Positions 1-64,000 of a stretch of DNA of 64,000 nucleotides are shown here, piece by piece; the stretch's first letter is position 1; each line of letters starts with the position of its first letter. Location of the stretch: the NCBI RefSeq assembly GCF_004010195.1, contig NC_057718.1, positions 7,391,563 to 7,455,562 on the forward strand, written 5' to 3'. The notes beneath the pieces were generated by a model. The model ran no database searches, was not told where the DNA came from, and worked only from the letters and a program-made list of their open reading frames with translations. The position numbers were made by a program, and so were the translations under genes. Source of the stretch: Chiloscyllium plagiosum. Taxonomy: Eukaryota.

Positions 1-152
1 CCAGGAACCCCATCCAGGAGAAAGATATAAATAGAAAGCAGGAGACAACAGCTTCGCTTCACTTGGAGGTCTCCACTGATGATGTTACCTAGCCAGTGAT
101 GAAACGTCTGGATATCAAACCTACAGCTCAGCGAGCAAACCTACACCCTAAA
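1..152 (+). mobile_element. Penelope-like element 3' terminus (family A)
   Basis: Contains a minimal hammerhead motif followed by ...gctcagcgagcaaacctacaccctaaac, a tail typical of PLE ends. Confidence 0.65.
72..112 (+). ncRNA. Minimal type I hammerhead ribozyme motif
   Basis: tcca-CTGATGA-t-GTTAC(ctagcca)GTGAT-GAAACGTC-tgga: intact core, 4-bp stem I, 5-bp stem II, palindromic ACGT in place of stem III. Confidence 0.8.
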
Positions 153-155
153 CTG

Positions 156-660
156 TGAACAGTTTTGAGCAATCCCCAAGCCCCCACATATCCAAGGAAA
201 GATGTACAGGCATTGAGGATAGTCCAGAGATGGTTCACCAAGTTGATTCCAGGTATAGAGGGACTATTTTATGAGGAGAGGTTGAGTTTGTCAGGCCTGC
301 ACCCTTTGGACTTTAGAAAGTTTAGAAGCACAAGAATGACAGGGTAGATGCTGAGAGATTGTTTCTTCTTGTGGGAGAGTCGGGAACCAGTAAATATAAT
401 CTCAGAAAAAGGCATTGCCCATTTAAACAGAGATGAGGACACCATTTTTTCTTCTAAAAGATTAGTGAATCTGTGGAACTCTTTCACAGAGGTTGGCTCA
501 TTAAATATATTCTAGGCTGAGATGGACAGATTTTTAATTGGTTAGGGAAGGAAGGGTTATCGGGAAAAGACAGGAAAGTGCAGTTGACGGTTATCAGATC
601 AGCCCTGATCTTGCTGAATGATGGAGCTGACTCATTATGCTATGTCCACTCCCATGTTTC
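156..660 (+). mobile_element. Decayed CR1 LINE 3' fragment
   Basis: RT C-terminal remnant (RKDVQAL...FTKLIPGIEGLFYEERL) and CR1-type 3' UTR. Confidence 0.8.
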
Positions 661-790
661 ATATTGATATTGTCTTTTGTGCAACAGAATGCTTTGGCCT
701 TCAACACATTGTTCAATGTATTGCCAAAGACGTTTCAAGCGCTTGATGGAATGCGTGGAAGATAGCTATACACAATAGCAAATAATCAAG

Positions 791-1061
791 ATTTGGAGAT
801 GCCGGTGTTGGACTGGGGTGTACAAAGCTAAAAATCACACAACACCAGGTTGTAGTCCAACAGGTTTAATTGGAAGCACTAGCTTTTGGAGCGCTGCTCC
901 TTCATCGGGTGGTTATGGAGAACACAATTGTAAGACACAGAATTTATTGCAACAGTGCTGTAACGTTTACTATAAATTCTGTGTCTTACAGTTGTGGACT
1001 CTATAACCACCTGATGAAGGAGCAGCACTCTGAAAGCTAGTGCTCCCAGTTAAACCTATTG
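791..1061. mobile_element. PLE-end palindrome (family B) with two opposed hammerheads
   Basis: Inverted arms at about 865-912 and 1004-1055; 13-bp TSD GCAAATAATCAAG at 778-790 and 1062-1074. Confidence 0.85.
1008..1042 (+). ncRNA. Minimal hammerhead ribozyme motif (AGCT loop variant)
   Basis: cac-CTGATGA-a-GGAG(cagca)CTCT-GAAAGCTA-gtg. Confidence 0.7.
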
Positions 1062-1074
1062 GCAAATAATCAAG

Positions 1075-2222
1075 GTGGTCAATGAAATGATGGCCTTTAT
1101 ATCTACAAGACTGGGGTGTAAGGAAGCAGAAGTTATGTTGCGGCTATAAAATCTCTGGTTAGATCCCACTGGGAGTACAGGAAGCAGATGTGGGCACCAC
1201 ACGGTTGAATGGATATATTGGCCATGGAGGGAGTACAATGCAGGTTTACAAGAATGATACCTGGACTACAGGGGTTAAATTACAAAGAGAGATTATACTA
1301 ATTAGACCAGTTTTCTTAAGAATTTAAATGGTTAAGGAGTGATCTGGTCAAAGTCTTCAAGATATGAATAGAAAAAACAGGTTAGATAAAGAGAAACTGT
1401 TTCATCTAGTCGGGGATTTTAGAACTAGGGGGCATAGTCTGAGAATTAGAACTAGACCATTTTGGGAGAGATGTTAGGAAGCACTTCAACAAACAAAGAG
1501 TGGCAGACTTTTCCACAAATGGCAGTTGGGCATATTCTTAATCTGAGAGGAGAATGATTTAAAAAAGACATGAGGGGCAATTCTTTTGCACAGAGTTATT
1601 TGTGGGTGGAATGAACTTCCTGAGGAAATGATGGATGTGGGTACAGTTACAACATTTAAAAGACATTGAGATAAATACATGAATAAGAAATATATGGAGG
1701 GATGTGTGCCAAGCATTGGCAGGTGGCACTAGTTTAGTTTGGGATAATGGGTGGCATAGACTGGCGGACCAAAGGGTGAAGTTATGCTGGAAAAGCACAG
1801 CAGGTCAGGCAGCATCCGAGGAGCAGGAAAATCAACATTCCGGGCAAAAGCCCGTCATCAAGAAGGGCAGATTCCTGATGAAGGGCTTTTGCCCAAAACG
1901 TCAATTTTCCTGCTCCTCGGATGCTGCCTGACTTGCTGTGCTTTTCCAGCACCACTCTAATCTTGACTCTAATCTCCAGCATTTGCACTGCGCACTTTCG
2001 CCTGGTGGACCAAAGGGTCTGTTTCCGTGCTGTATGATTCTGTGACTTGAGGCAAGATCAGTTGCTAGTTTTAAATCTGAGGTAGATAGTTTTTTTTAAG
2101 CAAAGGTGTAAAGTATATGGGCCGAAGGCCGGTATATGGTGATAGATCAGACATGATCTTATTGAATGGCACAACAGGCTCGAGGGGGCTGAATGGCCTA
2201 TTCCTATTCCTGTATTCCTATC
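1075..2222 (+). mobile_element. Nested CR1 LINE 3' fragments
   Basis: An old CR1 RT remnant is interrupted at about 1530-2045 by a second CR1 tail, which is itself interrupted by a PLE palindrome. Confidence 0.75.
1778..2001. mobile_element. PLE-end palindrome (family C)
   Basis: Inverted arms around 1865-1872; TSD CTGG(C/T)GGACCAAAGGGT at 1761-1777 and 2002-2018. Confidence 0.85.
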
Positions 2223-2720
2223 TCAAAGGTTCATTCCAGCCTGTGGAGATTATGGAATCCTACTGGCAAGGAACAGAAGGTACCAAGCTTTCAGATGATT
2301 CATACATTCCTTAGGTTTAATTTCCTGGAGAGCTCCTGGATTTATCTTGATAAGTACACAAATCTTTTATTTTTTCATAAATATCTGTGTGCATTATTCA
2401 GTCAAAGGAATTTTTATTATTAAGGATGAGAACTTAATATTTTCCAGAGTACATTTTAGCATTTTATGATAAATAAAGACTAACTTGCCAATGATCCTCC
2501 AGCATTCACCAGTAGGAGTTTGCAAATTGAAGTGTGTTCCCTTCAACATTGAGAAACAATGAGTAAAATACACTGCGACTTGGTTGAAGCATTCCTGGCC
2601 TGTTCTGGGGTTTGTTGTACAGAAATAGATTATTGTCAATCCCAAAATCTTGCTGAGATACACAGTCAGTATGACAAGGTTGATTCACCATAGCAACCTG
2701 GATCAAATTACTCTACACAG

Positions 2721-4023
2721 AAAATGGGGGAGACACTAAATGAATATTTAGCATCAGTATTTACTGTGGAAAAGGATATGGAAGGTATAGGCTGTAGGGA
2801 AATAGATGGTGACATCTTGCAAAATGTCCAGATTACAGAGGAGGAAGTGCTGGATGTCTTGAAACGGTTGAAGGTGGATAAATCCCCAGGACCTGATCAG
2901 GTGTACCCGAGAACTCTATGGGAAGCTAGAGAAGTGATTGCTGGGCCTCTTGCTGAAATATTTGTATCATCGATAGTCACAGGTGAGGTGCCGGAAGATT
3001 GGAGGTTGGCAAACGTGGTGCCACTGTTTAAGAAGGGTGGTAAGGACTATAGACCGGTGAGCCTGACCTCGGTGGTGGGCAAATTGTTGGAGGGAATCCT
3101 GAGGGACAGGATGTACATGTATTTGNNNNNNNNNNNNNNNNNNNNNNNNNNNNNNNNNNNNNNNNNNNNNNNNNNNNNNNNNNNNNNNNNNNNNNNNNNN
3201 NNNNNNNNNNNNNNNNNNNNNNNNNNNNNNNNNNNNNNNNNNNNNNNNNNNNNNNNNNNNNNNNNNNNNNNNNNNNNNNNNNNNNNNNNNNNNNNNNNNN
3301 NNNNNNNNNNNNNNNNNNNNNNNNNNNNNNNNNNNNNNNNNNNNNNNNNNNNNNNNNNNNNNNNNNNNNNNNNNNNNNNNNNNNNNNNNNNNNNNNNNNN
3401 NNNNNNNNNNNNNNNNNNNNNNNNNNNNNNNNNNNNNNNNNNNNNNNNNNNNNNNNNNNNNNNNNNNNNNNNNNNNNNNNNNNNNNNNNNNNNNNNNNNN
3501 NNNNNNNNNNNNNNNNNNNNNNNNNNNNNNNNNNNNNNNNNNNNNNNNNNNNNNNNNNNNNNNNNNNNNNNNNNNNNNNNNNNNNNNNNNNNNNNNNNNN
3601 NNNNNNNNNNNNNNNNNNNNNNNNNNNNNNNNNNNNNNNNNNNNNNNNNNNNNNNNNNNNNNNNNNNNNNNNNNNNNNNNNNNNNNNNNNNNNNNNNNNN
3701 NNNNNNNNGAGTCCAGAACTAGAGGGCATAGGTTTAGGGTGAGAGGGGAAAGATATAAAAGAGACCTAAGGGGCAACCTTTTTCACGCAGAGGGTGGTAC
3801 GTGTATGGAATGAGCTGCCAGAGGATGTGGTGGAGGCTGGTACAATTGCAACATTTAAGAGGCAGTTGAATTGGAATATGAATAGGAAGGGTTTGGAGGG
3901 ATATGGGCCGGGTGCTGGCAGGTGGGAATAGATTGGGTTGGGATATCTGGTCGGCATGGACGGGTTGGACCGAAGGGTCTGTTTCCATGCTGTACATCTC
4001 CACATCTCTATGACTCTATGACT
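2721..4023 (+). mobile_element. Young CR1 (HER1-like) LINE, 5'-truncated, spans gap
   Basis: ORF2 motifs KSPGPD, W..ANVVPLFKKG, YRPVSLTSVVGK; 3' tail ctctatgactctatga. Confidence 0.93.
3126..3708. other. Assembly gap
   Basis: N run. Confidence 1.
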
Positions 4024-4162
4024 TGATTCCAGCAGTCAATTTTTAAAGCCTTTTGATTACCCTTCCCTCCTCCATATATTGTAGCTCCAGAATTGTGAAT
4101 ATGCAATGAGATATTTCTGTGGCAGCTCAGCTGAGATGGTAGCAAATGTATTTTTATATTTA

Positions 4163-5972
4163 CAATCCTTCAAAGATCAGCAAGGTGGCCTTTGTGTGGA
4201 AACGCAGGAGTTGCGGGAGATACTAAACGAGTATTTTGCATCTGTGTTTACTCTGGAAAAGGACACGGAAGACATAGAACGTAAGGAAATAGATGGTGAC
4301 ATCTTGAAAAATATCCATATTACAGAGGAGGAAGTGTTGGATGTCTTGAAACACATAAAAGTGGATAAATCCCCAGGACCTGGTCAGGTGTACCCTAGAA
4401 CTCTGTGGAAAGTTAGGGAAGTGATTGCTGGACCCCTTGCTGAGATATTTGTATCATCGATAGCCACAGGTGAGGTGCCAGAAGACTGGAAGTTGGCTAA
4501 CGTGGTGCCACTGTTTAAGAAGGGTGGTATGGACAAGCCAGGGAACTATCGACCAGTGAGGCTGACATCAGTGGTGGGCAAGTTGTTGGAGGGAATCATG
4601 AGGGACAAAATGTATTTGGAAAAGCAAGGACCGATTAAGGATAGTAAAAATGGGCGTGGGAAATCATGTCTCACAAACTTGATTGAGTTTTTTGAAGAAG
4701 TAACACAGAGGATTGATGAGGGCAGAGCAGTTGACATGATCTATATGGACTTCAGTAAGGCGTTCGACAAGGTTCCCCATGGAAGACTGGTTCGACAAGG
4801 TTCCCCATGGTTAGATCTCATGGAATAAAGAGAGAACTAGCCATTTGGATACAGAACTGGCTCAAAAGTAGAAGATAGAGGGTGGTGATGGAAGGCTGTT
4901 TTTCAGGATGGAGGCCTGTGACCAGTGGAGTGCCACAAGGATCAGTGCTGGGTCCTCTACTTTTATATAAATGATTTGGATGTGCGCATAAGAGGTATAG
5001 TAAGTAAGTTTGCAGATGACACCAAAATTGGAGGTGTAGTGGACAACGAAGAAGGTTACCTCAGATTATAACGGGATCTAGACCAGATGGGCCAATGGGC
5101 TCAGAAGTAGCAGATGGAGTTTAATTTAGATAAGTGCGAGGTGCTGCATTTTGGGAAAGCAAATCTTAGCAGAACTTATACACTTAATGATAAGGTCCTA
5201 GGGAGTGTTGCTGAACAAAGAGACCTTGGAGTGCAGGTTCATGGCTCCTTGAAAGTGGAGTCACAGGTAGATAGGATAGTGAAGAAGGCGTTTGGTATGC
5301 TTTCCTTTATTGGTCAGAGTATTGAGTACAGGAGTTGGGAGGTCATGTTGCGGCTGTACAGGACNNNNNNNNNNNNNNNNNNNNNNNNNNNNNNNNNNNN
5401 NNNNNNNNNNNNNNNNNNNNNNNNNNNNNNNNNNNNNNNNNNNNNNNNNNNNNNNNNNNNNNNNNNNNNNNNNNNNNNNNNNNNNNNNNNNNNNNNNNNN
5501 NNNNNNNNNNNNNNNNNNNNNNNNNNNNNNNNNNNNNNNNNNNNNNNNNNNNNNNNNNNNNNNNNNNNNNNNNNNNNNNNNNNNNNNNNNNNNNNNNNNN
5601 NNNNNNNNNNNNNNNNNNNNNNNNNNNNNNNNNNNNNNNNNNNNNNNNNNNNNNNNNNNNNNNNNNNNNNNNNAGTCCAGAACTACAAGGCATAGGTTTA
5701 GTGTGAGAGGGGGAAGATGTAAAAGAGACCTAAGGGGCAATGTTTTCACGCTGAGGGTGATACATGTATGAAATGGGCTGCCAGAGGAAGTGGTGGAGGT
5801 TTGTACAAATGCAACATTTAAAAGGCACCTGGATGGGTATATAAATAGGAAGGGCTTGGGGGATATGAGCCAGGTACTGGCAGGTGGGATTAGATTGGGT
5901 CTGGTTGGCATGGACAAGTTGGACTGAAGGGACTGTTTCCGTGCTGTACGGCTCTACGACTATGACTCTATA
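4163..5972 (+). mobile_element. CR1 (HER1-like) LINE, 5'-truncated, with stops and frameshifts
   Basis: RT motifs [26 protein letters not shown] and FNLDKCEVLHFG; CR1 tail. Confidence 0.95.
5365..5673. other. Assembly gap
   Basis: N run. Confidence 1.
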
Positions 5973-5982
5973 ACTCCAACCC

Positions 5983-6215
5983 GGGACGGTGCGGTGGCTT
6001 ATTGGGTAGCACTGCTGCCTCACAGTGCCAGGGACCCAGGATCGATTCCAGCCTCATGCGACTGTCTGTGTGGAGTTTCCCCATTTTTCCCGTGTCTCCG
6101 GGTGCTCTGGTTTCCTCCCACAGTCTAAAGCTGTGCAGGTTAGGTGATTTGGCCATGCTAAATGCCCATTGTGTTAGTACATTAGTAAGAGGGAAATGGG
6201 TCTGAATTGTAGTGG
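5983..6215 (+). mobile_element. HE1-type tRNA-derived SINE
   Basis: A/B-box head (ggtggct...gtagcactgctgcctcacag...gatcgattcc) and body ctgtctgtgtggagtt. Confidence 0.85.
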
Positions 6216-6416
6216 GTATGGAAGCCCCCAAGTTTAAGTTCCCACTACATGCTATCATGGCCAAGGAAGGCGTATTGTAATGTTTTGATATGAGCTGGCA
6301 ATATCAATGGCAGGCAGTAAGACTCGGATAGATTCCTGGTCATCACATAATGGTAAGAATCTAACAACTAGGAACAGGAGTAGGCCATTCAGCCCTTCGA
6401 GCCTGCTCTACCATTC

Positions 6417-6818
6417 AATGAGCTATAAGGAGAGGCTGGACAAATTAGGGTTGGTTTCTCTGGGGCAGAAAAAGCTGAGGGGAGACTTATTGGAAGTTTA
6501 CAAAGTTACAAGAGGCATACATAGGGTTGACAGTCAGAATCTTTCTCCCAGAGTTAAAGGTAAAAGGGGGATAGTTCAAAGAAGGTGTGAGGGGCAAGTT
6601 ATTTCCACAGAGAGTGGTAGGTACCTGGAACTGCCAAGAGTTATGGTGGAGGTGGATATGATAGGGGTGTTTAAGGAGCTTTTAGATAAGCACATGAATA
6701 TGTAAGGAATGGTAGGATATGGCCCATGGGCAGGCAGAAGGGACTAGTTTAATTTCATATCAAATTCGACACCACATCGTGGGCCAAATGGCCTGTTCCT
6801 GTGCTGTTCTATGTTCCA
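6417..6818 (+). mobile_element. CR1 LINE 3' fragment
   Basis: SYKERLDKLGL...LRGDLLEVYK; CR1 tail. Confidence 0.85.
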
Positions 6819-7093
6819 TATCATTCCTACTCACGTTTTGTTTTAAATCTGTGAGCCCTTAGCCTAAAACTACGACCTCTTATTCCAGATTGCTCCATGA
6901 GGAAACATCCCTCTCTGCTAATTTGTCAATTCCCTTCAGCATCTTGTATACCTCAATTAGATCCCCTATCATCTTCGTAAACTCCTCATAAGACAAACCT
7001 TTTGTTTCTGGAACCAATATTGTGAAACATTCCAGAACAAATTTCTAAACTTGTGGAAATAGCATGGATCTTGCAGCCTTTCCTGAGGTTCAA

Positions 7094-7577
7094 AGTAGAC
7101 AGGCCAGAGGCTGGAAAAATAGAGCAAACCAGGCAGCATCAGGAGGTGGTGAAGTCAATGTTTCGGGTGTAACCCTTCTTCAGGACTGGGGATGGGTGTA
7201 GGGGGGAGCTGCAGATAAAGGGGTTTGGGGGGCAGGGTGGTGAGGTGGGGATAGGTGAAGACAGGTAGGGGGTACGACCTGGTTAGTCAATGGGAGGAAT
7301 GAATCCAGTTGGTGGCTGGGAGCAGTGGAGGGGAGGGGGAGGGGCTGGGAAGGGAGTCAGGGGATGGGAAGGGAGGTTATTTGAAATTGGAGAACCCAAT
7401 GTTGATTCCCCTGGGCTGTCGGCTGCCCAGGCAGAAGATGAGGTGTTGTTCCTCCGATTTGCGGTGTGGTTCATTGTGGCAATGGAGGAGGCCAAGAATG
7501 GTCATGTCGGAAAGGGAGTGGGAAGGGGAATTAAAATGGCGGTGACTGGGAGGTCCGGTTGGCCCCTGCGGGCTCAG
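7094..7577 (-). mobile_element. PLE 3' fragment (GIY-YIG C-terminus plus terminus) with hammerhead at 7153-7187 (family D)
   Basis: Minus strand reads ...EEQHLIFCLGSRQPRGINIGFSNFK*; agtc-CTGAAGA-a-GGGT(tac)ACCC-GAAACATT-gact; flanks CTGAG(G/A)TTCA. Confidence 0.8.
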
Positions 7578-8092
7578 CTGAGATTCAGGCTTAATTCTAG
7601 ATTTACTTCAAGATTTCTTACAGTCATTATACTTCCGTAATATAAGATTTTTAAAAGACATTTAGATAAATACATGAATAAGAAATATTTGGAGGGATAT
7701 GGACCAAGTGCAGGCAGATGGGACTAGTTTAGTGTAGGATTCTGTTTAGCATGTATTGGTTGGACCAATGGGTCTCTATGGCCTTATGACTCAATAGGTG
7801 TCTCGAATGCAATTACGTTCCTCCACAATAAGGGGATCAAAACTATATGCTGTACTCTAGAACTGGTCTCACCAATGTCTTGGTACAAAAAAGGCTTCCC
7901 TCCTTTTATACTCCATTCCCTTTCAATAAATACTCAACACTTCCAACTGCAACATGCTTGTAAAAGTATGTGTTACCACAGCAACTTGGCCTTCTTGAGG
8001 GGCAGATTGTCTCAGTTGGCTGGGCAGCTTCCAAGGAACAGATGGGTACCAACAAGACACGGTCGTATGTCTGAGTGAGGTGATAAAGCAGC

Positions 8093-8222
8093 TTCCTGAA
8101 GAAAGGCCTGTGCCCGAAACGTCGAATCTCCTGTTCCCTGGATGCTGCCTGACCTGCTGTGCTGTTCCAGCAATAAAGTTTCAACTTTGATCTCCAGCAT
8201 CTGCAGACCTCACTTTCTCCCC
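8093..8222 (+). mobile_element. Solo PLE end (family C) starting at the hammerhead (8093-8126)
   Basis: ttc-CTGAAGA...GAAACGTC-gaa; 11-bp TSD GATAAAGCAGC. Confidence 0.85.
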
Positions 8223-8301
8223 GATAAAGCAGCAGGTTACTTTCAAGAAAGATCCAAGCCTTTGCGCCCTGTAGTTTGCATTAGGTGGCACCCTGATACA
8301 T

Positions 8302-8459
8302 AATTTACAAGGATGTTGCCAGGGTTGGAGGATCTGAGCTACAGGGAGAGGCTGAGCAGGCTGGGGGCAGGTGGGACTAGATTGGGTTGGGATATCTGGT
8401 CGGCATGGACGGGTTGGACCGAAGGGTCTATTTCCATGCTGTACATCTCTATGACTCTG
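8302..8459 (+). mobile_element. Internally deleted CR1 3' fragment
   Basis: LPGLEDLSYRERL fused directly to the CR1 3' tail. Confidence 0.8.
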
Positions 8460-9167
8460 AGGTTTCATGATCTTGAAAGTAACGACGGGTGTATAATGTA
8501 ATGGTGTGCATCATTATTGCTGTTAAATTCTCTGCATTAATTATGCACACTTCTGCCTCATTAGTTACAGCACCTGCCATGTACCTGGATGTATTCTCTT
8601 TGAACAGTTACTGATCTCTCTGTCAATACCACATTGTTTTTGAAATTGCTAAAAGGTTATTGAAGCTTTTTATTTTGCACTCATCCGGACAGTGCAGAAA
8701 TGCACATTTCATACAACTTACACCAGACGTTAATTGGTTAGCATGTAGACATGACTGGCTCAGGTACGTCCGTGGAGAAAGCATGGGGGGAGAGATATAG
8801 GCTCCTCAAGGAAATTCACAAAAAGGTGCAAGTTGCGAACATATTCCTTTTGTTTGCAGAGGTCCCTGAATATGAATGTATGTCAGTTCTAGCTGGCACA
8901 GAGGCTTGATGGCTTGACTTAAATCTGTTGTTAATATTTCAATTTGCATATTTAGGGTTGTTCAACAAGTGCTGCCAAATCACAGGTTTGCATCTAACAG
9001 CAGAAATATTGTTTTAGTCTTGTAAGCTCCCAGTAATTCAAAACGTTCTATACTCTACCTATTACAAACAACCACGGAACAGGGTTTTTAAGTTCCTTTC
9101 TTCACTAAATTTTGTATTTGCATGACAATTGGACATTGATGCCACATACTAGTAATAGAACAAAATA

Positions 9168-9514
9168 GAATATCTACAGTAGGGAAGCAGGCCCATCAAA
9201 TCTGTGCCGATCCTCCAAAGAACATCCCACTCAGACCCAACCCTCCCTAGCCTATCCCTGTAACCCTGCATTTCCCATGGCTAATCCACCTCGCTTGCAT
9301 ATCCCTGGACACTGCAGGCAATTTAGCTTGGCCAATCCACCTAACTTGCACATCTTGGGACTGTGGGAGGAAACCAGAGCACCGGGAGGAAACCCACGCA
9401 GACAAGGGGAGAATGTACATACTCCACACAGACAGTCGCCTGGGGCTGGAATTGAACCTGGGTACCTGGCACTGTGAGGCAGCAGTGCTAACCATTGATC
9501 CACCATGCTGCCCC
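9168..9514 (-). mobile_element. HE1-type SINE
   Basis: Full head-to-tail similarity to the other copies in the window. Confidence 0.9.
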
Positions 9515-9551
9515 AATGACCCATCCATTAAGTTATATTAAAAAAATGTTA

Positions 9552-9765
9552 GCATTGTCCTACCAGACCTTAGGGCTGCTCTCCAATTAGAGAGAGATGA
9601 CTGGTGGTGGTTTAATCTGAAGGTCGTCATGCCTCAGGTAGGACAGAGGTTGATAAGGAAAATGCTGCATGGGTAACTTCAGCCTGTGCAAGAACTGAGG
9701 CCACATTGTTGGCATCCATTGGCATCACAAAACAGGTGCCCAGCCAGCTGAGCTAACTAATACCC
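9552..9765 (-). mobile_element. tRNA-derived SINE, second family (related copy at about 29925-30048)
   Basis: Minus-strand head ttagctcagctggctgg; both copies share gctgctctc...agagagagatgactggt. Confidence 0.6.
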
Positions 9766-10475
9766 ACTAAGTTATGGAGTTAACCTGTCAGATCTGCAGA
9801 TTATACCACTGCAGGAAATGTAATGGGCTGAAATTGAAACAAAAAGTGCAAAAGGAAAGTGATTAACCTTTGTTGCTGTCAAACCATGAGATTTGGGGCA
9901 GAATTATGACCAGATGTCATAAATAAAAGTATCTGTCTACTTGGGTGGCCTCCTTGTAAACACGGTGGGACATTCAGGAAATAGCGAGGTGAGGATTCTA
10001 ATTGCATCAGGACGAGCAAATAAGATGCATACCATCTGTAGATCAAAAGTGATCTCAGCACAACTGGAGTCTCAGCTCCATCATTATCTCACTCTCCCAG
10101 TTTTCTTTCACAGCAACAATTAAGGTTCTCAGTTTCCAGATGTTCCAGTTTCTGAAGGCATGGGGTGTGAGTGTCTTTCTACATCAACAAATAAGATACA
10201 ATTTTGATGCTTGGATTGACATACAACCGTTAGACAGCAGTTTGGACACAGTTAATAAAGGGCTTCAATTAAGGCTGCCCCACCCTGAAATCCACTGATG
10301 TCAATCACATCAGTACTAATTCTGTCAGGAAACAGACAACAATAAGGCTGTGTGAGAGAGAGATTGGCAAGGACCATCATTTTGTGCCTATCTCCAACTG
10401 CCTTGGTGTGAGTGGTGGTCATTGCCATGTACATCTGAGTGGCTTGCCCAGTCATATCAGAGGGTAGTTAATGGT

Positions 10476-10790
10476 CATAGAATCCCTACAGTGTGGAAGC
10501 AGGCTATTTGGCCCATTAGGTCTGCACCGATCCTCTGAAGAGCATCTCACCCAGACCCATACCTGAACCCTGTAATTCTGCATTGCCCATGGTAATCCAT
10601 CTGGCCTGCACATCCCTGGCCACTACGGCAACTTAGCATGGCCAATTACCCACACACATTTGGACTGTGGGAGAAAACCAGCACAGACATAGGAAGAATG
10701 TGCAAACTCCACAAGGAAAGTTGCCCAAGGGTGGAATCGAACCTGTGTCCCTGACGCTGTGAGGTAGGAGTGCTAAGCACTGCCACCCAC
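10476..10790 (-). mobile_element. HE1-type SINE
   Basis: Similarity to the other copies. Confidence 0.85.
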
Positions 10791-11216
10791 ATTGCAATAG
10801 GAATTGCATGAAATAGGCCAGACTGGATACGAATGGCAGATTTCCTCTCCTAAGGGACTTAGAGAACCAGAAGGGTTTTTTATAACAACCCAACAGTTTC
10901 ATGCTTACTATTCATGAGAACTGTAATGTACGCCACATGTATTAACTGAACTTAATGTCCCCAGGTTACCATGATGGGATTGGAACTCATTAGGGTCAAT
11001 GGGATTACTATCCAATAACACTACTGCCATGCAACCAAATACTGACCCTAGCTATATTGAAGAGAGGTGAATGCTCCTGGGCACCATGATTAATGATTGC
11101 CACAGGTCAACATTTCTTAGGGTGAATTTCAGTCAAAGCTTTTCTAATATATAAAAAGAAGATTATGTGCAGGCCATCTACCATGTCACCATTAATTGAC
11201 CCAGAAATAAACCACA

Positions 11217-11388
11217 ACAATGCCTCCATACCAGGGATCATCCTCGTGAATCTTTTCTGAACTCCCTTCAATGGAGTAATATCTTTCTTTTAATAAGATG
11301 ATAAATACTCGAACTCACAAAAAAATGCAGCACAATTGCTGATGAGATCTGGCAAGCTTTTGGATCTTTACAGATTCTAAACACAACC
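11217..11388. repeat. Inverted copy of 12228-12401
   Basis: About 170-bp reverse-complement match, flanked by direct repeat AACCACAAC (11210-11218, 11385-11393). Confidence 0.92.
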
Positions 11389-12539
11389 ACAACCAAGTAA
11401 CTCATCATCTGCTGTGTGCTGAATATAAGTAATTATTCAAAAGCATAATGGTTGGGTGTTGTTAAACTTCAGTGCATGCTGCACATGTTATTAACATTTG
11501 TGAATCTGATGTATGCGCTAATCCATACAACATTGTAGTCAACCTTGAAAAGAGAATTTTTCTCCTCCAGTGCATCTGTCCCGCTGCTCCATGAGGGCCA
11601 ATGGTCCCTCTCCCATTTTGATGCTGCACAAACATCTGACGTTCTTGTATGGCAGTGACCTCTGCATACGGAGGTCGATGTGTTGGTCCATCAATCAATA
11701 GAAATGGAACCTATCAGCCACACAGTTTACAGGGAACATGCAGGTGAGGTGTAACATAGCAGAGGTCTTTAAGTTTCTACATTTCAATGTCTCAAAATGC
11801 ACCCAATTTAAACAGCCTCACAGTCAGGAGTCTGAAAAATCGCAGACAGACTGAGATCAGACATTTCTACTTCTCTCAGAGGTCTGTGTGTCTTTGAAGT
11901 TCATGTCTGAAAAGCTGCTGGAAATGGAGTCCTTGAATTTTTTTTAAAGGCAGAAGTAGATAAATTCTCGTTAAGCAGGGTCTGGAAGGTTATTGGGGTC
12001 GAGAAGATTTGAGGCTACAATGAAATCAGCCATCATTTTATTGAATGGTGGAGCAGGCTCGAAGGGTTGAATGGCCTCCTTCTGACTCATAGATTCCAAT
12101 TAAAACGCTTTTAAGAGATGTGTGCTTTTAAACTACACTGTAATTGTTCTGCATAATCCTCAAGGATGAGGCATGTACATGACAAATGTTTTGAAAGCAT
12201 ACATTTAATGCATTGTACAGATTGTTAGGTTCTGTTAAGAATCTGTAAAGATCCAAAAGCTTGCCAGAACTCATCAGCAATGGTGCTGCATTTTTTTTGT
12301 GAGTTGGAAACTTTTATCGTCTTATTAAAAGAAATATATTACTCCATTGAAGAGAGTTCAGAGAAGGTTCACGAGGATGATCCCTGGTATGGAGGCATTG
12401 TCTTATGACTCTTCTCACTGGAGTTAAGAAGAATGAGAGGTGACCTCATTGAAACATATCAGAATCTAAAGGAGCTTGACAGGGTCAACGCTGAGAGGAT
12501 GTTTCCCTTTTTGAGAGAGTCCAGGTCTAGAGTAGAGGA

Positions 12540-12759
12540 GCTGAAAATGTGTTGCTGGAAAAGCGCAGCAGGTCAGGCAGCATCCAAGGAACAGGAGAAT
12601 CGACGTTTCGGGCATTAGCCCTTCTTCAGGATTCCTGAAGAAGGACTTTTGCCCGAAACGTCGGTTCTCCTGTTCCTTGGATGCTGCCTGACCTGCTGCG
12701 CTTTTCCAGCAACACATTTTCAGCCCTGATCTCCAGCATCTGCAGCCCTCACTTTCTCT
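12540..12759. mobile_element. PLE-end palindrome (family C) with back-to-back hammerheads, inside a CR1 fragment
   Basis: About 90-bp arms centred near 12632; TSD TAGAGTAGAGGA at 12528-12539 and 12760-12771. Confidence 0.9.
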
Positions 12760-13282
12760 TAGAGTAGAGGACCGCCAAGTTAAGACTGAGATGAGGAGGA
12801 ATTTCTTTCAGATTTTTCCTCACAGCTTTTGGAATTCCTTACCACAGAGGGGAACAGAGTCCTTGTGTATTTTCAAGAGTGAGATGGACTCTTGATCAGT
12901 TGGGAAATCAAGGGTTACGGGGAAAGGGCAGGAAAGCAGATGTGAGGAATTTTGGATCTGCCATGATCCTATTGAACGTTGGAGCAGACTCCATGGGCAG
13001 AAAGGTCTACTCCTGTTCACATTTCTTATGGTCACTGGGTTTTTGATGTTATTGACAATGATAGCCATTTGGCCTTGTTTGTGGCAAGTCTTTCCAGAAC
13101 CATAAGAAAAACATAAATAATGTATCAATGAAACAATTGCACTAAATGGTCAACAACAAGAGAGGCTTTTTTAGTTCATTTGGAGAAAACTTTCTCCCAT
13201 TGTAAGGATCAAGATGCCACAGAGCACCAATTTAAGGGAATAGCAAACTAGTCAACAGTGATAGGAGGGAAATGATTTTGAC

Positions 13283-14072
13283 AATTGGGTCAATGGGCTG
13301 AGGAGTGGCAGATGGAGTTTAATTTGGATAAAAGTGAGGTGTTTCATTTTGGTAAATCAAACAAGGGCAGGACTTATACAATTAATGGTAGGGACCAGGG
13401 TTGTGTTGTAAAACAGTGAGACCCAGGGGTTCAAATACAAAATTCTTTGAGATTTCCATCACAGCTGGACAGGGTGGTTAAGAAGTCATTTAGGACACTG
13501 GCCTTCATTGCTCAGACCTCTGACTACAGGAGTTGGGAAGTCATGTTGAGGTTGTACTGGACATTAGTGTAATACTGTGTAAACTCTGTTATGGGCAGGA
13601 CATTATTAAATTGGAGAGGATTCAGAAAAGATTTACCAGAATATTGCCAGGAATGGAGGGCTTGGATTATCAAAATAGACAGGGTAGTCTGGGACTTTTC
13701 TCATTGGAATGTGGGAAGTTATGGGGAGGCTGAGGTTTGTCATGAGGGACATAGATAAGGTGACGAGTAAGAGTCTTTTCCCTAGGGTGGGGGAGTTCAA
13801 AACTAGGGGGCCTATTTTTAAGGTGAGAGGAGAACATGAGGGACAACCTTTTTTACACAAAGAGTGGTCCGTGTGGGGAATGACCTTCCACAGGAAGTGG
13901 TGGATGTGAGTACAGTTATAACATTTAAAAGACATTTGGATAAGTACATAAATAGGAAAGGTTTGGAAGGATATAGGCCAAGCGCAGGCAGGTGGGACCA
14001 ATTTAATTTGGGAACATGGTTGGTATGGACTGGCCAGACCAAACGGTCTGTTTCTGTGCTGTATGACTCTAT
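13283..14072 (+). mobile_element. CR1 LINE 3' fragment
   Basis: Decayed RT C-terminus and tail. Confidence 0.88.
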
Positions 14073-15199
14073 GGTTAGGATGTGGAATGCACTACCTGAA
14101 CGTGAGGTGAAGGCATTTCCAGTTTTGGTTTCAAAAAGGAATTGGATAAGTCCTTGAAGAGAAAACAATTTCAGAACTATGGAGAAAGGTGGTGGGTAGA
14201 GGATCTGTTGAGTTGCTGGATGTGTACATTAAATTCCACCCTTTGTTCCTGGCCCGAGAACTGTCAATCAGTGGAAATGGTTCCTCCCTATCCATCCTAG
14301 TTGTTGCTGGAACATCTTTAAAACTTCAATTAAACTGCTAAATTCTAAGTTGCACAATGTTAGTTTGTTAGTTCTCTCCTCATTATTTAACTCTCAGGCA
14401 TCATTCTTGTAAATATATGCTGCCCTCCCTTTCAGGCCTGAGCATCCTTCAGGATCTGGTGTCTAGAAATTCTCATACCACCCTTCTTCCACAGGATCAT
14501 CTGTAAGGTTAACTATCATTAGTATAATGCTTTCAGCAAGATAATTAATAAATATTCTGAAGAGCAGGAGAAACCAAAATTGAGGTCTGGAGACTTTGCT
14601 GTTCTCAGCTGCCAAAGGCAGTTACGTTTTTATTTATTTATAGATATCTAGCCTCTTTCCAATTATCAAGTAACTTCATAATCCAATTTACCAATTTACC
14701 GTGGATCCCAAGAGTTTTTGTCCTAGTCATAAGTCTCTTGTCAGAGAGAGCAGATGTTTTCTGGAAGTCAACCATATTATTTTTATCTACTGACTATGTT
14801 ACACACTTAAAGAATTTTAACAAATTCCTTCAATGTGGCTTGTTTTTGATAAACCCTTGTTGATTCACACACCCTTGAACGTTCTAGAAATTCTTGAATA
14901 TTTTCCTTTAAAACAGACGTGGATTTATTTGCACATAGCGTGGGGAAATGCAGCACAAAAAACAGACCATTCATCCTGAACAAAAACAGAAATTGTTGGA
15001 GAAACTCAGCAGGTCTGGCAGTATCTGTGAAGGAAACAAGATTTTGAGTCTGGTGACTGTACATAAGAACACATCTTAATTTGTCTTTAGCTGCATTACA
15101 CACACCTCAAACCTTCCACTAACTATAACTTTCCAATTGCATGCAAACCATTTCATTTCCTTCTCTGTTGTCTATGCATCAGGTTTCCTCGAAATTTCT

Positions 15200-15518
15200 C
15201 ATAGAATCCCTAAAGTGTGGAAACAGGCTATTCAGCCCATTGAGTCCACACCGACCCTCCGAAGAGCATCCCACCCCCTTACCCATACTCTATATTTCCC
15301 ATGGCTAACCTACCTATCCTGCATATCCCTGAACACTATGGGCAATTTAACTTGGCCAATCCATCTAATCCGCACATCTTTGGACTGTGGGAGGAAACCC
15401 ACACTGACACGGGGAGAATGTGCACACTGCACATAGACTGTCGCCCGAGGCTGTAATCAAACACGGGTCCCTGGAACTGTGAGGCAGCAGTGCTATCCAC
15501 TGAGCCACCATGCTGCCC
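15200..15518 (-). mobile_element. HE1-type SINE
   Basis: Similarity to the other copies. Confidence 0.88.
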
Positions 15519-15894
15519 TTTCTTGAAGTGTTCAGCCACTGCATGTGACAGTGAGTTCCATATTTTCATCTCCCTCTATCTAAAGAAATTCACCTGCTTT
15601 TTTTTATCCCATTCATTTGTGTGTCTGGGCTGGACTACCCATAAATGGAAACAGTTTCTCATGTCAACCTCATTGAAGCTGTTCATAATTTAAAAAGCAT
15701 TCATCAAATCTCCTCTTAATATCTTTATCCACTAACAGTTATTCTGAAAGTGTGCTGTGTGCACCATCGATGGTCCATGAGGGCTTCCAGTTGGCCCTTG
15801 TGCTGGAGCAAGCTGCAAATCTCTGAAGCATAATGTCACAGCTGAGACTTTACAAGAGAATAAGCTGCAAGCCTCATACCCATCACACCCACCA

Positions 15895-18800
15895 ATCCCA
15901 TGCCTCCCTACTTTGTGCAATAGCTTACTGTGGGGAACCTTATCAAACCCCTTACTGAAATCTATATACACCACATCAACCGCTTTACCCTCATCCACCT
16001 GTTTGGTCAACATCTCAAAGAACTCAATAAGGTTTATGAGGCATGACCTACCCTTCACAAAACTAATCCCTAATCAACTTATTCCTCTCTAGATTATTAT
16101 AAACCCTTTCTCTTATAACCTTTTGCCAACACTTGACCCACAACCAAAGTAAGGCTCGCTGGTCTATAATTATCAGGGTTGCCTCTACTCCCTTTCTTGA
16201 ACAAGGGGACAACATTTGCTCTCCTCCAGTCTTCTGGCACTACTCCTGTAGACAATGGTGACATAAAGGTCAAAGCCAAAGGCTCTACAATCTCCTCCCT
16301 GACTTCCCAGGGAATCCGAGGATAAATCCCATCCGGCCCAGGAGATTTAACTATTTTTACACTTTCCAGAATTGCTAACAACTCCTCCTTGTGAACCTCA
16401 ATCCTGTTTAGCCTAGTAGCCTGTATCTCAGTATTCTCCTTGACAACATTATCTTTTTCCAGTATGAATACTGAGGAAAAATATTTATTTAGCGCTTCTC
16501 CTATCTCCTCGGACACCACACACAACTTCCCACCACTATCCTTAATCTTTCTCTTGTCATTCTTTTATTCCTGATATACCTGTAGAAAGCTTTAGGGTTT
16601 TCCTTGATTCTATCTTCTGTCCTCTTCTGGTTCTTTTTAGCTCTCTCTTTAGGTCTTTCCTGGCTAACTTGTAACTCTCAAGTGCCCTAACTGAACCTTC
16701 ACATCTCATCCTAACATAAGCCTCCTTCTTCCTCTTGACAAGAGATTCAACTTCTTTAGTAAACCACAACTCCTTCACTTGATTACTTCTCCCTGCCTGA
16801 CAGTAGCTGTTCCTTGAATAAGTTCCGCATTTCAATTGTGCCCATCCCCTGCAGTTTCCTTCCCCATCCTATGCATCCTAAATCTTGCCTAATCACATCA
16901 TAATTGCCTTTCCCCCAGGATTAACTCTTGCCCTGCAGTATACACCTATCCCTTTCCATCTCTAAAGTAAACATAATGGAATTGTGGTTACTATCACGAA
17001 AGTGCTCAACTACCTCCAAATCTAACACTTGGCCAGGTTCAATACCCAGTACCAAATCCAATGTGGCCTCACCCCTTGTTGGCTTGACTACATACTATGT
17101 CAGGAAACTCTCCTGCCCACATTGGACAAAAACTGACCCATCTAAAGTACTCAAACTATAGTATTTCCAGTCAATATTTGGAAAGTTAAAGTCCCCCATA
17201 ACAACAACCCTGTTATTCTCGCTCCTATACAGAATCTTCTTTGCTATCCTTTCCTCTACATCTCTGGAACTGTTCAGAGACCAATAGAAAACTCCCAACA
17301 GAGTGACCTCTCCTTTCCTGTTTCTAACCTCAACTCTTACTACCTCAGTAGACAAGTCTTTCCTCTACATCTCTGGAACTGTTCAGAGGCCTATAGAAAA
17401 CTCCCAACAGAGTGACCTCTCCTTTCCTGTTTCTAACCTCAACCCATACTACCTCAGTAGACAAGTCCTCAAACGTCCTTCCTACCACGGTAATACCATC
17501 CTTGACTAACTATGCCACATCTCCCCCTCCTTTATCACCTTCTCTGCTCTTACTGAAACATCTAAATCCCAGAACCTACAACAACTATTCCTGTCCCTGC
17601 GCTATCCATGTTTCTGAAGTGGCCACAACATTGAAGTCCCAGGTACCAACCCATGCTGCATGTTCACCCGCCTTATTCCGGATGCTCCTGGCATGGAACT
17701 AGACATACTTCAAACCACCTTCCTGCTTGCTGGTGAACTCTTGCAACCTTGAAACCTCATTTCTGACCTGACTACTCTCAACATCCTGGACACAGGAAAT
17801 ACAATTTAGGTTCCCACTGTTGAATTAGTTTAAACCTTCCCAAAAAGCACTAGCCAACATCCCCCTCCCACCCCCCCAACCCCTCCCCACCCGGCCAAGA
17901 ATATTGGCATCCCTCTGGTTCAGATGTAGACCATCCTGTTTGTAGAGGTCTCACCTACCCCAGAATGAACCCCAATTATCCAGGTATCTTAAACTCTCCC
18001 TCCTGCACCATCCCTGTAGCCACGTGTTCAACGGCTCTCTTTCCCTATCCCTTGCCTCACGCGCATGTAGCATGGGCAACATCCAAAGATAACAACTCTG
18101 TTCGTTTGAGCACTAAGCTTCCATCCTAGATCCCTGAATTTCTGCCTTTAATCCCCATCCCTGTTGCTACCTATGTCATTACTACCTATGTGGACCACGA
18201 CTTGGGGCTGCTCCCCCTCCCCCTCGAGGATCCCGATTCGAGACATCACGATTCCTGGCACCTGGGAGGCAACACACCAACCATGAGTCCCTCTATTTCC
18301 CAAAGAACTCCGAGTTGTCCCCCTAACTATGGAGTCCCCAATGACTAATGCTCTTCTCATCTGCCCCCTTCCCTTCTGAGCAACAGGGACAGACTCTGTG
18401 TCAGAGACCTATACTCCATTACCCCTGGTAAATCTTCCCCCCCAACAATATTCAAAACGGTATCCTTGTTATTGAGGGGAACGGCCACAGAGGATCTCTG
18501 TACTGCCTGCCGGTTTCCTTTCCCTCCCCTAACTATAACCCATTTGCCTTTTTCTTGTAACTGAGGTGTGACTACCTCCCTGTAACTCCTCTCAATAACC
18601 CCCTCAGCCTCCCGAATGATCCAAAGTTCATCCAGTTCCAACTCCAGTTCCCTAATGGGGTTTTCAAGGAGCTGGATTTGGGTGCACTTCCCAGAGATGC
18701 ACTCAGGAAGGACACTAATGGTGACCCTTACCTCCCACATTCAGCAGGAGGAACATTCAATTGCCCTAACCTCCATTCCTATTATTCTAAATTCCCAAAG

Positions 18801-19030
18801 GGACTGTATAAAGGTGAAGAATAAAAAAACACTAGTTATCTTATCAATCCAATGCAGAGAACCTTTTTTTTGGTTAAAGGAGGAGGATGGTTGGGAGACA
18901 CCACCTAAGTAGTGTTTCGGGTAACACAACCACCCAAATATATTCCTTCATTTACTCAGCAGTCCCCTGTCCGCTTGTGCTCAACGTGCTCTCCGCCTTC
19001 TCACGAAGTCAGTTTTTAAATCAGTGATTC
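15895..19030 (-). mobile_element. CR1 LINE retaining 5' UTR, ORF1 (Cys motif plus SGNH/GDSL esterase) and ORF2 endonuclease to mid-RT; 3' part missing
   Basis: ORF1 pieces ECSSC.MWE..., RELELELDEL, ALVIGDSIVRG, VVHIGSNDIG; endonuclease motif VVMGDFNFPNIDW; RT motifs KSPGPDG and DFSKGFDKVPH; many frameshifts. Confidence 0.93.
17250..17466. repeat. About 109-bp tandem duplication inside the CR1
   Basis: ttcctctacatctctggaactgttcagag...cctcagtagacaagtc occurs twice in tandem. Confidence 0.92.
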
Positions 19031-19109
19031 ATCTTCCTGACAGCGCCCTGGTCAATGCTCTCGCTCCTCCTGCTGCTGAAACAAAAACGGAGGGCCCCCA
19101 AGCAGATCT

Positions 19110-19762
19110 TTGCGAATTAACCTATCCATGCCCCTCCTGATTTTACAAACCTCTGTAAGGTCTCCCCTCAAAGTCCCACGCTCAAGTGAAACAAACCCCA
19201 GCCTTTCCAGTCTCTCCTTGTAACTGAAACCCCCCCCCCCCCCCCCCCCCATTCCAGGTAAATCTTTTCTGAGCCCTCTCCAATTTAATAATATGCTTCC
19301 TATAGCAGGGTGACCAGAACTGTATGCAGTACTCCAAAAATAGCCTCACCAACATCCTGTAAAACCTCAACATGATGTCCCAACTCTGATACTCAATGGT
19401 CTGAGCAATGAAGGCAAGCATGCTAAACCCCTTCTTAACCACCCTGTCCACCTGTGACACAACTTTCAAAGAACTATGTACCTGACCCCTAGGTCCCTCT
19501 GTTCAACAACACCACCCAGGGCCCTACCATTAACTGTATAAGTCACGCCCTTGTTCGATTTAGCAAAATGCAATACCTCACGTTTATTCAAATTAAACTC
19601 CATGTGCCATTCCTCAGCCCATTGGCTCAATTGGTGATGATACCTCCGTAATCATAGATAACCTTCTTCACCTCCCACTATACCTCCAATTTCAGTGTCA
19701 TCCACAAACATACTAACCATGCCTCCTAAATTCTCATCCAAATCCTTTATGTAAATGATAAA
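19110..19762 (-). mobile_element. CR1 LINE RT fragment
   Basis: QVDRVVKK...LEYCIQFWSPCYRK...LRGDLTEV. Confidence 0.88.
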
Positions 19763-20207
19763 CTTATGTACCCCTAAGAGTGTAGAAAGTTCCGGAGTGA
19801 TCTGATCGAAGTCTTCAAGATATTAACAGGAAAAGATAGGATAGACAAACTACCTCGACTGTTCTGAAGAAGGGACAGTGAACTCTAAACATTAACTCTG
19901 CTTCGTCTCCACTGCCAGACCTCTTACGTTGCTCCAGCAATTTTAGTTTTTATTTCCCCGATTAGAGATTCTGGAACTGCGGGGTATAGTCCAACAATGA
20001 GATCCAGACTGTTAATGAGAGAGTTAGGACGCACTTCTACACACAAAGGGTGGGAAAGGTTTGGAACTCTCTTCACAGACAGCAGTTGATGTCAGATCCA
20101 TTGTTAATTTTAAATTTCAGACAGATATATTTTTGTAAAGCAAAGCATATAAGAGATATGGGCCTAAGGCAGATATATGGAGTTAGGCCACAGATCAGCC
20201 ATGATCG

Positions 20208-20546
20208 CACAGAATCCTTGTAGTGCAGAAAGAGGCCATTCGTCCCATTAAGTCCGCATCAATCTTCCAAAGAGCTTCCCAATCAGACCCATGACCCCTA
20301 GCCTATCGCTATAACCACATATTTCCGATGGCTAGCCTGCACACTATGGGGCAATTTAGCATGACCAATCCACTGGAACCTGTGCAACTTTGGATTGTGG
20401 GAGGAAACCGGAGTACCCAGTAGAACCCCGCACAGATACGGGGAGAACGCGCAAACTCCACACAGTTCGTCACTTGAGGGTGAAATCAAACCCGGGTCCC
20501 TGGCGCTGTGAGGCAGCAGTGCTAACCACTGAGCCACCATGTCACC
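20208..20546 (-). mobile_element. HE1-type SINE inserted in an old CR1 tail
   Basis: Similarity to the other copies; the CR1 tail resumes at 20547. Confidence 0.88.
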
Positions 20547-21459
20547 CATTGAATGGCAGAACAGATATGAGAAGTTGAATGGCCTATACTTGGTCCTATG
20601 TTCCTATGCAATGACGACACTAGTTTCTATGTGTTTAACAGGGCACATACATCTCATTTTAAAACATCTTTGCTTCAAGACCTGGTTTCCAGCACTTTGT
20701 GCAGTTTGTTTATTCACCCAGAATCCACAGCCAGGCTCAACCAATAAAACAAAGTGAACATTAGTGAAAAAAAGATCACGCAAACAAACTCAAAACAACT
20801 GAACACTGCACATGTAGCATCATTAGATCAGACCGGGCGCCACATGCGTGACACACGTTGTCATAAACAGTAACAGTGTAGTTTCATAAACAGAATTCAT
20901 AACACGGTTGCTGCACATAAGAGCAACTTCAGATTTCTAACAACTGTGTGGGGCCTGAGAGCGGAGGGGAACCAGCTGAATGGGGAGCTTGACTCACCAG
21001 ACATCACCTCATTGGTGTCTCAACAAAAGCAGCATCATTCTTCCGACTAATCCTGACCAATTTTATTTGCAGCGGTAAGTGGAAATGCAACAGAACTCAT
21101 TGATAGTCTGTGAGGGTTTTAGGTGGCTGATGGGATAAAGAAGTGTGAGAACCACATAGAGTTACATTAAAGCTGGCTATTCAGGAAGTCAACAATCCAA
21201 GTGCCTAACCTTTTCCAAATGAGAAAAGGACCAATTTTATTGACAATGTGGTTGCTTCACCTAATGTGATACGCTGGCTTGAGATCACTATGTAATCAGA
21301 ATTAGACGGTAACACTTGAGATAAATTTCTTTTCTCATTATGCATTTTGTGCTGTTGGAGCATGCACTCAGTAGATGGGCTCTGAATGTGTCCTACACTG
21401 ACCACCTCAGACATGCTTCTTATCCTGGATGCAGAGGAGATTTGGAGATGAAACTGATG

Positions 21460-21779
21460 ATTAGAACCCCTACTGTGTGGAAACAGGCCATTCAGTCCAT
21501 AATGATCCTTCAAAAAGCATTCCACCCAGACCCAACCCCAGTAACCCTGCATTTCCCATGGCTTACCCACCCAGCCTGCACACTATGGGCAATTTGGCAT
21601 GGCCAATCTACCTCACCTGCACAGCTTTGGACTGAGGGAAGAAACCACAGCATCCAATGGAAACCCACACAGACACAAGGAGAATGGGCAAACTCCACAC
21701 AGCCAGTCAACCGAGTGTGGAAGTTGAACCCAGGTCCCTGGTGCTGTGGGACACCAGTGCTAACCACTAAGCCACCATG
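21460..21779 (-). mobile_element. HE1-type SINE
   Basis: Similarity to the other copies. Confidence 0.85.
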
Positions 21780-21904
21780 ATCTTCTATGGGAGCTGAACA
21801 CAGGAACTGTCCTTCTGCAGGTCTTAGAAAAATAAGTAGCGACTTGATTGAAATGTCTAAGACCCTGCCCCAGCATAACAGGGCTCAGGTGAAGAGGATC
21901 CATG

Positions 21905-23020
21905 GTCATGGTCATAGACTCATGGAGTCATACAGCATAGAAAAGGCCCTTCAGTCCATTGAATCTGCACCGACAATAACTAAAGATGTGCTAAACCCAG
22001 TTTCCTGCATTTGTCCCTGTCGTTGAATGCTATGATATTCCCAGTGCTTCTCCAAACATAATTTTAACGACTGTAAGGTTTCCAGCCTACATTACCTTCC
22101 AAGGAAATGCATTCCAGATCTCCACCACCCACTGAGTGAACACTTTTCACCACAAACCCACTGAATCTCCTGCCCCTTACCCTAAAACTATGTCCTTTTG
22201 TCATTGAGCCCCCAACCAAGGGGAACAGCTGCTCTCTACTCACCCTATCCATACCCCTCATAATCTTATACACCTCAATCAAGTCAACCCTCACTCTTCT
22301 CTGCTCTAAAGAAAACATTTTAACCTTATCTAAGCTCTCCTCATAGCTCAACTTCTCCATCCCAGGCAACATCCTGGTGAACCTGCTCTGTAACCCCTCC
22401 AGTGCTATCACATCCTTCCTGTCGTGAGGTGACCAGAGCTGCACACAGTCCTCCAGCTGTGGCCTGACCAACATTCTGTACAACGCCAACGTTACCTCCT
22501 TACTCTTATACTCTATACCATGACTGAGGAAAGCAAGTGTCCCATATTCCTTCTTCACTATCCTTTTCACGTGCTCCACCTGCTTCAGGAATCTGTGACT
22601 AATTACTCCAAGATCCCCCTGTTTCTCTGAGCTATCCCATGTCCTGCCATTCATTAAATACTCCCACATCACATTTTCCCTTCTAAAGTGTATCACTTCA
22701 CACTTATCAGGGTTAAATACCATCTGCTAATGGTCTGCCCATCTGCTCAACCAGTCTATATCTTCCCGGAATCTACACCCATCTTCTTCACTATTAACCA
22801 CCCTACTTATCTTGGTGTCATCTGCAAACTTGCATAACATTCCCCCACATTTTCATCGATATTGTTTATATATATATATATATATATATAAAACAGTCTG
22901 ATCCTTGTGGGACACCACTGGACACCGGCCTCCAGTCACAGTCTTCTACCACTACCCTTTGTATCCTATCCAAGTTTCCCTGAATTCCATGTGTTTTAAC
23001 CTTCTCAATTAATCTTCCAC
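21905..23020 (-). mobile_element. CR1 LINE 3' portion
   Basis: ORF 22064-22723 (FNPDKCEVIHF...VRPQLEDCVQLWSP); upstream GVPQG and KFADD remnants. Confidence 0.92.
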
Positions 23021-23047
23021 TTTTTAAAAATCAGAGGTCGCGTACGG

Positions 23048-23409
23048 GAGGAGGCAATGGCTTGATGGTATTATCTCTGGACTGTTAATCCAGAGACCCA
23101 GATAACGTTCCAGAGACCTGGGTTTGAATCCCTCCATGTCAAATGGTGGAACTTGAATTGAATAGAAAAAAAAAATCCGGATTTAAGATGACCAGGAATC
23201 CATTGCTGAGTATGTAAAAAACAAATCTACCTGGTTCACTAATGCCCTTTTGGGAAGGAAACTGCCATGCTTTCCTAGTCTGGTCTATATGTGACCCCAG
23301 ACCCACAATAATGTTGTTGACATTTAACTGCCCTTTGGGCAATTAGGGTTGGGCAATAAATGCTGGGCTCATCAATGACGCTTATATCTCATGAATAAAT
23401 AAAAAAAAA
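23048..23409 (+). mobile_element. tRNA-derived SINE, third family, sharing its 3' tail with the LINE fragments at 36400-36995 and 43440-43980
   Basis: Head with B box gggtttgaatccc; tail gggcaattagggttgggcaataaatgctgg...aataaaaa. Confidence 0.75.
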
Positions 23410-23643
23410 CTTAAAGCAAAGATGAGGCAAAATGAAATTTTCTCTTAGAGAGTCATGAATCTTTAAACATCTCTTGCAGAGATGGAAATAGAGTCCTTGG
23501 AAAATCTTTAAGGCAGAGTTGGACACGTTCTTGGTAAACAAGGGGGTGAAAGGTTATTGGGGAGGGATAGCCAGAGTAATCAGATCTTGTTAAATGCTGG
23601 AACAGGCTAGAGGGGTCAAATGACCCACTCCTGTTGCTAACTC

Positions 23644-24148
23644 TTCAGCCCTTTGGCCCAGCAATCCACACCGACCCTCCAAAGAGTAACCCACCCAGTC
23701 CCATTCCCCAACCTGACATTTACCCCTGACTATTGCACCTAACCTACATATCCCTGAACACTATGAGCAATTTAGCATGGCCAATTCACCTGACCTTCAT
23801 ATCCCTGAACACTATGGGCAATTTAGTATGACCAATTCACCTAACTTACATATCCCTGAACACTATGGGCAATTTAGCATGGCCTATTCACCTAACCTAC
23901 ATATCCTTAACACTATGGGCAATTTAGCATGGCCAATTCACCTAACCAACACACCCTGAACACTATGGGCAATTTAGCGTGGCCAATTCACCTAACCCGC
24001 ACATCTTTGGATTGGGATGAAACTGGAGCACCCGGAGCAAACCCATGCAGACACAGGGAGAATGTGCAAACTCCACCTGAGGCTGGAATCAAACCCAGGT
24101 CCCGAGCACTGTGAGGCAGCAGTGCTAACCACTGAGCCACCGCGCCAG
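23644..24148 (-). mobile_element. HE1-type SINE with an internal tandem expansion
   Basis: Head at about 24085-24148; five 50-51-bp units from 23736. Confidence 0.9.
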
Positions 24149-24989
24149 CCCAATCACCACCCATTTTTTAACATCTGATTTCTGTGAGCAGTAGAATGAC
24201 TATGGCTTTGTTTTACAGTTCTGCAGAAAACCAGCTTCAACCACAATGTCTTTCCACATGCAGGAGAAGTTACAGCTGGGTGGTAGCATGGAGGGCCGGA
24301 GAGGCGTATTTGTACATTCAAGAAACGTCTTGGACTCAGTGGTGGCAGTACTGGGAAAGACCGTACTTGCTGCAGGATTTTCCTGTGGTTGAAATGAAAG
24401 CAGATGTTGGAAGTTAAACAATGAGCAGAATCAACTCTATCTATATATTGCAGAGAGAGAGAGAGAGAGGCAGAGAGAAGCGAAGCAGTCCTGTAAAGAT
24501 CAAGGCTTCTGGGGATTTCTTTCCCAAGAATTAGCAATACAGCCGAGAAAATTAACTTCCTAGCCGCTGGGTACTATCAGTGCAAATGTACTTACTTGAA
24601 AGAATTAATGTATGGATTTTTGGCTCTGGGTCAAACTCCTTCAGGAGCTAATCAGCCATTACAGGATATGAACCCAATTGAAAGTGCTCATCCGCAATTA
24701 AATAAAGCAAAAAATATTTTGGATGCTAGAGATCTGAAATAAATAGAGAAACTGCTGTGGAAATTCAGCAGGTTTTCAAAGTAAATGACATATTGAATTT
24801 GAAGGGTTAACTCGGTTTCTCAGCCCACAGATGCTGCCAGATCTGACACATTTCACCTGGATCTTCTAGATCACAATATTATCAGTAATAACCTAGTTCA
24901 AGTTTACTGATGCTAGATTAGTTGTTAATTTTTAATCTGGGATGGATAAAGTTTTATAAAGCAAAAGTACTAGAAGATATGGGACAAAG

Positions 24990-25808
24990 ACAGATAAGCT
25001 GCAGAGCTGGGCTGAGAGGTGGCAAATGGAGTTTAATGCAGACAAGTGTGAGGTGATTCATTTTGGTCGGAGTAACCGGAATGCAAAGTACTGGGCTAAT
25101 GGTAAGATTCTTGGTAGTGTCAATGAGCAGAGAGATCTCGGTGTCCATGTACACAGATCCTTGAAAGTTGCCACCCAGGTTGACAGGGTTGTTAAGAAGG
25201 TATACAGTGTTTTAGCTTTTATTAACAGAGGGATTGAGGTTATGCTGCAGCTGTACAAAACTCTGGTGCGGCCGCACTTGGAGTATTTATACAGTTCTGG
25301 TCACTGCATTATAAGAAGGATGTGAAAGCTTTGGAAAGGATGCATAGGAGATTTACTAGGATGTTGCCTGGTATGGAGGGATGGTCTTACGAGGAAAGGC
25401 TGAGGTACTTGAGGCTGTTTTCATTGGAGAGAAGAAGGTTGAGAGGTGACTTAATAGAGACACACAAGATAATCAGAGGGTTAAATAGGGTGGACAGTGA
25501 GAGCCGTTTTCCAAGTATGGTGACGGCGAGCACGAGGGCGCATAGCTTTAAATTGAGGGGTGATAGATATAGGGCAGATGCCAGAGGTAGTTTCTTTACT
25601 CAGAGAGTAATAAGGGTATGGAATGCTTTGCCTGCAATGGTAGTAGATTCGCCAAGTTTAAGTACATTTAAGTCGTCATTGGACAGGCATATGGACGTAT
25701 ATGGAATAGTGTAGGTTAGATGGGCTTCAGATTGGTATGACAGGTCGGCGCAACATCGAGGGCCGAAGGGCCTGTACTGCGCTGTAATATTCTATGTTCT
25801 ATGCTCTA
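24990..25808 (+). mobile_element. CR1 LINE 3' portion inserted in an older CR1 tail
   Basis: MEFNADKCEVIHFG, LVRPHLEY, LRGDLIE; tail ttctatgttctatg. Confidence 0.92.
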
Positions 25809-26639
25809 AATGGAGTTACACCACACATAAGCCATGATCTCATTGAATGACAGTACAGGCTCAAGGGGCTGAATGGCCTACTCATATTCCATATTCATAT
25901 ACAATGACATCAGTACTTTCTATGTATTTTGCAGGGCTAATGTGCCTCACTTTAAAACATTCACTCTATGCTTCCAGAAATTGCTTCCAGCTCTTTCGAG
26001 AGTTTGCCTACCTCTCCCCCGAGTCCACATCCAAGCTTGTGCTTAGAAAGTGTCCATCCAGAGAAAGACAACAGCCACAGGCCCCAAAACATACAGAACT
26101 GCAAGTCACCAAAGTGTTCACCCCGCATTATGAGGATGGATCAGAAACCCAAAGTATCTCTGGACTTATCAAATTCTGAAGTGGACTGCTGCAGCCAAAA
26201 GATGACAGTGGATGCCACATGGTGACAGGCAGAGTCCTGTGTGAACACAAGGAATGTCACCCAAATGCTGAAGCAGGGAAACTTCAAATGGAAAGACTAA
26301 CAAGGGAGAGATAATCAGAAGCTGGCTCTGACACCCTTCTCAGAAGGAAGCCATTTCCTGCAGATATTTTTGTATTACCCTCCTTCCAGGAATATAAAAA
26401 AAAACAGGATTAAAAACAGACAGCAACTCCTGATCTGATGTATTAGGGTGTGGGACTAATGTACCAGGTGTGTCACAAGTTGAAGACAATTAAACACCTC
26501 TGCATTGCAGGTAAAAGTTGATAAGATTGCAACTCACTTTGATTGCTACAAGTCAATCACCTTCAAAAGAAACCAGGAGAAAATAATTTCAATTAACCTG
26601 CAAAACCAACGATCTCAAAATTGACTCATCTCAGTTCTA

Positions 26640-27550
26640 AATTGCTTTCACTGTATCCTGAAACTGTGGCCCTTGGTTCAAGATTCCATCGTCATTAGGA
26701 ACATTTTTCTTGTGTGTACCTTGTCTAGTCCCACTAGAATTTTATAAATTTCCATGCAAATTCCCCTCCCTCATTTTCCTAAATTTCATTAAATGTAGTC
26801 CTAACTGATCCATTTTCTCTTCATATGTCAGTCCTGCCAGCTCAAGAATCAATTTGGTAAAACTCTTTTGCACTCGCTCTATCACCATAACATCCTTCTT
26901 GAGATTAGGAGACCAAAACTGCACACAATGCCCCAAAAACTCACAGCTCACATTTACTTTTATCATAGAGTCATAGAGTCCTATAGCCCTTTGGCCCATA
27001 CTGACCAAAATATCCATTCACACTAACCCCATTTCCCTGTATTTGGCCCAAATCCTTCTAATCCTTTCCTATCCATGTATTTGTCAAAGTGCCTTTTAAA
27101 TGTAGTTAATGTTCCCACCTCAACCACTTCTACTGGCAGCTCATTCCATATGCATACCACCCTCTCTGTAAAAAAAAACCCCTCAGGTTCCTTTTTATTC
27201 TTTCCTCTCTAACCTTAAACTGATGCCCTACGTTATTCACTGGTATAAGAACTCCCTCAATCTTCTACCCTCTAAAGAAAGAAGTCCTAGCTTGTCCATC
27301 TCTCCCTATAACTCAGACCATTGATTCCTGGCAATAACCTTGTAAATTCTTCCTGAGATAAGGAGACCAAAACTGTACACAATACGCCAGGTGTGTACAA
27401 TTGCCCATGTACAATTTCCACAAGACGTCCCTGCTCCTGTGCTCAGATCCCTTCACTATGAAGGTCAATGTACCATTTACCTTCTTCACTGCTTGCTGCA
27501 CCTAATTTCAGTCACTGGTGTAACCAGGTCTTGATGCACCTCCCCCTTTT
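26640..27550 (-). mobile_element. Nested CR1 fragments
   Basis: CVQFWSP motifs occur twice; a younger tail is inserted at about 26963-27350. Confidence 0.8.
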
Positions 27551-28282
27551 CCATGTATTGCAATTCAGAAATAATTAGAATCAGATGGTTCCAGTGGTTA
27601 GCACACTACATTTCTATTTGTCAAGAATTAGATTTAAATCCGGGCCCACTGACAGTTTGACTGTGTTATTCTTTCAACATTTTATCAAGTAACATCATAA
27701 GAATTAAATTTTCCAAGCATTTCCCAAGCAGCCTACCAATTATAGTAACAGAAACCTCTCAAAGGGAAATGCATTTAAAGTGCATGTAGTATTAGACTAC
27801 TGTTGGTGATATTTTTTAAAGAATCTTTCCATTTTCCTGAACTCTTGGAATGAGTTCACTACTTTGTGGTCGTGATGATTCAGTTGCTTGTCTCGAGAAT
27901 AGACATTTCTTCAAGAATCACATGTCGTAAAGCTGACTGAAATATATTACCTGAAAATCATTTTTTTTAAATTCCAAGAAACACATTTCACATTGCATTG
28001 AATAGTTACAGTAGAGAAGGAGACCTTTCAGCCTCTTCAGTTCTATGCTAGCTCTGTGTTAAGAGCGACTCAGCTCATCCCACTGTCCCCAGTTTTCCCT
28101 GGAACCCTGCAAATTTTCTCTATTCAGACAATTATCCAACTTCCTCTGGAAAGCCGCAAGATTGAATCCGCCTCCACCATACCCTCAGACAGTGCATTTC
28201 CAGATCCAATTCCAAACCTTTTCCTCATGTATCCTTTGGTTCCTTTGTTAATCACTTTGACTGATGTCCTCCTTCTTTTCAG

Positions 28283-28470
28283 GAGAAAGTGAGGTCTGCA
28301 GATGCTGGAGATCAGAGATGGAAATGTGTTGCTGGAAAAGCGCAGCAGGTCAGGCAGCATCTAGGGAACAGGAGAATCGACGTTTCGGGCATTTAATGCC
28401 CGAAACATCGATTCTCCTGTTCCCTAGATGCTGCCTGACCTGCTGCGCTTTTCCAGCAACACATTTCCAT
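28283..28470. mobile_element. PLE-end palindrome (family C)
   Basis: Near-perfect hairpin centred near 28394; TSD CTCCTTCTTTTCAG at 28269-28282 and 28471-28484. Confidence 0.9.
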
Positions 28471-28937
28471 CTCCTTCTTTTCAGCCAATGGAAACAGTCT
28501 CTCTTTAATGACTCTTCCATACGCACTCCTGATTTTTGAACACCTCTATCATGTTTCCCCTCAGCCTCCCGTTCTCTAAAGAGAAGGCCCCCAGCTTAGC
28601 CAATCTATCCTTCTAACTGAAATCTCTCATCCTTGAGATGGTTCATTGTGTCCTCATTGAAGTCACATCCTTTCTCAAGCATGGTTCCCCCAAAACTGAG
28701 CACAAGAATCAAGTTGAGGGCCTAGGTTAGCATTTTCTAAAAACTCATCATAACTTGCTTGTTTCTATATCCTATGCCTCTAACAGTTTGTGCACATATT
28801 GCTTGAGGTCCCCTTGCTCTTACACTTTCTTTCATAATGTATACATTAAGTTATATTGCCTTTCCTCATTCCTCTTAACAAATACAAACATTTAGCACCA
28901 ATTAAATATGGATTTTAAGTCAGTTCTGAAATAACTG

Positions 28938-29252
28938 AGGGGCAACATGGTGGCTCAGTGGTTAGCACTACTGCCTCACAGCGCCAGGGACCCGGGTTCA
29001 ACTTCCGCCTCGGGCAACTGTCTGTGTGGAGTTTGCACGTTCTCCCCATGTCTGCGTGGGTTTCCTCCAGGTACTCTGGTTTCCTCCCACAACCTAAAGA
29101 CGTGCAGGCCAGGTGAATTGGCCATGCTCAATTGCTTATTGAGCTAGGTGCATTAGTCAGAGGGGAGTGGGTCTGGGTGGGTTGCTCTTCGGAGGGTCGG
29201 TGTGGACTCGTTGGGCCGAAGGGCCTGTTTCCACACTGTAGGGAATCTAATC
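28938..29252 (+). mobile_element. HE1-type SINE nested in a solo-LTR-like repeat
   Basis: Complete head and aatct tail; flanked by TAACT. Confidence 0.9.
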
Positions 29253-29368
29253 TAACTCCGCGAAGGCTGGTATCTCATCACCAAGTTATCCTTTATTTAC
29301 ACATACGTAGAATGTGACACTGATCCTGCTCCCTCAGAGAGAGCAGAACCTCTGACACTACTGTTTAT

Positions 29369-29448
29369 CTTTTTTTTTCTTTTTTTCTTTAACCCCCACA
29401 CTACCACCTAAGTGCGGTAGTGCTTATTTTATCCCCAGCACCCATGGT
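29369..29448 (-). mobile_element. 80-bp poly(A)-tailed retroposed insertion (L1/Tx1-like 3' end)
   Basis: T-rich tract, stem-loop cactacc...ggtagtg, 14-bp TSD ACACTACTGTTTAT (29355-29368, 29449-29462). Confidence 0.75.
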
Positions 29449-32400
29449 ACACTACTGTTTATATCTGTCAGCCAGGGGTCTCTGATTGGAGCAGATTAAC
29501 AGCCCCAATCAGGGAACTCAGATTCTATGAAGTTCAGCTGGCTGACCCCATTCCAATCAGTACAAGTTCCATTTAATAGATAGTTAAAACAGGAAAAGGA
29601 CAATAGAATCAATTACTAAAAAAAACAATTTGCTGGAGAAACTCAGCAGGTTTAGCAGCATCTATGGAGAAAAGAACTGAGTTAATGTTTTGAGTTCAGT
29701 ATGACTGTTATTCAGAGCTCAGATAAAGAGGAATCAGCAAAATCAGCTGAAGGTTTCCACTTAAAGGAAATGGAAATGGTTGATATAAGACAGTTCCCAT
29801 GGAAATATCCCATTTGTGGTCATAATATCACCTACAAGAAAATTCACAGTAACTGCCTACCACTGGGATTTGATAACCCTGTGCATTAGCTAACTGTGAA
29901 AGTAGAGCCACCAAAGTACTAGAGGACCATAAGGCTGCTCTCTAATTACAGAGAGAGATGACTGGTAGTGGCTTAACCTGAGGGTCACCACATGTCACGT
30001 GAAGGGAGAAGTTGAGAAGATAAGACCTTCACAGTAACATCAGCCCTTGGCGTGAGATCTGATGAGAGAGAGATTTAAAAATGACATGAGGGACAATTTG
30101 TTTTTACACAGCAGATTGTTCACATGTGGAGTGAACATCCTGAGAAAAGTGGTGGATATGGGTACAATTACAACGTTTAAAATACATTTAGATAAGTACA
30201 TGAATAGGAAATGTTTGGAAGGATATGGGCCAGGAGCAGGAAGGTGGGACTAGTTTAGTTTGGGATTATGTTCAGCATGGACTGGTTAGATCGAAGGGTC
30301 TACTTCTGAGCTGTATGATTCTATGATTATGTTGGCATTACTCTGATTGCAAAACCAGCTACAGCCAACTGACCTCCATTATGTATACTTTACACATTTC
30401 ATTAAGAACTGTGTTTAAATCCAGGCATGTTAATATCCAGGCACTGAGGAGAAGTGAAACTCATCTACAATTGAATATTGGAAGCAGCTTTGTTGTCACA
30501 TTCATTGTGATAACATTTTAGATAAATTTGTTCCAAACTTAACTTTGCCTCTTGTACCTAATCGAGATTTCACCAGGGAACTCAGTTGTCAGAAATAAGA
30601 GGACAGTGTGCTAATCCATAGGGTTATCCAAAACTAAATGGAAATGTGAGTTGTGAAGAGGATGACTCAAAGTGATTTGGAGAGGCTAAATGAGTGGGCA
30701 AGGATTTGGCAGATGGAATACAATGTGGAGAAGTGTGGGATTGTACACTTTGGTAGGTAAACAGAAATACAGAGTATTTCTCAAATAGGCTGCAAAATGG
30801 TGAACTTTAAAGGAAGTTGCATATCCTTATTTATGGATCATTGCAAGTTAATTTAAAGGTACAGCAAGCAGTTAGAAGTCAAATGTTCCGTTGGCCTGTA
30901 ATATAGCAGGAATTTGGTGTAGGAGTAAAGATGCCTTATTGCAGTTACATAGAGTCTTGGTGAAGTATTCTATACTTAAGACAAAATATACTTGTCATAG
31001 AGCAACAAAGATTAGTTCCTGAAATAGAGTGATTGTCCTATGAAATGACATTAAATAAACTATGCCTATTCTCTAGAGTTTAGAAGCATATCAGAAAATA
31101 TGATGAAGAGCTTATGCTCAAAACATCAGTTCTCCTGCTCCTCTGATGCTGCCTGACCGGCTGTGCTTTTCCAGCACCACACTCTCGATTCTGATCTCCA
31201 GCATCTACAGTCCTCACTTTCTCCTAGAAAATCCTACAGTGGAATCTGGCTTGTTAGATCCTGATCTTGCTTTGTTTTTGAACATATGGAAGTCAGTTCC
31301 TGATCAGATTGACAAGAGTCTGCCATTGTATTTTTAACACAAAGAAAAAAAAATTTACTAAACCCAAAAATGTATCACTTTATATTAGACAATATGAAAG
31401 GTGGGGAAGATTTAATTATATATGTCAGAAAAGGATGCAAGTTCACATCTTTATCTCTTACAAATGCCCAAACCTCTGTGCAGTAACAATGTGTGGGAAA
31501 AGATCTGCTAACCCACGATAGACTCGCAAAAGCAAAATTGGCCAAGCTGTACCAAAAACACCCAGAATTCCCAAGCAGGCTCACAAGCCAAATCAGGCAC
31601 CCACGCAGACAAGAGAATACACTTTAAGCTCACTAACAATGACAGAGCACTGCAGATACCTCAAAGTCCTGAGGGCAGTTTCACAACCCAGCAATACCAA
31701 AGCCACACAAAGAGCAGGCCAGACAGAGAGGCACCAGCAAGGACATGCTCTAAGAACAGGACAATGAAAGCACCCCATCACTTCAGAGGAGACATTAACA
31801 CCTAACTGTGAAGAGGAATGGAACCATTGATACTATTAGGATGTTGCATTGTGTGAAGGAGCAGGACATTCATCCGAAAAATGTTTTCCAATTAGATTAC
31901 TCCATTTCCAGATACATTGTATTTTCCCCATTTCTTAATCAGCCTTATTGTGCAGCATTATTATAAAACTGGTCTCATCCTCAGCTCTGGGAAGAGAGAT
32001 TCTGATCTTCCTGTACAGACTGTCAGTTCTGTGTCAGCCTAGTCAGTTTCTTTTCCAGTGATATCACTTGCAATAAACTGTTTGTCAACTTCATTTCGAG
32101 CTGTGTTTTGTGATCTCTAACCTATTGGGCAAATAGCACAATGCTATTATCTCCACTGAGACTGGCACAGCTGCCACCAGTTTCCTTTCAGCAACTTGAC
32201 ATTTTTTGCCTCCTCAACTATTATTTCTTGCTGATACACCTAAAACAAACTGCAAACTACATTCACTATTGCTTTAACTTCAGTGCAGCTGCTTGAGTTC
32301 CCAAAACCCAGGCTTTATCAGTCCTTAATTCTCTGAATACAATAGGCATGAATGGTGTGTTTATCTGGATTGTTCTGCCTCTCTCTTTATGCCATTGGAT

Positions 32401-33339
32401 CATTGTCTCTGAGGAACAGTGCAGGTTTATCCTTTTTTTCATGATGCACTGAACTGTTCACCTCATTCAAATTCATATTTACAAAATGCAACTCCAGACT
32501 TCCGGCACCAATCCCTTAAGAAGATTCAAAAATTAAACTAAACATGTCTTAATACCTCTTCTTAACTCACAAAACGCAAGCTATAAATCCATCTTCTCTT
32601 TACCTTGTTTTTAATGTTATGTTTTTACTCTTTACAGGCATATTGTAAAACCCATGATGCCCAGCACCTATTAGACATGACCAAGCTCATGAGAAAAAAC
32701 ACACATGGCCAGTGTAGGAAATGGATATGAACATAAGAACCAAATCTGGCCCCTCGAGCCTGCTCCACCATTCAATAAGGTCATGGCTAATTTTTTCATG
32801 GACTCAGCTCCACTTACCCATCCTCTCACTGTAACTCTGAATTCCTTTACTGTTCAAAAAGATGACGTACACGCATAAGGCAATATTTAATAGAGGAACC
32901 AGAGGTATTGCTGGTGAGACAGCAGGGGCTTTCAATTGTTTCTTCTGGGGAAGGGCTCCCCAGAGCGCCACTCAGGAACTTGACAGGACAGCTATGGGAC
33001 TTCCCTGTGACCAAGGACCCAAAGAGTGGGAGCTCCACCCATTGATGACAGCTGGCCAATCAGAGGCCAAAGATGATATTGAACAGCAGCTCCACCAGGC
33101 ACCAGTGGCTGCTGCTGGTACTGTACCCTCACACAAGGGCTAAGATGACGGATGAAGCCAGGCACACATATGAGTGATGGTGTGAAGGTGTTCCTGCAAT
33201 GGAAGTCGCTGTGATGGGTGGTGCTTTGAGTAGGAGAGCAAGGACAAGAGCTGACTTTCAGTGGAAAACCCTGCCTCTTCATGCTGGGTCCACTAATTAG
33301 GTACTGAGTACCTTTGAGTGAGGGATGCCCCTTTCCCAT

Positions 33340-34128
33340 AATTGAACTGAGTGGCAGATTGAGTTTAATTTGAATAAATGCGAGGTATTGCATTATGGGA
33401 AAACAAACAGGGACAGGACTTAGACAATTAATGGTTGGGTGAATAGAGAGACCTCGTGGTTCAGGTACATAATTCTTTGAATGTTATGTCATTCGTAAAC
33501 GGGGTGGTTAAGAAGACATTTTGCATGCTTGCCTTCATTGCTCAGACTTTTGAGTATAGGCATTAGGACATCATGTTGAAGTTGTGCAGGATGTGGGTGA
33601 GGCCACTTTTGGTGTACTGTGTATAGTTCTGGCCGCCCTGCTATCGGAAGGATATTATTAAAGTGGAGAGGGTTCGGAAAGGATTTACCAGGAAGTTACC
33701 AAGACTGGAGTGTTTGAGTTATAAGGATAGGCTGGATAGGCTAGGACCTTTCTTCACTGGAGTGTAGAAGATTGAGCGGTGACGTTATAGAGGTTTCTAA
33801 TATCATGTGGGTAAGGTGAATACCTATGGTCTCTCTCCTAGGGTGGCAGAGTTCAAAACTGGGGGATGAGAGGAGAAAGATTTAAAATGGACCTGAGGGG
33901 CAATATTTTCAAACAGTGGGTGGTTTGTATGAACTTCCAGATGAAGTGGTAGATGCAGGTGCAACGTTCAAAAGATATTTGGATAGGTATGTGAATAGGA
34001 AAGTAAATAATAAGCTAGCTTAGTTTAGGAACATGATCGGTGTGGACTCATTGGACTGAAGGGTCTGTTTCCAAATTGAATGACTCTAAGAAGGGTCTTT
34101 TTCTGTGCTCTATGACCCTATGACTCTA
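33340..34128 (+). mobile_element. CR1 LINE 3' fragment
   Basis: Decayed RT C-terminus and tail. Confidence 0.85.
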
Positions 34129-34815
34129 TAACTGAAGGTCACAAGCAAATGCGCATGTGCTCCCCACATGCCATGTCATGTGCTGGCCATACATGGGCCT
34201 TTTCCACTTATGTTTAGGCTTGAGTTGGGAAGGGGGCATTGTTGCCATTGTCTACTCTTCCATCTCATTAAATGTCCTCCTGGCTCCAACAGGAGGAACA
34301 GAGGAAGGCAGTAAACTCTTCCCCCTCCCACCCCCCAAAACAACCACCCCGTGCAGTGGGAATTGGCCTCAGAGGGTCAGTTTTTATACACAGTGCAACA
34401 GACTGGAGAATATCAGCCCCAGCCAATCTATTACCTCTCCTCACCTGAAGATGGTCATCCCTACTCTGAAAGGAATACAGTGAAGGGTCAGTTAACTGGT
34501 TTCAGAGATGTGGAGAGATTGAGTTTCTCACTGAAAGATGAAAAATTCTTCAGGGGCTAAATGCAGTATTGCTGAAAAAAACTGTTCTCTGTGCCTGACG
34601 ATTCTGGAACAGGGCACAGTGATGAAGGGTTTATGCTCGAAACATTGACTCTCCTGCTCCTCGGATGCTGCCTGACTGGCCGTGCTTTTCCAGCGTCACA
34701 CTCTTTGAGTCAGGATATTGATGTATGGCCTGAGATGAGAAGAGATTTCTTCCACTGAAACCATTATAACTCTTTACAATTCTGTAGCCCAGAGAGCAAT
34801 GTTTACCCTGTTATT

Positions 34816-35135
34816 GGGGGTGGCATGGTGTCTCAGTGGTTAGCACTGTTGCCTCACAGCGCCAGGGACCCCGGTTCGATTCCAGCCTCAGGTGACTGCC
34901 TGTGTGGAGTTTGCACATTCTCCCCGTGTCTGTGTGGGCTTTGTCCGGTTTTGTCCCACAGTCCAAAAATGTGCAGGTCAGGTGAATTTGCCATGCTAAA
35001 TTGCCCTTAGTGTTAGGTGCATTAGTCAGGGATAAAGATAGGGTAGGGGAATGGGTCTGGGTGAGTTACTCTTCGGAGGTTCGGTGTGGACTTGTTGGGC
35101 CGAAGAGCCCATACTGTAAAGATTCTAATCTAATC
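34816..35135 (+). mobile_element. HE1-type SINE
   Basis: Complete head and tail. Confidence 0.9.
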
Positions 35136-36389
35136 TATTGAATTTGCTTCAAGACATTGTTTGACTACAATGTGAGTTAACAGATATGGGGACAGTTGAG
35201 GTGGAAGATAAGGCATATGGTAGAACAGGCTCAAAAGGGCCAAATGGCCTATTCTAGCTTTTGGCTTGTTGTGTTCTTATGTATCATACCTGGTTTAACT
35301 TTAAACTGACACTGTTACAAAATGGGTGAAGTCTTCCATGAGGCAGTACTGAAATGGCAGCACTTACGAAGTAATGTTAAAATTCACAAATACGAGTTGT
35401 GAAAATCTAATTAACATACCTGGATTTGAAGTTGAGGCTGATGGATACAGTTAAAAAAAAATTGGAAAATATGAATGGAATCCAAGTGCTTCAAAACAGA
35501 AATAGGTTCTGATATCATGGACTTTAGATAGTCTAAAAAGACTGTGGAAAGTAAACAAGATACAAATTAAATATACCTGCTGAATATTGCTGAGTTTAAT
35601 TCAAAGCAGATGTTTAAAAGTCTGCATCTCTTTGTTGCATCTTTCCAACCATTTTCATTCAGTTTAATTCAGTTATCCTCCCACTCCATGAACAGCTACA
35701 CAATAATAAGCTAGAGGTGTAAGCAACTCAAATGTTAGTCCAGTGACGTCTTGATGGCACAGACATGATTTCTCTGCCCACGCACAGAGCCATTCAAATT
35801 ACTGGCAGCCGGCTCTGTAAAAAATTCAAAAGGAATTGATGCTGTCACTATCCCTTTCCACATCTGTCCGTCTAACGCAAGTGCTCGAGTTTTGAGGGGG
35901 TTGGAAGGGGGCATATGTTAAAAACAGTCTAATATGCCACTATAGCAATCAGCCTTGGCTTCTGTGGAATGATGGATATGTTAACCCGCACAATGCATAT
36001 TAAAGGGGCACTTACCACATTTGTAATGAATTGCTTCATCTCTCCTTGTCATAAGCTCAGGTTGACTTTGCTCTAATGTGTCACAATGACTCCCTTAAGT
36101 AGCTTCCAATTTTTCACAATTAATTATCACATCCGTGGTGTTATTATCCGAAATGCTGTAATGATGGTGAGCTACAATCACTCAGCGAGTACATGTTGCT
36201 ATGGGAACCTGCACATTTTACATGTATGTTGTGGTTCAGAGCTATGGTGATGGCGGAGGCTGCAATTTCTTTCCCATCACCTGAATGACAAGCAAACTCT
36301 CCTGCTCTGACCCATTGCCATTCATGTGCATTGGCAGGATGTGCAGATTGATACTCACCTTTCTTGGCCATGTTATAAAGGAACTTTCA

Positions 36390-36995
36390 GCACATGAACC
36401 CAGTGGCTACAAAAGCAGGTCAGAGGCTAGGAATACTGTGACAAGTAACTGATCTCCTGACTCCCCAATGCCTGTCCACCATCTACAAAGCACAAGTCAG
36501 GAGTTGTGATGGAATATTCCCCACCTGCCTGGATGGGTGCAGCTCCAACAACACTTAAGAAGCTCAATAGCACCCAGAATAAAAACAGCCTGCTTGATTG
36601 GCACCACATCCATAAACATCCACCCTCTTCATCATCGAAGCTCAATAGCAACAGTGTATACTATCTACAAGGTGCATTAAAGCATTTCACGAAAGATCCT
36701 CAGACAGCACCTTCCAAACCCACAACCACTTCCACCCAGAGGACAAGGGCAGCAGATGCATGGAACATTCCCCTTGCAACTTGCCCTCCAAGCCACTCAC
36801 CCTCCTGACATGGAAATATGCCACTGTTCCTTCACTGTCAAAATTGCTGGGTCAAAATTCTGGAATTCCTTCTCTGAGGGCATTGTGGGTCACCTATAGC
36901 AACAGTTCAAGAAGGCAGCTCAACACCACCTTCTCAAGGGCAGCTAGAGATGGACAATGAATGCTAGCCCAACCAGCAACACCCACATCCTATGA
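36390..36995 (+). mobile_element. CR1/L2-group LINE 3' end (second LINE family)
   Basis: YKAQVR, MEYSPPAWMGAAPTTLKKL; related copies at 43440-43980 (+) and 49960-50255 (-). Confidence 0.82.
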
Positions 36996-37939
36996 GAGAT
37001 GAGGAGGAATTTCTTCTCTCAGACAGTTGACAGTCTTTGAAATTCCTTCCCACAGAGAACTGTGCAGACAGAGTCCTTGTGCATATTTAAGGCTGAGATC
37101 AGTCAAGGAATCAAATATTATGGAGAAAGGGCAGGGTTGTATGTATGAGGAGTGTTGGACCAACTATGATCATATTCCATATTGTTGAGTCTCAAGGGGC
37201 TGAATGGCCTACTCCTCTTCCAATTTTCTTTGGTCTTCTGGACCAACACTTATCACCCCCTATGCATTTGCATGGACATGTTTGAGAATCTATCCTATTA
37301 AGGTACAATAACCCACTGACACCCGCCTGTGGTCTACACCCCGACAATGGCAAAACTCTTCTCCACCCTCAATAATTACATAAATGCTGTCTCCTACATA
37401 TTTTACTTCAGCTCTGATGAAGAGTTATCTGGACTCAAAACATTAGCTTGCGCTCTCGCCATTGATGCTGTCTGACCCGCTGTGATCTCCAGAATTTGTT
37501 GATTATAGTACAATAATCCACAGCATTGCCTGACTTCACAGTGTAACCAAGGGTTGGTTGGAAGCATGGCAGAATTGATCATTCTCCATTATTAGATTAG
37601 ATTAGATTATATTAGATTGCTTACAGTGTGGAAACAGGCCCTTCGGCCCAACAAGTCCACACCGATGTGACAATGAGTTTTTTTAAGCTACAGTGGCTTG
37701 TACACCTACGTGTTTAAGCTATGAAAGTTTTTTTTAAAATTTGTATTTGTTGCATCAGGCCAATAATTTGGATCCAAACCTGAGGCTCATGTGGTTGTGT
37801 CCTTGCCTTTGAGCCAGGGGACGATGGGTTCAAGCCCTACCTGCTCCAGAGGTTTGTAATGACATCTCTGAATAGGTTGATTTGGCGAATGTCTGATAAC
37901 AATCCATCCAGTTTTATTATTTGGGAGGGTCAAGTGACA

Positions 37940-38420
37940 CACTGTGTTCAGGTCTCACTTCAGAGATTTATGTATGAAAATTCAAGATGGTAGCTCCAAG
38001 TGGCATTGAGGGTGCAGCTGGAGTCTGATCTCATTTTTCAGGGAGACATTAAGATGAGAGCATGCCTGCTCTCTCGGGTGGAAGTAAATGTAATCCTGTT
38101 TCATGATTTCCGATGATGATCGGGAAGGTTATCCCCAATTTCCAGTCCAATATTCATTGCTCAAGCAAGGTCGTAGCTTACCTCATCTTTTATCATATTA
38201 CTATTTAGGGGTGTTCTGAGGAAAGGTCCCTGGATCCGAGACGTTAACTCTGATTTCTCTCTACAGATGCTGCCAGACCTGCTGAACGTTTCCAGCAATT
38301 TCTGTTCTTGTTGCTGTTTAGGGGAGCTCACTGTGTGCAAACGAGTTGCTATTTTGCCTTGGCAAGAAAAGTGACAACACTTTAAACGGTCAGCATTGTA
38401 TATAAAGCTCCATGGAGGCC
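37940..38420 (+). mobile_element. Decayed Deu-domain SINE (SacSINE1/AmnSINE-like), interrupted by a PLE end at about 38213-38313
   Basis: ctgctctctcgggtggaagtaaa...ccaatattcattgctcaa...gggagctcactgtgtgcaaa resembles the Deu domain and tail as I recall them. Confidence 0.6.
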
Positions 38421-38687
38421 CTTTGTTTTACTCACTCAAAGGAAGTGAGTAACCTGAGGTTAGGAAAGGAATAAATTCAAGTATTTTTTTCTTACTCAAA
38501 AGACCTTCTGGAATGTTGAAGTTGGGTAATTCCAATGGAATATTTTCTGCTTTAAAGACAAGATCACATTCAAGAGCCCTGTAAGCACTGGAAAAATCAA
38601 AGAAGTGAAACTGTTTTTCTTTAATATGTCCATTCAAATAGCAGTTTAGACACGTAGAGTTCAAGCCAAGGTCATAGACTTTTCTTT

Positions 38688-38883
38688 GAGGAGAAAGTGA
38701 GGTCTGCAGATGCTGGAGATCAGAGCTGAAAATGTGTTGCTGGAAAAGCGCAGCAGGTCAGGCAGCATCCAGGGAACAGGAGAATCAACGTTTCGGGCAT
38801 AAGCCCTTATGCCCGAAACGTCGATTCTCCTGTTCCCTGGATGCTGCCTGACCTGCTGCGCTTTTCCAGCAACACATTTTCAG
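38688..38883. mobile_element. PLE-end palindrome (family C)
   Basis: Near-perfect arms; 15-bp TSD CATAGACTTTTCTTT at 38673-38687 and 38884-38898. Confidence 0.92.
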
Positions 38884-41800
38884 CATAGACTTTTCTTTCC
38901 CTAATTAACCTGTTCAGTGATGTGATGACACACTGCTGGAGCAGGTGAGACCAGAGTCCAGGTCTCCCTGCTCAAAGCTTTGACTCGTAGTTTGATCATC
39001 TGAGTCACTGCCAACATTCTATAGAGTAAGAAGTTACATTAGCTACTCCGAAAGCTAGTGATTTCAAAGAAATCTGTTGGACTATTACCTGGTGTCGCAT
39101 GTCTCCTCACTTTGTCCCAACCCCAGTTCAAACCAGCACCTCTACATCCACATTATATAGCAAAGGTTACCACAGCAGCTGGTTATAAGTAGAAATTGGA
39201 GCTGGATATCAAGTTGATTAAAAAGGGGAAACTGCACAGTATCTATTAAGAGAGGGATAGTGAATTGGTGAGATTTGCTGACAAAAGGAATGGAAATGTG
39301 TCCCAAGCCCCCGACTGCTTTCAATCTACATAGCTGAAGCTGACTCAGAAAAGTGAACAAAGGAAATCTGATAAAGCAATGAAAGAAATGCAAAAGATTT
39401 GGACAAACCTTGCAAAATGGAGACCTGTGGCAGACAAAGTTCACTGAAAAAGATTAGTGAAAAGTGTTACATATTACAAGAGAAGATGGTGTGATAAGGA
39501 AGGAAGTTGAAAGAGAAGTGGGAGTGAAAACAAACTTAACGCTTACCATGTCGAGTCATCCTGAAAGAGCAATTAACAAAAGCAATATCACTCTGTTGGC
39601 TTATATTGTGAAATCAGCAGAATATAAACCAGAGATTGTCACTTTGAAACTTTGTGTTGTGATCAAGGTTTGAGGGTTTTGTACCAACTCTTTCCTAGTC
39701 CTGTCCCTTTATTATTCATGACAAATTTCAAAATTTAACCAGGGTGTTGGTTGAACCAATTGTATCAGCCTCAGACTGTAACTGATTCAGTGTTAGAAAG
39801 AAGTCAGCCAGGTCTCTTCAGGCAAAGAAACGATAACAAATCTATAACACATAAAACTTAGTCAAACAAAAGAGCAATGGTTATCAACAAAATAAAGGTA
39901 TAGACTATGCAAAGATAGATAGAACTTATATTCGAGCAGCCCCAAATTAACATGAGGGAATTTTGGTAACAGACTCAAGTAGACCCATAAATTGCATCAA
40001 AAATGATTGTAGCAGTGTCTAAGATTTCTCAGACATTAATCTAAATTTCATTCGAACTCCACAAGAGATTTGTTCACTTTTGACAACCTGGCCTTGAGAT
40101 TCCTTCAAGAACTATTCTGTCATGAACTTCCTCAACAGCTGCTCAAAGTTGTGGTAGTTTACCTTTCATCCCTGGGGTGACGCTGCTTTGGACCCAGGAA
40201 ACTGCTGCATTTATTCACAACTCCAGTTTTTTCACAAACAGCTTGCTTCACCAGGCTAGTACTGCCCATAACTTCAAAACTCGATAGATAACAGTGATAG
40301 AAAAGGCTTATGCTTTCTAAAATTATTGTTGTGCCAGTTTGAAATAAGTAGTGTTATGACTTTTACGTGACCAAAATTGATGACAACAAATAAAAACATT
40401 GTAAAAAATGTATGTGCATCTTAAAAATGCAAAGACAGGTCCAATCAATGCTAAATGCTTTGGGTGATGCTTATCTACTTATCCTGCAGTTACTGATGTG
40501 ACACCATGAGTTATCTATCAATTCCAGACCAGCCCAGTGCATTGCCTAGTCAACTCCCAATTTCCCAGCTGTACGTATACATCCAACTGCATGTACTTCC
40601 ACTCATCTCTGAGCTCTTCCCTTAACATTGCAGGTTGCAGTTCTCTGGATGGTTAAATCAGTGCTGGGGAAGTTTTTCTTTAAAATAAAAAATGTTCAGC
40701 AACTCTTACACGATCCAAGGAATACCATTAAAATTCAGGTTTGAGACTAATTTGGAATCCATACACTTTGTTGTGGCCACCAGGATGCTCTGTTATATTA
40801 TTTCCAGACTCAGAATAGGCCCTGGTCCATATTTACAACACAACATTAACATCACTGTCAAACAGAATGCTGAAATGGTGTCCAAATAAATGGCATGAAT
40901 GCCCCAGTGTTTTGGTAAATGCACTGCTTTCAATCCAGAAGCCTGTGTCAAAATAAGCCCTTGTTGTTACTTAGCAGCCAAGATTTTAATAACAATTGAA
41001 GATGCACTATCATTAAGACGCAGTGGACTATCGCTGTAATGATAATGCTCTCTTTTAGTGCTCTCCTCTTCCCATTTATTATTTACAAATTCCACTATTA
41101 TGTTGTTTGCACAGAGAGTGGGTGATTCATGTGAGTTACAGATGTTGTTTTGTCCTGAGGTCTCTATGCATTCAATCAATGGCAAGTGATCACTACCGTG
41201 TATATCTCCCCTGTCAATCAACACCCACCATGAAGTACAGACAAAAAGGATCCCTCACTCTGGATTCTCTCCATTGTTAATGTGCACAAAACAAGACATT
41301 GCAAATAGCAGGGCAAAGTATAAAAGAGGGGACATTGGGGTACAATCCCCAATCACCTCAGGCCTAGGAATCCTGCTTTGACCCCGTGACATTCCAAGTT
41401 GGGGCAGACCAATCAATTCAACACCAGCAACCAACAAAACACACTCATTCTAAGAGTCTCACTGTACCTTTCATGTTCAGCAATGTCAGCATCCTTATTG
41501 ATAAACATCCTTACAAAGTCTACATAAGCAAACTGTATCACTGAACCTTTGTGGAAACACTGTGAAAATAAATGAATCTAAGGTTGCAGAATTTTTCTGA
41601 TAAAAAACCCTTCACTTTTCCTTTTGAAAATTAGTGGGCATTACCATCCCCAAATGCAGAGCAGTGGTTTTGAGTTCTTAGCATCAGGGGAGAGAAATTT
41701 AAAGTGTTAAGCCTGCTAGCTAGCAGTGCTGCACAATGCAAAGGGCTGAAATTCATACATTTAGACTTGAGATGTCAAGGTATAAAATAAAACCTCTCCC

Positions 41801-42043
41801 TTTCATAAATGATAATGGTGTTGAAGATGCTGTTTGGTGTTAGTAGAGGGAGAGAGAGAGGAAGAAACACCCACATTAAATGAGAAATAATATGCATTGA
41901 GCCGGCTATTTTCTGGTGTCTGTGTGTATCTGTGAGGGGGGGTGGGGTGGGGGGTTCTGCATTTAGAAAAGAGGAAGAAGAAAGAAATAGCAGCAGCGAC
42001 GCCATAGAATAATAATCAGGAGTTTACTCTCTTCATGACTTAC

Positions 42044-42184
42044 CAGGTCTATGAATGTTAGGAATTTCCAGCTGCCTCCATATGTTTGGTGAGCTGGGAT
42101 GTCGAGGGCTTTGAAATTGCAGAGGATGGAGAGGTAGGAGAGCAAGATAGCAACCCTCAGGACCTGGGAGGGGATGAGAGCCAT
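42044..42184 (-). CDS. AIG1: Androgen-induced gene 1 protein, first coding exon (47 codons, phase-0 intron follows)
   Basis: Translation [47 protein letters not shown] closely matches the vertebrate AIG1 N-terminus as I recall it ([47 protein letters not shown]). Good Kozak context (AACATGG), donor CTG|GTAAGT at 42043, Thr43 conserved. Confidence 0.96.
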
Positions 42185-42215
42185 GTTGCTGCTGCTGATG
42201 CTGCTTGTCTCCTCT

Positions 42216-42228
42216 GCTGCCTAGTAAC
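42216..42228. promoter_or_regulatory. Second RFX X-box-like motif
   Basis: GCTGCCTAGTAAC (reverse complement GTTACTAGGCAGC) is a 13-bp X-box variant. Confidence 0.45.
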
Positions 42229-42250
42229 TGCCCAGACCCAGAGGGAGCCT

Positions 42251-42264
42251 GTTACCATGGAAAC
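42251..42264. promoter_or_regulatory. RFX X-box motif
   Basis: GTTACCATGGAAAC is a near-perfect GTTRCCATGGYAAC palindrome about 70 bp upstream of the AIG1 ATG. Confidence 0.65.
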
Positions 42265-42573
42265 CCTTGCTGGCAGGCTGCTACTAGACACTGGATCACT
42301 TAGGCCTTCAAGACACAAACATCAGAAATACACACAAGTCAGTAAATCCGTCATTCTTCATGGGTGAACAATATAACCCCGATAATAAGTTTAAAAATTG
42401 TGTCAATAATTATATTGCAATGTATTGATAGGTATGTATTGATGCAATTATTGGATAAATAGTAATATTTCTTTCTGTTCTAAGGTATATTTTCTATATA
42501 TATATCTGTTTATTTAGCCACTTATTATCGATACATCAACTGTCTATTTCTCCATCTTCAGTATCCATCACGT

Positions 42574-42714
42574 TTATCTATCTATCTAAATATCTATCTG
42601 TCTATCTATCTATCTATCTATCTACCTGACTGTCTATCTATCTATCTATTCAACTGCCTGCCTGTCTATCTATGTATCTATCTGTCCGTCTATTGACCTA
42701 TCTATCTATCTATC
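42574..42714. repeat. (TCTA/TCTG)n microsatellite
   Basis: Interrupted tetranucleotide array. Confidence 0.9.
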
Positions 42715-43439
42715 TTTTGCCTGTTTATGCATACAAGTACATGCGTGTTTATATCTATGTGCCATATGCACTGTTTACAGTTACTTTTCCTATCCTATTT
42801 TAATTTTGCTGCAGTATTTCAATGGCCACAGACACATAAAACAAGTCAATAATTCTGTGGCTGGATAAATGTCCACTTATCTTCCCAAATAAAATCAGCA
42901 AATGTTCTTTTTTTTTCTTAAAGAAAGCAAGCTTGCTGTTGATTGCAGATATAATGAATACCTGGACAATGTCTATCTGTCCCTGAGGGCTGAAAATTGT
43001 ATAATGTAGCTCATTAAAAATCTACACAGAGCAGCGTTCCTTCCTTCTGTAGATTGAATTTATTTGATCGGAGAATAAATATTATAAATAACAATCCTTT
43101 CAAAAAAGATGAACAGTTATACCTAGAGTGAAAATCTCATCTTGTGGTTACGTCATTCAAACTCTTCAATGAGATTATGTCCATGTAATCACTCCCACCC
43201 ACTCATTATAAATATTCATGTTCTCTCTTTTTACAGTTGCAAGATAATGTCTTAACAGTTTCGCACACACATACGCACACAGAAGCACAGATTTATATAT
43301 TAAGGCTAATAATGCTAAATGTTAATGACTAGATTAAATGTCTCACTGAGCTTATTTTTCTTCTCAAAAGGAACATCGCTGTTTATATTTCAATGTGGCA
43401 GAATTGCGAAAATATTAACTCTCCCCTGTCCTAACTTAC

Positions 43440-43980
43440 CACATCCAGGCAGAAATCAGGAGTGTGTGGAGTGTTCTTCGTTTGCCTGGATGAATGGAAC
43501 TTTAACAAAACTCAAAAAGCTCAACACAATCCAGACCAAAGCAGCTTCCTTGATCAGCATTCCACCCACAGTGTTAACTATTCAATATTCTGACTATCAG
43601 CTCACAGTGATGGCAGTATTCACCATCTACAGGGTGCACTGCAGAAACTCTAGTAAGTTCCTTGCAAGGTACCTACCAAATCTACGATCTCCACTACCTG
43701 GAAGGAGAAATGCAGAAGATAGTTTGGAGCACCTCTATCTGCAAGTTCCCCTCCAAGTCTTGCACCCCACTGACTTGAAACTGTACTATACCTTCATTGT
43801 CACTGGGACAAAATTCTGGAAATCCCTGCCTCCCTCCCTAACAGCACAATGGGGGTCCTTTAACCAAAGAACTGCAGCAGTTCAAGAAGATGACTCACTA
43901 CTACATTCCCGAGGGCAATTAAGGGTGGACAATCAATTTTGGCTTTGCAGCAATGTTCAAATCCCACATTTGTCAAAAAG
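43440..43980 (+). mobile_element. CR1/L2-group LINE 3' end
   Basis: ECSSFAWMNGTLTKLKKLNTIQTKAASLI...IYRVHC; explains ORF 43319-43987. Confidence 0.8.
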
Positions 43981-44364
43981 GAGATAATGTCAGCTGCTCA
44001 AAATCAAAGCTGTATTGTTCTCTTGGCATTACACGTAGATGTGCCTATGAAATGACATAGGAAGCAATTGCTCCCCTTTAGTTGAAGAGTCAGTAGCAAG
44101 TTGGTGTAATTTTAGGCTTAAAGGCAGGAGGTTTGGAGGGGATTTGAAGCAGATGTTTTTCACCCAGGTGGTGGAATGCAGGTAATGGAGGCAGGAAACC
44201 TCACAACTTTAAAAAAAAATACTTGGATGAGGACTTTAAATACCATAGCACTCAAGGCAAGTGATGGATTAATGTGGATAGGTCAGCACAGACTCAATGG
44301 GCTGAAGAGCCTGTTGCATGACTCTATGATTTTCTGTCTTTATACATAGTAAGCTGTTTAGTCA

Positions 44365-44545
44365 ATGCTGTACAACTCTCTGACTCTATGACATTCATAG
44401 TTCTGTAATGTATTTTCTGCCTCACATACCATTTTGGTAATTATCCAATTTGAAGAATAGTTCTGTTCCAAACATGTCAAACTAGGGATTGCTGGAAACA
44501 CTCAGGAGACAGGCAGCATCTGTGGAGACAAAGTTAATGTTTTAG
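44365..44545. repeat. Inverted copy of 45106-45286
   Basis: About 180-bp reverse-complement match including unique sequence, a CR1 tail tip and a PLE end. Confidence 0.92.
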
Positions 44546-44548
44546 CGT

Positions 44549-44900
44549 GCATCTAGTCCCATTTGCCTGCATTTGGCCCATATCCCTTGAAACCCTTCTT
44601 ATTCATATACCCATCCAGATCCCTTTGAAATGCTGTAATCGTACCAACCTCTACCACTTCCTCTGGCAGCTCATTCATACCACCCTCTGCATGGAAAAGT
44701 TTCCACTTAGGTCCCTTTTATATCCTTCCCCTCTCACCCTAAGCCTGTGCCCTCTAGTTTTGGACTCTCCCACCCTGGAGAAAAGACTTTGATTATTCAC
44801 CTTATTGATGCTCCTGATTTCATAACCCTCTACAATGTCACCCCTTAGCCTCCAACGCTCCAGGGAAAACAGCCCAGCCTATTCAGCCTCTTCCTATAGC
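44549..44900 (-). mobile_element. CR1 3' fragment lacking its terminal tail
   Basis: Highly similar to 45342-45660. Confidence 0.85.
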
Positions 44901-45259
44901 AGAAAACTGCAGAACAGAGGTCCATAGCATGCAGAATCCTGAGCTTGCAGAACAGAATATGGCAAGCCCTATCTTCAGATAGAACTACACAGGATGAAAA
45001 ACTGAAAGCAGACCTTTCAGTATTCTGTGGTGCAGCTTTGCTTCCACGATGGTGTAAATTATTACTGTTGCTTAGTATGCACAGATCCAATGAAAAATTG
45101 GTGAACTAAAACATTAACTTCATCCCTACAGATGCTGCCTGTCTCCTGAGTGTTTCCAGCAATCCCTAGTTCGACATGTTTGGAACAGAATTATTCTTCA
45201 AACTGGATAATTACCAAAATGGTATGTGAGGCAGAAAATAGATTGCAGAACTATGAATG

Positions 45260-45878
45260 TCGTAGAGACACAGAGTTATACAGCATGGAAACAGACCCTT
45301 CAGTCCAATTCATCCATGTCAATCAGATAATCTGCATTAATGTAGTCCCATTTGCTTGCATTTGGCCCATATCCCTCTAAACCTTTCCTATTCATATACC
45401 CATTCAGATGCCTTTTAAATGTTGCAATTGTACCAGCCTCTACCACTTCCTCTGTCAGCTCATTCCATACACACACCACCCTCTGCTTGCAAAAGTTGCT
45501 ACTTATGTTCCTTTTATATCCTTCCCCTTTCACCCTAAGCCTATGCCTTCTAGTTTTGGACTCCCCTACCCTGGAGAAAAGACTTTGACTATTCACCTAT
45601 CCATGCCCCTCATGACTTAATAAACCTCCATAAGGTCACTCCTTAGCCTCCAACTCTCCAGCTCAAACCTTCCAACCCTGGCAACATCCTTGTAAATTGT
45701 TTCTGGAAGCTATGAAATTTCACATCTTTCCAATAGCAGGGAGACCTGAACTGAACACACTACTCTAAAACTGGTCTAACCAATGCCCTGTACAGCCGCA
45801 ACATGATTTCCCAATTCCTGTACTCAGTGCACTGACCAATAAAGGCAAGTCTACCAAACATCTTTTTCACTACCCTGC
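45260..45878 (-). mobile_element. CR1 (HER1-like) 3' fragment
   Basis: ORF2 C-terminus (RVVCVWNELTEEVVEAGTIATFKRHL) and tail. Confidence 0.9.
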
Positions 45879-47068
45879 CTGCAGTTTTGCTGTAAAGAAA
45901 CTGGAACTACACTGCAGGATTGATGGTCAATGTCTGCAAAGTATAGAAATTATAAGTAAGATGTCTGCCTTTTCTAGTCTCTATTTGTATGCATAGCTTC
46001 ACTGTGCAAACTCTCAGACAGCAACCCTTCATACCTTCAGATTATTATAACCAGTCCCTGGGCAAGCTTTCCAATTTGTTATAGTTCCAGACAAAATATC
46101 CCAAATGGTAATGTGCCAAGTGAGGTGGGATGAACAGGGTCGCCTTGGTCATCCACCCATCTCCTCTCGGTTGGTCAAAATAGGTTTATTTAAGAAGAAT
46201 CACTTCTCTTGAGGATACATTTCTCATGAGGATACATTTCTCATGAACCAAAGGTGCTTGTGGTCTTAAAAGGAGTCATTTTATCCAGGCTTTCTTGAAT
46301 GAACAAGAGTTAATTAACAACTAATCACAAAAAAATGATAGTGTAACACTCATGTACACAGATTAGGGAAGAGATGAATCCAAAAGATAAAAATAAACAA
46401 CAAATTACATAAATCAATCTCTGAATTGTTTATGAAGGGTAGATATGATAGCATTTGGATGGCACTTATGATATTAACATTGGCAATTGAAAAGCCAATT
46501 TTGAGATTCTTGGATTTGTAGCATGGTGAAAATTCTGTTGCGCTGATTCCCTTCAACAGTGAGTGAATTCCTGCCCTCAGGATAGGAGAGAGAGTCTTTC
46601 TCTTTGTTTTACCTGCAGTGCTTGGGTGTTTAAAATGGTTTTTCACAATGTTGTAACTTTCACTGCACTCAGGTCCACACCCAAAGCAGTGGTGAATAGT
46701 GATTACAGCTACAGTCAGTTGTTAACCTTTATTTTTGCATGTATTCCCAGAAGATAAAATGGAAATGTTTGCCAAAGGTTTATTTTTCTTGTAATTAAGC
46801 CTCTCTTTGTTTGTAAAGTTTGTCTGACAGTTTATGGGTGTGACATTCACATGTGCCTCAAACTGGTCAATCATGTCAAACTATGGCTAAACAAAAACAT
46901 GTGGCCCATTCACCAGGATCTGAATCTGAAAGGTTAATCCCTAACTTCTCCTTAATTTGCATTTCATTATTGTACATAAAGTGAACATGGCTTCATGTAC
47001 AACCAGGGAGATTTCTCAGTTAAAAGGAAATGCTTTCACGAAGGAGTGATGGAAAATAACTATTGGGA

Positions 47069-47545
47069 AGGAGAAAGTGAGGGCTGCAGATGCTGGAATC
47101 AGAGATGAAAGTGTGTTGCTGGAAAAGCGCAGCAGGTCAGGCAGCATCCGAGAAGCAGGGGAATCCACGTTTCAGACAAAAGCCCTTCATCAGGAGATAG
47201 CTGAACAAATTAAAATGAATGATCCTGATATTTTACAAGTGACAAAACAATGCAAACTTCACAAAAATGATTAAAAAGGAATAAGGAAGTTCTTGAATTA
47301 AGGCAGATACAGTGATGCAGAATTCGTCTGAAGGATCTTAAATTTTGACTCTATCTACTTCTTTATCAGGCTCCCACATGGAACTTTGACGGAGGCCTTG
47401 TTGAAATACATATAAACTGTATCCATTGTTCTACCCTCAACTGTGTATCTGGTCTGAGCCCTGAAGAAGGGCTCATGCCCGAAACGTCGATTCTCCTGCT
47501 CCTTGGACGCTGCCTGACCTGCTGCGCTTTTCCAGCAACACATCG
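47069..47545. mobile_element. Composite PLE palindrome containing captured local DNA
   Basis: Arms at 47069-47195 and 47461-47543; TSD ATAACTATTGGGA at 47056-47068 and 47546-47558; interior is a copy of 47781-47947 plus an inverted copy of 48479-48575. Confidence 0.92.
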
Positions 47546-47658
47546 ATAACTATTGGGAGGCAAGTTAAATAATTGGCATTATATTTGAAAGAAATAATTG
47601 GGATTAATTGAGATAGACTTGATAGGGAAGACAACAGCATTATCGGTGAGATAGGTGT

Positions 47659-47780
47659 AAGTGAGGACTGCAGATGTTGGAGATTAGAGTCAAGAGTGTG
47701 GCGCTGGAAAAGCACAGCAGGTCAGGCAGCATCCGAGGAGCAGGAAAATCCACGTTTCGGACAAAAGCACTTCATCAGGA
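47659..47780 (-). mobile_element. Solo PLE end (family C)
   Basis: Ends at the hammerhead (ttcatcagga); flanked by AGATAG. Confidence 0.85.
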
Positions 47781-48269
47781 AGATAGCTGAACAAATTAAA
47801 ATGAATGATCCTGATATTTTACAAGTGGCAAAACAATGCAAATTTCACAAAAAAGATTAAAAAGGAATAAGGAAGTTCTTGAATTAAGGCAGATACAGTG
47901 ATGCAGAATTCTTCTGAAGGATCTTAAATTTTGACTCCATCCACTTCATAAAAATATGACTCAAAATTCAGAAATGTCTTTCTTGTAACAGTGACAAAGC
48001 ACGTGCTTATATGATTTTGGGAGAACACAGAATGTATTGGGACTGGTTTGTTCAGCTGGCAAGTTGGTTGAAATGTGTATTGAATAATGCCAATAGCAAG
48101 ATAGCCCTGCACTGCCCAGGTAGATTTATAAAAGCTGCGTCCTCTCTGTGCCCTAAACAGGAAAACTTTGGTGAATGAAGTTGCCACACAATGCAAGAGA
48201 AACAAGCAGCATTCTGATATTAGCAAAATGTAGAATTTACCTGGTATAACAGAGAATTGGAGGACAGCC

Positions 48270-49878
48270 AATTCAGTTCCACTCTGCAAAAAGGGTAGAG
48301 ATAAAGCAGGGAATTATAGACCAGTGAGTCTCACATAGTGGTAGGGAGACTATTGGAGAAAATTCTGAAGAAGAGAATTAATCTCCAATTGGAGAAGTGA
48401 GGTTGATTAGGGATAGTCAGCACACCTTTGCAGAGGGATGCCATGCCTAATAATTTTGGTTGATATTTTTGAGGTCATGACCAGATACACAGTTGAGGGT
48501 AGAACAATGGATGCAGTTTATATGTATTTCAACAAGGCCTCCGTCAAAGTTCCATGTGGGAACCTGATAAAGAAGATAAGAGGAGAAGGTGGGGACTGCA
48601 GATGCTGGAGGTCAGAGTTGAGAGTGTAGCGCTGGAAAAGCACAGCAAGTCAGGCAGCATCCGAGGAGCAGGAGAGTCGATGTTTCGGGCATAAACCCTT
48701 CCTCAGGAATAGAAAATAAGAGTGCATGGGATGCATTGTAGCTTGGCAAGTTGGACTCAAAATTGAAGACAGAGGATGGTGGTTGAGGGCTGTTTGACTG
48801 TTCCTATCATATACCACAGGGATCAGTGCTCGGTCCCTTATTGTTCATGATACACAAAAAATAGTATGGAAGAAAATGTTGAGGAAGATGATAAGTAAGT
48901 TTGTCGGTGACGTGAAGATTAGCTGGGTGGAGGTTTTAAATCAGACACAGGTATAGACAGATTGTGCAGATCAGTGACAGAATGGAATTTCACTCTGATA
49001 ATTGTAAGGTGATGCACTTTGGTACGAGTAACAAGCAAAGGGAGTACTCAATGAATGGCAGGACACTAGGAAGCTCGGAGGAACAGAAGGATCTTAGGGT
49101 GCTTGTCCACAGATCCCTGAAGGTGGTGGGACAAGTTAACAAAATAGTTAAGGAGGCATATAGGACACTTACCTTTATCAGTTGTGGTATAGATTATAAG
49201 ATCAGGGGGAGATTATGTGGAGCTGTACAGGACTTTGGTTAGACCACAGCTGGAGCACTGTTTGCAGTTCTGCATTATAGGAAGGATGTGATTGCACTGA
49301 ACAGGGAATCAAAGGAGATTCATCAGGAGGTTATCTGGGATGGAGCATTTTAATAATGTAGAGAGGCCATATAAGGTCAGGTTGTTTTCTTTAGAGCAGA
49401 GAAGGCTGAGGGTGATTAATGTGTAGGAGAAAGTGAGGGCTGCAGATGCTGGAGATCACAGTTGAGATTGTGGTGCTGGAAAAGCACAGCTGGTCAGGCA
49501 GCATCCAAGGTGCAGGAGAATGGACGTTTCTCGTAAGTCCTTCATCAGGAATGATTAACGTGAGAAGAAAGCTTGTCCCTTTAGTTGAAGAGTCATTAAC
49601 AAGTGGGCAAAATGTTTAGGTGACAGGCAGGAGGTTTGGTTGGGATTTGAATGTTTTTTTATCCAGAGGGTGATGGGTATCTAGAATGCACTGTCTAGGA
49701 GGGACATTGAGGTGGGAAACCTCATAGCCTTTAAACAATACTTGGATGAGCACTTGAAACATCACAAAATTCAAAGTTATGGGTCTTGTGCAGGAAATGT
49801 AGATTTAGAATAGTTTTTGTCAGTGTGGTCTCAATGGGCCAAAGTGCTTCTTCTGAATGGTATGATTCTGTGATTCTG
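48270..49878 (+). mobile_element. Decayed CR1 LINE ORF2 with two PLE-end insertions (about 48582-48710 and 49425-49551)
   Basis: [19 protein letters not shown] remnants; PLE TSDs AGAA(G/A)ATAAGAG and TGATTAA(T/C)GTG. Confidence 0.88.
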
Positions 49879-50929
49879 TAGGTCAGATTGTAAGATAGCC
49901 CTAGGTATGAAATTAATAGCATTTGAAATTCTCACAATACCAATGTGTTAAATATATATATTTTTTCTTTATGAGGTGCCTGTGCAACTGGCTGGGTCAA
50001 CTGACATTGCTCATTTCTAGTCATATTTGACAAGATGGTGGTGAGCTGCCTTCTTGCAGTCCATGCGCTGTAGGTAGACCCACAATGCCGTGAGGGAGAG
50101 AATTCCAGGTTCGACCCAATGACCGTCAAGGAACGGCGATATATTTCCAGGTCAGAATGGTAAGTGGCTTGGAAGGGAACTTGTAGAGGGTAGTCTTCCC
50201 ATGTGTCTGCTGCCCTTATCCTTCTAGATGGAAATGGTCACGAATTTGGAAGGTGATTTTTAATATCTCTCAATCAATATCTGGTCATTATCACATTGTT
50301 ATTTGTGGAACCTTTGTTGGATTACCTTGAACATTTCCTGCAAATCAACACTGACCAACCACACTTCATTTTATTTTTTGTAAACCATTTTAATAAGCAG
50401 TACCTTTAAAGACAATATATGTTAGGGTGTATAATTCTGAAGGAGTTACATGAGCAGAGGAATCTGGGTGTCCATGTGTATATATCATTGAAGGTGGCAA
50501 GATAGGCAGAGGAAGCAGTAAGTAAAGCATACAGTACTCTCAGTTTCATTAATAGCAGCACAGAGTCCAAGAGCAGGGAGATGAAATTGGACATGTAAGA
50601 GACACTTGTTAGATTTTAGCTGGAATATTATGTAATATTGCGGGCAACACATTATGGAGAGTGTGCAGAAGCTACTTACAAGGATATTTCCAGGAAAGAG
50701 AACTTCAGATATCAGGGTCAGTTGAAGAACCTTGGATTGCTCTTTTTGTAAAGAAGAAAGCTGAGAAGAGATTTGATGGAGGTTTTCATCATCATGAACA
50801 AGCTGGATAGTGTAGATAGGGAGAAACTGTTCGTAATCTCGGGGCACAGAATTCAAACGACTTGCAAAAGGAGCAAATATGATGTGAGAAACATTTTTTT
50901 CTGTCAATGAGTAATGGGTAAGGAATGCA

Positions 50930-51570
50930 GTAGGGTTAAAGTTAGTCACGGTTTGGGTTACGGCTAGAGTTAGGGTGAGGGTTATGGTTAGGATTAGGGC
51001 CAGGGTTAGGGTTAGGGTGAGGATTAGAGCTAGGACAAGGGTTAGGGTGAGAGTTATGGCCAGGGTTAGGGTTAGGGCTCGAGCAAATGTAAAGATTAAG
51101 GTTAAGGTCAAGGTTAGGGTTAGGGCTAGGGCAAGGTTAGGATTAGAGTTACGGCCAGGGTTGGGGTTAGGGCTAGAGCATGGATTAGAATTAGGGTTAA
51201 GGTCAAGGTTAGTGTTAGGGCTAAGGCAAAGGCTAGGTTTAAGGTCAGGGGTTAGGGATAAGGTTAGGGCTAGGATTGAGGTTAGAGTTTGGGTTAAGGT
51301 TGGGGTTCGGTTTAGGGTTTGGATCAGGATTTGGGCTAAGGTTAGGTTCAGTGTTAGAGTTACAGGTCATGTTAGGATTAGGGTTAGGGTTAGGGCTGCT
51401 ATAGGGGTTAGGGTTAGGGTTGTGTTTAGGGTTAGGACCAGGGTTAGGGTTAGGGTTAGGGTTAGAGTTAGGTTTGGATTAGGGTTAGGGTTAGGTTTCA
51501 CACCAGAGTTAGGGTTTGGGTTAGGGCTCAGATTGAGTTTAGAGTTAAGACTGGAGTTGGGGTTAGGGTT
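50930..51570 (+). repeat. Degenerate interstitial telomere-like (TTAGGG)n array
   Basis: About 640 bp of GGGTTA and variants, with pure runs (for example 51444-51465); lies inside a CR1 fragment (about 50410-51755). Confidence 0.92.
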
Positions 51571-51757
51571 CGGCACTGCCTGGGAAATGTGGTGAGTGCA
51601 AGTTCAATTAAAGTGTTCACCAGGACATTGAATGGATAGTTTGAATAGAAATAACATACACCGGTTGGGGTGAAGGTAGGAGATAATGTGACTTTAGTTA
51701 ATGATGCTCATTTAAAGAACCGATGTACACATGATGGGCTGAATGGCCTCTATGTAT

Positions 51758-52079
51758 AGATTAGATTAGATTACTTACAGTGTGGAAACAGGCCCTTCGG
51801 CCCAACAAGTCCACACCGACCCGCCGAAGCACACCCACCCAGACCCATTCCCCTACATTTACCCCTTCACCTAACACTATGGGCAAATTAGCATGGCCAA
51901 TTCACCTAACCTGCACATTTTTTGAACTTTGGGAGGAAACCGGAGCACCCGGAGGAAACCCACACAGACACGGGAAGAATGTGTAAACTCCACACAGAGA
52001 GTTGCCTGAGGCGGGAATTGAACCCGGGTCTCTGGCGCTGTGAGGCAGCAGTGCTAACCACTGTGCCGCTGTGCCGCCC
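51758..52079 (-). mobile_element. Young HE1-type SINE
   Basis: Complete, with (agatt)n tail. Confidence 0.92.
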
Positions 52080-53027
52080 ATATACTGCGACATGTCTGTG
52101 ATTCTGGATGTGCTAATGACATAAATGATGATGATTCAAAATTTCCTTTTTTCAATAAATTCCTCTCACAACTTTTCTGAAAACGAAGCTGCCTCTGAGA
52201 GTGGGACTCAGATTTGACAGGGGAAGTTTACACCACGTAATTGCCAAAAGAAATCACAATCTCTTCCAGCTGCTGTGACATCAGTGTAGTGGTCAAGTGT
52301 CAGCCTGAGCTGTTTGAACTGTCACATCCCTTGCAATGATCAAATGTATTTACCCACACAGCAAGTGGCTGCACTTGGGAATCCACTTCATCACAATTAC
52401 TATGACACCAGATCAAAATATTGACAGTACACCTGGTGAGCGTGTCACTTCCATATTTTGCAATAACAGCAGTGCACTTCTCATGGTGTACACAGACAGT
52501 ATATTCTGTTAAAAATGCTTGCAGGTTATCTTCCAGTGTTCCCGACTGACACTTTCTTCCAATGCCCCTTGCGTATGCATTTTTTTCAATGTGAATAGAA
52601 AGTGTTGAAAATCTACAGTGAAGACAGCAAGGGCAAGAAATGCACAGCATGTTTTTTCTTAAATATTTGGTCAGACACAATGTTGGACAATGTCCTGCAA
52701 CTGCTGTGCGGTTTACCTTTAAAAGAATTTGAGTTATCATCTCTCCATCATGGCATGCGGTCAAATGGTGTAAAGCTTTCAGTCTCCATCTTGCTGAGCT
52801 CTGTTCTCTTGCAACATGACACTGTAAGGGAAGCTTGCTACACTACCCTCTGAGTTGCTTTGCTTGAGCCCAGTCACACAAGTGCCTCTGGTTGTACATA
52901 CCACATAAATACCAGAGATTTCATAAAAGTTCATTGAATTCTTCAGTTCTACATGACCCCATGTCTTAACCTTTACATTACAGGAGCTAATATAGGTATC
53001 ACATCTTGGTAGTTGCCTATCATCAAA

Positions 53028-53370
53028 ACATCATGGCTGATCATGCAATCTCAGTATCCCATTCCCGCTTTCTCTCCATACCCCTTGATCCCTTTAGCCA
53101 TGAGGGCCACATCCAACTTCCTCTTGAATGTATCTAACGACCTGGCCCCAACAGCTTCCTGTGGGAGAGAATTCCACAGGTTCACCATTCTCTGAGTGAA
53201 GACATTCTTCCTCATCTCAGTCCTGAATGGCCTACCCCTTATTCTTAGACTGTGACCCGTAGTTCTGGACTTCCCCAACATGAGGAACATTCTTCTTGGA
53301 TCTAGCCTGTCCAATCCCATTGGGATTTTATAGGTTTAGGCGAGGTCCCCCCACATTCTTCTAAATTCCA
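53028..53370 (-). mobile_element. CR1 3' fragment
   Basis: FRTEMRKNVFTQRMVNLWNSLPQEAV. Confidence 0.88.
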
Positions 53371-53751
53371 TGGTGGATGCAGCAGTGACTGCTCATAAGA
53401 GAATTCTCGTGGAAGATTAGGCAGCCCCTGCTCGTAAAACATTCAGCAACCAGTTGCAAAAGGTGTATAAGAGGTCATATCTCCAACTTAATTATCCAGG
53501 AGGCAGATTTGCTTCCTCCCTCCTTAAAGTTCAAGAACTATCAAGTTAAAGGTTATCTTCTGTTTTACAAAAACTGAAAAAAGAAAACTTCATCTCACTT
53601 CCCATTTTACAGGAAACTCTGAACGTAGGGTAAGGGGTGAAGGAAGAGATGTAGGACTGCAAGACCTTCCTTCCTGGTCTCTCTTTCTGAGGAAGGATGC
53701 TTTTGCTCTTGAGGGAGCATAGTGAAGGTTTTCCAGGCTGATTCCGGGGAT

Positions 53752-54210
53752 GGTGAGACTGACCTATGAGGAGAGATTGACCAGGGTAGGATTGTTTTCA
53801 TTGGAGTTCAGACGAGTGAGGTGGTGGGGGTGGATCTCATAGGACCCATAAAATTCTAACAGGGCGGGACAAGGTAAATGCAAGGAGGATGTTTCCAATG
53901 GTGGGTGCATCAAAATGTGCATCATTACATTCTGAGGGTTTGGAGTGGACCATTGAGGACAGAGATGAGGAGATATCTCCAAAGAGTGGGGTGCCTGTGA
54001 AATTCATTACCACAGGAAGTAGTTGATGCCAAAACATTGAATGTATTCGAGAGGCGGCTAGATATAGCACTTGGGGGTGAAAGGGATCAAAGTTTCTGGG
54101 GAGAAAGCAGGATTAGGCTATTGAGTTGGACGATCAGCCATGGTTGTAATGAATGGCGGAGCAGACTCGAAGGGCTGAATGGTCTCCTCCTGCTCCTATC
54201 TTCTATGTTT
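53752..54210 (+). mobile_element. CR1 3' fragment
   Basis: GLTYEERL remnant and tail. Confidence 0.82.
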
Positions 54211-54211
54211 C

Positions 54212-54690
54212 AAGGAGGTGAGTCAGACATGGCTGAAGACTCTGTCTATCACAGTGAGGGGGTTTCTCAATCGAGGATCAGATTGATATTGGAGGTAGTC
54301 TGGTGGATGAAGGCATCATCAGAACAGATGCAAAGGAGAGGGAGACACTGGGAAACTGGAATGGAACAAACATAGGAACTGTCGGAGAAATTCAGCAGGT
54401 CTGGCAGCATCTGTGGAGAGGGAGAGAGAGACACACTTAATGTTTGTAGTCTGACAGGACTCTTCTTCAGAACTAGAATGGTATCTTTGCAGGAAGCAGG
54501 GAGTGAGGAGGCGCAGTTAAGGAAACTGTGAAAATGGCTTGGCTACTCATGGACATTGGTAGCCTATCCTCAGAAAGGGAAACAGTGATGCCAAGGAAGG
54601 GAAGCCAATAGTCAGAGCTTGACCAGGTGAAGGTGAGAGAACGATGGTATTTAGAAGCAAAACTGATTAATTTTTCCAATTCTAGATGAA
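54212..54690 (-). mobile_element. Old PLE RT fragment interrupted by a PLE end
   Basis: LISFASKYHRSLTFTWSSSDYWLPFL is homologous to LINFTNTFHPDLKFTWTISDTSLPFL of the PLE at 62508. Confidence 0.78.
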
Positions 54691-54908
54691 AGTGTCATGC
54701 AGACCTCCTTTCTGGTGTTCTCCAGAGATATAAACACCACAGTAATGTTCCTTTTCTTCACGAACCTCTCCAGATGGATATTTGATCACCAGATCGGTAC
54801 GACATGTCAAAACTCCAAAATATGATAGCAAAGCTTGAATTATTTACCTTGTTAACTTACTGCTCAGTGAAGAGCTCAGTCACAGCAACGGCATCGGTGG
54901 CAGTGAGT

Positions 54909-55524
54909 ATGCCCAGCACTATGGGCTCTAGTGGGCCCAGTAGTATGGACTTGAGTAGACCCAGCAGCACAGACTCAAGTAGGCTCAGCAGCATGGACTC
55001 GAGTGGACCCAGCAGCAAATACTTGAGTGAGCCCGGCAGTATAGACTCAAGTAGACCCAGCAGTGTAGATTCAAGTAGGCCCAGCTGTATGGACCAGAGT
55101 AGGCCCAGCAGCAAATACTTGTGTAGGCCCAGCAGTTTAGTCTCAAGTAGGACCAGCAACATGGACCCTAGTGGGCCCAGCAGCACGTACTCAAGTGGGC
55201 TCAGCAGTAGACACTCAAATAGGCCCAGCAGTATAGACTCAAGTAGGTCCAGCAGCATGGACTCGAGTGGGCACAGCAGCAAATACTTGAGTGGGCCCAG
55301 CAGTATGGACCAGAGAAGGCTCAGCAGTATGGACTCAAGTAGGCCCAACAGCACATACTCAAGTGGGCCCAACCGCACATACTCAAGTGGGCCCAGCAGT
55401 AGAGAGTCAAAAAGGCCCAGCAGTAGACTCAAGTAGGCCCAGCAGCATGGACCCAAGTAGGCCTAGCAGCATGGACTCGAGTTGGCCAAGCAGCATGGAC
55501 TCGAGTAGGCCCAGCAGCATGGAT
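54909..55524. repeat. 24-bp minisatellite, about 25 units
   Basis: Consensus approximately GACTCAAGTAGGCCCAGCAGCATG. Confidence 0.93.
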
Positions 55525-56931
55525 ACGTGGCGGTGGCATCAGAAGTGGGTTTGGGCCCAGTATAACACCCTGTGGCATCATCAGTGGCTGCAGAAGGCAA
55601 GGTGGGCCTGAAGCACACTCTTGGCAGTGGCAGAGTCGAGTTTGGGCCATTTCAAAACTCAGCAGCATCAGTGGTGTCTGCATTGGTGAGGTCCAGTGAG
55701 GACTCAGTGGGGGGGGGGGGAGGTGTCAGTGGAGATGATATGGCACTGACGGGTGACACCTTTCATTCCAGTGACAGTGACATCGCAAAGGGGACTCCTG
55801 GCTGGTCACCAGGTCCATGGCCTAGTGATGGAGCACTTAACAAGAAAGCTCCAAGAGTTGTTGACCAGGTAAAGGGTGCGGAGTGTATCCCCTCCTTTAT
55901 AACATCCCTCTTCATTACAAGTGACACTTGTATTTCATTCCAGCTTTGGTCTACTACACCTGAATGAAATGGTGTTAAGCAGATCAGTCATAAAAATAAG
56001 TTAATTTCAAAGTTTTCTTGAATGGAAGAGAGAGGGATTTAAATTCTTATTACTTTCCAAAAATATTAAAACAACACCAAACACCTGCAAGCAAACCCAG
56101 GCAATAAGCTTACAAAGAAGTGGGGTGCCTATTACAGACAGGAAGTTAAAAGCAATTGTAGTTTGCATTTCTAAAGAGTCCCTAAGGGTTTAGATTATAA
56201 ATTAGTATCCTAACTGTATAACAGTTATTTTGCTTCTTCATCAATGATAAATATAGGTTTAATCTACAACCTTCTTGTGGAGGCACCCGTAGATAGCAGA
56301 GTTCATAATATAATTGAATTTCACATTCAATTTGAGGGAGAGATGTTTGGGTCCAAGACTAGTATTTTAAAATTAAATAAGGGCAATTATGGAGGCATGA
56401 ATACAAAGCTGGCTAATGTGAATTAACAATTTGGTTAAAGGATAAGTTAATAGAGATACCTGTGGGAGACATTGAAGGGGATACTTCAGACTACAAAGAA
56501 TAGAAACATTCAAATGGATAATAATTATTCCTAGATGAAGTTACAGCCTTTGGTTAGCTAGAAATATTTCAAACTTAAAGCAACAGCATACAATTGTGCA
56601 AAGGTAGATGGCCGAAGATTGATTAGTATACAAAGAAAAAGACTGAAAATTAATGAGGGAAAAATTAGAGTATGTGAGAAAGTTAGTCAGAAATATAAGA
56701 ATAGATAATAAGAGTTTCTATGCTTACTGAAAAGAAAAGGCAAACTGGACATTGACCCTATGGAAAGTGAGACTTCAGAACTGATCGTGCAAAATAAAAG
56801 GAGGCAAATAAAAGGAAGCATATTCTTCATTTTTGATAATGGAGGATGCAAGTAACATCCCAAAAGTAGTGATTCATTCAGAAATGGAAGGAAGGGAGAA
56901 ACAGAAGAAAAATAGATTCAGAGAAGTGGCC

Positions 56932-57682
56932 AAGCAGAGGCTGATAGCCAAGTTTGGTACCCAGAGGGATGGCTTCAGTTGGGACCTTGGGTTCATGTCA
57001 CACTACAGGTGACCCCACTACACTATACACTCTCTCTCTCTCTCTCTCACAGTCACACACAAACACACATACACGCACACACCGACAGACCCGACAGAGA
57101 TCATACACAAGATCTCTCTCATACACTCACACATATACACCCACACATGCACCCTCTCGCAGACTTATACTCCTTTACACTCACACTCACACGTATACAT
57201 AGACACTCATACCCCTCCCCCCCCCTCCCCCACACACACACACACACATATGTGTATGTTTGTGGGGTGAATTTGTATTTGCAGAATTATATTTTATTTT
57301 GCTCAAAAACTGCATGAATCCATGTAAGAAAATGTAAATCCCTTTTTTAGAAATAGAATCAGTTTGAACATTGGGGCACAGACAGCCTCACACAGGGCAC
57401 CTCACACCTTCAATGCATTATCTAAGCCAACATGGCACCTATTGTTAAAGTTCACTTGAGAATGTTACTTTAAAACAAATTTCTGGGATTTACATATGAA
57501 AGAACTGAAACCACCATGGTCATTCTAAAAGATGAGAGACTTAACAAACAATCCAGGTCTTTTTCAATACATTGCATCACGCTGTAAACTTTTGCTATAA
57601 ATTCTGCATCTTACAATCTTATGCTCCACAACCACCTGATGAAGGAGCAGCGCCCCGAAAGCTAGTGCCTCCAAATAAACTG
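56932..57682 (+). mobile_element. PLE 3' portion (family B): endonuclease C-terminus, CA-rich 3' region, hammerhead at 57633-57667
   Basis: QRLIAKFGTQRDGFSWDLGFMSHYR*; cac-CTGATGA-aggagcagcgcccc-GAAAGCTA-gtg, the same end as the 791 and 60781 palindromes. Confidence 0.75.
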
Positions 57683-57707
57683 GCTCCTCTACATCAGAGA
57701 AGTGGGA

Positions 57708-57954
57708 CTGCAACTTTTTCACACAGAGGGTGGTACGTGTATGGAATGAGCTGCCAGAGGATGTGGTGGAGGCTGGTACAATTGCAACATTTAAGAGGCA
57801 TTTGGATGGGTATATGAATAGGAAGGGTTTGGAGGTATATGGACCGGGTGCTGGCAGGTGGGACTAGTTTGGGTTGGGATATCTGGTCAGCATGGAGGGG
57901 TTGGACCGATGGGTCTGTTTCCATGCTGTACATCTCTATGACTCTATGACTCTA
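57708..57954 (+). mobile_element. Young CR1 (HER1-like) 3' end
   Basis: Near-identical to 3780-4020. Confidence 0.92.
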
Positions 57955-58835
57955 AGTGCAGACTATAGATGCTTGGTTCCTGGTGGACTTCACCCTGGGG
58001 TCTTAAAAGACTCAACTAGTGAGATTGTCAATAAATTAGTTTTAAATTTCCAAAATTCCCTTGAATGACTTCTTTAGATTGGAAGACTATGAATGCAACT
58101 TCTTTATTCAAAAGGCAGAGTTTGACAGGAAACAGGTAAGTATAGGTTAGTTATGTTGACATCTGTTATAAGGAAAATGTTAGAAGCTATTGACAAAGAA
58201 GTTGTAGAAAAGTTTTAAACCTTAGATAAGTTCAAGGTAATCAGACAAGGTAAATATGGTTTTATAAAAGGGAAATAATGCTTAACCAACTAATGAAGTA
58301 CTTGAGGGAACAGCATGTGCTGTGGATAAAGGAGCACAGGTAGATGTACTGTACTTAAGAGTTTCAAAAGGCATATGATGAATTGCCACATCAAAGATTA
58401 TTGTGGAAAGTAAACGTTTATGGGGTAGAGAGTAGCACATTTACATGGATAGAAAATTGGCTGGCAAGCAGGAAACAAAGAATAGGCATAAATGAATGCT
58501 TTTCAGGATGGCAAAATTAATGATTAGTGTGCCTCAAGACTCAGTAATTATACCTCAAATATCTACAAATTAAATAAATGATTTGAATAAAGTGATGGAA
58601 GAGGGCACAAAGATAGGTGAGAAAGTGAATTGTGGAGAGGACAGAAGGAGCCTACGAAGGGATAAAGACAGGTTAAGTGAATGGACAAAGATTTGGTAAA
58701 TGGAATATAATGTGTAAAAATGTGAAATTGCCCACTTTGGCAGGAGGTATTTAAAAAAACAGTCAAAACAATGAGAGATTGCAGAGCTTTAAGAGTACAG
58801 AGGGATCTGGGTGTTTTGTTGCAAGAATCACAGAG

Positions 58836-59066
58836 TGTAAGTGAAATAACTCCAGAGAGGCCAGTATCTGTCATCAAGGCACCCACATGAACAGTCCTTG
58901 ACTTTAGTACTGCCTCTTTAGAGTCAGCTACCAGGGTGTCAGCATCTCAGACATTCACCTTTTTATCTGTCAGCCAGGGCTCCCTGATTGGACTAGCATA
59001 ACAGCCTCAATCAAGGAACCCATGTTTCTATGAGTCCAGCTGGCTGACCATTTTTCAATCCTGACA
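58836..59066 (-). mobile_element. Solo-LTR-like element (TG...CA) inserted in an old CR1 (about 56240-59660)
   Basis: Begins TGTAAG and ends TGACA; CR1 sequence resumes on both sides. Confidence 0.6.
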
Positions 59067-60780
59067 GTTAGTATGCAGGTACAGCAAGTAATTGGGAAAT
59101 TTAATGGCATGTTACTGTTTAATTTGAGGGGTATTGGGTTCAAAAGAAAAGAGGTAGTGCTTCAGTTGTACTAGATGCTGGTGAGATCACATCTGGAGTG
59201 CTGTGTTTAGTGTTGATCACTTGATTTAAGATGTGAGTACGCTGGAAGCAGTTCAGGGAAGGTTTATCAGACTGATATCAAGGATCGGAGAGTTATCAGA
59301 GCAGGTGAAGATGGACAGGCTCTGTATCTGCTTGTATCCACTGGATTTTGGAAGAGTATGAGGTGATTTGCTTAAAACATAATATCCAGAGACCCCTCAA
59401 AAAGGAGGATGTGGAAAGGGTCTCTGGTGGGAGATATTAGAGTTGGGAGTCACTGCTTAAAAATAAAACTGAGATGAGGAAGACTGTTTTCTCACAGAGT
59501 CCTCGAAAGGGAAGCAGAGTTTTTGACTATTTTTAGAGCAGAGGTGAATAGATTCTTGGTTAGCAAGGGCTGAAAGGTCATCAGGGCTAGGTGGAAATGT
59601 GATGTAATCTGATCAGCTAAGAGCTTATTGAATGACATAGTCATCTTGAGGGAGCTTACTATTTTCAATGTTTGAATGCTTGCTGTGGGAGCTTACTGTG
59701 CACAAATTATTTGCTCATTTCCTGAAATTGCAACAAAAAAAACTTCACCTCAAAAACTACTATGAAGCACTTTGAGTATCGTCAAGGTTACAAAAGGTAA
59801 CAGAAATCCTTTCCTTTTAAACGATCAAGTGCATAACTGGTCACTATCCACTTCTTGGAAAGATTCATAATTGCTTTAACAACAGAAGATTTTTGAAGCA
59901 AAGAATTATTTTTTGCACGATTCACAATTGCGACCTTAAATATTTCCAGCACTGTTTGCTTGTAGCTGTTGAAGTATTTCTTAGCCCTATCTTGCAAAGT
60001 GGCTGTCACCTCTCTCAGACATTGTCTGTATTTCCCTAGCTGTGCATATTTCTCCAACTGTTACTGTCTCACTGTCTTTGAACCTCTCCCTTTTCCTGTA
60101 ACCATGCGAGTTCCTTACTGTGTGTTTGTTGGTCTGTACCAGTCTCTCTTGAGAATATCCATTTCAACACCTGTTGTGAGCTGTCATATTTCACAGTTTC
60201 ACTCACTATCTGCTTTTGCAGTCTCATATTTCTCCTCCCAAGTGTCTCTGCCGCCTCCTCAAACACACACACATAACACACACAGTCTAAATTTGTAGAG
60301 CTCCATTCAGTTTAATTTGCTGACTTCACTGACCCCAAGTGAATACTCTAATATTTTTTATGTACAGTCCCATGATCAGTAAGCTCCTCATTTAATATAA
60401 CCTTCTCATAAATGATCCCACGTCATATGCCATTGGTGCAAATGTTTGGGTGGATGTGCGTTGGTGAAAAGCGAAAAACATTCACATGCTGCATTTACTT
60501 TTCCCTCTTGGTCCAGCCTTTCTTCCCTCATCTAAATTCTCAAGTTACATCTCTGACAAAACAATCAACTGGTCCCGACAGAAAATATGATGTTTAGTCT
60601 CAAAATGCTTTCTGCTGCTGGTTCTATTCTAGCGGTCACATCCGACGTCAGTTCCACTGACAGCATTTTTTATCCAGAAGGTTCGGCTGAAAATAATTGG
60701 GAGGATGAGGTGCAGAGGGGAATGTTGTAATGTTCCATAGAGAAAGGACAGAAATAGCAAGGCTGCCTATCTGCCTCCTG

Positions 60781-61001
60781 ATTTGGAGATGCCAGTGTTG
60801 GACTGGGGTGTACAAAGCTAAAAATCACACAACACCAGGTTATAGTCCAACAGGTTTAATTGGAAGCACACTAGCTTTCGGAGCGACGCTCCTTCATCAA
60901 TTGTGTCCTCCACAATCACCTGATGAAGGAGCACCGAAAGCTAGTGTGCTTCCAATTAAACCTGCTGGACTATAACCTGGTGTTGTGTGATTTTTAGCTT
61001 T
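60781..61001. mobile_element. PLE-end palindrome (family B)
   Basis: About 85-bp arms; TSD ATC(T/A)GCCTCCTG at 60769-60780 and 61002-61013. Confidence 0.9.
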
Positions 61002-62339
61002 ATCAGCCTCCTGGCTTTTCCAACTCGATCCAGCCACATCTCCAAAACTTGCAATTTTTCACCCACCTCATATGCCTCCATCTCTACTCTCTTCCAATTC
61101 AGACTTCTGGGATGGTTCCTATTTTGGTCAAATCACCTAAACTCTGGGATTCCCTCCCAATAAAACTTTCCATCTCTTTACTTCTCTACTAGACACTTCT
61201 TAAGACCTGCCACTTTGACAATGCTTTTCTAACCATGTCAGATTTGGCTTCACAACTTTTCAGCACAGTGCGTTGTTTTACTATTTTAAAGCAGTTATAT
61301 AACACAAGTTCTTGTTGTTTCCTCTTGTCCCAGCTGTTAGCACTCTTGCCTCAGAACAAGATGGATTTGAATTCCAAAGTAGGAACTGCAGGTGAAAGAG
61401 AGGAACAGATCTTTGAGCCTTATCCATTCTTCAGTTAGATCATGGCCTCTCTGCATCTGAACGTCTTCAGCGCATTTTGGTTCCACACTATTGCCAGATA
61501 TCGATCAGGCTCAAGACTAGACAATCTAAGCCCCACTCCTTTAGATTCAATGATTGTGCCATCACTGAATCCCCTACTATCACCATTCACGGGGTTACTA
61601 CTGACCAGGAACTGCACTGGTCCAGCCAGACAGATACTGTACCTTCAAGGACAGGACAGAAGTCAGGAATCCTGCAGTGAGTAACTTACCTCCTGACACC
61701 CCAAAGCTTGTTCACCATCTACAACATTTTCCCCTCATGGGGGCATTTATGACCAGAAGGCACGGTCTCAGAATAAAGGGCTGCCAATTTAAGACTGAGA
61801 TGAGGAGGAATTTCTTCTGTCAGAGGGTTGAGAGACTTTGGAACTCTTTGCCGCAGAGAGCTGTGGGGACAGAGCCCTTGTGTATATTTAAGGCTGAGGT
61901 AGATTGATTCTTGATCTGTCGGGGAATGCAAGATAATTGGGAAAAGGCAGGAAAGTGGACGTGAGGGATGTCAGAACTGATCCGCCTCTTTGGGAAGCTT
62001 TCCCTTAATCCTTAGCCCTTCCCCATCAGAGGAAGTCATTGATCTGTCCTATCGAATCTTTTGCTGATCTTAAAAACCTGAGTTCACGGAGATTGAGTGC
62101 TTGTTGATAGCAGTGGAGACATTCCAAACAGGAAGTTACATTTGTGCTGCCTCAGATGTTCAATTCCGCCCAACAGAGAGACAACTATCCATGTCTCTGC
62201 TGACAGACTGTAATATGTATTAATTTCCCACTTGTATATGAATGAAGCTGTGGAGTTTCTCCTCTGTTTCTGCAACCACTTATATTTGCACTATTGTATA
62301 TAACACAGGACTTTGTCAGTACATCTCGCACTAGGATAA

Positions 62340-63953
62340 ACTATTCTCTCAGCATGCTCCTGCCCCACTGAACTCATCTCTACCTACCTCGACACCCTCC
62401 TATCCCCCCTAGTCCAGGAACTCCCCACATACATTCGAGACACCACCCACACCCTCCACCTTCTCCAAGACTTCCGTTTCCCCGGCCCCCAATGCCTCAT
62501 CTTCACCATGGATATCCAATCCCTCTCCACCTCTATCCGCCATGACCAGGGCCTCCAAGCCCTCCGTTTTATCCTCTCCCGACGTTCCCAACAGTACCCT
62601 TCCACAAACACTCTCGTTTGTTTGGCCAAACTGGTCCTCACCCTTAACAATTTCTCCTTCGAATCCTCCCACTTCCTCCAGACCAAAGGGGTAGCCATGG
62701 GCACATGTATGGGCCCCAGCTATGCCTGTCTCTTTGTTGGCTACGTAGAGCAGTTGATCTTCCGTAATTACACCGGCGTCACTCCCCACCTCTTCCTCCG
62801 CTACATTGATGACTGCATTGGTGCCACGTTGTGCTCCCGCGAGGAGGTTGAGCAACTCATCAACTTCACCAACACATTCCACCCTGACCTTAAATTTACC
62901 TGGACCATCTCTGACACCTCCCTCCCCTTCCTGGACCTTTCCATCTCCATTAATGACGACCGACTTGACACTGACATTTCCTACAAACCCACCGACTCCC
63001 ACAGCTACCTGGATTACACCTCTTCCCACCCTACCTCTTGCAAAAATGCCATCCCGTATCCCCAATTCCTCCGCCTCCGCCGTATCAACTCCCAGGAGGA
63101 GCGGTTCCACCATAAAACACACCAGATGGCCTCCTTCTTTACAGACCGCAATTTCCCTTCCCACGTGGTTAAAGATGCCCCCCAACGCATCTCNNNNNNN
63201 NNNNNNNNNNNNNNNNNNNNNNNNNNNNNNNNNNNNNNNNNNNNNNNNNNNNNNNNNNNNNNNNNNNNNNNNNNNNNNNNNNNNNNNNNNNNNNNNNNNN
63301 NNNNNNNNNNNNNNNNNNNNNNNNNNNNNNNNNNNNNNNNNNNNNNNNNNNNNNNNNNNNNNNNNNNNNNNNNNNNNNNNNNNNNNNNNNNNNNNNNNNN
63401 NNNNNNNNNNNNNNNNNNNNNNNNNNNNNNNNNNNNNNNNNNNNNNNNNNNNNNNNNNNNNNNNNNNNNNNNNNNNNNNNNNNNNNNNNNNNNNNNNNNN
63501 NNNNNNNNNNNNNNNNNNNNNNNNNNNNNNNNNNNNNNNNNNNNNNNNNNNNNNNNNNNNNNNNNNNNNNNNNNNNNNNNNNNNNNNNNNNNNNNNNNNN
63601 NNNNNNNNNNNNNNNNNNNNNNNNNNNNNNNNNNNNNNNNNNNNNNNNNNNNNNNNNNNNNNNNNNNNNNNNNNNNNNNNNNNNNNNNNNNNNNNNNNNN
63701 NNNNNNNNNNNNNNNNNNNNNNNNNNNNNNNNNNNNNNNNNNNNNNNNNNNNNNNNNNNNNNNNNNNNNNNNNNNCCCACCCTCCTCTAGCTTATCTCTC
63801 CACGCTTCAGACTCTCTGCCTTTATTCCTGATGAAGGGCTTTTCCCGAAACGTCGATTTTACTGCTCCTTAGATGCTGCCTGAACTGCTGTGCTCTTGCA
63901 GCACCACTAATCCAAATTCAGGTTTCCAGCATCTGCAGTCATTGTTTTTACCT
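62340..63953 (+). mobile_element. Penelope-like retroelement: RT ORF, gap, and 3' terminus with hammerhead at 63825-63857
   Basis: PLE RT motifs MDIQSL, QTKGVAMG...PSYACLF, RYIDD, LPFLDL, YKPTDSHSYL, IPY.QFLRLRRI; CTGATGA-a-GGG(ctttt)CCC-GAAACGTC. Confidence 0.93.
63194..63775. other. Assembly gap
   Basis: N run. Confidence 1.
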
Positions 63954-64000
63954 AAACTATTCCACCCTGTCTTCACGGTGTCCTACAGCTGACTGCAAAT

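Follow-up and report, generated by a model that had tools for sequence, protein, structure and literature searches.

Hammerhead-bearing stubs of Penelope-like elements in Chiloscyllium plagiosum have a 5' boundary that most likely marks the RNA start

Minimal type I hammerhead ribozymes have been described in the terminal repeats (pLTRs) of metazoan Penelope-like retrotransposons (PLEs). In the sections of PMC4209133 drawn on here, several families are found per genome, mostly as single motifs from truncated PLEs, together with dual motifs on opposite strands, and the core is combined with an extra nucleotide, a G10.1–C11.1 pair and a palindromic remnant of helix III; a U3–A8 core variant also occurs. 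About 4,000 motifs were counted in the coelacanth and about 9,000 in Xenopus. The results, the discussion and part of the methods of that paper do not give the positions of 5' ends relative to the ribozyme. The canonical insertion of an endonuclease-positive (EN+) PLE, in the relevant parts of PMC3846280 and PMC8557442, comprises a pLTR and an inverted 5' pLTR within a target-site duplication (TSD), with a tail of 30–40 bp on one end only and occasional capture of host DNA between the pLTRs. A TATA box and an initiator were already noted there in a rotifer pLTR, and junction palindromes were explained by self-priming on an antisense template (PMC3846280). The promoter of Drosophila Penelope is internal and TATA-less (PMC2377424). 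In vitro, the anole Poseidon element PAc nicks and extends both strands; its hammerhead mutants insert normally, and the main substrate is uncleaved RNA (main text of PMC11167929). Animal non-LTR retrozymes are short, non-coding, hammerhead-bearing, PLE-derived units with monomers spread over the chromosomes (excerpts of PMC7229834 and bioRxiv 10.64898/2026.07.22.740005, the latter including one chondrichthyan).

We compared these systems with a 64,000-nt stretch of the Chiloscyllium plagiosum genome (NC_057718.1, positions 7,391,563 to 7,455,562; the window). The traits listed above for the metazoan hammerheads and the canonical EN+ insertion recur here, as do the non-coding, dispersed short units of the retrozymes; the ribozymes and the inverted-repeat-plus-tail architecture were already known. 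A preliminary description of the window had named ten cores and eleven degenerate copies, and all 21 were present when read in context, although on the minus strand its numbers gave the opposite end of the motif. With the first C of CUGANGA as reference, the ten cores lie at 76, 1011, 8096, 12635, 47461, 57636, 60920 and 63828 on the plus strand and at 7183 and 12629 on the minus strand. The window sites display the catalytic core CUGANGA...GAAA...UH with stems I and II; at 60920, stem II carries a deletion. A strict descriptor (core, stem II of at least 3 bp, stem I of at least 2 bp) gave six matches in the window, compared to a mean of 0.03 (maximum 1) in 30 dinucleotide shuffles.

The stems differ between families and yet stay paired, as had been claimed. 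Across nine family consensuses, 29 of 36 stem I pairs and 39 of 45 stem II pairs were kept, with shuffle means of 18.6 and 28.3 (p ≈ 2e-4, a count in which related subfamilies are not independent of one another). The extra nucleotide between CUGANGA and stem II, also described before, was built into the consensus pattern but optional in the strict search, where all 25 descriptor matches used it. Seven of ten groups keep a palindromic helix III (ACGU or AGCU). The CATT at 7183, listed before among the cores, is not palindromic and appears to reflect CpG decay, the corresponding letters in another A3 copy being CGTT. The closing pair G10.1–C11.1 is found in eight of the ten groups, family C having G–U and the lone family F copy being decayed, and the family E core is the U3–A8 variant. 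PLE hammerheads of this kind are known for weak self-cleavage, as dimers or aided by protein; for the dimer, an intermolecular helix III of 4 bp is predicted here at about -3 to -4.5 kcal/mol. A search of Rfam returned no hammerhead family, only sub-threshold miRNA and snoRNA matches, several of them on palindromes.

As had been proposed, these are minimal type I hammerheads of PLE termini, here the pLTRs of EN+ elements: reverse transcriptase (RT) and endonuclease sequence lies directly upstream of the hammerhead in the window (62343–63828) and in the copies L029, L045, L047 and L050. The PLE-type RT matched Pfam RVT_1 with E = 9e-05, below the curated cut-off, clustered with RVT_1/HTH_animal in the Atlas at 0.97, gave no match to PDB sequences, and is linked to GIY-YIG-type C-termini. 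All three RT copies fetched were 5'-truncated; neither a 5' pLTR–ORF junction nor a pLTR–ORF–pLTR partial tandem was found among them. The PAc ORF begins inside the hammerhead (main text of PMC11167929), whereas the family A pLTR has no conserved frame evident by eye. A CX2-5CxxC motif in the linker before GIY-YIG, given as a mark of the Neptune clade in the cited part of PMC8557442, is present in L045 (family A) and L050 (family B), suggesting that both families are Neptune-type, although Nematis has the motif too. It was not seen in the family C relatives L033 and L034, so that family C probably belongs with Penelope/Poseidon; family D appears to do so by the likeness of its endonuclease end.

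In all, 33 arms were found in the window (A 18, F 8, B 6, C 1), in agreement with the claim of at least four families. They include arms absent from the preliminary description: the pairs at 28281–28473 and 38689–38884, the minus arm 1780–1864, and minus-strand arms at 47193, 29719 and 54470. The set is dense in the window, as had been said, but this density is ordinary for the genome (0.53 per kb versus 0.37 per kb; 73 arms in 195.5 kb from 20 spaced stretches, range 1–11 per 10 kb). The 19 strict motifs in those 195.5 kb extrapolate roughly to ≈350,000 genome-wide, compared to the thousands given in the text of PMC4209133, where the descriptor differs.

Some copies in the window extend into element sequence above the ribozyme. 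At 1–153 (+), cut by the window start, is a 3' end of family C, with TATAAA at 26–31, the core at 76, a predicted cut after 108 and the short, tail-less end; its probable Poseidon-type assignment rests on L033/L034. The probable Neptune-type ends are an A3 copy at 7064–7560 (-), with an endonuclease C-terminus remnant, 3' UTR and core 7183, and a family B copy at 56915–57680 (+), with an endonuclease C-terminus, a CA-rich 3' UTR, core 57636 and TATAAA 40 nt above it. An A2 element at 62340–63953 (+) has a 5'-truncated RT frame (62343–63191), an assembly gap (63194–63775), 3' UTR, core 63828 and tail. A family F end at 54365–54682 (-; core 54470) adjoins decayed PLE RT fragments, and an F2 end at 37410–37513 (+), with CATAAAT 35 nt above the core, may include body sequence.

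The commonest product lacks the body and has a sharp 5' limit, unlike the canonical insertion as set out in the cited parts of PMC3846280 and PMC8557442. Stubs of 90 or 125 nt make up about three quarters of family A copies; they start 0–6 nt upstream of the core, contain the complete ribozyme, carry TSDs and end at one of two positions separated by 35 nt. Exact genome matches numbered 92,770 for a 22-mer at +63 versus 19,204 for a 22-mer at -43, and the upstream motif lay 100–105 nt away in 16 of the first 100 downstream matches. Solo stubs in the window are an A1b copy at 8093–8221 (+; tail, start -3, 11-bp TSD) and older family A copies at 31101–31225 (+; tail, start +1), 34620–34704 (+; no tail, start +1), 47653–47781 (-; tail, start -3), 48581–48710 (-; tail, start -4, 12-bp TSD) and 49425–49552 (-; tail). 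An old family B stub at 39046–39148 (+) starts at +16, and degenerate stubs of F lie at 19860–19954 (+) and 38212–38315 (+) and of F2 at 29614–29719 (-).

Other arms are joined head-to-head. Family A pairs in the window are an older one at 1780–2003 (starts -3 and -4, 17-bp TSD, tail solely on the plus arm); a young A1 pair at 12538–12758 (cores 12629- and 12635+, 12-bp TSD, tail solely on the plus arm), which folds into a single long hairpin; and A1 pairs at 28281–28473 (14-bp TSD), with arms beginning within the ribozyme at +14 and +11, and at 38689–38884 (starts +6 and +11, 15-bp TSD). The family B pair at 787–1062 (cores 907- and 1011+, 13-bp TSD, TATAAA at 971–976) has arms that both extend about 50–60 nt above the core, and the pair at 60780–61004 (cores 60899- and 60920+, 13-bp TSD) has its tail solely on the minus arm. 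A single composite insertion at 47069–47543, flanked on both sides by the TSD, consists of a long minus arm, chimeric with the neighbour at 47653–47947, a short plus arm (core 47461) and two captured local host pieces of 165 and 97 nt. All 32 family A pairs combined one long and one short arm, that is, one tail (14/14 in the unselected set), and 29 of them had TSDs of 11–18 bp. Rare variants were common to both arms in 15/40 cases, versus 35/760 between pairs. Each two-armed insertion thus uses each start site once. This rule would seem to fit two-nick priming better than the self-priming proposed in the cited part of PMC3846280. It also resembles PAc, for which the main text of PMC11167929 describes two internal start sites defining the tail, extension of both strands, use of uncleaved RNA and no reads ending at the cut site; run-off stubs are not described in that main text.

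The predicted cut lies at +28 from the C of CUGA, on the 3' side of the core, and an end made by cleavage would therefore have lost the core. Instead, inserts begin ≈32 nt upstream of the cut with the whole core retained. Among 54 unselected family A arms, 32 start at -6 to +1 from CUGA, five lie beyond -40, and none starts at +25 to +31. The ends are thus far from random, as had been expected, but they do not fall at the cleavage site, and the proposal that ribozyme action sets the boundary is not supported. The clustering is real, yet it is not set by cleavage, and the insert ends show that the copied RNA was uncleaved at the hammerhead. Raw reads from an RNA run of a related organism had a depth of 104 at -15 to -6 and of 333, 472, 539 and 579 in the following 10-nt bins, with no step at the cut site. 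Loose read ends fell at -4, +89 and +125; some of the reads at -4 come from the sister subfamily A2, which has a different body at that point. No pile-up of read starts was present in this poly(A) single-cell library, which is ill-suited to 5' ends.

Long copies have a TATA box, or a sequence like one, ≈30 nt upstream of the boundary. Measured from the core, TATAAA stands at -40 (B), -50 (C), -53 (D), -36 (one E copy) and -33 (one F copy). Family A has no canonical TATA box; A1, A2 and A3 have (T)TTATCT at -34 to -36, together with a YYANWYY-like word, its A at -4. Three family B solos with duplications begin at -8, -9 and -4, and one inverted family C arm ends near -18 to -21, which indicates that the 5' limit moves with the TATA box and not with stem I. 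In family A, the inferred start (-4) coincides with the outer edge of stem I, so that data from this family do not by themselves distinguish a structural stop from the start of a transcript. A cap-derived extra G was not evident, a G preceding 8 of 25 solo ends. The internal promoter of Drosophila Penelope counts against a TATA-driven start. Family C has the clearest TATA/initiator, yet few stubs: 0/40 matches had a close inverted partner versus 16/40 for A1, and seven of eight head-to-head gaps below 1.5 kb span 318–884 nt. The short-stub pattern is largely absent in this family.

The insert boundary most likely marks the RNA start, rather than a ribozyme-defined mobile unit. The 3' UTR of the preceding copy would supply a TATA or TATA-like box, and transcription would begin ≈30 nt downstream of it, at a CA/TA step that resembles an initiator and lies a few bases upstream of the ribozyme. 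The element protein would nick both target strands, and reverse transcription would be primed internally at two sites 35 nt apart, priming at both nicks giving head-to-head pairs. On the front pLTR of an uncleaved transcript, the cDNA would run off the RNA 5' end after 90–130 nt, and on the back pLTR it would continue into the body; long arms do extend by hundreds of bases (12 head-to-head gaps of 53–2,834 nt). Retroviral strong-stop DNA is an analogue of such run-off cDNA, which would be joined to the target or to a second cDNA, often minus a few bases. The stubs, which lack the TATA box, would mostly be dead by-products, and the ribozyme would mark the boundary only through sitting at the transcript front, with cleavage not needed. 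We consider it probable that reverse transcription starts internally at either site on uncleaved RNA and continues until it runs out of template at the 5' end. For the Neptune-type families, we lean towards a transcript from the first stem I base whose dominant product is run-off cDNA from the front pLTR of uncleaved RNA, copied once or twice.

A structural or protein-made stop could place the ends similarly: the template would continue upstream, and the RT or junction repair would halt at the outer stem I edge; a folded or protein-bound ribozyme might, for example, block the enzyme. The modal end in A, E and F (-2 to -6) does coincide with this edge, many family B arms end at 0 to +3, and the anole hammerhead is protein-assisted (main text of PMC11167929). 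However, the enzyme would already have passed the whole ribozyme on stopping, and A1 stem I is scarcely predicted to form (pair probabilities <0.01). Some family B ends (-8 to -14) lie past the 3-bp stem I, and three of seven family B pair gaps (45–47 nt) are longer than the 38 nt that two stem-edge stops would leave, though fillers could add to these lengths. Families C and D share the fold, yet their copies are mostly long. We regard such a stop as unlikely. Self-cleavage, with or without circularization, as the source of the copied 120–130-nt RNA is very improbable, even though the families share a conserved core, extra nucleotide and palindromic helix III, and tandem hammerhead repeats yielding circles are known in animals (excerpts of PMC7229834 and bioRxiv 10.64898/2026.07.22.740005). 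Retrozymes occur in tandem, as head-to-tail units that are processed by cleavage; the units end at the cleavage site and have linear and circular monomer RNAs. Here, DNA ends do not map to that site, and every arm in the window stands alone or in a head-to-head pair, the only head-to-tail cases seen being two partial ones outside it (L020 and L047); a circle would be copied past its junction into tandem repeats. The end histogram contradicts self-cleavage as the definer of a mobile unit.

The preliminary description had also suggested a small non-autonomous ribozyme-SINE. In a version of this idea that drops the cleavage step, an internal promoter would transcribe the stub from its own first bases. 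Because both priming sites are internal, any stub RNA would be a full template for the PLE protein. Stubs are in three- to four-fold excess over body-bearing copies and have precise ends and TSDs, the Drosophila promoter is internal, pLTRs on their own suffice to mobilise other sequence in trans (cited part of PMC3846280), and A1b was seen only as stubs (5/5 arms, a small sample). Against this, the stubs are wholly PLE sequence, the same as the ends of RT/endonuclease-coding copies, and A1 stub and long-copy pLTRs read alike in the copies seen. The TATA-like box falls outside the stub (TATA boxes in B, E and F), and many stubs lack part of the initiator-like word, so that a second round would erode the unit. 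Palindromic copies are predicted to fold as one hairpin of -181 kcal/mol hiding both ribozymes, and no shared flanks were noticed among unrelated stubs, local duplications aside. The unit remains unproven; we think it quite unlikely, and equally doubtful in its bolder form, in which some stubs would now propagate themselves.

What is new here is the numbers, with about 93,000 exact motif matches for one subfamily; such copy numbers make the insertion mode of PLEs and the role of the hammerhead statistically testable. Should transcripts start at the 5' limit, the stubs would be explained without a new class of element. If the run-off reading of the inserts is true, hundreds of thousands of stubs would be fossils that map where PLE transcription started, and would also record the two-nick priming step.

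The hammerhead motifs listed in the preliminary description were located by a loose scan, and each was then read in context. A strict descriptor matched 6 sites in the window, compared with a mean of 0.03 over 30 shuffles. In a comparison sample of 195.5 kb, drawn at even spacing as 20 stretches from the five largest contigs of the 3.56 Gb assembly, it matched 19 sites. By homology search, 33 arms (hammerhead-bearing ends of Penelope-like elements, PLEs) were found in the window, or 0.53 per kb, compared with 73 in the spaced stretches, or 0.37 per kb (range 1–11 per 10 kb). The motifs are therefore numerous, as had been described, but their density is ordinary for this genome, which would hold ~1.3 million arms and, under the strict descriptor, ~350,000 motifs by rough extrapolation from the 20 stretches. 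The covariation of the stems between families was confirmed across nine consensuses: pairing is seen at 29 of 36 positions in stem I and 39 of 45 in stem II, compared with 18.6 and 28.3, respectively, after exchange of strands among families (p about 2e-4, in which independence is overstated, since the subfamilies are related). An Rfam scan gave no match to any hammerhead family, and its sub-threshold miRNA matches, several of them located on palindromes, were rejected. The family E core carries U3-A8, a variant described in Schistosoma (PMC4209133), and the family was absent among the window arms seen. At other sampled loci (L030:2883(−), L031:5959(−)/5964(+), L037:6748(−), L048:354(+)/1590(−) and L050:4178(−)), the family E hammerheads have a UUGACAA core, with U3-A8 covariation, and well-paired stems.

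Arm ends were tabulated over 62.5 kb of the window, the 195.5 kb of spaced stretches and the flanks of 29 loci. Excluded before counting were L001 (the window itself), two local duplicates and 6 arms that ran into a gap or the end of a locus, at least two of them body-bearing. With the first C of CUGANGA taken as position 0, 34 of the 56 unselected family A arms (6 dropped) start at −6..+1, 12 at +2..+24 and 3 at −14..−7, with 5 beyond −40 and 2 beyond +31. None of the 56 starts at +25..+31, around the predicted cut between +27 and +28. Removal of the two local duplicates leaves 32 of 54 arms at −6..+1, where about 4 would be expected. Unrecognized bodies cannot explain this peak: half of the counted family A arms sit in head-to-head pairs, where there is no doubt about truncation, and in several solos the duplication lies only a few bases from the arm end. 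A motif at −43 gave 19,204 matches and one at +63 gave 92,770, a ratio of 0.21, or about 0.25 allowing for mismatches, with assembly gaps that may conceal some bodies; the arms that pass −43 extend widely (12 gaps of 53–2,834 nt). Family B has 5,384 upstream to 10,340 downstream matches, but this ratio mixes subfamilies and ages and was left out of the argument. In X21, a run of raw reads from a poly(A) single-cell library of another, related organism, covering both strands and uninformative on expression or cleavage, the depth was 104, 333, 472, 539 and 579 in successive 10-nt bins covering −15 to +34; it steps up at −5..+4 but not at the cut site. Some of the loose ends at −4 in these reads derive from subfamily A2. 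A second run, X22, contributed no reads, and contig depths, not being copy numbers, were set aside.

On the end histogram and the X21 depth, a boundary at the cleavage site was rejected. The boundary lies ~32 nt upstream of the position that cleavage would produce, and the copied RNA is uncleaved there; likewise, uncleaved RNA of the anole element is copied in vitro (PMC11167929). The proposal that the inserts begin near the ribozyme thus holds in the clustering of the starts, but a SINE with cleavage-defined ends does not follow from it.

At their 3' ends, the arms stop at about +82..+97 or +120..+135, and loose X21 read ends lie at +89 and +124/125. The difference between the two classes is the 30–40-bp tail described in PMC3846280 and PMC8557442; in the anole element, the tail marks two internal start sites (PMC11167929). 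All 32 family A pairs consist of one long and one short arm, as do 14/14 unselected pairs (chance about 5e-5), and 29 of the 32 have target duplications of 11–18 bp. Arm identity is 96.5% within and 94.4% between pairs (20 A1-type pairs), and rare variants are common to both arms in 15/40 cases within pairs, compared with 35/760 between pairs. This likeness fits an origin of both arms from one RNA or one source gene, with later conversion as a further possibility. Among the first 100 of the 92,770 matches to the A1 motif, 32 form 16 head-to-head pairs, with gaps of 87–153 nt in 13 and 1.7–2.2 kb in 3; the expected gap is 134 if both arms end at −4 and 70 if both end at the cut site. Editing was considered as the cause of a G at +29 in one arm only, in 7 informative pairs, and was rejected, as query selection explains it.

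A single composite insertion, with its target-site duplication, occupies 47069–47543 of the window. In the long arm, young A1 sequence gives way to that of an older neighbour at 47653–47947, including 165 nt of the host flank of that neighbour (about 96%), while 97 nt (98%) from 48479–48575 lie ahead of the short arm. This arrangement shows that, between the twin arms, the template was switched to local sequence. A 7–9-bp stem is found 3' of the ribozyme in A and C/D (sampled loci L018:1546–1613, L042:572–612 and L047:2997–3035), with its 3' strand within the tail and the short start site enclosed by it. A single compensatory pair distinguishes C from D and another occurs within A; the B consensus fold differs. 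The predicted stem is possibly a protein-binding or start signal.

In the predicted folds, monomer hammerheads are without helix III, A1 has a weak stem I, and pairing of the self-complementary remnant between two molecules would give ~−3 to −4.5 kcal/mol. Since the motifs of a pair lie on opposite strands, a pair transcript is predicted to hold one ribozyme, within a −181 kcal/mol hairpin. The head-to-head pairs are not tandem dimers of the type thought to cleave. Whole stubs (arms without a body) of A, C and E fold no better than shuffles (z −1.2 to +0.8), while B has z −3.6. Among the arrangements seen, a cleaving dimer could form in cis only in the head-to-tail partial tandems at two sampled loci, L020:2795–2855(−), 60 nt apart, and L047:2224–2450(−), 226 nt apart.

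The best-supported cause of the 5' boundary, and on balance a probable one, is run-off at the transcript start. In long copies, TATAAA is found at −40 in B, −50 in C, −53 in D and, in one copy each, at −36 in E and −33 in F; three A subfamilies whose adjacent bases differ have (T)TTATCT at −34..−36. About 30 nt below the box is an initiator-like word; its A is at −4 in F and in A1, A2 and A3, whereas C has it at about −20. The TATA-to-initiator spacing and the initiator consensus are textbook. The few informative ends track this word, at −4 in A, at −8, −9 and −4 in B solos, and near −18..−21 in one C arm; one C pair has a gap of 46. Transcription from inside the PLE terminal repeat (pLTR) is known, and a TATA box plus an initiator has been noted in a rotifer pLTR (PMC2377424 and PMC8557442, and PMC3846280, respectively). 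We infer copying of the front pLTR up to the RNA 5' end: with priming at internal sites, the mRNA's front pLTR would itself serve as a template, and its cDNA would have to stop there.

Against run-off, there was no pile-up of starts among 1,440 X21 reads (poly(A) single-cell library, both strands), and a 5' pLTR–ORF junction was not found, 3/3 copies being truncated. The −4 position in family A coincides with the edge of stem I, which might itself mark the end, and many B ends fall at 0..+3. A cap-derived extra G was sought at the junctions, and G precedes 8 of 25 solo ends. In Drosophila, the Penelope promoter is internal and has no TATA box (PMC2377424), and family C consists mostly of long copies, with a close partner in 0/40, compared with 16/40 for A1 (a count in which the locus of the query is included). 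In the main texts of the open literature searched, we found no paper mapping such stubs to the transcript start, and nothing relevant on the pattern in sharks or with twin priming.

An RT frame occupies 62343–63191 of the window, upstream of the hammerhead core at 63828, and the order at locus L029 is RT, endonuclease end, 3' UTR, ribozyme. A PDB sequence search for the PLE RT gave no match. The CX2-5CxxC linker motif, assigned to Neptune and Nematis in PMC8557442, is present in A (L045) and B (L050) and was not seen in C relatives. On this basis, we would provisionally place families A and B with Neptune, and C and D with Poseidon. The downstream sequence of A is common to E and F. At locus L051 (reverse strand), the N-terminal coding sequence of a PLE copy contains a 120-nt unit repeated ~4 times in frame, at 686–1203. 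The window also contains many decayed LINE-like RT frames on both strands (2694–5975, 16097–16564, 22064–22726 and 24960–25714), which may be CR1-type, a degenerate hexamer array resembling telomere-type repeats (50931–51573), and a tandem array of ~24-nt units (54904–55523) with a serine-rich frame on the + strand and a leucine-rich frame on the − strand. Local GC skew is strong and changes sign, reaching +0.33 and −0.41 (1–8000, 14001–24000, 48001–52000 and 62001–64000), probably as a result of the strand bias of the repeats.

Unlike retrozymes, the window arms are not arranged in tandem, and the arm ends do not map to the cut site. The system works like the EN+ PLEs with minimal hammerheads described in PMC4209133, PMC3846280, PMC8557442 and PMC11167929, and belongs with them by the features tested. 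The stub system is abundant and real, and is a member of this known EN+ PLE/minimal hammerhead kind.

Follow-up and report, generated by a model that had tools for sequence, protein, structure and literature searches.

How can the insertion of a Penelope-like element (PLE) come to hold, between its two arms, copies of DNA that lies next to it? The question arises at positions 47056-47558 of the window, the 64,000-nucleotide stretch of Chiloscyllium plagiosum DNA analyzed here, where one perfect 13-bp TSD (13/13 in a repeat comparison of the window) spans a 477-bp insert. The original prediction had read its order as arm, direct copy, inverted copy, TGAGCC and inverted arm, and the repeat comparison confirms these coordinates. 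The parts are as follows.

47056-47068, no strand: left TSD copy, ATAACTATTGGGA, from the repeat comparison
47069-47129, minus strand: left arm, outer part, a tail of ~45 nt and the arm start, young-subfamily type
47130-47149, minus strand: 20-nt stretch, the same in the young subfamily and the neighbor; putative site of the template switch
47150-47194, minus strand: left arm, inner part, with variants of the resident neighbor at 47653-47781
47195-47361, plus strand: direct copy of 47781-47947 (donor 1), 161/167 identical
47358-47361, no strand: CTTC, where the two captured pieces meet, found at the end of either donor
47358-47454, minus strand: inverted copy of 48479-48575 (donor 2), 95/97 identical
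47455-47460, no strand: TGAGCC, the GGCTCA of the right arm repeated in inverted orientation
47460-47543, plus strand: right arm, young subfamily, without a tail
47546-47558, no strand: right TSD copy, 13/13 match to the left copy

The PLE sense strand at the left arm is the minus strand. The arms (47112-47194 and 47460-47542) form an inverted repeat of 88% identity in the repeat comparison. The right arm begins at a CUGANGA...GAAAC motif, has the AC-rich end ...CAGCAACACAT and is followed by a CG filler at 47544-47545. TGAGCC includes a G private to the right arm and forms with it an 8-bp stem and a 5-nt loop.

The element and its normal insertion form

The repeat is the 3' end of a true PLE. 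Longer copies continue upstream of the arm for 1 kb or more, with variable left ends, and an ORF (L036:1694-2188, minus strand) is 59-70% identical to the shark proteins P0001 and P0002, whose domains are RVT_1 (weak, below the cut-off) and then GIY-YIG (23.2 bits in P0002, for a cut-off of 22.6). By way of these two proteins, the repeat is predicted to lie downstream of an ORF for an RT with a C-terminal GIY-YIG domain. Pfam gave no match when the region of the PLE ORF was translated in three frames, and a GIY-YIG family scan of the whole genome gave one match, unrelated. The hammerhead that had been placed at the start of the right arm stands as a motif recognized by eye: hammerhead-like CUGANGA...GAAAC-GUC occurs at 47461-47489 and in other copies. 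Rfam matched no family in 46000-50000 at E ≤ 1 and none across the window at the gathering score; PLE hammerheads are described, in the account on which we draw, as minimal forms without helix III (PMC6155905).

The palindrome itself, singled out by the original prediction, turns out to be the family standard, a one-tailed head-to-head pair with a TSD of 12-16 bp. All five pairs in the window are head-to-head and carry a single tail; 20 pairs in total are TSD-verified, with TSDs of 9-16 bp, and the unselected ones among them have one tailed and one tail-less arm. Host DNA lies at the center in none of the four other window pairs and in 0/14 unselected TSD-verified pairs overall. The 264-bp center is the sole unusual part of an insertion whose head-to-head form is normal for the family. 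A random 50-kb sample of the genome held one ordinary pair, and the young subfamily has ~78,500 exact 31-mer matches genome-wide.

The one-tailed form agrees with what is reported of a PLE protein in vitro: both strands are nicked and extended, and the two start sites used lie on either side of the tail (PMC11167929). Arms within one pair have private variants in common, which is consistent with twin priming at two nicks and would fit self-priming equally.

Local donors and a chimeric arm

Both captured pieces have their sources downstream of the insertion.

47653-47781, minus strand: resident older PLE end, solo, with tail; putative homologous entry point
47781-47947, plus strand: donor 1, unique DNA adjoining the inner end of the resident at 47653-47781
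48479-48575, plus strand: donor 2, the end of an old LINE reverse-transcriptase fragment
48581-48710, minus strand: second resident PLE end, solo, with tail, inside the LINE fragment

The direct repeat (47195-47361 = 47781-47947) is 96% identical, with 6 mismatches, and the inverted repeat (47358-47454 = 48479-48575) is 98% identical, with 2, at 47371 and 47420; the donors lie 419 and 1024 bp from their copies. Donors run on into their own surroundings, and the copies end at the junctions. That the captured DNA was unique, as originally claimed, is true of the 167-bp piece, which has exactly two copies genome-wide, itself and its neighbor. It fails for the 97-bp piece, because that piece is part of an old LINE reverse-transcriptase fragment with 2816 genome candidates at ~75% identity. 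The 97-bp piece has 26 genome matches, of which the local one alone is close (98%; the others are ≤87% over parts), and this identity points clearly to the local copy as its donor despite the LINE repeat. For each piece the neighbor is the sole near-identical copy in the genome, so the center was templated locally, from two neighboring places as had been claimed, and CTTC is indeed present in both donors.

Each donor is also near another PLE end, as the original prediction had it. Donor 1 abuts the inner end of one resident; donor 2 stops 6 nt short of the outer (tail) end of the other, which interrupts the LINE fragment at 48576. The donors therefore adjoin different kinds of element end.

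Judged at informative sites, that is, positions where the young consensus and the neighbor differ, the left arm is chimeric, young-subfamily outside and neighbor-like inside. Up to 47129, 10/13 sites are young-like, 1 is neighbor-like and 2 are neither; from 47150 on, 7/9 are neighbor-like (Fisher p = 0.0045 for the split along the arm), which bears out the young-like start and neighbor-like end seen earlier. The outer part is 88.9% identical to the young reference Y12. The inner part differs from the neighbor at 5/46 positions, more than the flank does (6/167), and the left arm aligns with the neighbor unbroken from arm into flank. Because the arm is chimeric and the arm-to-flank alignment is contiguous, entry to donor 1 through the homologous resident PLE, part of the original prediction, is supported. 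We rejected 5' or 3' transduction by a read-through source transcript; the outer 61 nt are of the young subfamily and not neighbor-like (10/13 sites).

Junctions and an empty site in a relative

X1 contigs cross 46891-47093, 47168-47298, 47269-47484 and 47515-47684, and an X15 contig carries copy-specific letters at 47828, 47843, 47854 and 47912 followed by the inverted LINE piece. Since the internal junctions are spanned by contigs from two samples of this species, misassembly, a doubt raised with the original prediction, is ruled out. X1 carries the donor's C at 47420. Tabulated contig joints were set aside as not from this locus; they belong to other genome copies and have sides of ≤28 nt.

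A related shark had been expected to show an empty site with one TSD copy, and organism C does: 47054 is joined to 47545 with a single TSD copy (X8 contig 25), which establishes one TSD-bounded insertion. Organism C already has both resident PLE ends and both donors (X8 contigs 25, 29 and 30). Depth over the copies is nonzero even in this organism, since donor contigs fit both places. Organism B has the insertion, its contigs showing the left junction and 25 nt into the arm only. At position 47828 of donor 1, organisms B and C have the copy's letter. Divergence is 47/1477 between organisms A and B and 66/1508 between A and C.

Recurrence elsewhere in the genome

The original prediction called for a genome-wide search for TSD-flanked pairs whose spacers match nearby DNA. 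A scan with a strict pattern and 30-nt gap windows, built to find spacers, yielded three more such pairs, with centers that copy DNA 0.1-1.1 kb away, all three inverted. In L079 (TSD 15 bp), a 67-nt piece, present in only two copies genome-wide, is an inverted copy of a donor 117 bp away that adjoins a resident arm at its inner end. L083 (TSD 15 bp) holds 142 nt, inverted and 99% identical to a donor 1067 bp away, and L084 (TSD 14 bp) holds 171 nt, inverted and 98% identical to a donor 624 bp away. No PLE arm adjoins the donors of L083 and L084, two of the three further TSD-verified cases. The homology-guided route proposed for this locus thus applies here and is one route only.

Two further local-donor candidates are untyped. 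Four candidates were assessed by matches of 67-mers only, and two tested spacers are single-copy genome-wide. With candidates included, 6/6 donors lie within ~1.1 kb and 5/6 copies are inverted. Capture was seen in 0/15 young pairs among the first 100 of the ~78,500 31-mer matches, and in 0/11 other TSD-verified pairs; capture of neighboring DNA is rare but recurring.

The snap-back also recurs. L083 has GCTTAT, again 6 nt with a 5-nt loop and in the same hairpin register as TGAGCC, a register found at several spacer-less centers as well; in L084 the palindrome continues 10-11 nt into the captured DNA. L073 has PLE-interior pieces at its center. L078 (TSD 15 bp, 274-bp spacer) was left uncounted, its spacer being a dispersed-repeat unit that could reflect nested insertion or capture, and L080, L081, L082 and most other pattern matches were tandem arms, neighboring pairs or PLE-derived pieces. 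Shortened anchors mostly matched a different palindromic family, CACCTGATGAAGGAGC...CGAAAGC, and longer anchors were used.

Timing and template of the capture

We posit, as the probable course of events, that, before the insertion was complete, free 3' ends of cDNA took chromosomal DNA close by as template, entering it by homology near a resident arm and otherwise by microhomology. A young PLE would have entered ATAACTATTGGGA once organism C's lineage had diverged, and both staggered nicks would have primed DNA synthesis, as is usual in the family, the left nick giving rise to the tailed arm from the very end of the element and the right nick to the tail-less arm from an internal AC-rich site. 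Normally the inward-growing 3' ends would be joined through a few-base snap-back or microhomology to give a spacer-less pair; at 47056-47558 this joining step may have failed. The left strand would then have quit its template within the 20-nt stretch that it has in common with the resident PLE, which lies 586 bp downstream; annealed there, it would have been extended through the inner end of that PLE and 167 nt of flank. The template for the second stretch would have been the LINE fragment, read on its opposite strand and lying 1 kb downstream, with TGAGCC marking an abortive 6-nt snap-back of the right arm, and the captured pieces would have been joined at CTTC. Which strand made which switch is our reading of the layout. 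Three serial jumps by one strand, as first proposed, are needless: two converging strands that switched once each and met at CTTC fit equally. The locus has the marks of a templated insertion, a nearby donor on the same molecule and the CTTC joint, and the three further cases are inverted, with donors 117-1067 bp away.

The original claim that capture happened during integration is the reading we favor, and we infer it rather than a two-step history in which a spacer-less pair was inserted first and its palindromic center later broke, through hairpin or cruciform processing or at a stalled fork, to be repaired off the nearby element and then the LINE fragment with microhomology joints. Such a history is rather unlikely, yet a serious contender. 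It predicts the same sequence, every feature at the locus fitting integration synthesis and later repair alike; TGAGCC could be a remnant of the original left arm, to judge from unevenly ending arms elsewhere; the capture-donor divergence of 8/264 fits any time since insertion; and fold-back templated inverted insertions are reported at yeast breaks (PMC11724301, as far as that account goes). Against it, the palindromes are no older than the captures within them: captures diverge from their donors at 14/640 positions, a share not below the 7/276 between arms (Fisher p = 0.81), and at non-CpG sites the values are 12/640 and 1/276 (Fisher p = 0.12), a comparison of low power that gene conversion between arms could bias. 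Moreover, the L083 arm past the capture is complete, though under later repair the 6-nt snap-back must start a truncated partner arm; a disrupted center with host DNA occurs in 0/14 unselected pairs; and the arms are short, at 83-127 bp. The snap-back register common to L083 and this locus, the L084 palindrome and the PLE pieces at the L073 center are further points for capture at integration.

Capture during integration could also have been templated by RNA, if the RT moved from the RNA of the young element to a read-through transcript of donor 1 and its resident, and from there to a LINE transcript in the sense direction. Reverse transcriptases in general are known to switch between homologous RNAs by copy-choice, and the arm with its upstream flank is shaped like a 5' read-in. 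Read-through transcripts and template jumps have, moreover, been proposed for PLE inserts in the account of Arkhipova et al. 2013 (PMC3846280). The two pieces would nevertheless require opposite-strand transcripts, donors lie within ~1.1 kb in all six local-donor cases and are inverted in five, and those of L083 and L084 have no adjoining PLE arm; RNA templates are improbable, and the templates were presumably DNA. The arrangement would be an artefact or coincidence if it came from misassembly, from two separate insertions or from simple segmental duplication, and PLE inverted structures are said to trouble assemblies (PMC8557442, in the part relevant here). Junctions crossed by contigs of two samples, copies with 8 differences from their donors, a clean empty site in a relative and a single perfect 13-bp TSD around the whole 477-bp insert contradict this and leave it the least credible explanation.

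Copying of nearby chromosomal DNA by free cDNA ends, if it is the right reading, suggests a broader and more tentative proposal: in PLE integration, cDNA-tipped 3' ends might search the surrounding kilobase, with an abortive 6-nt snap-back and local, usually opposite-strand, copying as a regular side reaction. How PLE insertion is completed and how its inverted and tandem structures originate are stated to be undefined in the portions of the literature on which we rely (PMC8557442; PMC11167929). Together, this locus and its three verified counterparts preserve junctions, the donors used as templates, an outgroup with an empty site and a snap-back register that recurs. They therefore constrain models, in favor of free 3' ends at the center, switching by homology or microhomology and a reach of ~1 kb. 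If such a search stage exists, these scars would be a natural record of the second, undefined half of PLE transposition, and PLE-rich genomes would receive a steady supply of small local duplications and inversions. The four loci show, on a small scale, how an abundant retroelement duplicates and inverts adjacent host DNA; with events so rare and pieces so short, the genome is little affected.

Relation to known insertions

A canonical EN+ PLE insertion, as described in the sections of Craig et al. 2021 (PMC8557442) and PMC11167929 used here, has an inverted 5'-truncated copy and a 30-40-bp tail at one end only. The shark insertion matches that description in its head-to-head arms, single tail, AC-rich end of the tail-less arm, variable TSD, 5' truncation and, in longer copies, the upstream ORF for RT and C-terminal GIY-YIG. 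Canonical inverted copies abut, whereas those of the shark insertion are separated by 264 bp of host DNA from close by, and one of its arms, unlike any in the canonical form so described, is a chimera with a resident copy.

In the rotifer Adineta vaga, unrelated or host sequences have been found captured between PLE terminal repeats (Arkhipova, Yushenova, Rodriguez 2013, PMC3846280), and the shark insertion is alike in that its PLE repeats and TSD enclose DNA foreign to the element. The same report infers self-priming or template jumps from palindromes at the inverted junction. Its spacers, as there presented, are genes or kilobase-scale pieces between direct repeats, read as RNA-mediated trans mobilization; the shark pieces are 67-264 bp, mostly inverted, with donors 0.1-1.1 kb off on the same DNA. 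One shark entry is marked by a homologous crossover, and the portion of the rotifer report drawn on here names no insertion-adjacent donors (PMC3846280). PLE repeats framing unrelated DNA have been known in rotifers since 2013; measured against that account, the locally templated center is new.

The shark element also differs from L1 in lacking poly(A) and in its GIY-YIG endonuclease. Twin priming of L1, and chimeric L1 copies made by cDNA invasion of a nearby L1, were reportedly described by Ostertag and Kazazian in 2001 and by Gilbert et al. and Symer et al. in 2002. There too, by these accounts, both nicked strands prime, joints show microhomology and cDNA pairs with a resident copy. L1 chimeras are said to delete the DNA between, whereas here the resident flank was copied, the strand would have returned and the DNA was duplicated.

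MMBIR and FoSTeS are further parallels. Like the fold-back and microhomology insertions reported at breaks, the shark captures have local donors, inversion, 0-4-nt microhomology and short snap-backs (PMC11724301). Fold-back insertions in yeast are ~5-34 bp in the data given there (PMC11724301), whereas the shark pieces measure 67-171 bp each and lie between two retroelement ends.

Structure and authenticity of the insertion

A head-to-head pair of Penelope-like element (PLE) ends at 47056-47558, bounded by a target-site duplication (TSD), encloses a 264-bp captured centre. Sequence reading and a repeat scan of 46800-48900 recovered every element of the palindrome listed in the original prediction.

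Elements of the palindrome
47056-47068 and 47546-47558: TSD, perfect 13-bp direct repeat ATAACTATTGGGA (repeat scan)
47069-47194: left PLE arm
47195-47361: direct copy of 47781-47947 (donor 1), 161/167 identical
47358-47454: inverted copy of 48479-48575 (donor 2, LINE sequence), 95/97 identical
47455-47460: TGAGCC
47460-47543: inverted right PLE arm

The left arm and the donor 1 copy align unbroken with the resident element at 47653-47781 and its flank, and the two captured copies overlap by CTTC, a tetranucleotide found at the matching end of each donor. TGAGCC complements the GGCTCA of the right arm itself, down to a G private to that arm, the two forming an 8-bp stem with a 5-nt loop; the joint between the LINE copy and TGAGCC lacks clean microhomology, CATGA being common to both templates there but with one A missing. 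Directly to the right of the insertion lies a 25-bp tandem duplication (AAATAATTGG..., 76% identity; 47567-47616).

Four sequencing runs, from the same species (A) and two relatives (B and C), were aligned on 46600-48800. Contigs from X1, a sample of A, cross the TSD/arm junction (46891-47093), the arm/copy junction (47168-47298), the passage from copy through inverted copy and TGAGCC to arm (47269-47484), and the arm/TSD junction (47515-47684). X1 is no mere echo of the assembly, since at 47420 it has the donor's C where the assembly has T; this position, one of the inverted copy's two mismatches, reflects either a polymorphism or a consensus error. X15, a sample of A from a different study, yields contigs spanning both outer junctions, and one X15 contig carries copy-specific letters at 47828, 47843, 47854 and 47912 before passing into inverted LINE sequence; at both ends this contig tracks the donors, a feature we put down to path switching in identical stretches longer than 31 nt. 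The empty site predicted for a related shark was found in C, where a 508-nt contig (sample X8) joins 47054 directly to 47545 with one TSD copy and extends into the resident element, other X8 contigs spanning both donors and the second resident element. In B the site is filled: a contig (sample X5) extends from flanking DNA into the first 25 nt of the left arm. Unique sequence differs at 47/1477 positions between A and B and at 66/1508 between A and C, and the copies differ from their donors at 8/264; B and C both have the copy's letter at 47828, which places this change in the donor, after it had been copied. The insertion with its captured centre is real and well documented, and that it is an artefact is scarcely credible.

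The palindrome as a normal product of its family

The window holds 20 arm copies and five head-to-head pairs with 12-15-bp TSDs. The other four pairs (1786-2003, 12538-12758, 28281-28457 and 38688-38870) have no spacer, and their centres are hairpins with 3-4-nt loops. In every window pair one arm extends to the very end of the element and its partner ends about 45-55 nt short, at ...CCAGCAACACA; private variants are common to both arms within a pair. Elsewhere in the genome, copies continue inward for at least another 1 kb and their left ends are ragged, and an ORF directly upstream (locus L036) is 59-70% identical to shark proteins that give a weak RVT_1 match and then GIY-YIG, a predicted domain order that is that of canonical PLEs. 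Rfam recognised no hammerhead in 46000-50000 or in the whole window, so this label rests on the visible CUGANGA...GAAAC motif. One study describes the PLE "tail" at one end only (PMC8557442), and another reports that in vitro a PLE protein nicks and extends both strands, reverse transcription beginning at two sites with the tail between them and the inner site AC-rich (PMC11167929). The arm asymmetry agrees with both descriptions; the palindrome is therefore the family's normal product, and the 264-bp centre alone is out of the ordinary.

A second abundant palindromic family (e.g. G000:C1:4009086-4009367) differs in its hammerhead-like motif, CACCTGATGAAGGAGC...CGAAAGC, and its centre spans about 280 bp; it accounts for most of the 289 matches of a first genome pattern. 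At C9:90642792-90642992 and C27:3581099-3581289 of G000 an arm's inner end is followed by 43-55 nt of other DNA and then by the tail of a second arm, itself in a head-to-head pair; new PLE insertions may land preferentially beside resident copies.

Donors and the chimeric left arm

Copies of both captured pieces were sought throughout the 3.56-Gb genome containing the window. The 167-bp piece has exactly two copies, itself and its neighbour. For the second piece the label of unique DNA, implied in the original prediction, is wrong: the 97 bp are part of an old LINE reverse-transcriptase fragment whose relatives, about 75% identical, number in the thousands. Among its 26 genome matches the neighbour stands at 98% and every other at no more than 87% over parts; judged by these identities, its source is clearly the local copy at 48479-48575. 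Copying ran from donor to insertion, since the donors continue into their own surroundings and the copies stop at the junctions. The plus-strand LINE fragment (48240-48575 and 48716-48830) is split by the resident PLE end at 48581-48710, whose flanks (48570-48582 and 48710-48722) match at 11/13 positions, probably a decayed TSD of that insertion.

Sites distinguishing the resident neighbour from the young-subfamily consensus (six arms, three pairs) divide the left arm. Up to 47129, 10/13 are young-like, one is neighbour-like and two are neither; from 47150, 7/9 are neighbour-like, the two exceptions being letters private to the neighbour (Fisher p = 0.0045). The switch point falls within a 20-nt stretch common to both, and the young-like outer part is incompatible with simple read-through copying of the neighbour. 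This chimerism supports a template switch through homology.

Recurrence in the genome

Host DNA lay at the centre of 0/11 other TSD-verified pairs in the examined, unselected loci. A young-specific 31-mer has 78,538 exact matches genome-wide; its first 100 places held no capture, 12 inverted pairs having ordinary spacing and three wider ones (L073-L075) being pairs with longer arms. At the centre of one of these, a TSD-flanked young pair (L073; G000:C1:1789200-1790250, 385-660), lie 64 nt of PLE interior originating about 750 nt upstream and the 17-mer GGCGGAAATGACGAAGG in two exact copies and a third variant, an arrangement that shows non-contiguous copying within element sequence and indicates repeated jumps there.

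A genome scan for an exact pattern (both arms' inner ends, two positions differing from the element interior, gap windows of 75-322 nt) gave 31 matches at 29 places, recovering the present locus as a control; 10 of the 29 were inspected as sequence. The proposed search for TSD-flanked pairs with locally templated centres thereby yielded three further TSD-verified captures. L079 (TSD 15 bp) has a left arm running unbroken into a 67-nt inverted copy (98%; only two genome copies) whose donor lies against a resident arm's inner end, at a distance of 117 bp; at the two comparable sites the left arm has the letters of its partner and not those of the resident arm. L083 (TSD 15 bp) holds a 142-nt inverted copy (99%) of a donor 1067 bp away, other genome matches reaching at most 80%, and L084 (TSD 14 bp) a 171-nt inverted copy (98%) of one 624 bp away, other matches being partial and at most 91%. 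Homology-guided entry is supported at the present locus but fails as a rule: no PLE arm adjoins the donor in L083 or L084, so resident-copy homology is one route. Outside the TSD-verified set, two candidate places each have a second, inverted copy nearby (88% identity), at 583 bp and 745 bp; for two spacers a genome-wide search found no second copy. The remaining matches were tandem arms, neighbouring pairs, PLE-derived pieces or a dispersed repeat unit. Because the pattern is strict these counts are lower bounds; nevertheless, captures are rare for a family of this size; the locus is mechanistically informative, with a small effect on the genome.

L080 (G000:C28:33628000-33632700, 2069-2525) has one 14-bp TSD around two direct tailed arms and, after them, an inverted tail-less arm. 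The 75 nt between the direct arms are a dispersed repeat (1103 candidates, about 92%), also present at C5:107872639 and C13:49330142 and hence probably another part of the element. In the TSD-flanked pair L078 (G000:C60283, 546-819) the 274-bp centre consists of one complete unit of an AT-rich dispersed repeat (257 candidates at 72-80%; a 97% copy lies at C50:560884-561157), and the last 50 nt of that repeat recur at the start of the L078 contig.

Timing and mechanism of capture

We posit that capture probably occurred at integration, on DNA templates. In L083, GCTTAT (6 nt) directly follows the arm's ...CAGG in the same hairpin register and with the same 5-nt loop as TGAGCC here, and several spacer-less centres among the genome-pattern matches share this register; the 6-nt snap-back resembles the usual joining step, started but left unfinished. 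In L084 the inverted symmetry continues for 10-11 nt inside the captured DNA and the landing site shows no microhomology, a pattern that leans towards a second arm made after capture as the simplest account. Over the four loci together, captures diverge from their donors at 14/640 positions, no less than paired arms do from each other (7/276; Fisher p = 0.81; small counts), and at non-CpG sites the figures are 12/640 and 1/276 (p = 0.12; small counts). Register, symmetry and divergence lean towards capture during completion of the insertion, none being decisive: a broken palindrome would also present two ends with the same 3' sequence, each able to template on the sister arm, and conversion may homogenise the arms. 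Later break repair at the palindrome's centre is the less likely course. Capture from RNA templates is very improbable.

The serial switching by one strand originally proposed fits the sequence, as a single strand making three switches; two converging strands, each switching once and meeting at CTTC, fit it too.

Relation to known systems

Our literature search turned up no published PLE inverted pairs whose centres had been templated by DNA adjoining the insertion. L1 twin priming, L1 chimeras with resident copies, MMBIR templated insertions and fold-back templated insertions are partly alike in their working. The closest published work is that of Arkhipova et al. 2013 (PMC3846280), which describes unrelated sequences captured between solo PLE repeats with TSDs, one family with host-DNA spacers, and a self-priming model that its authors drew from palindromes located at the inverted junction.
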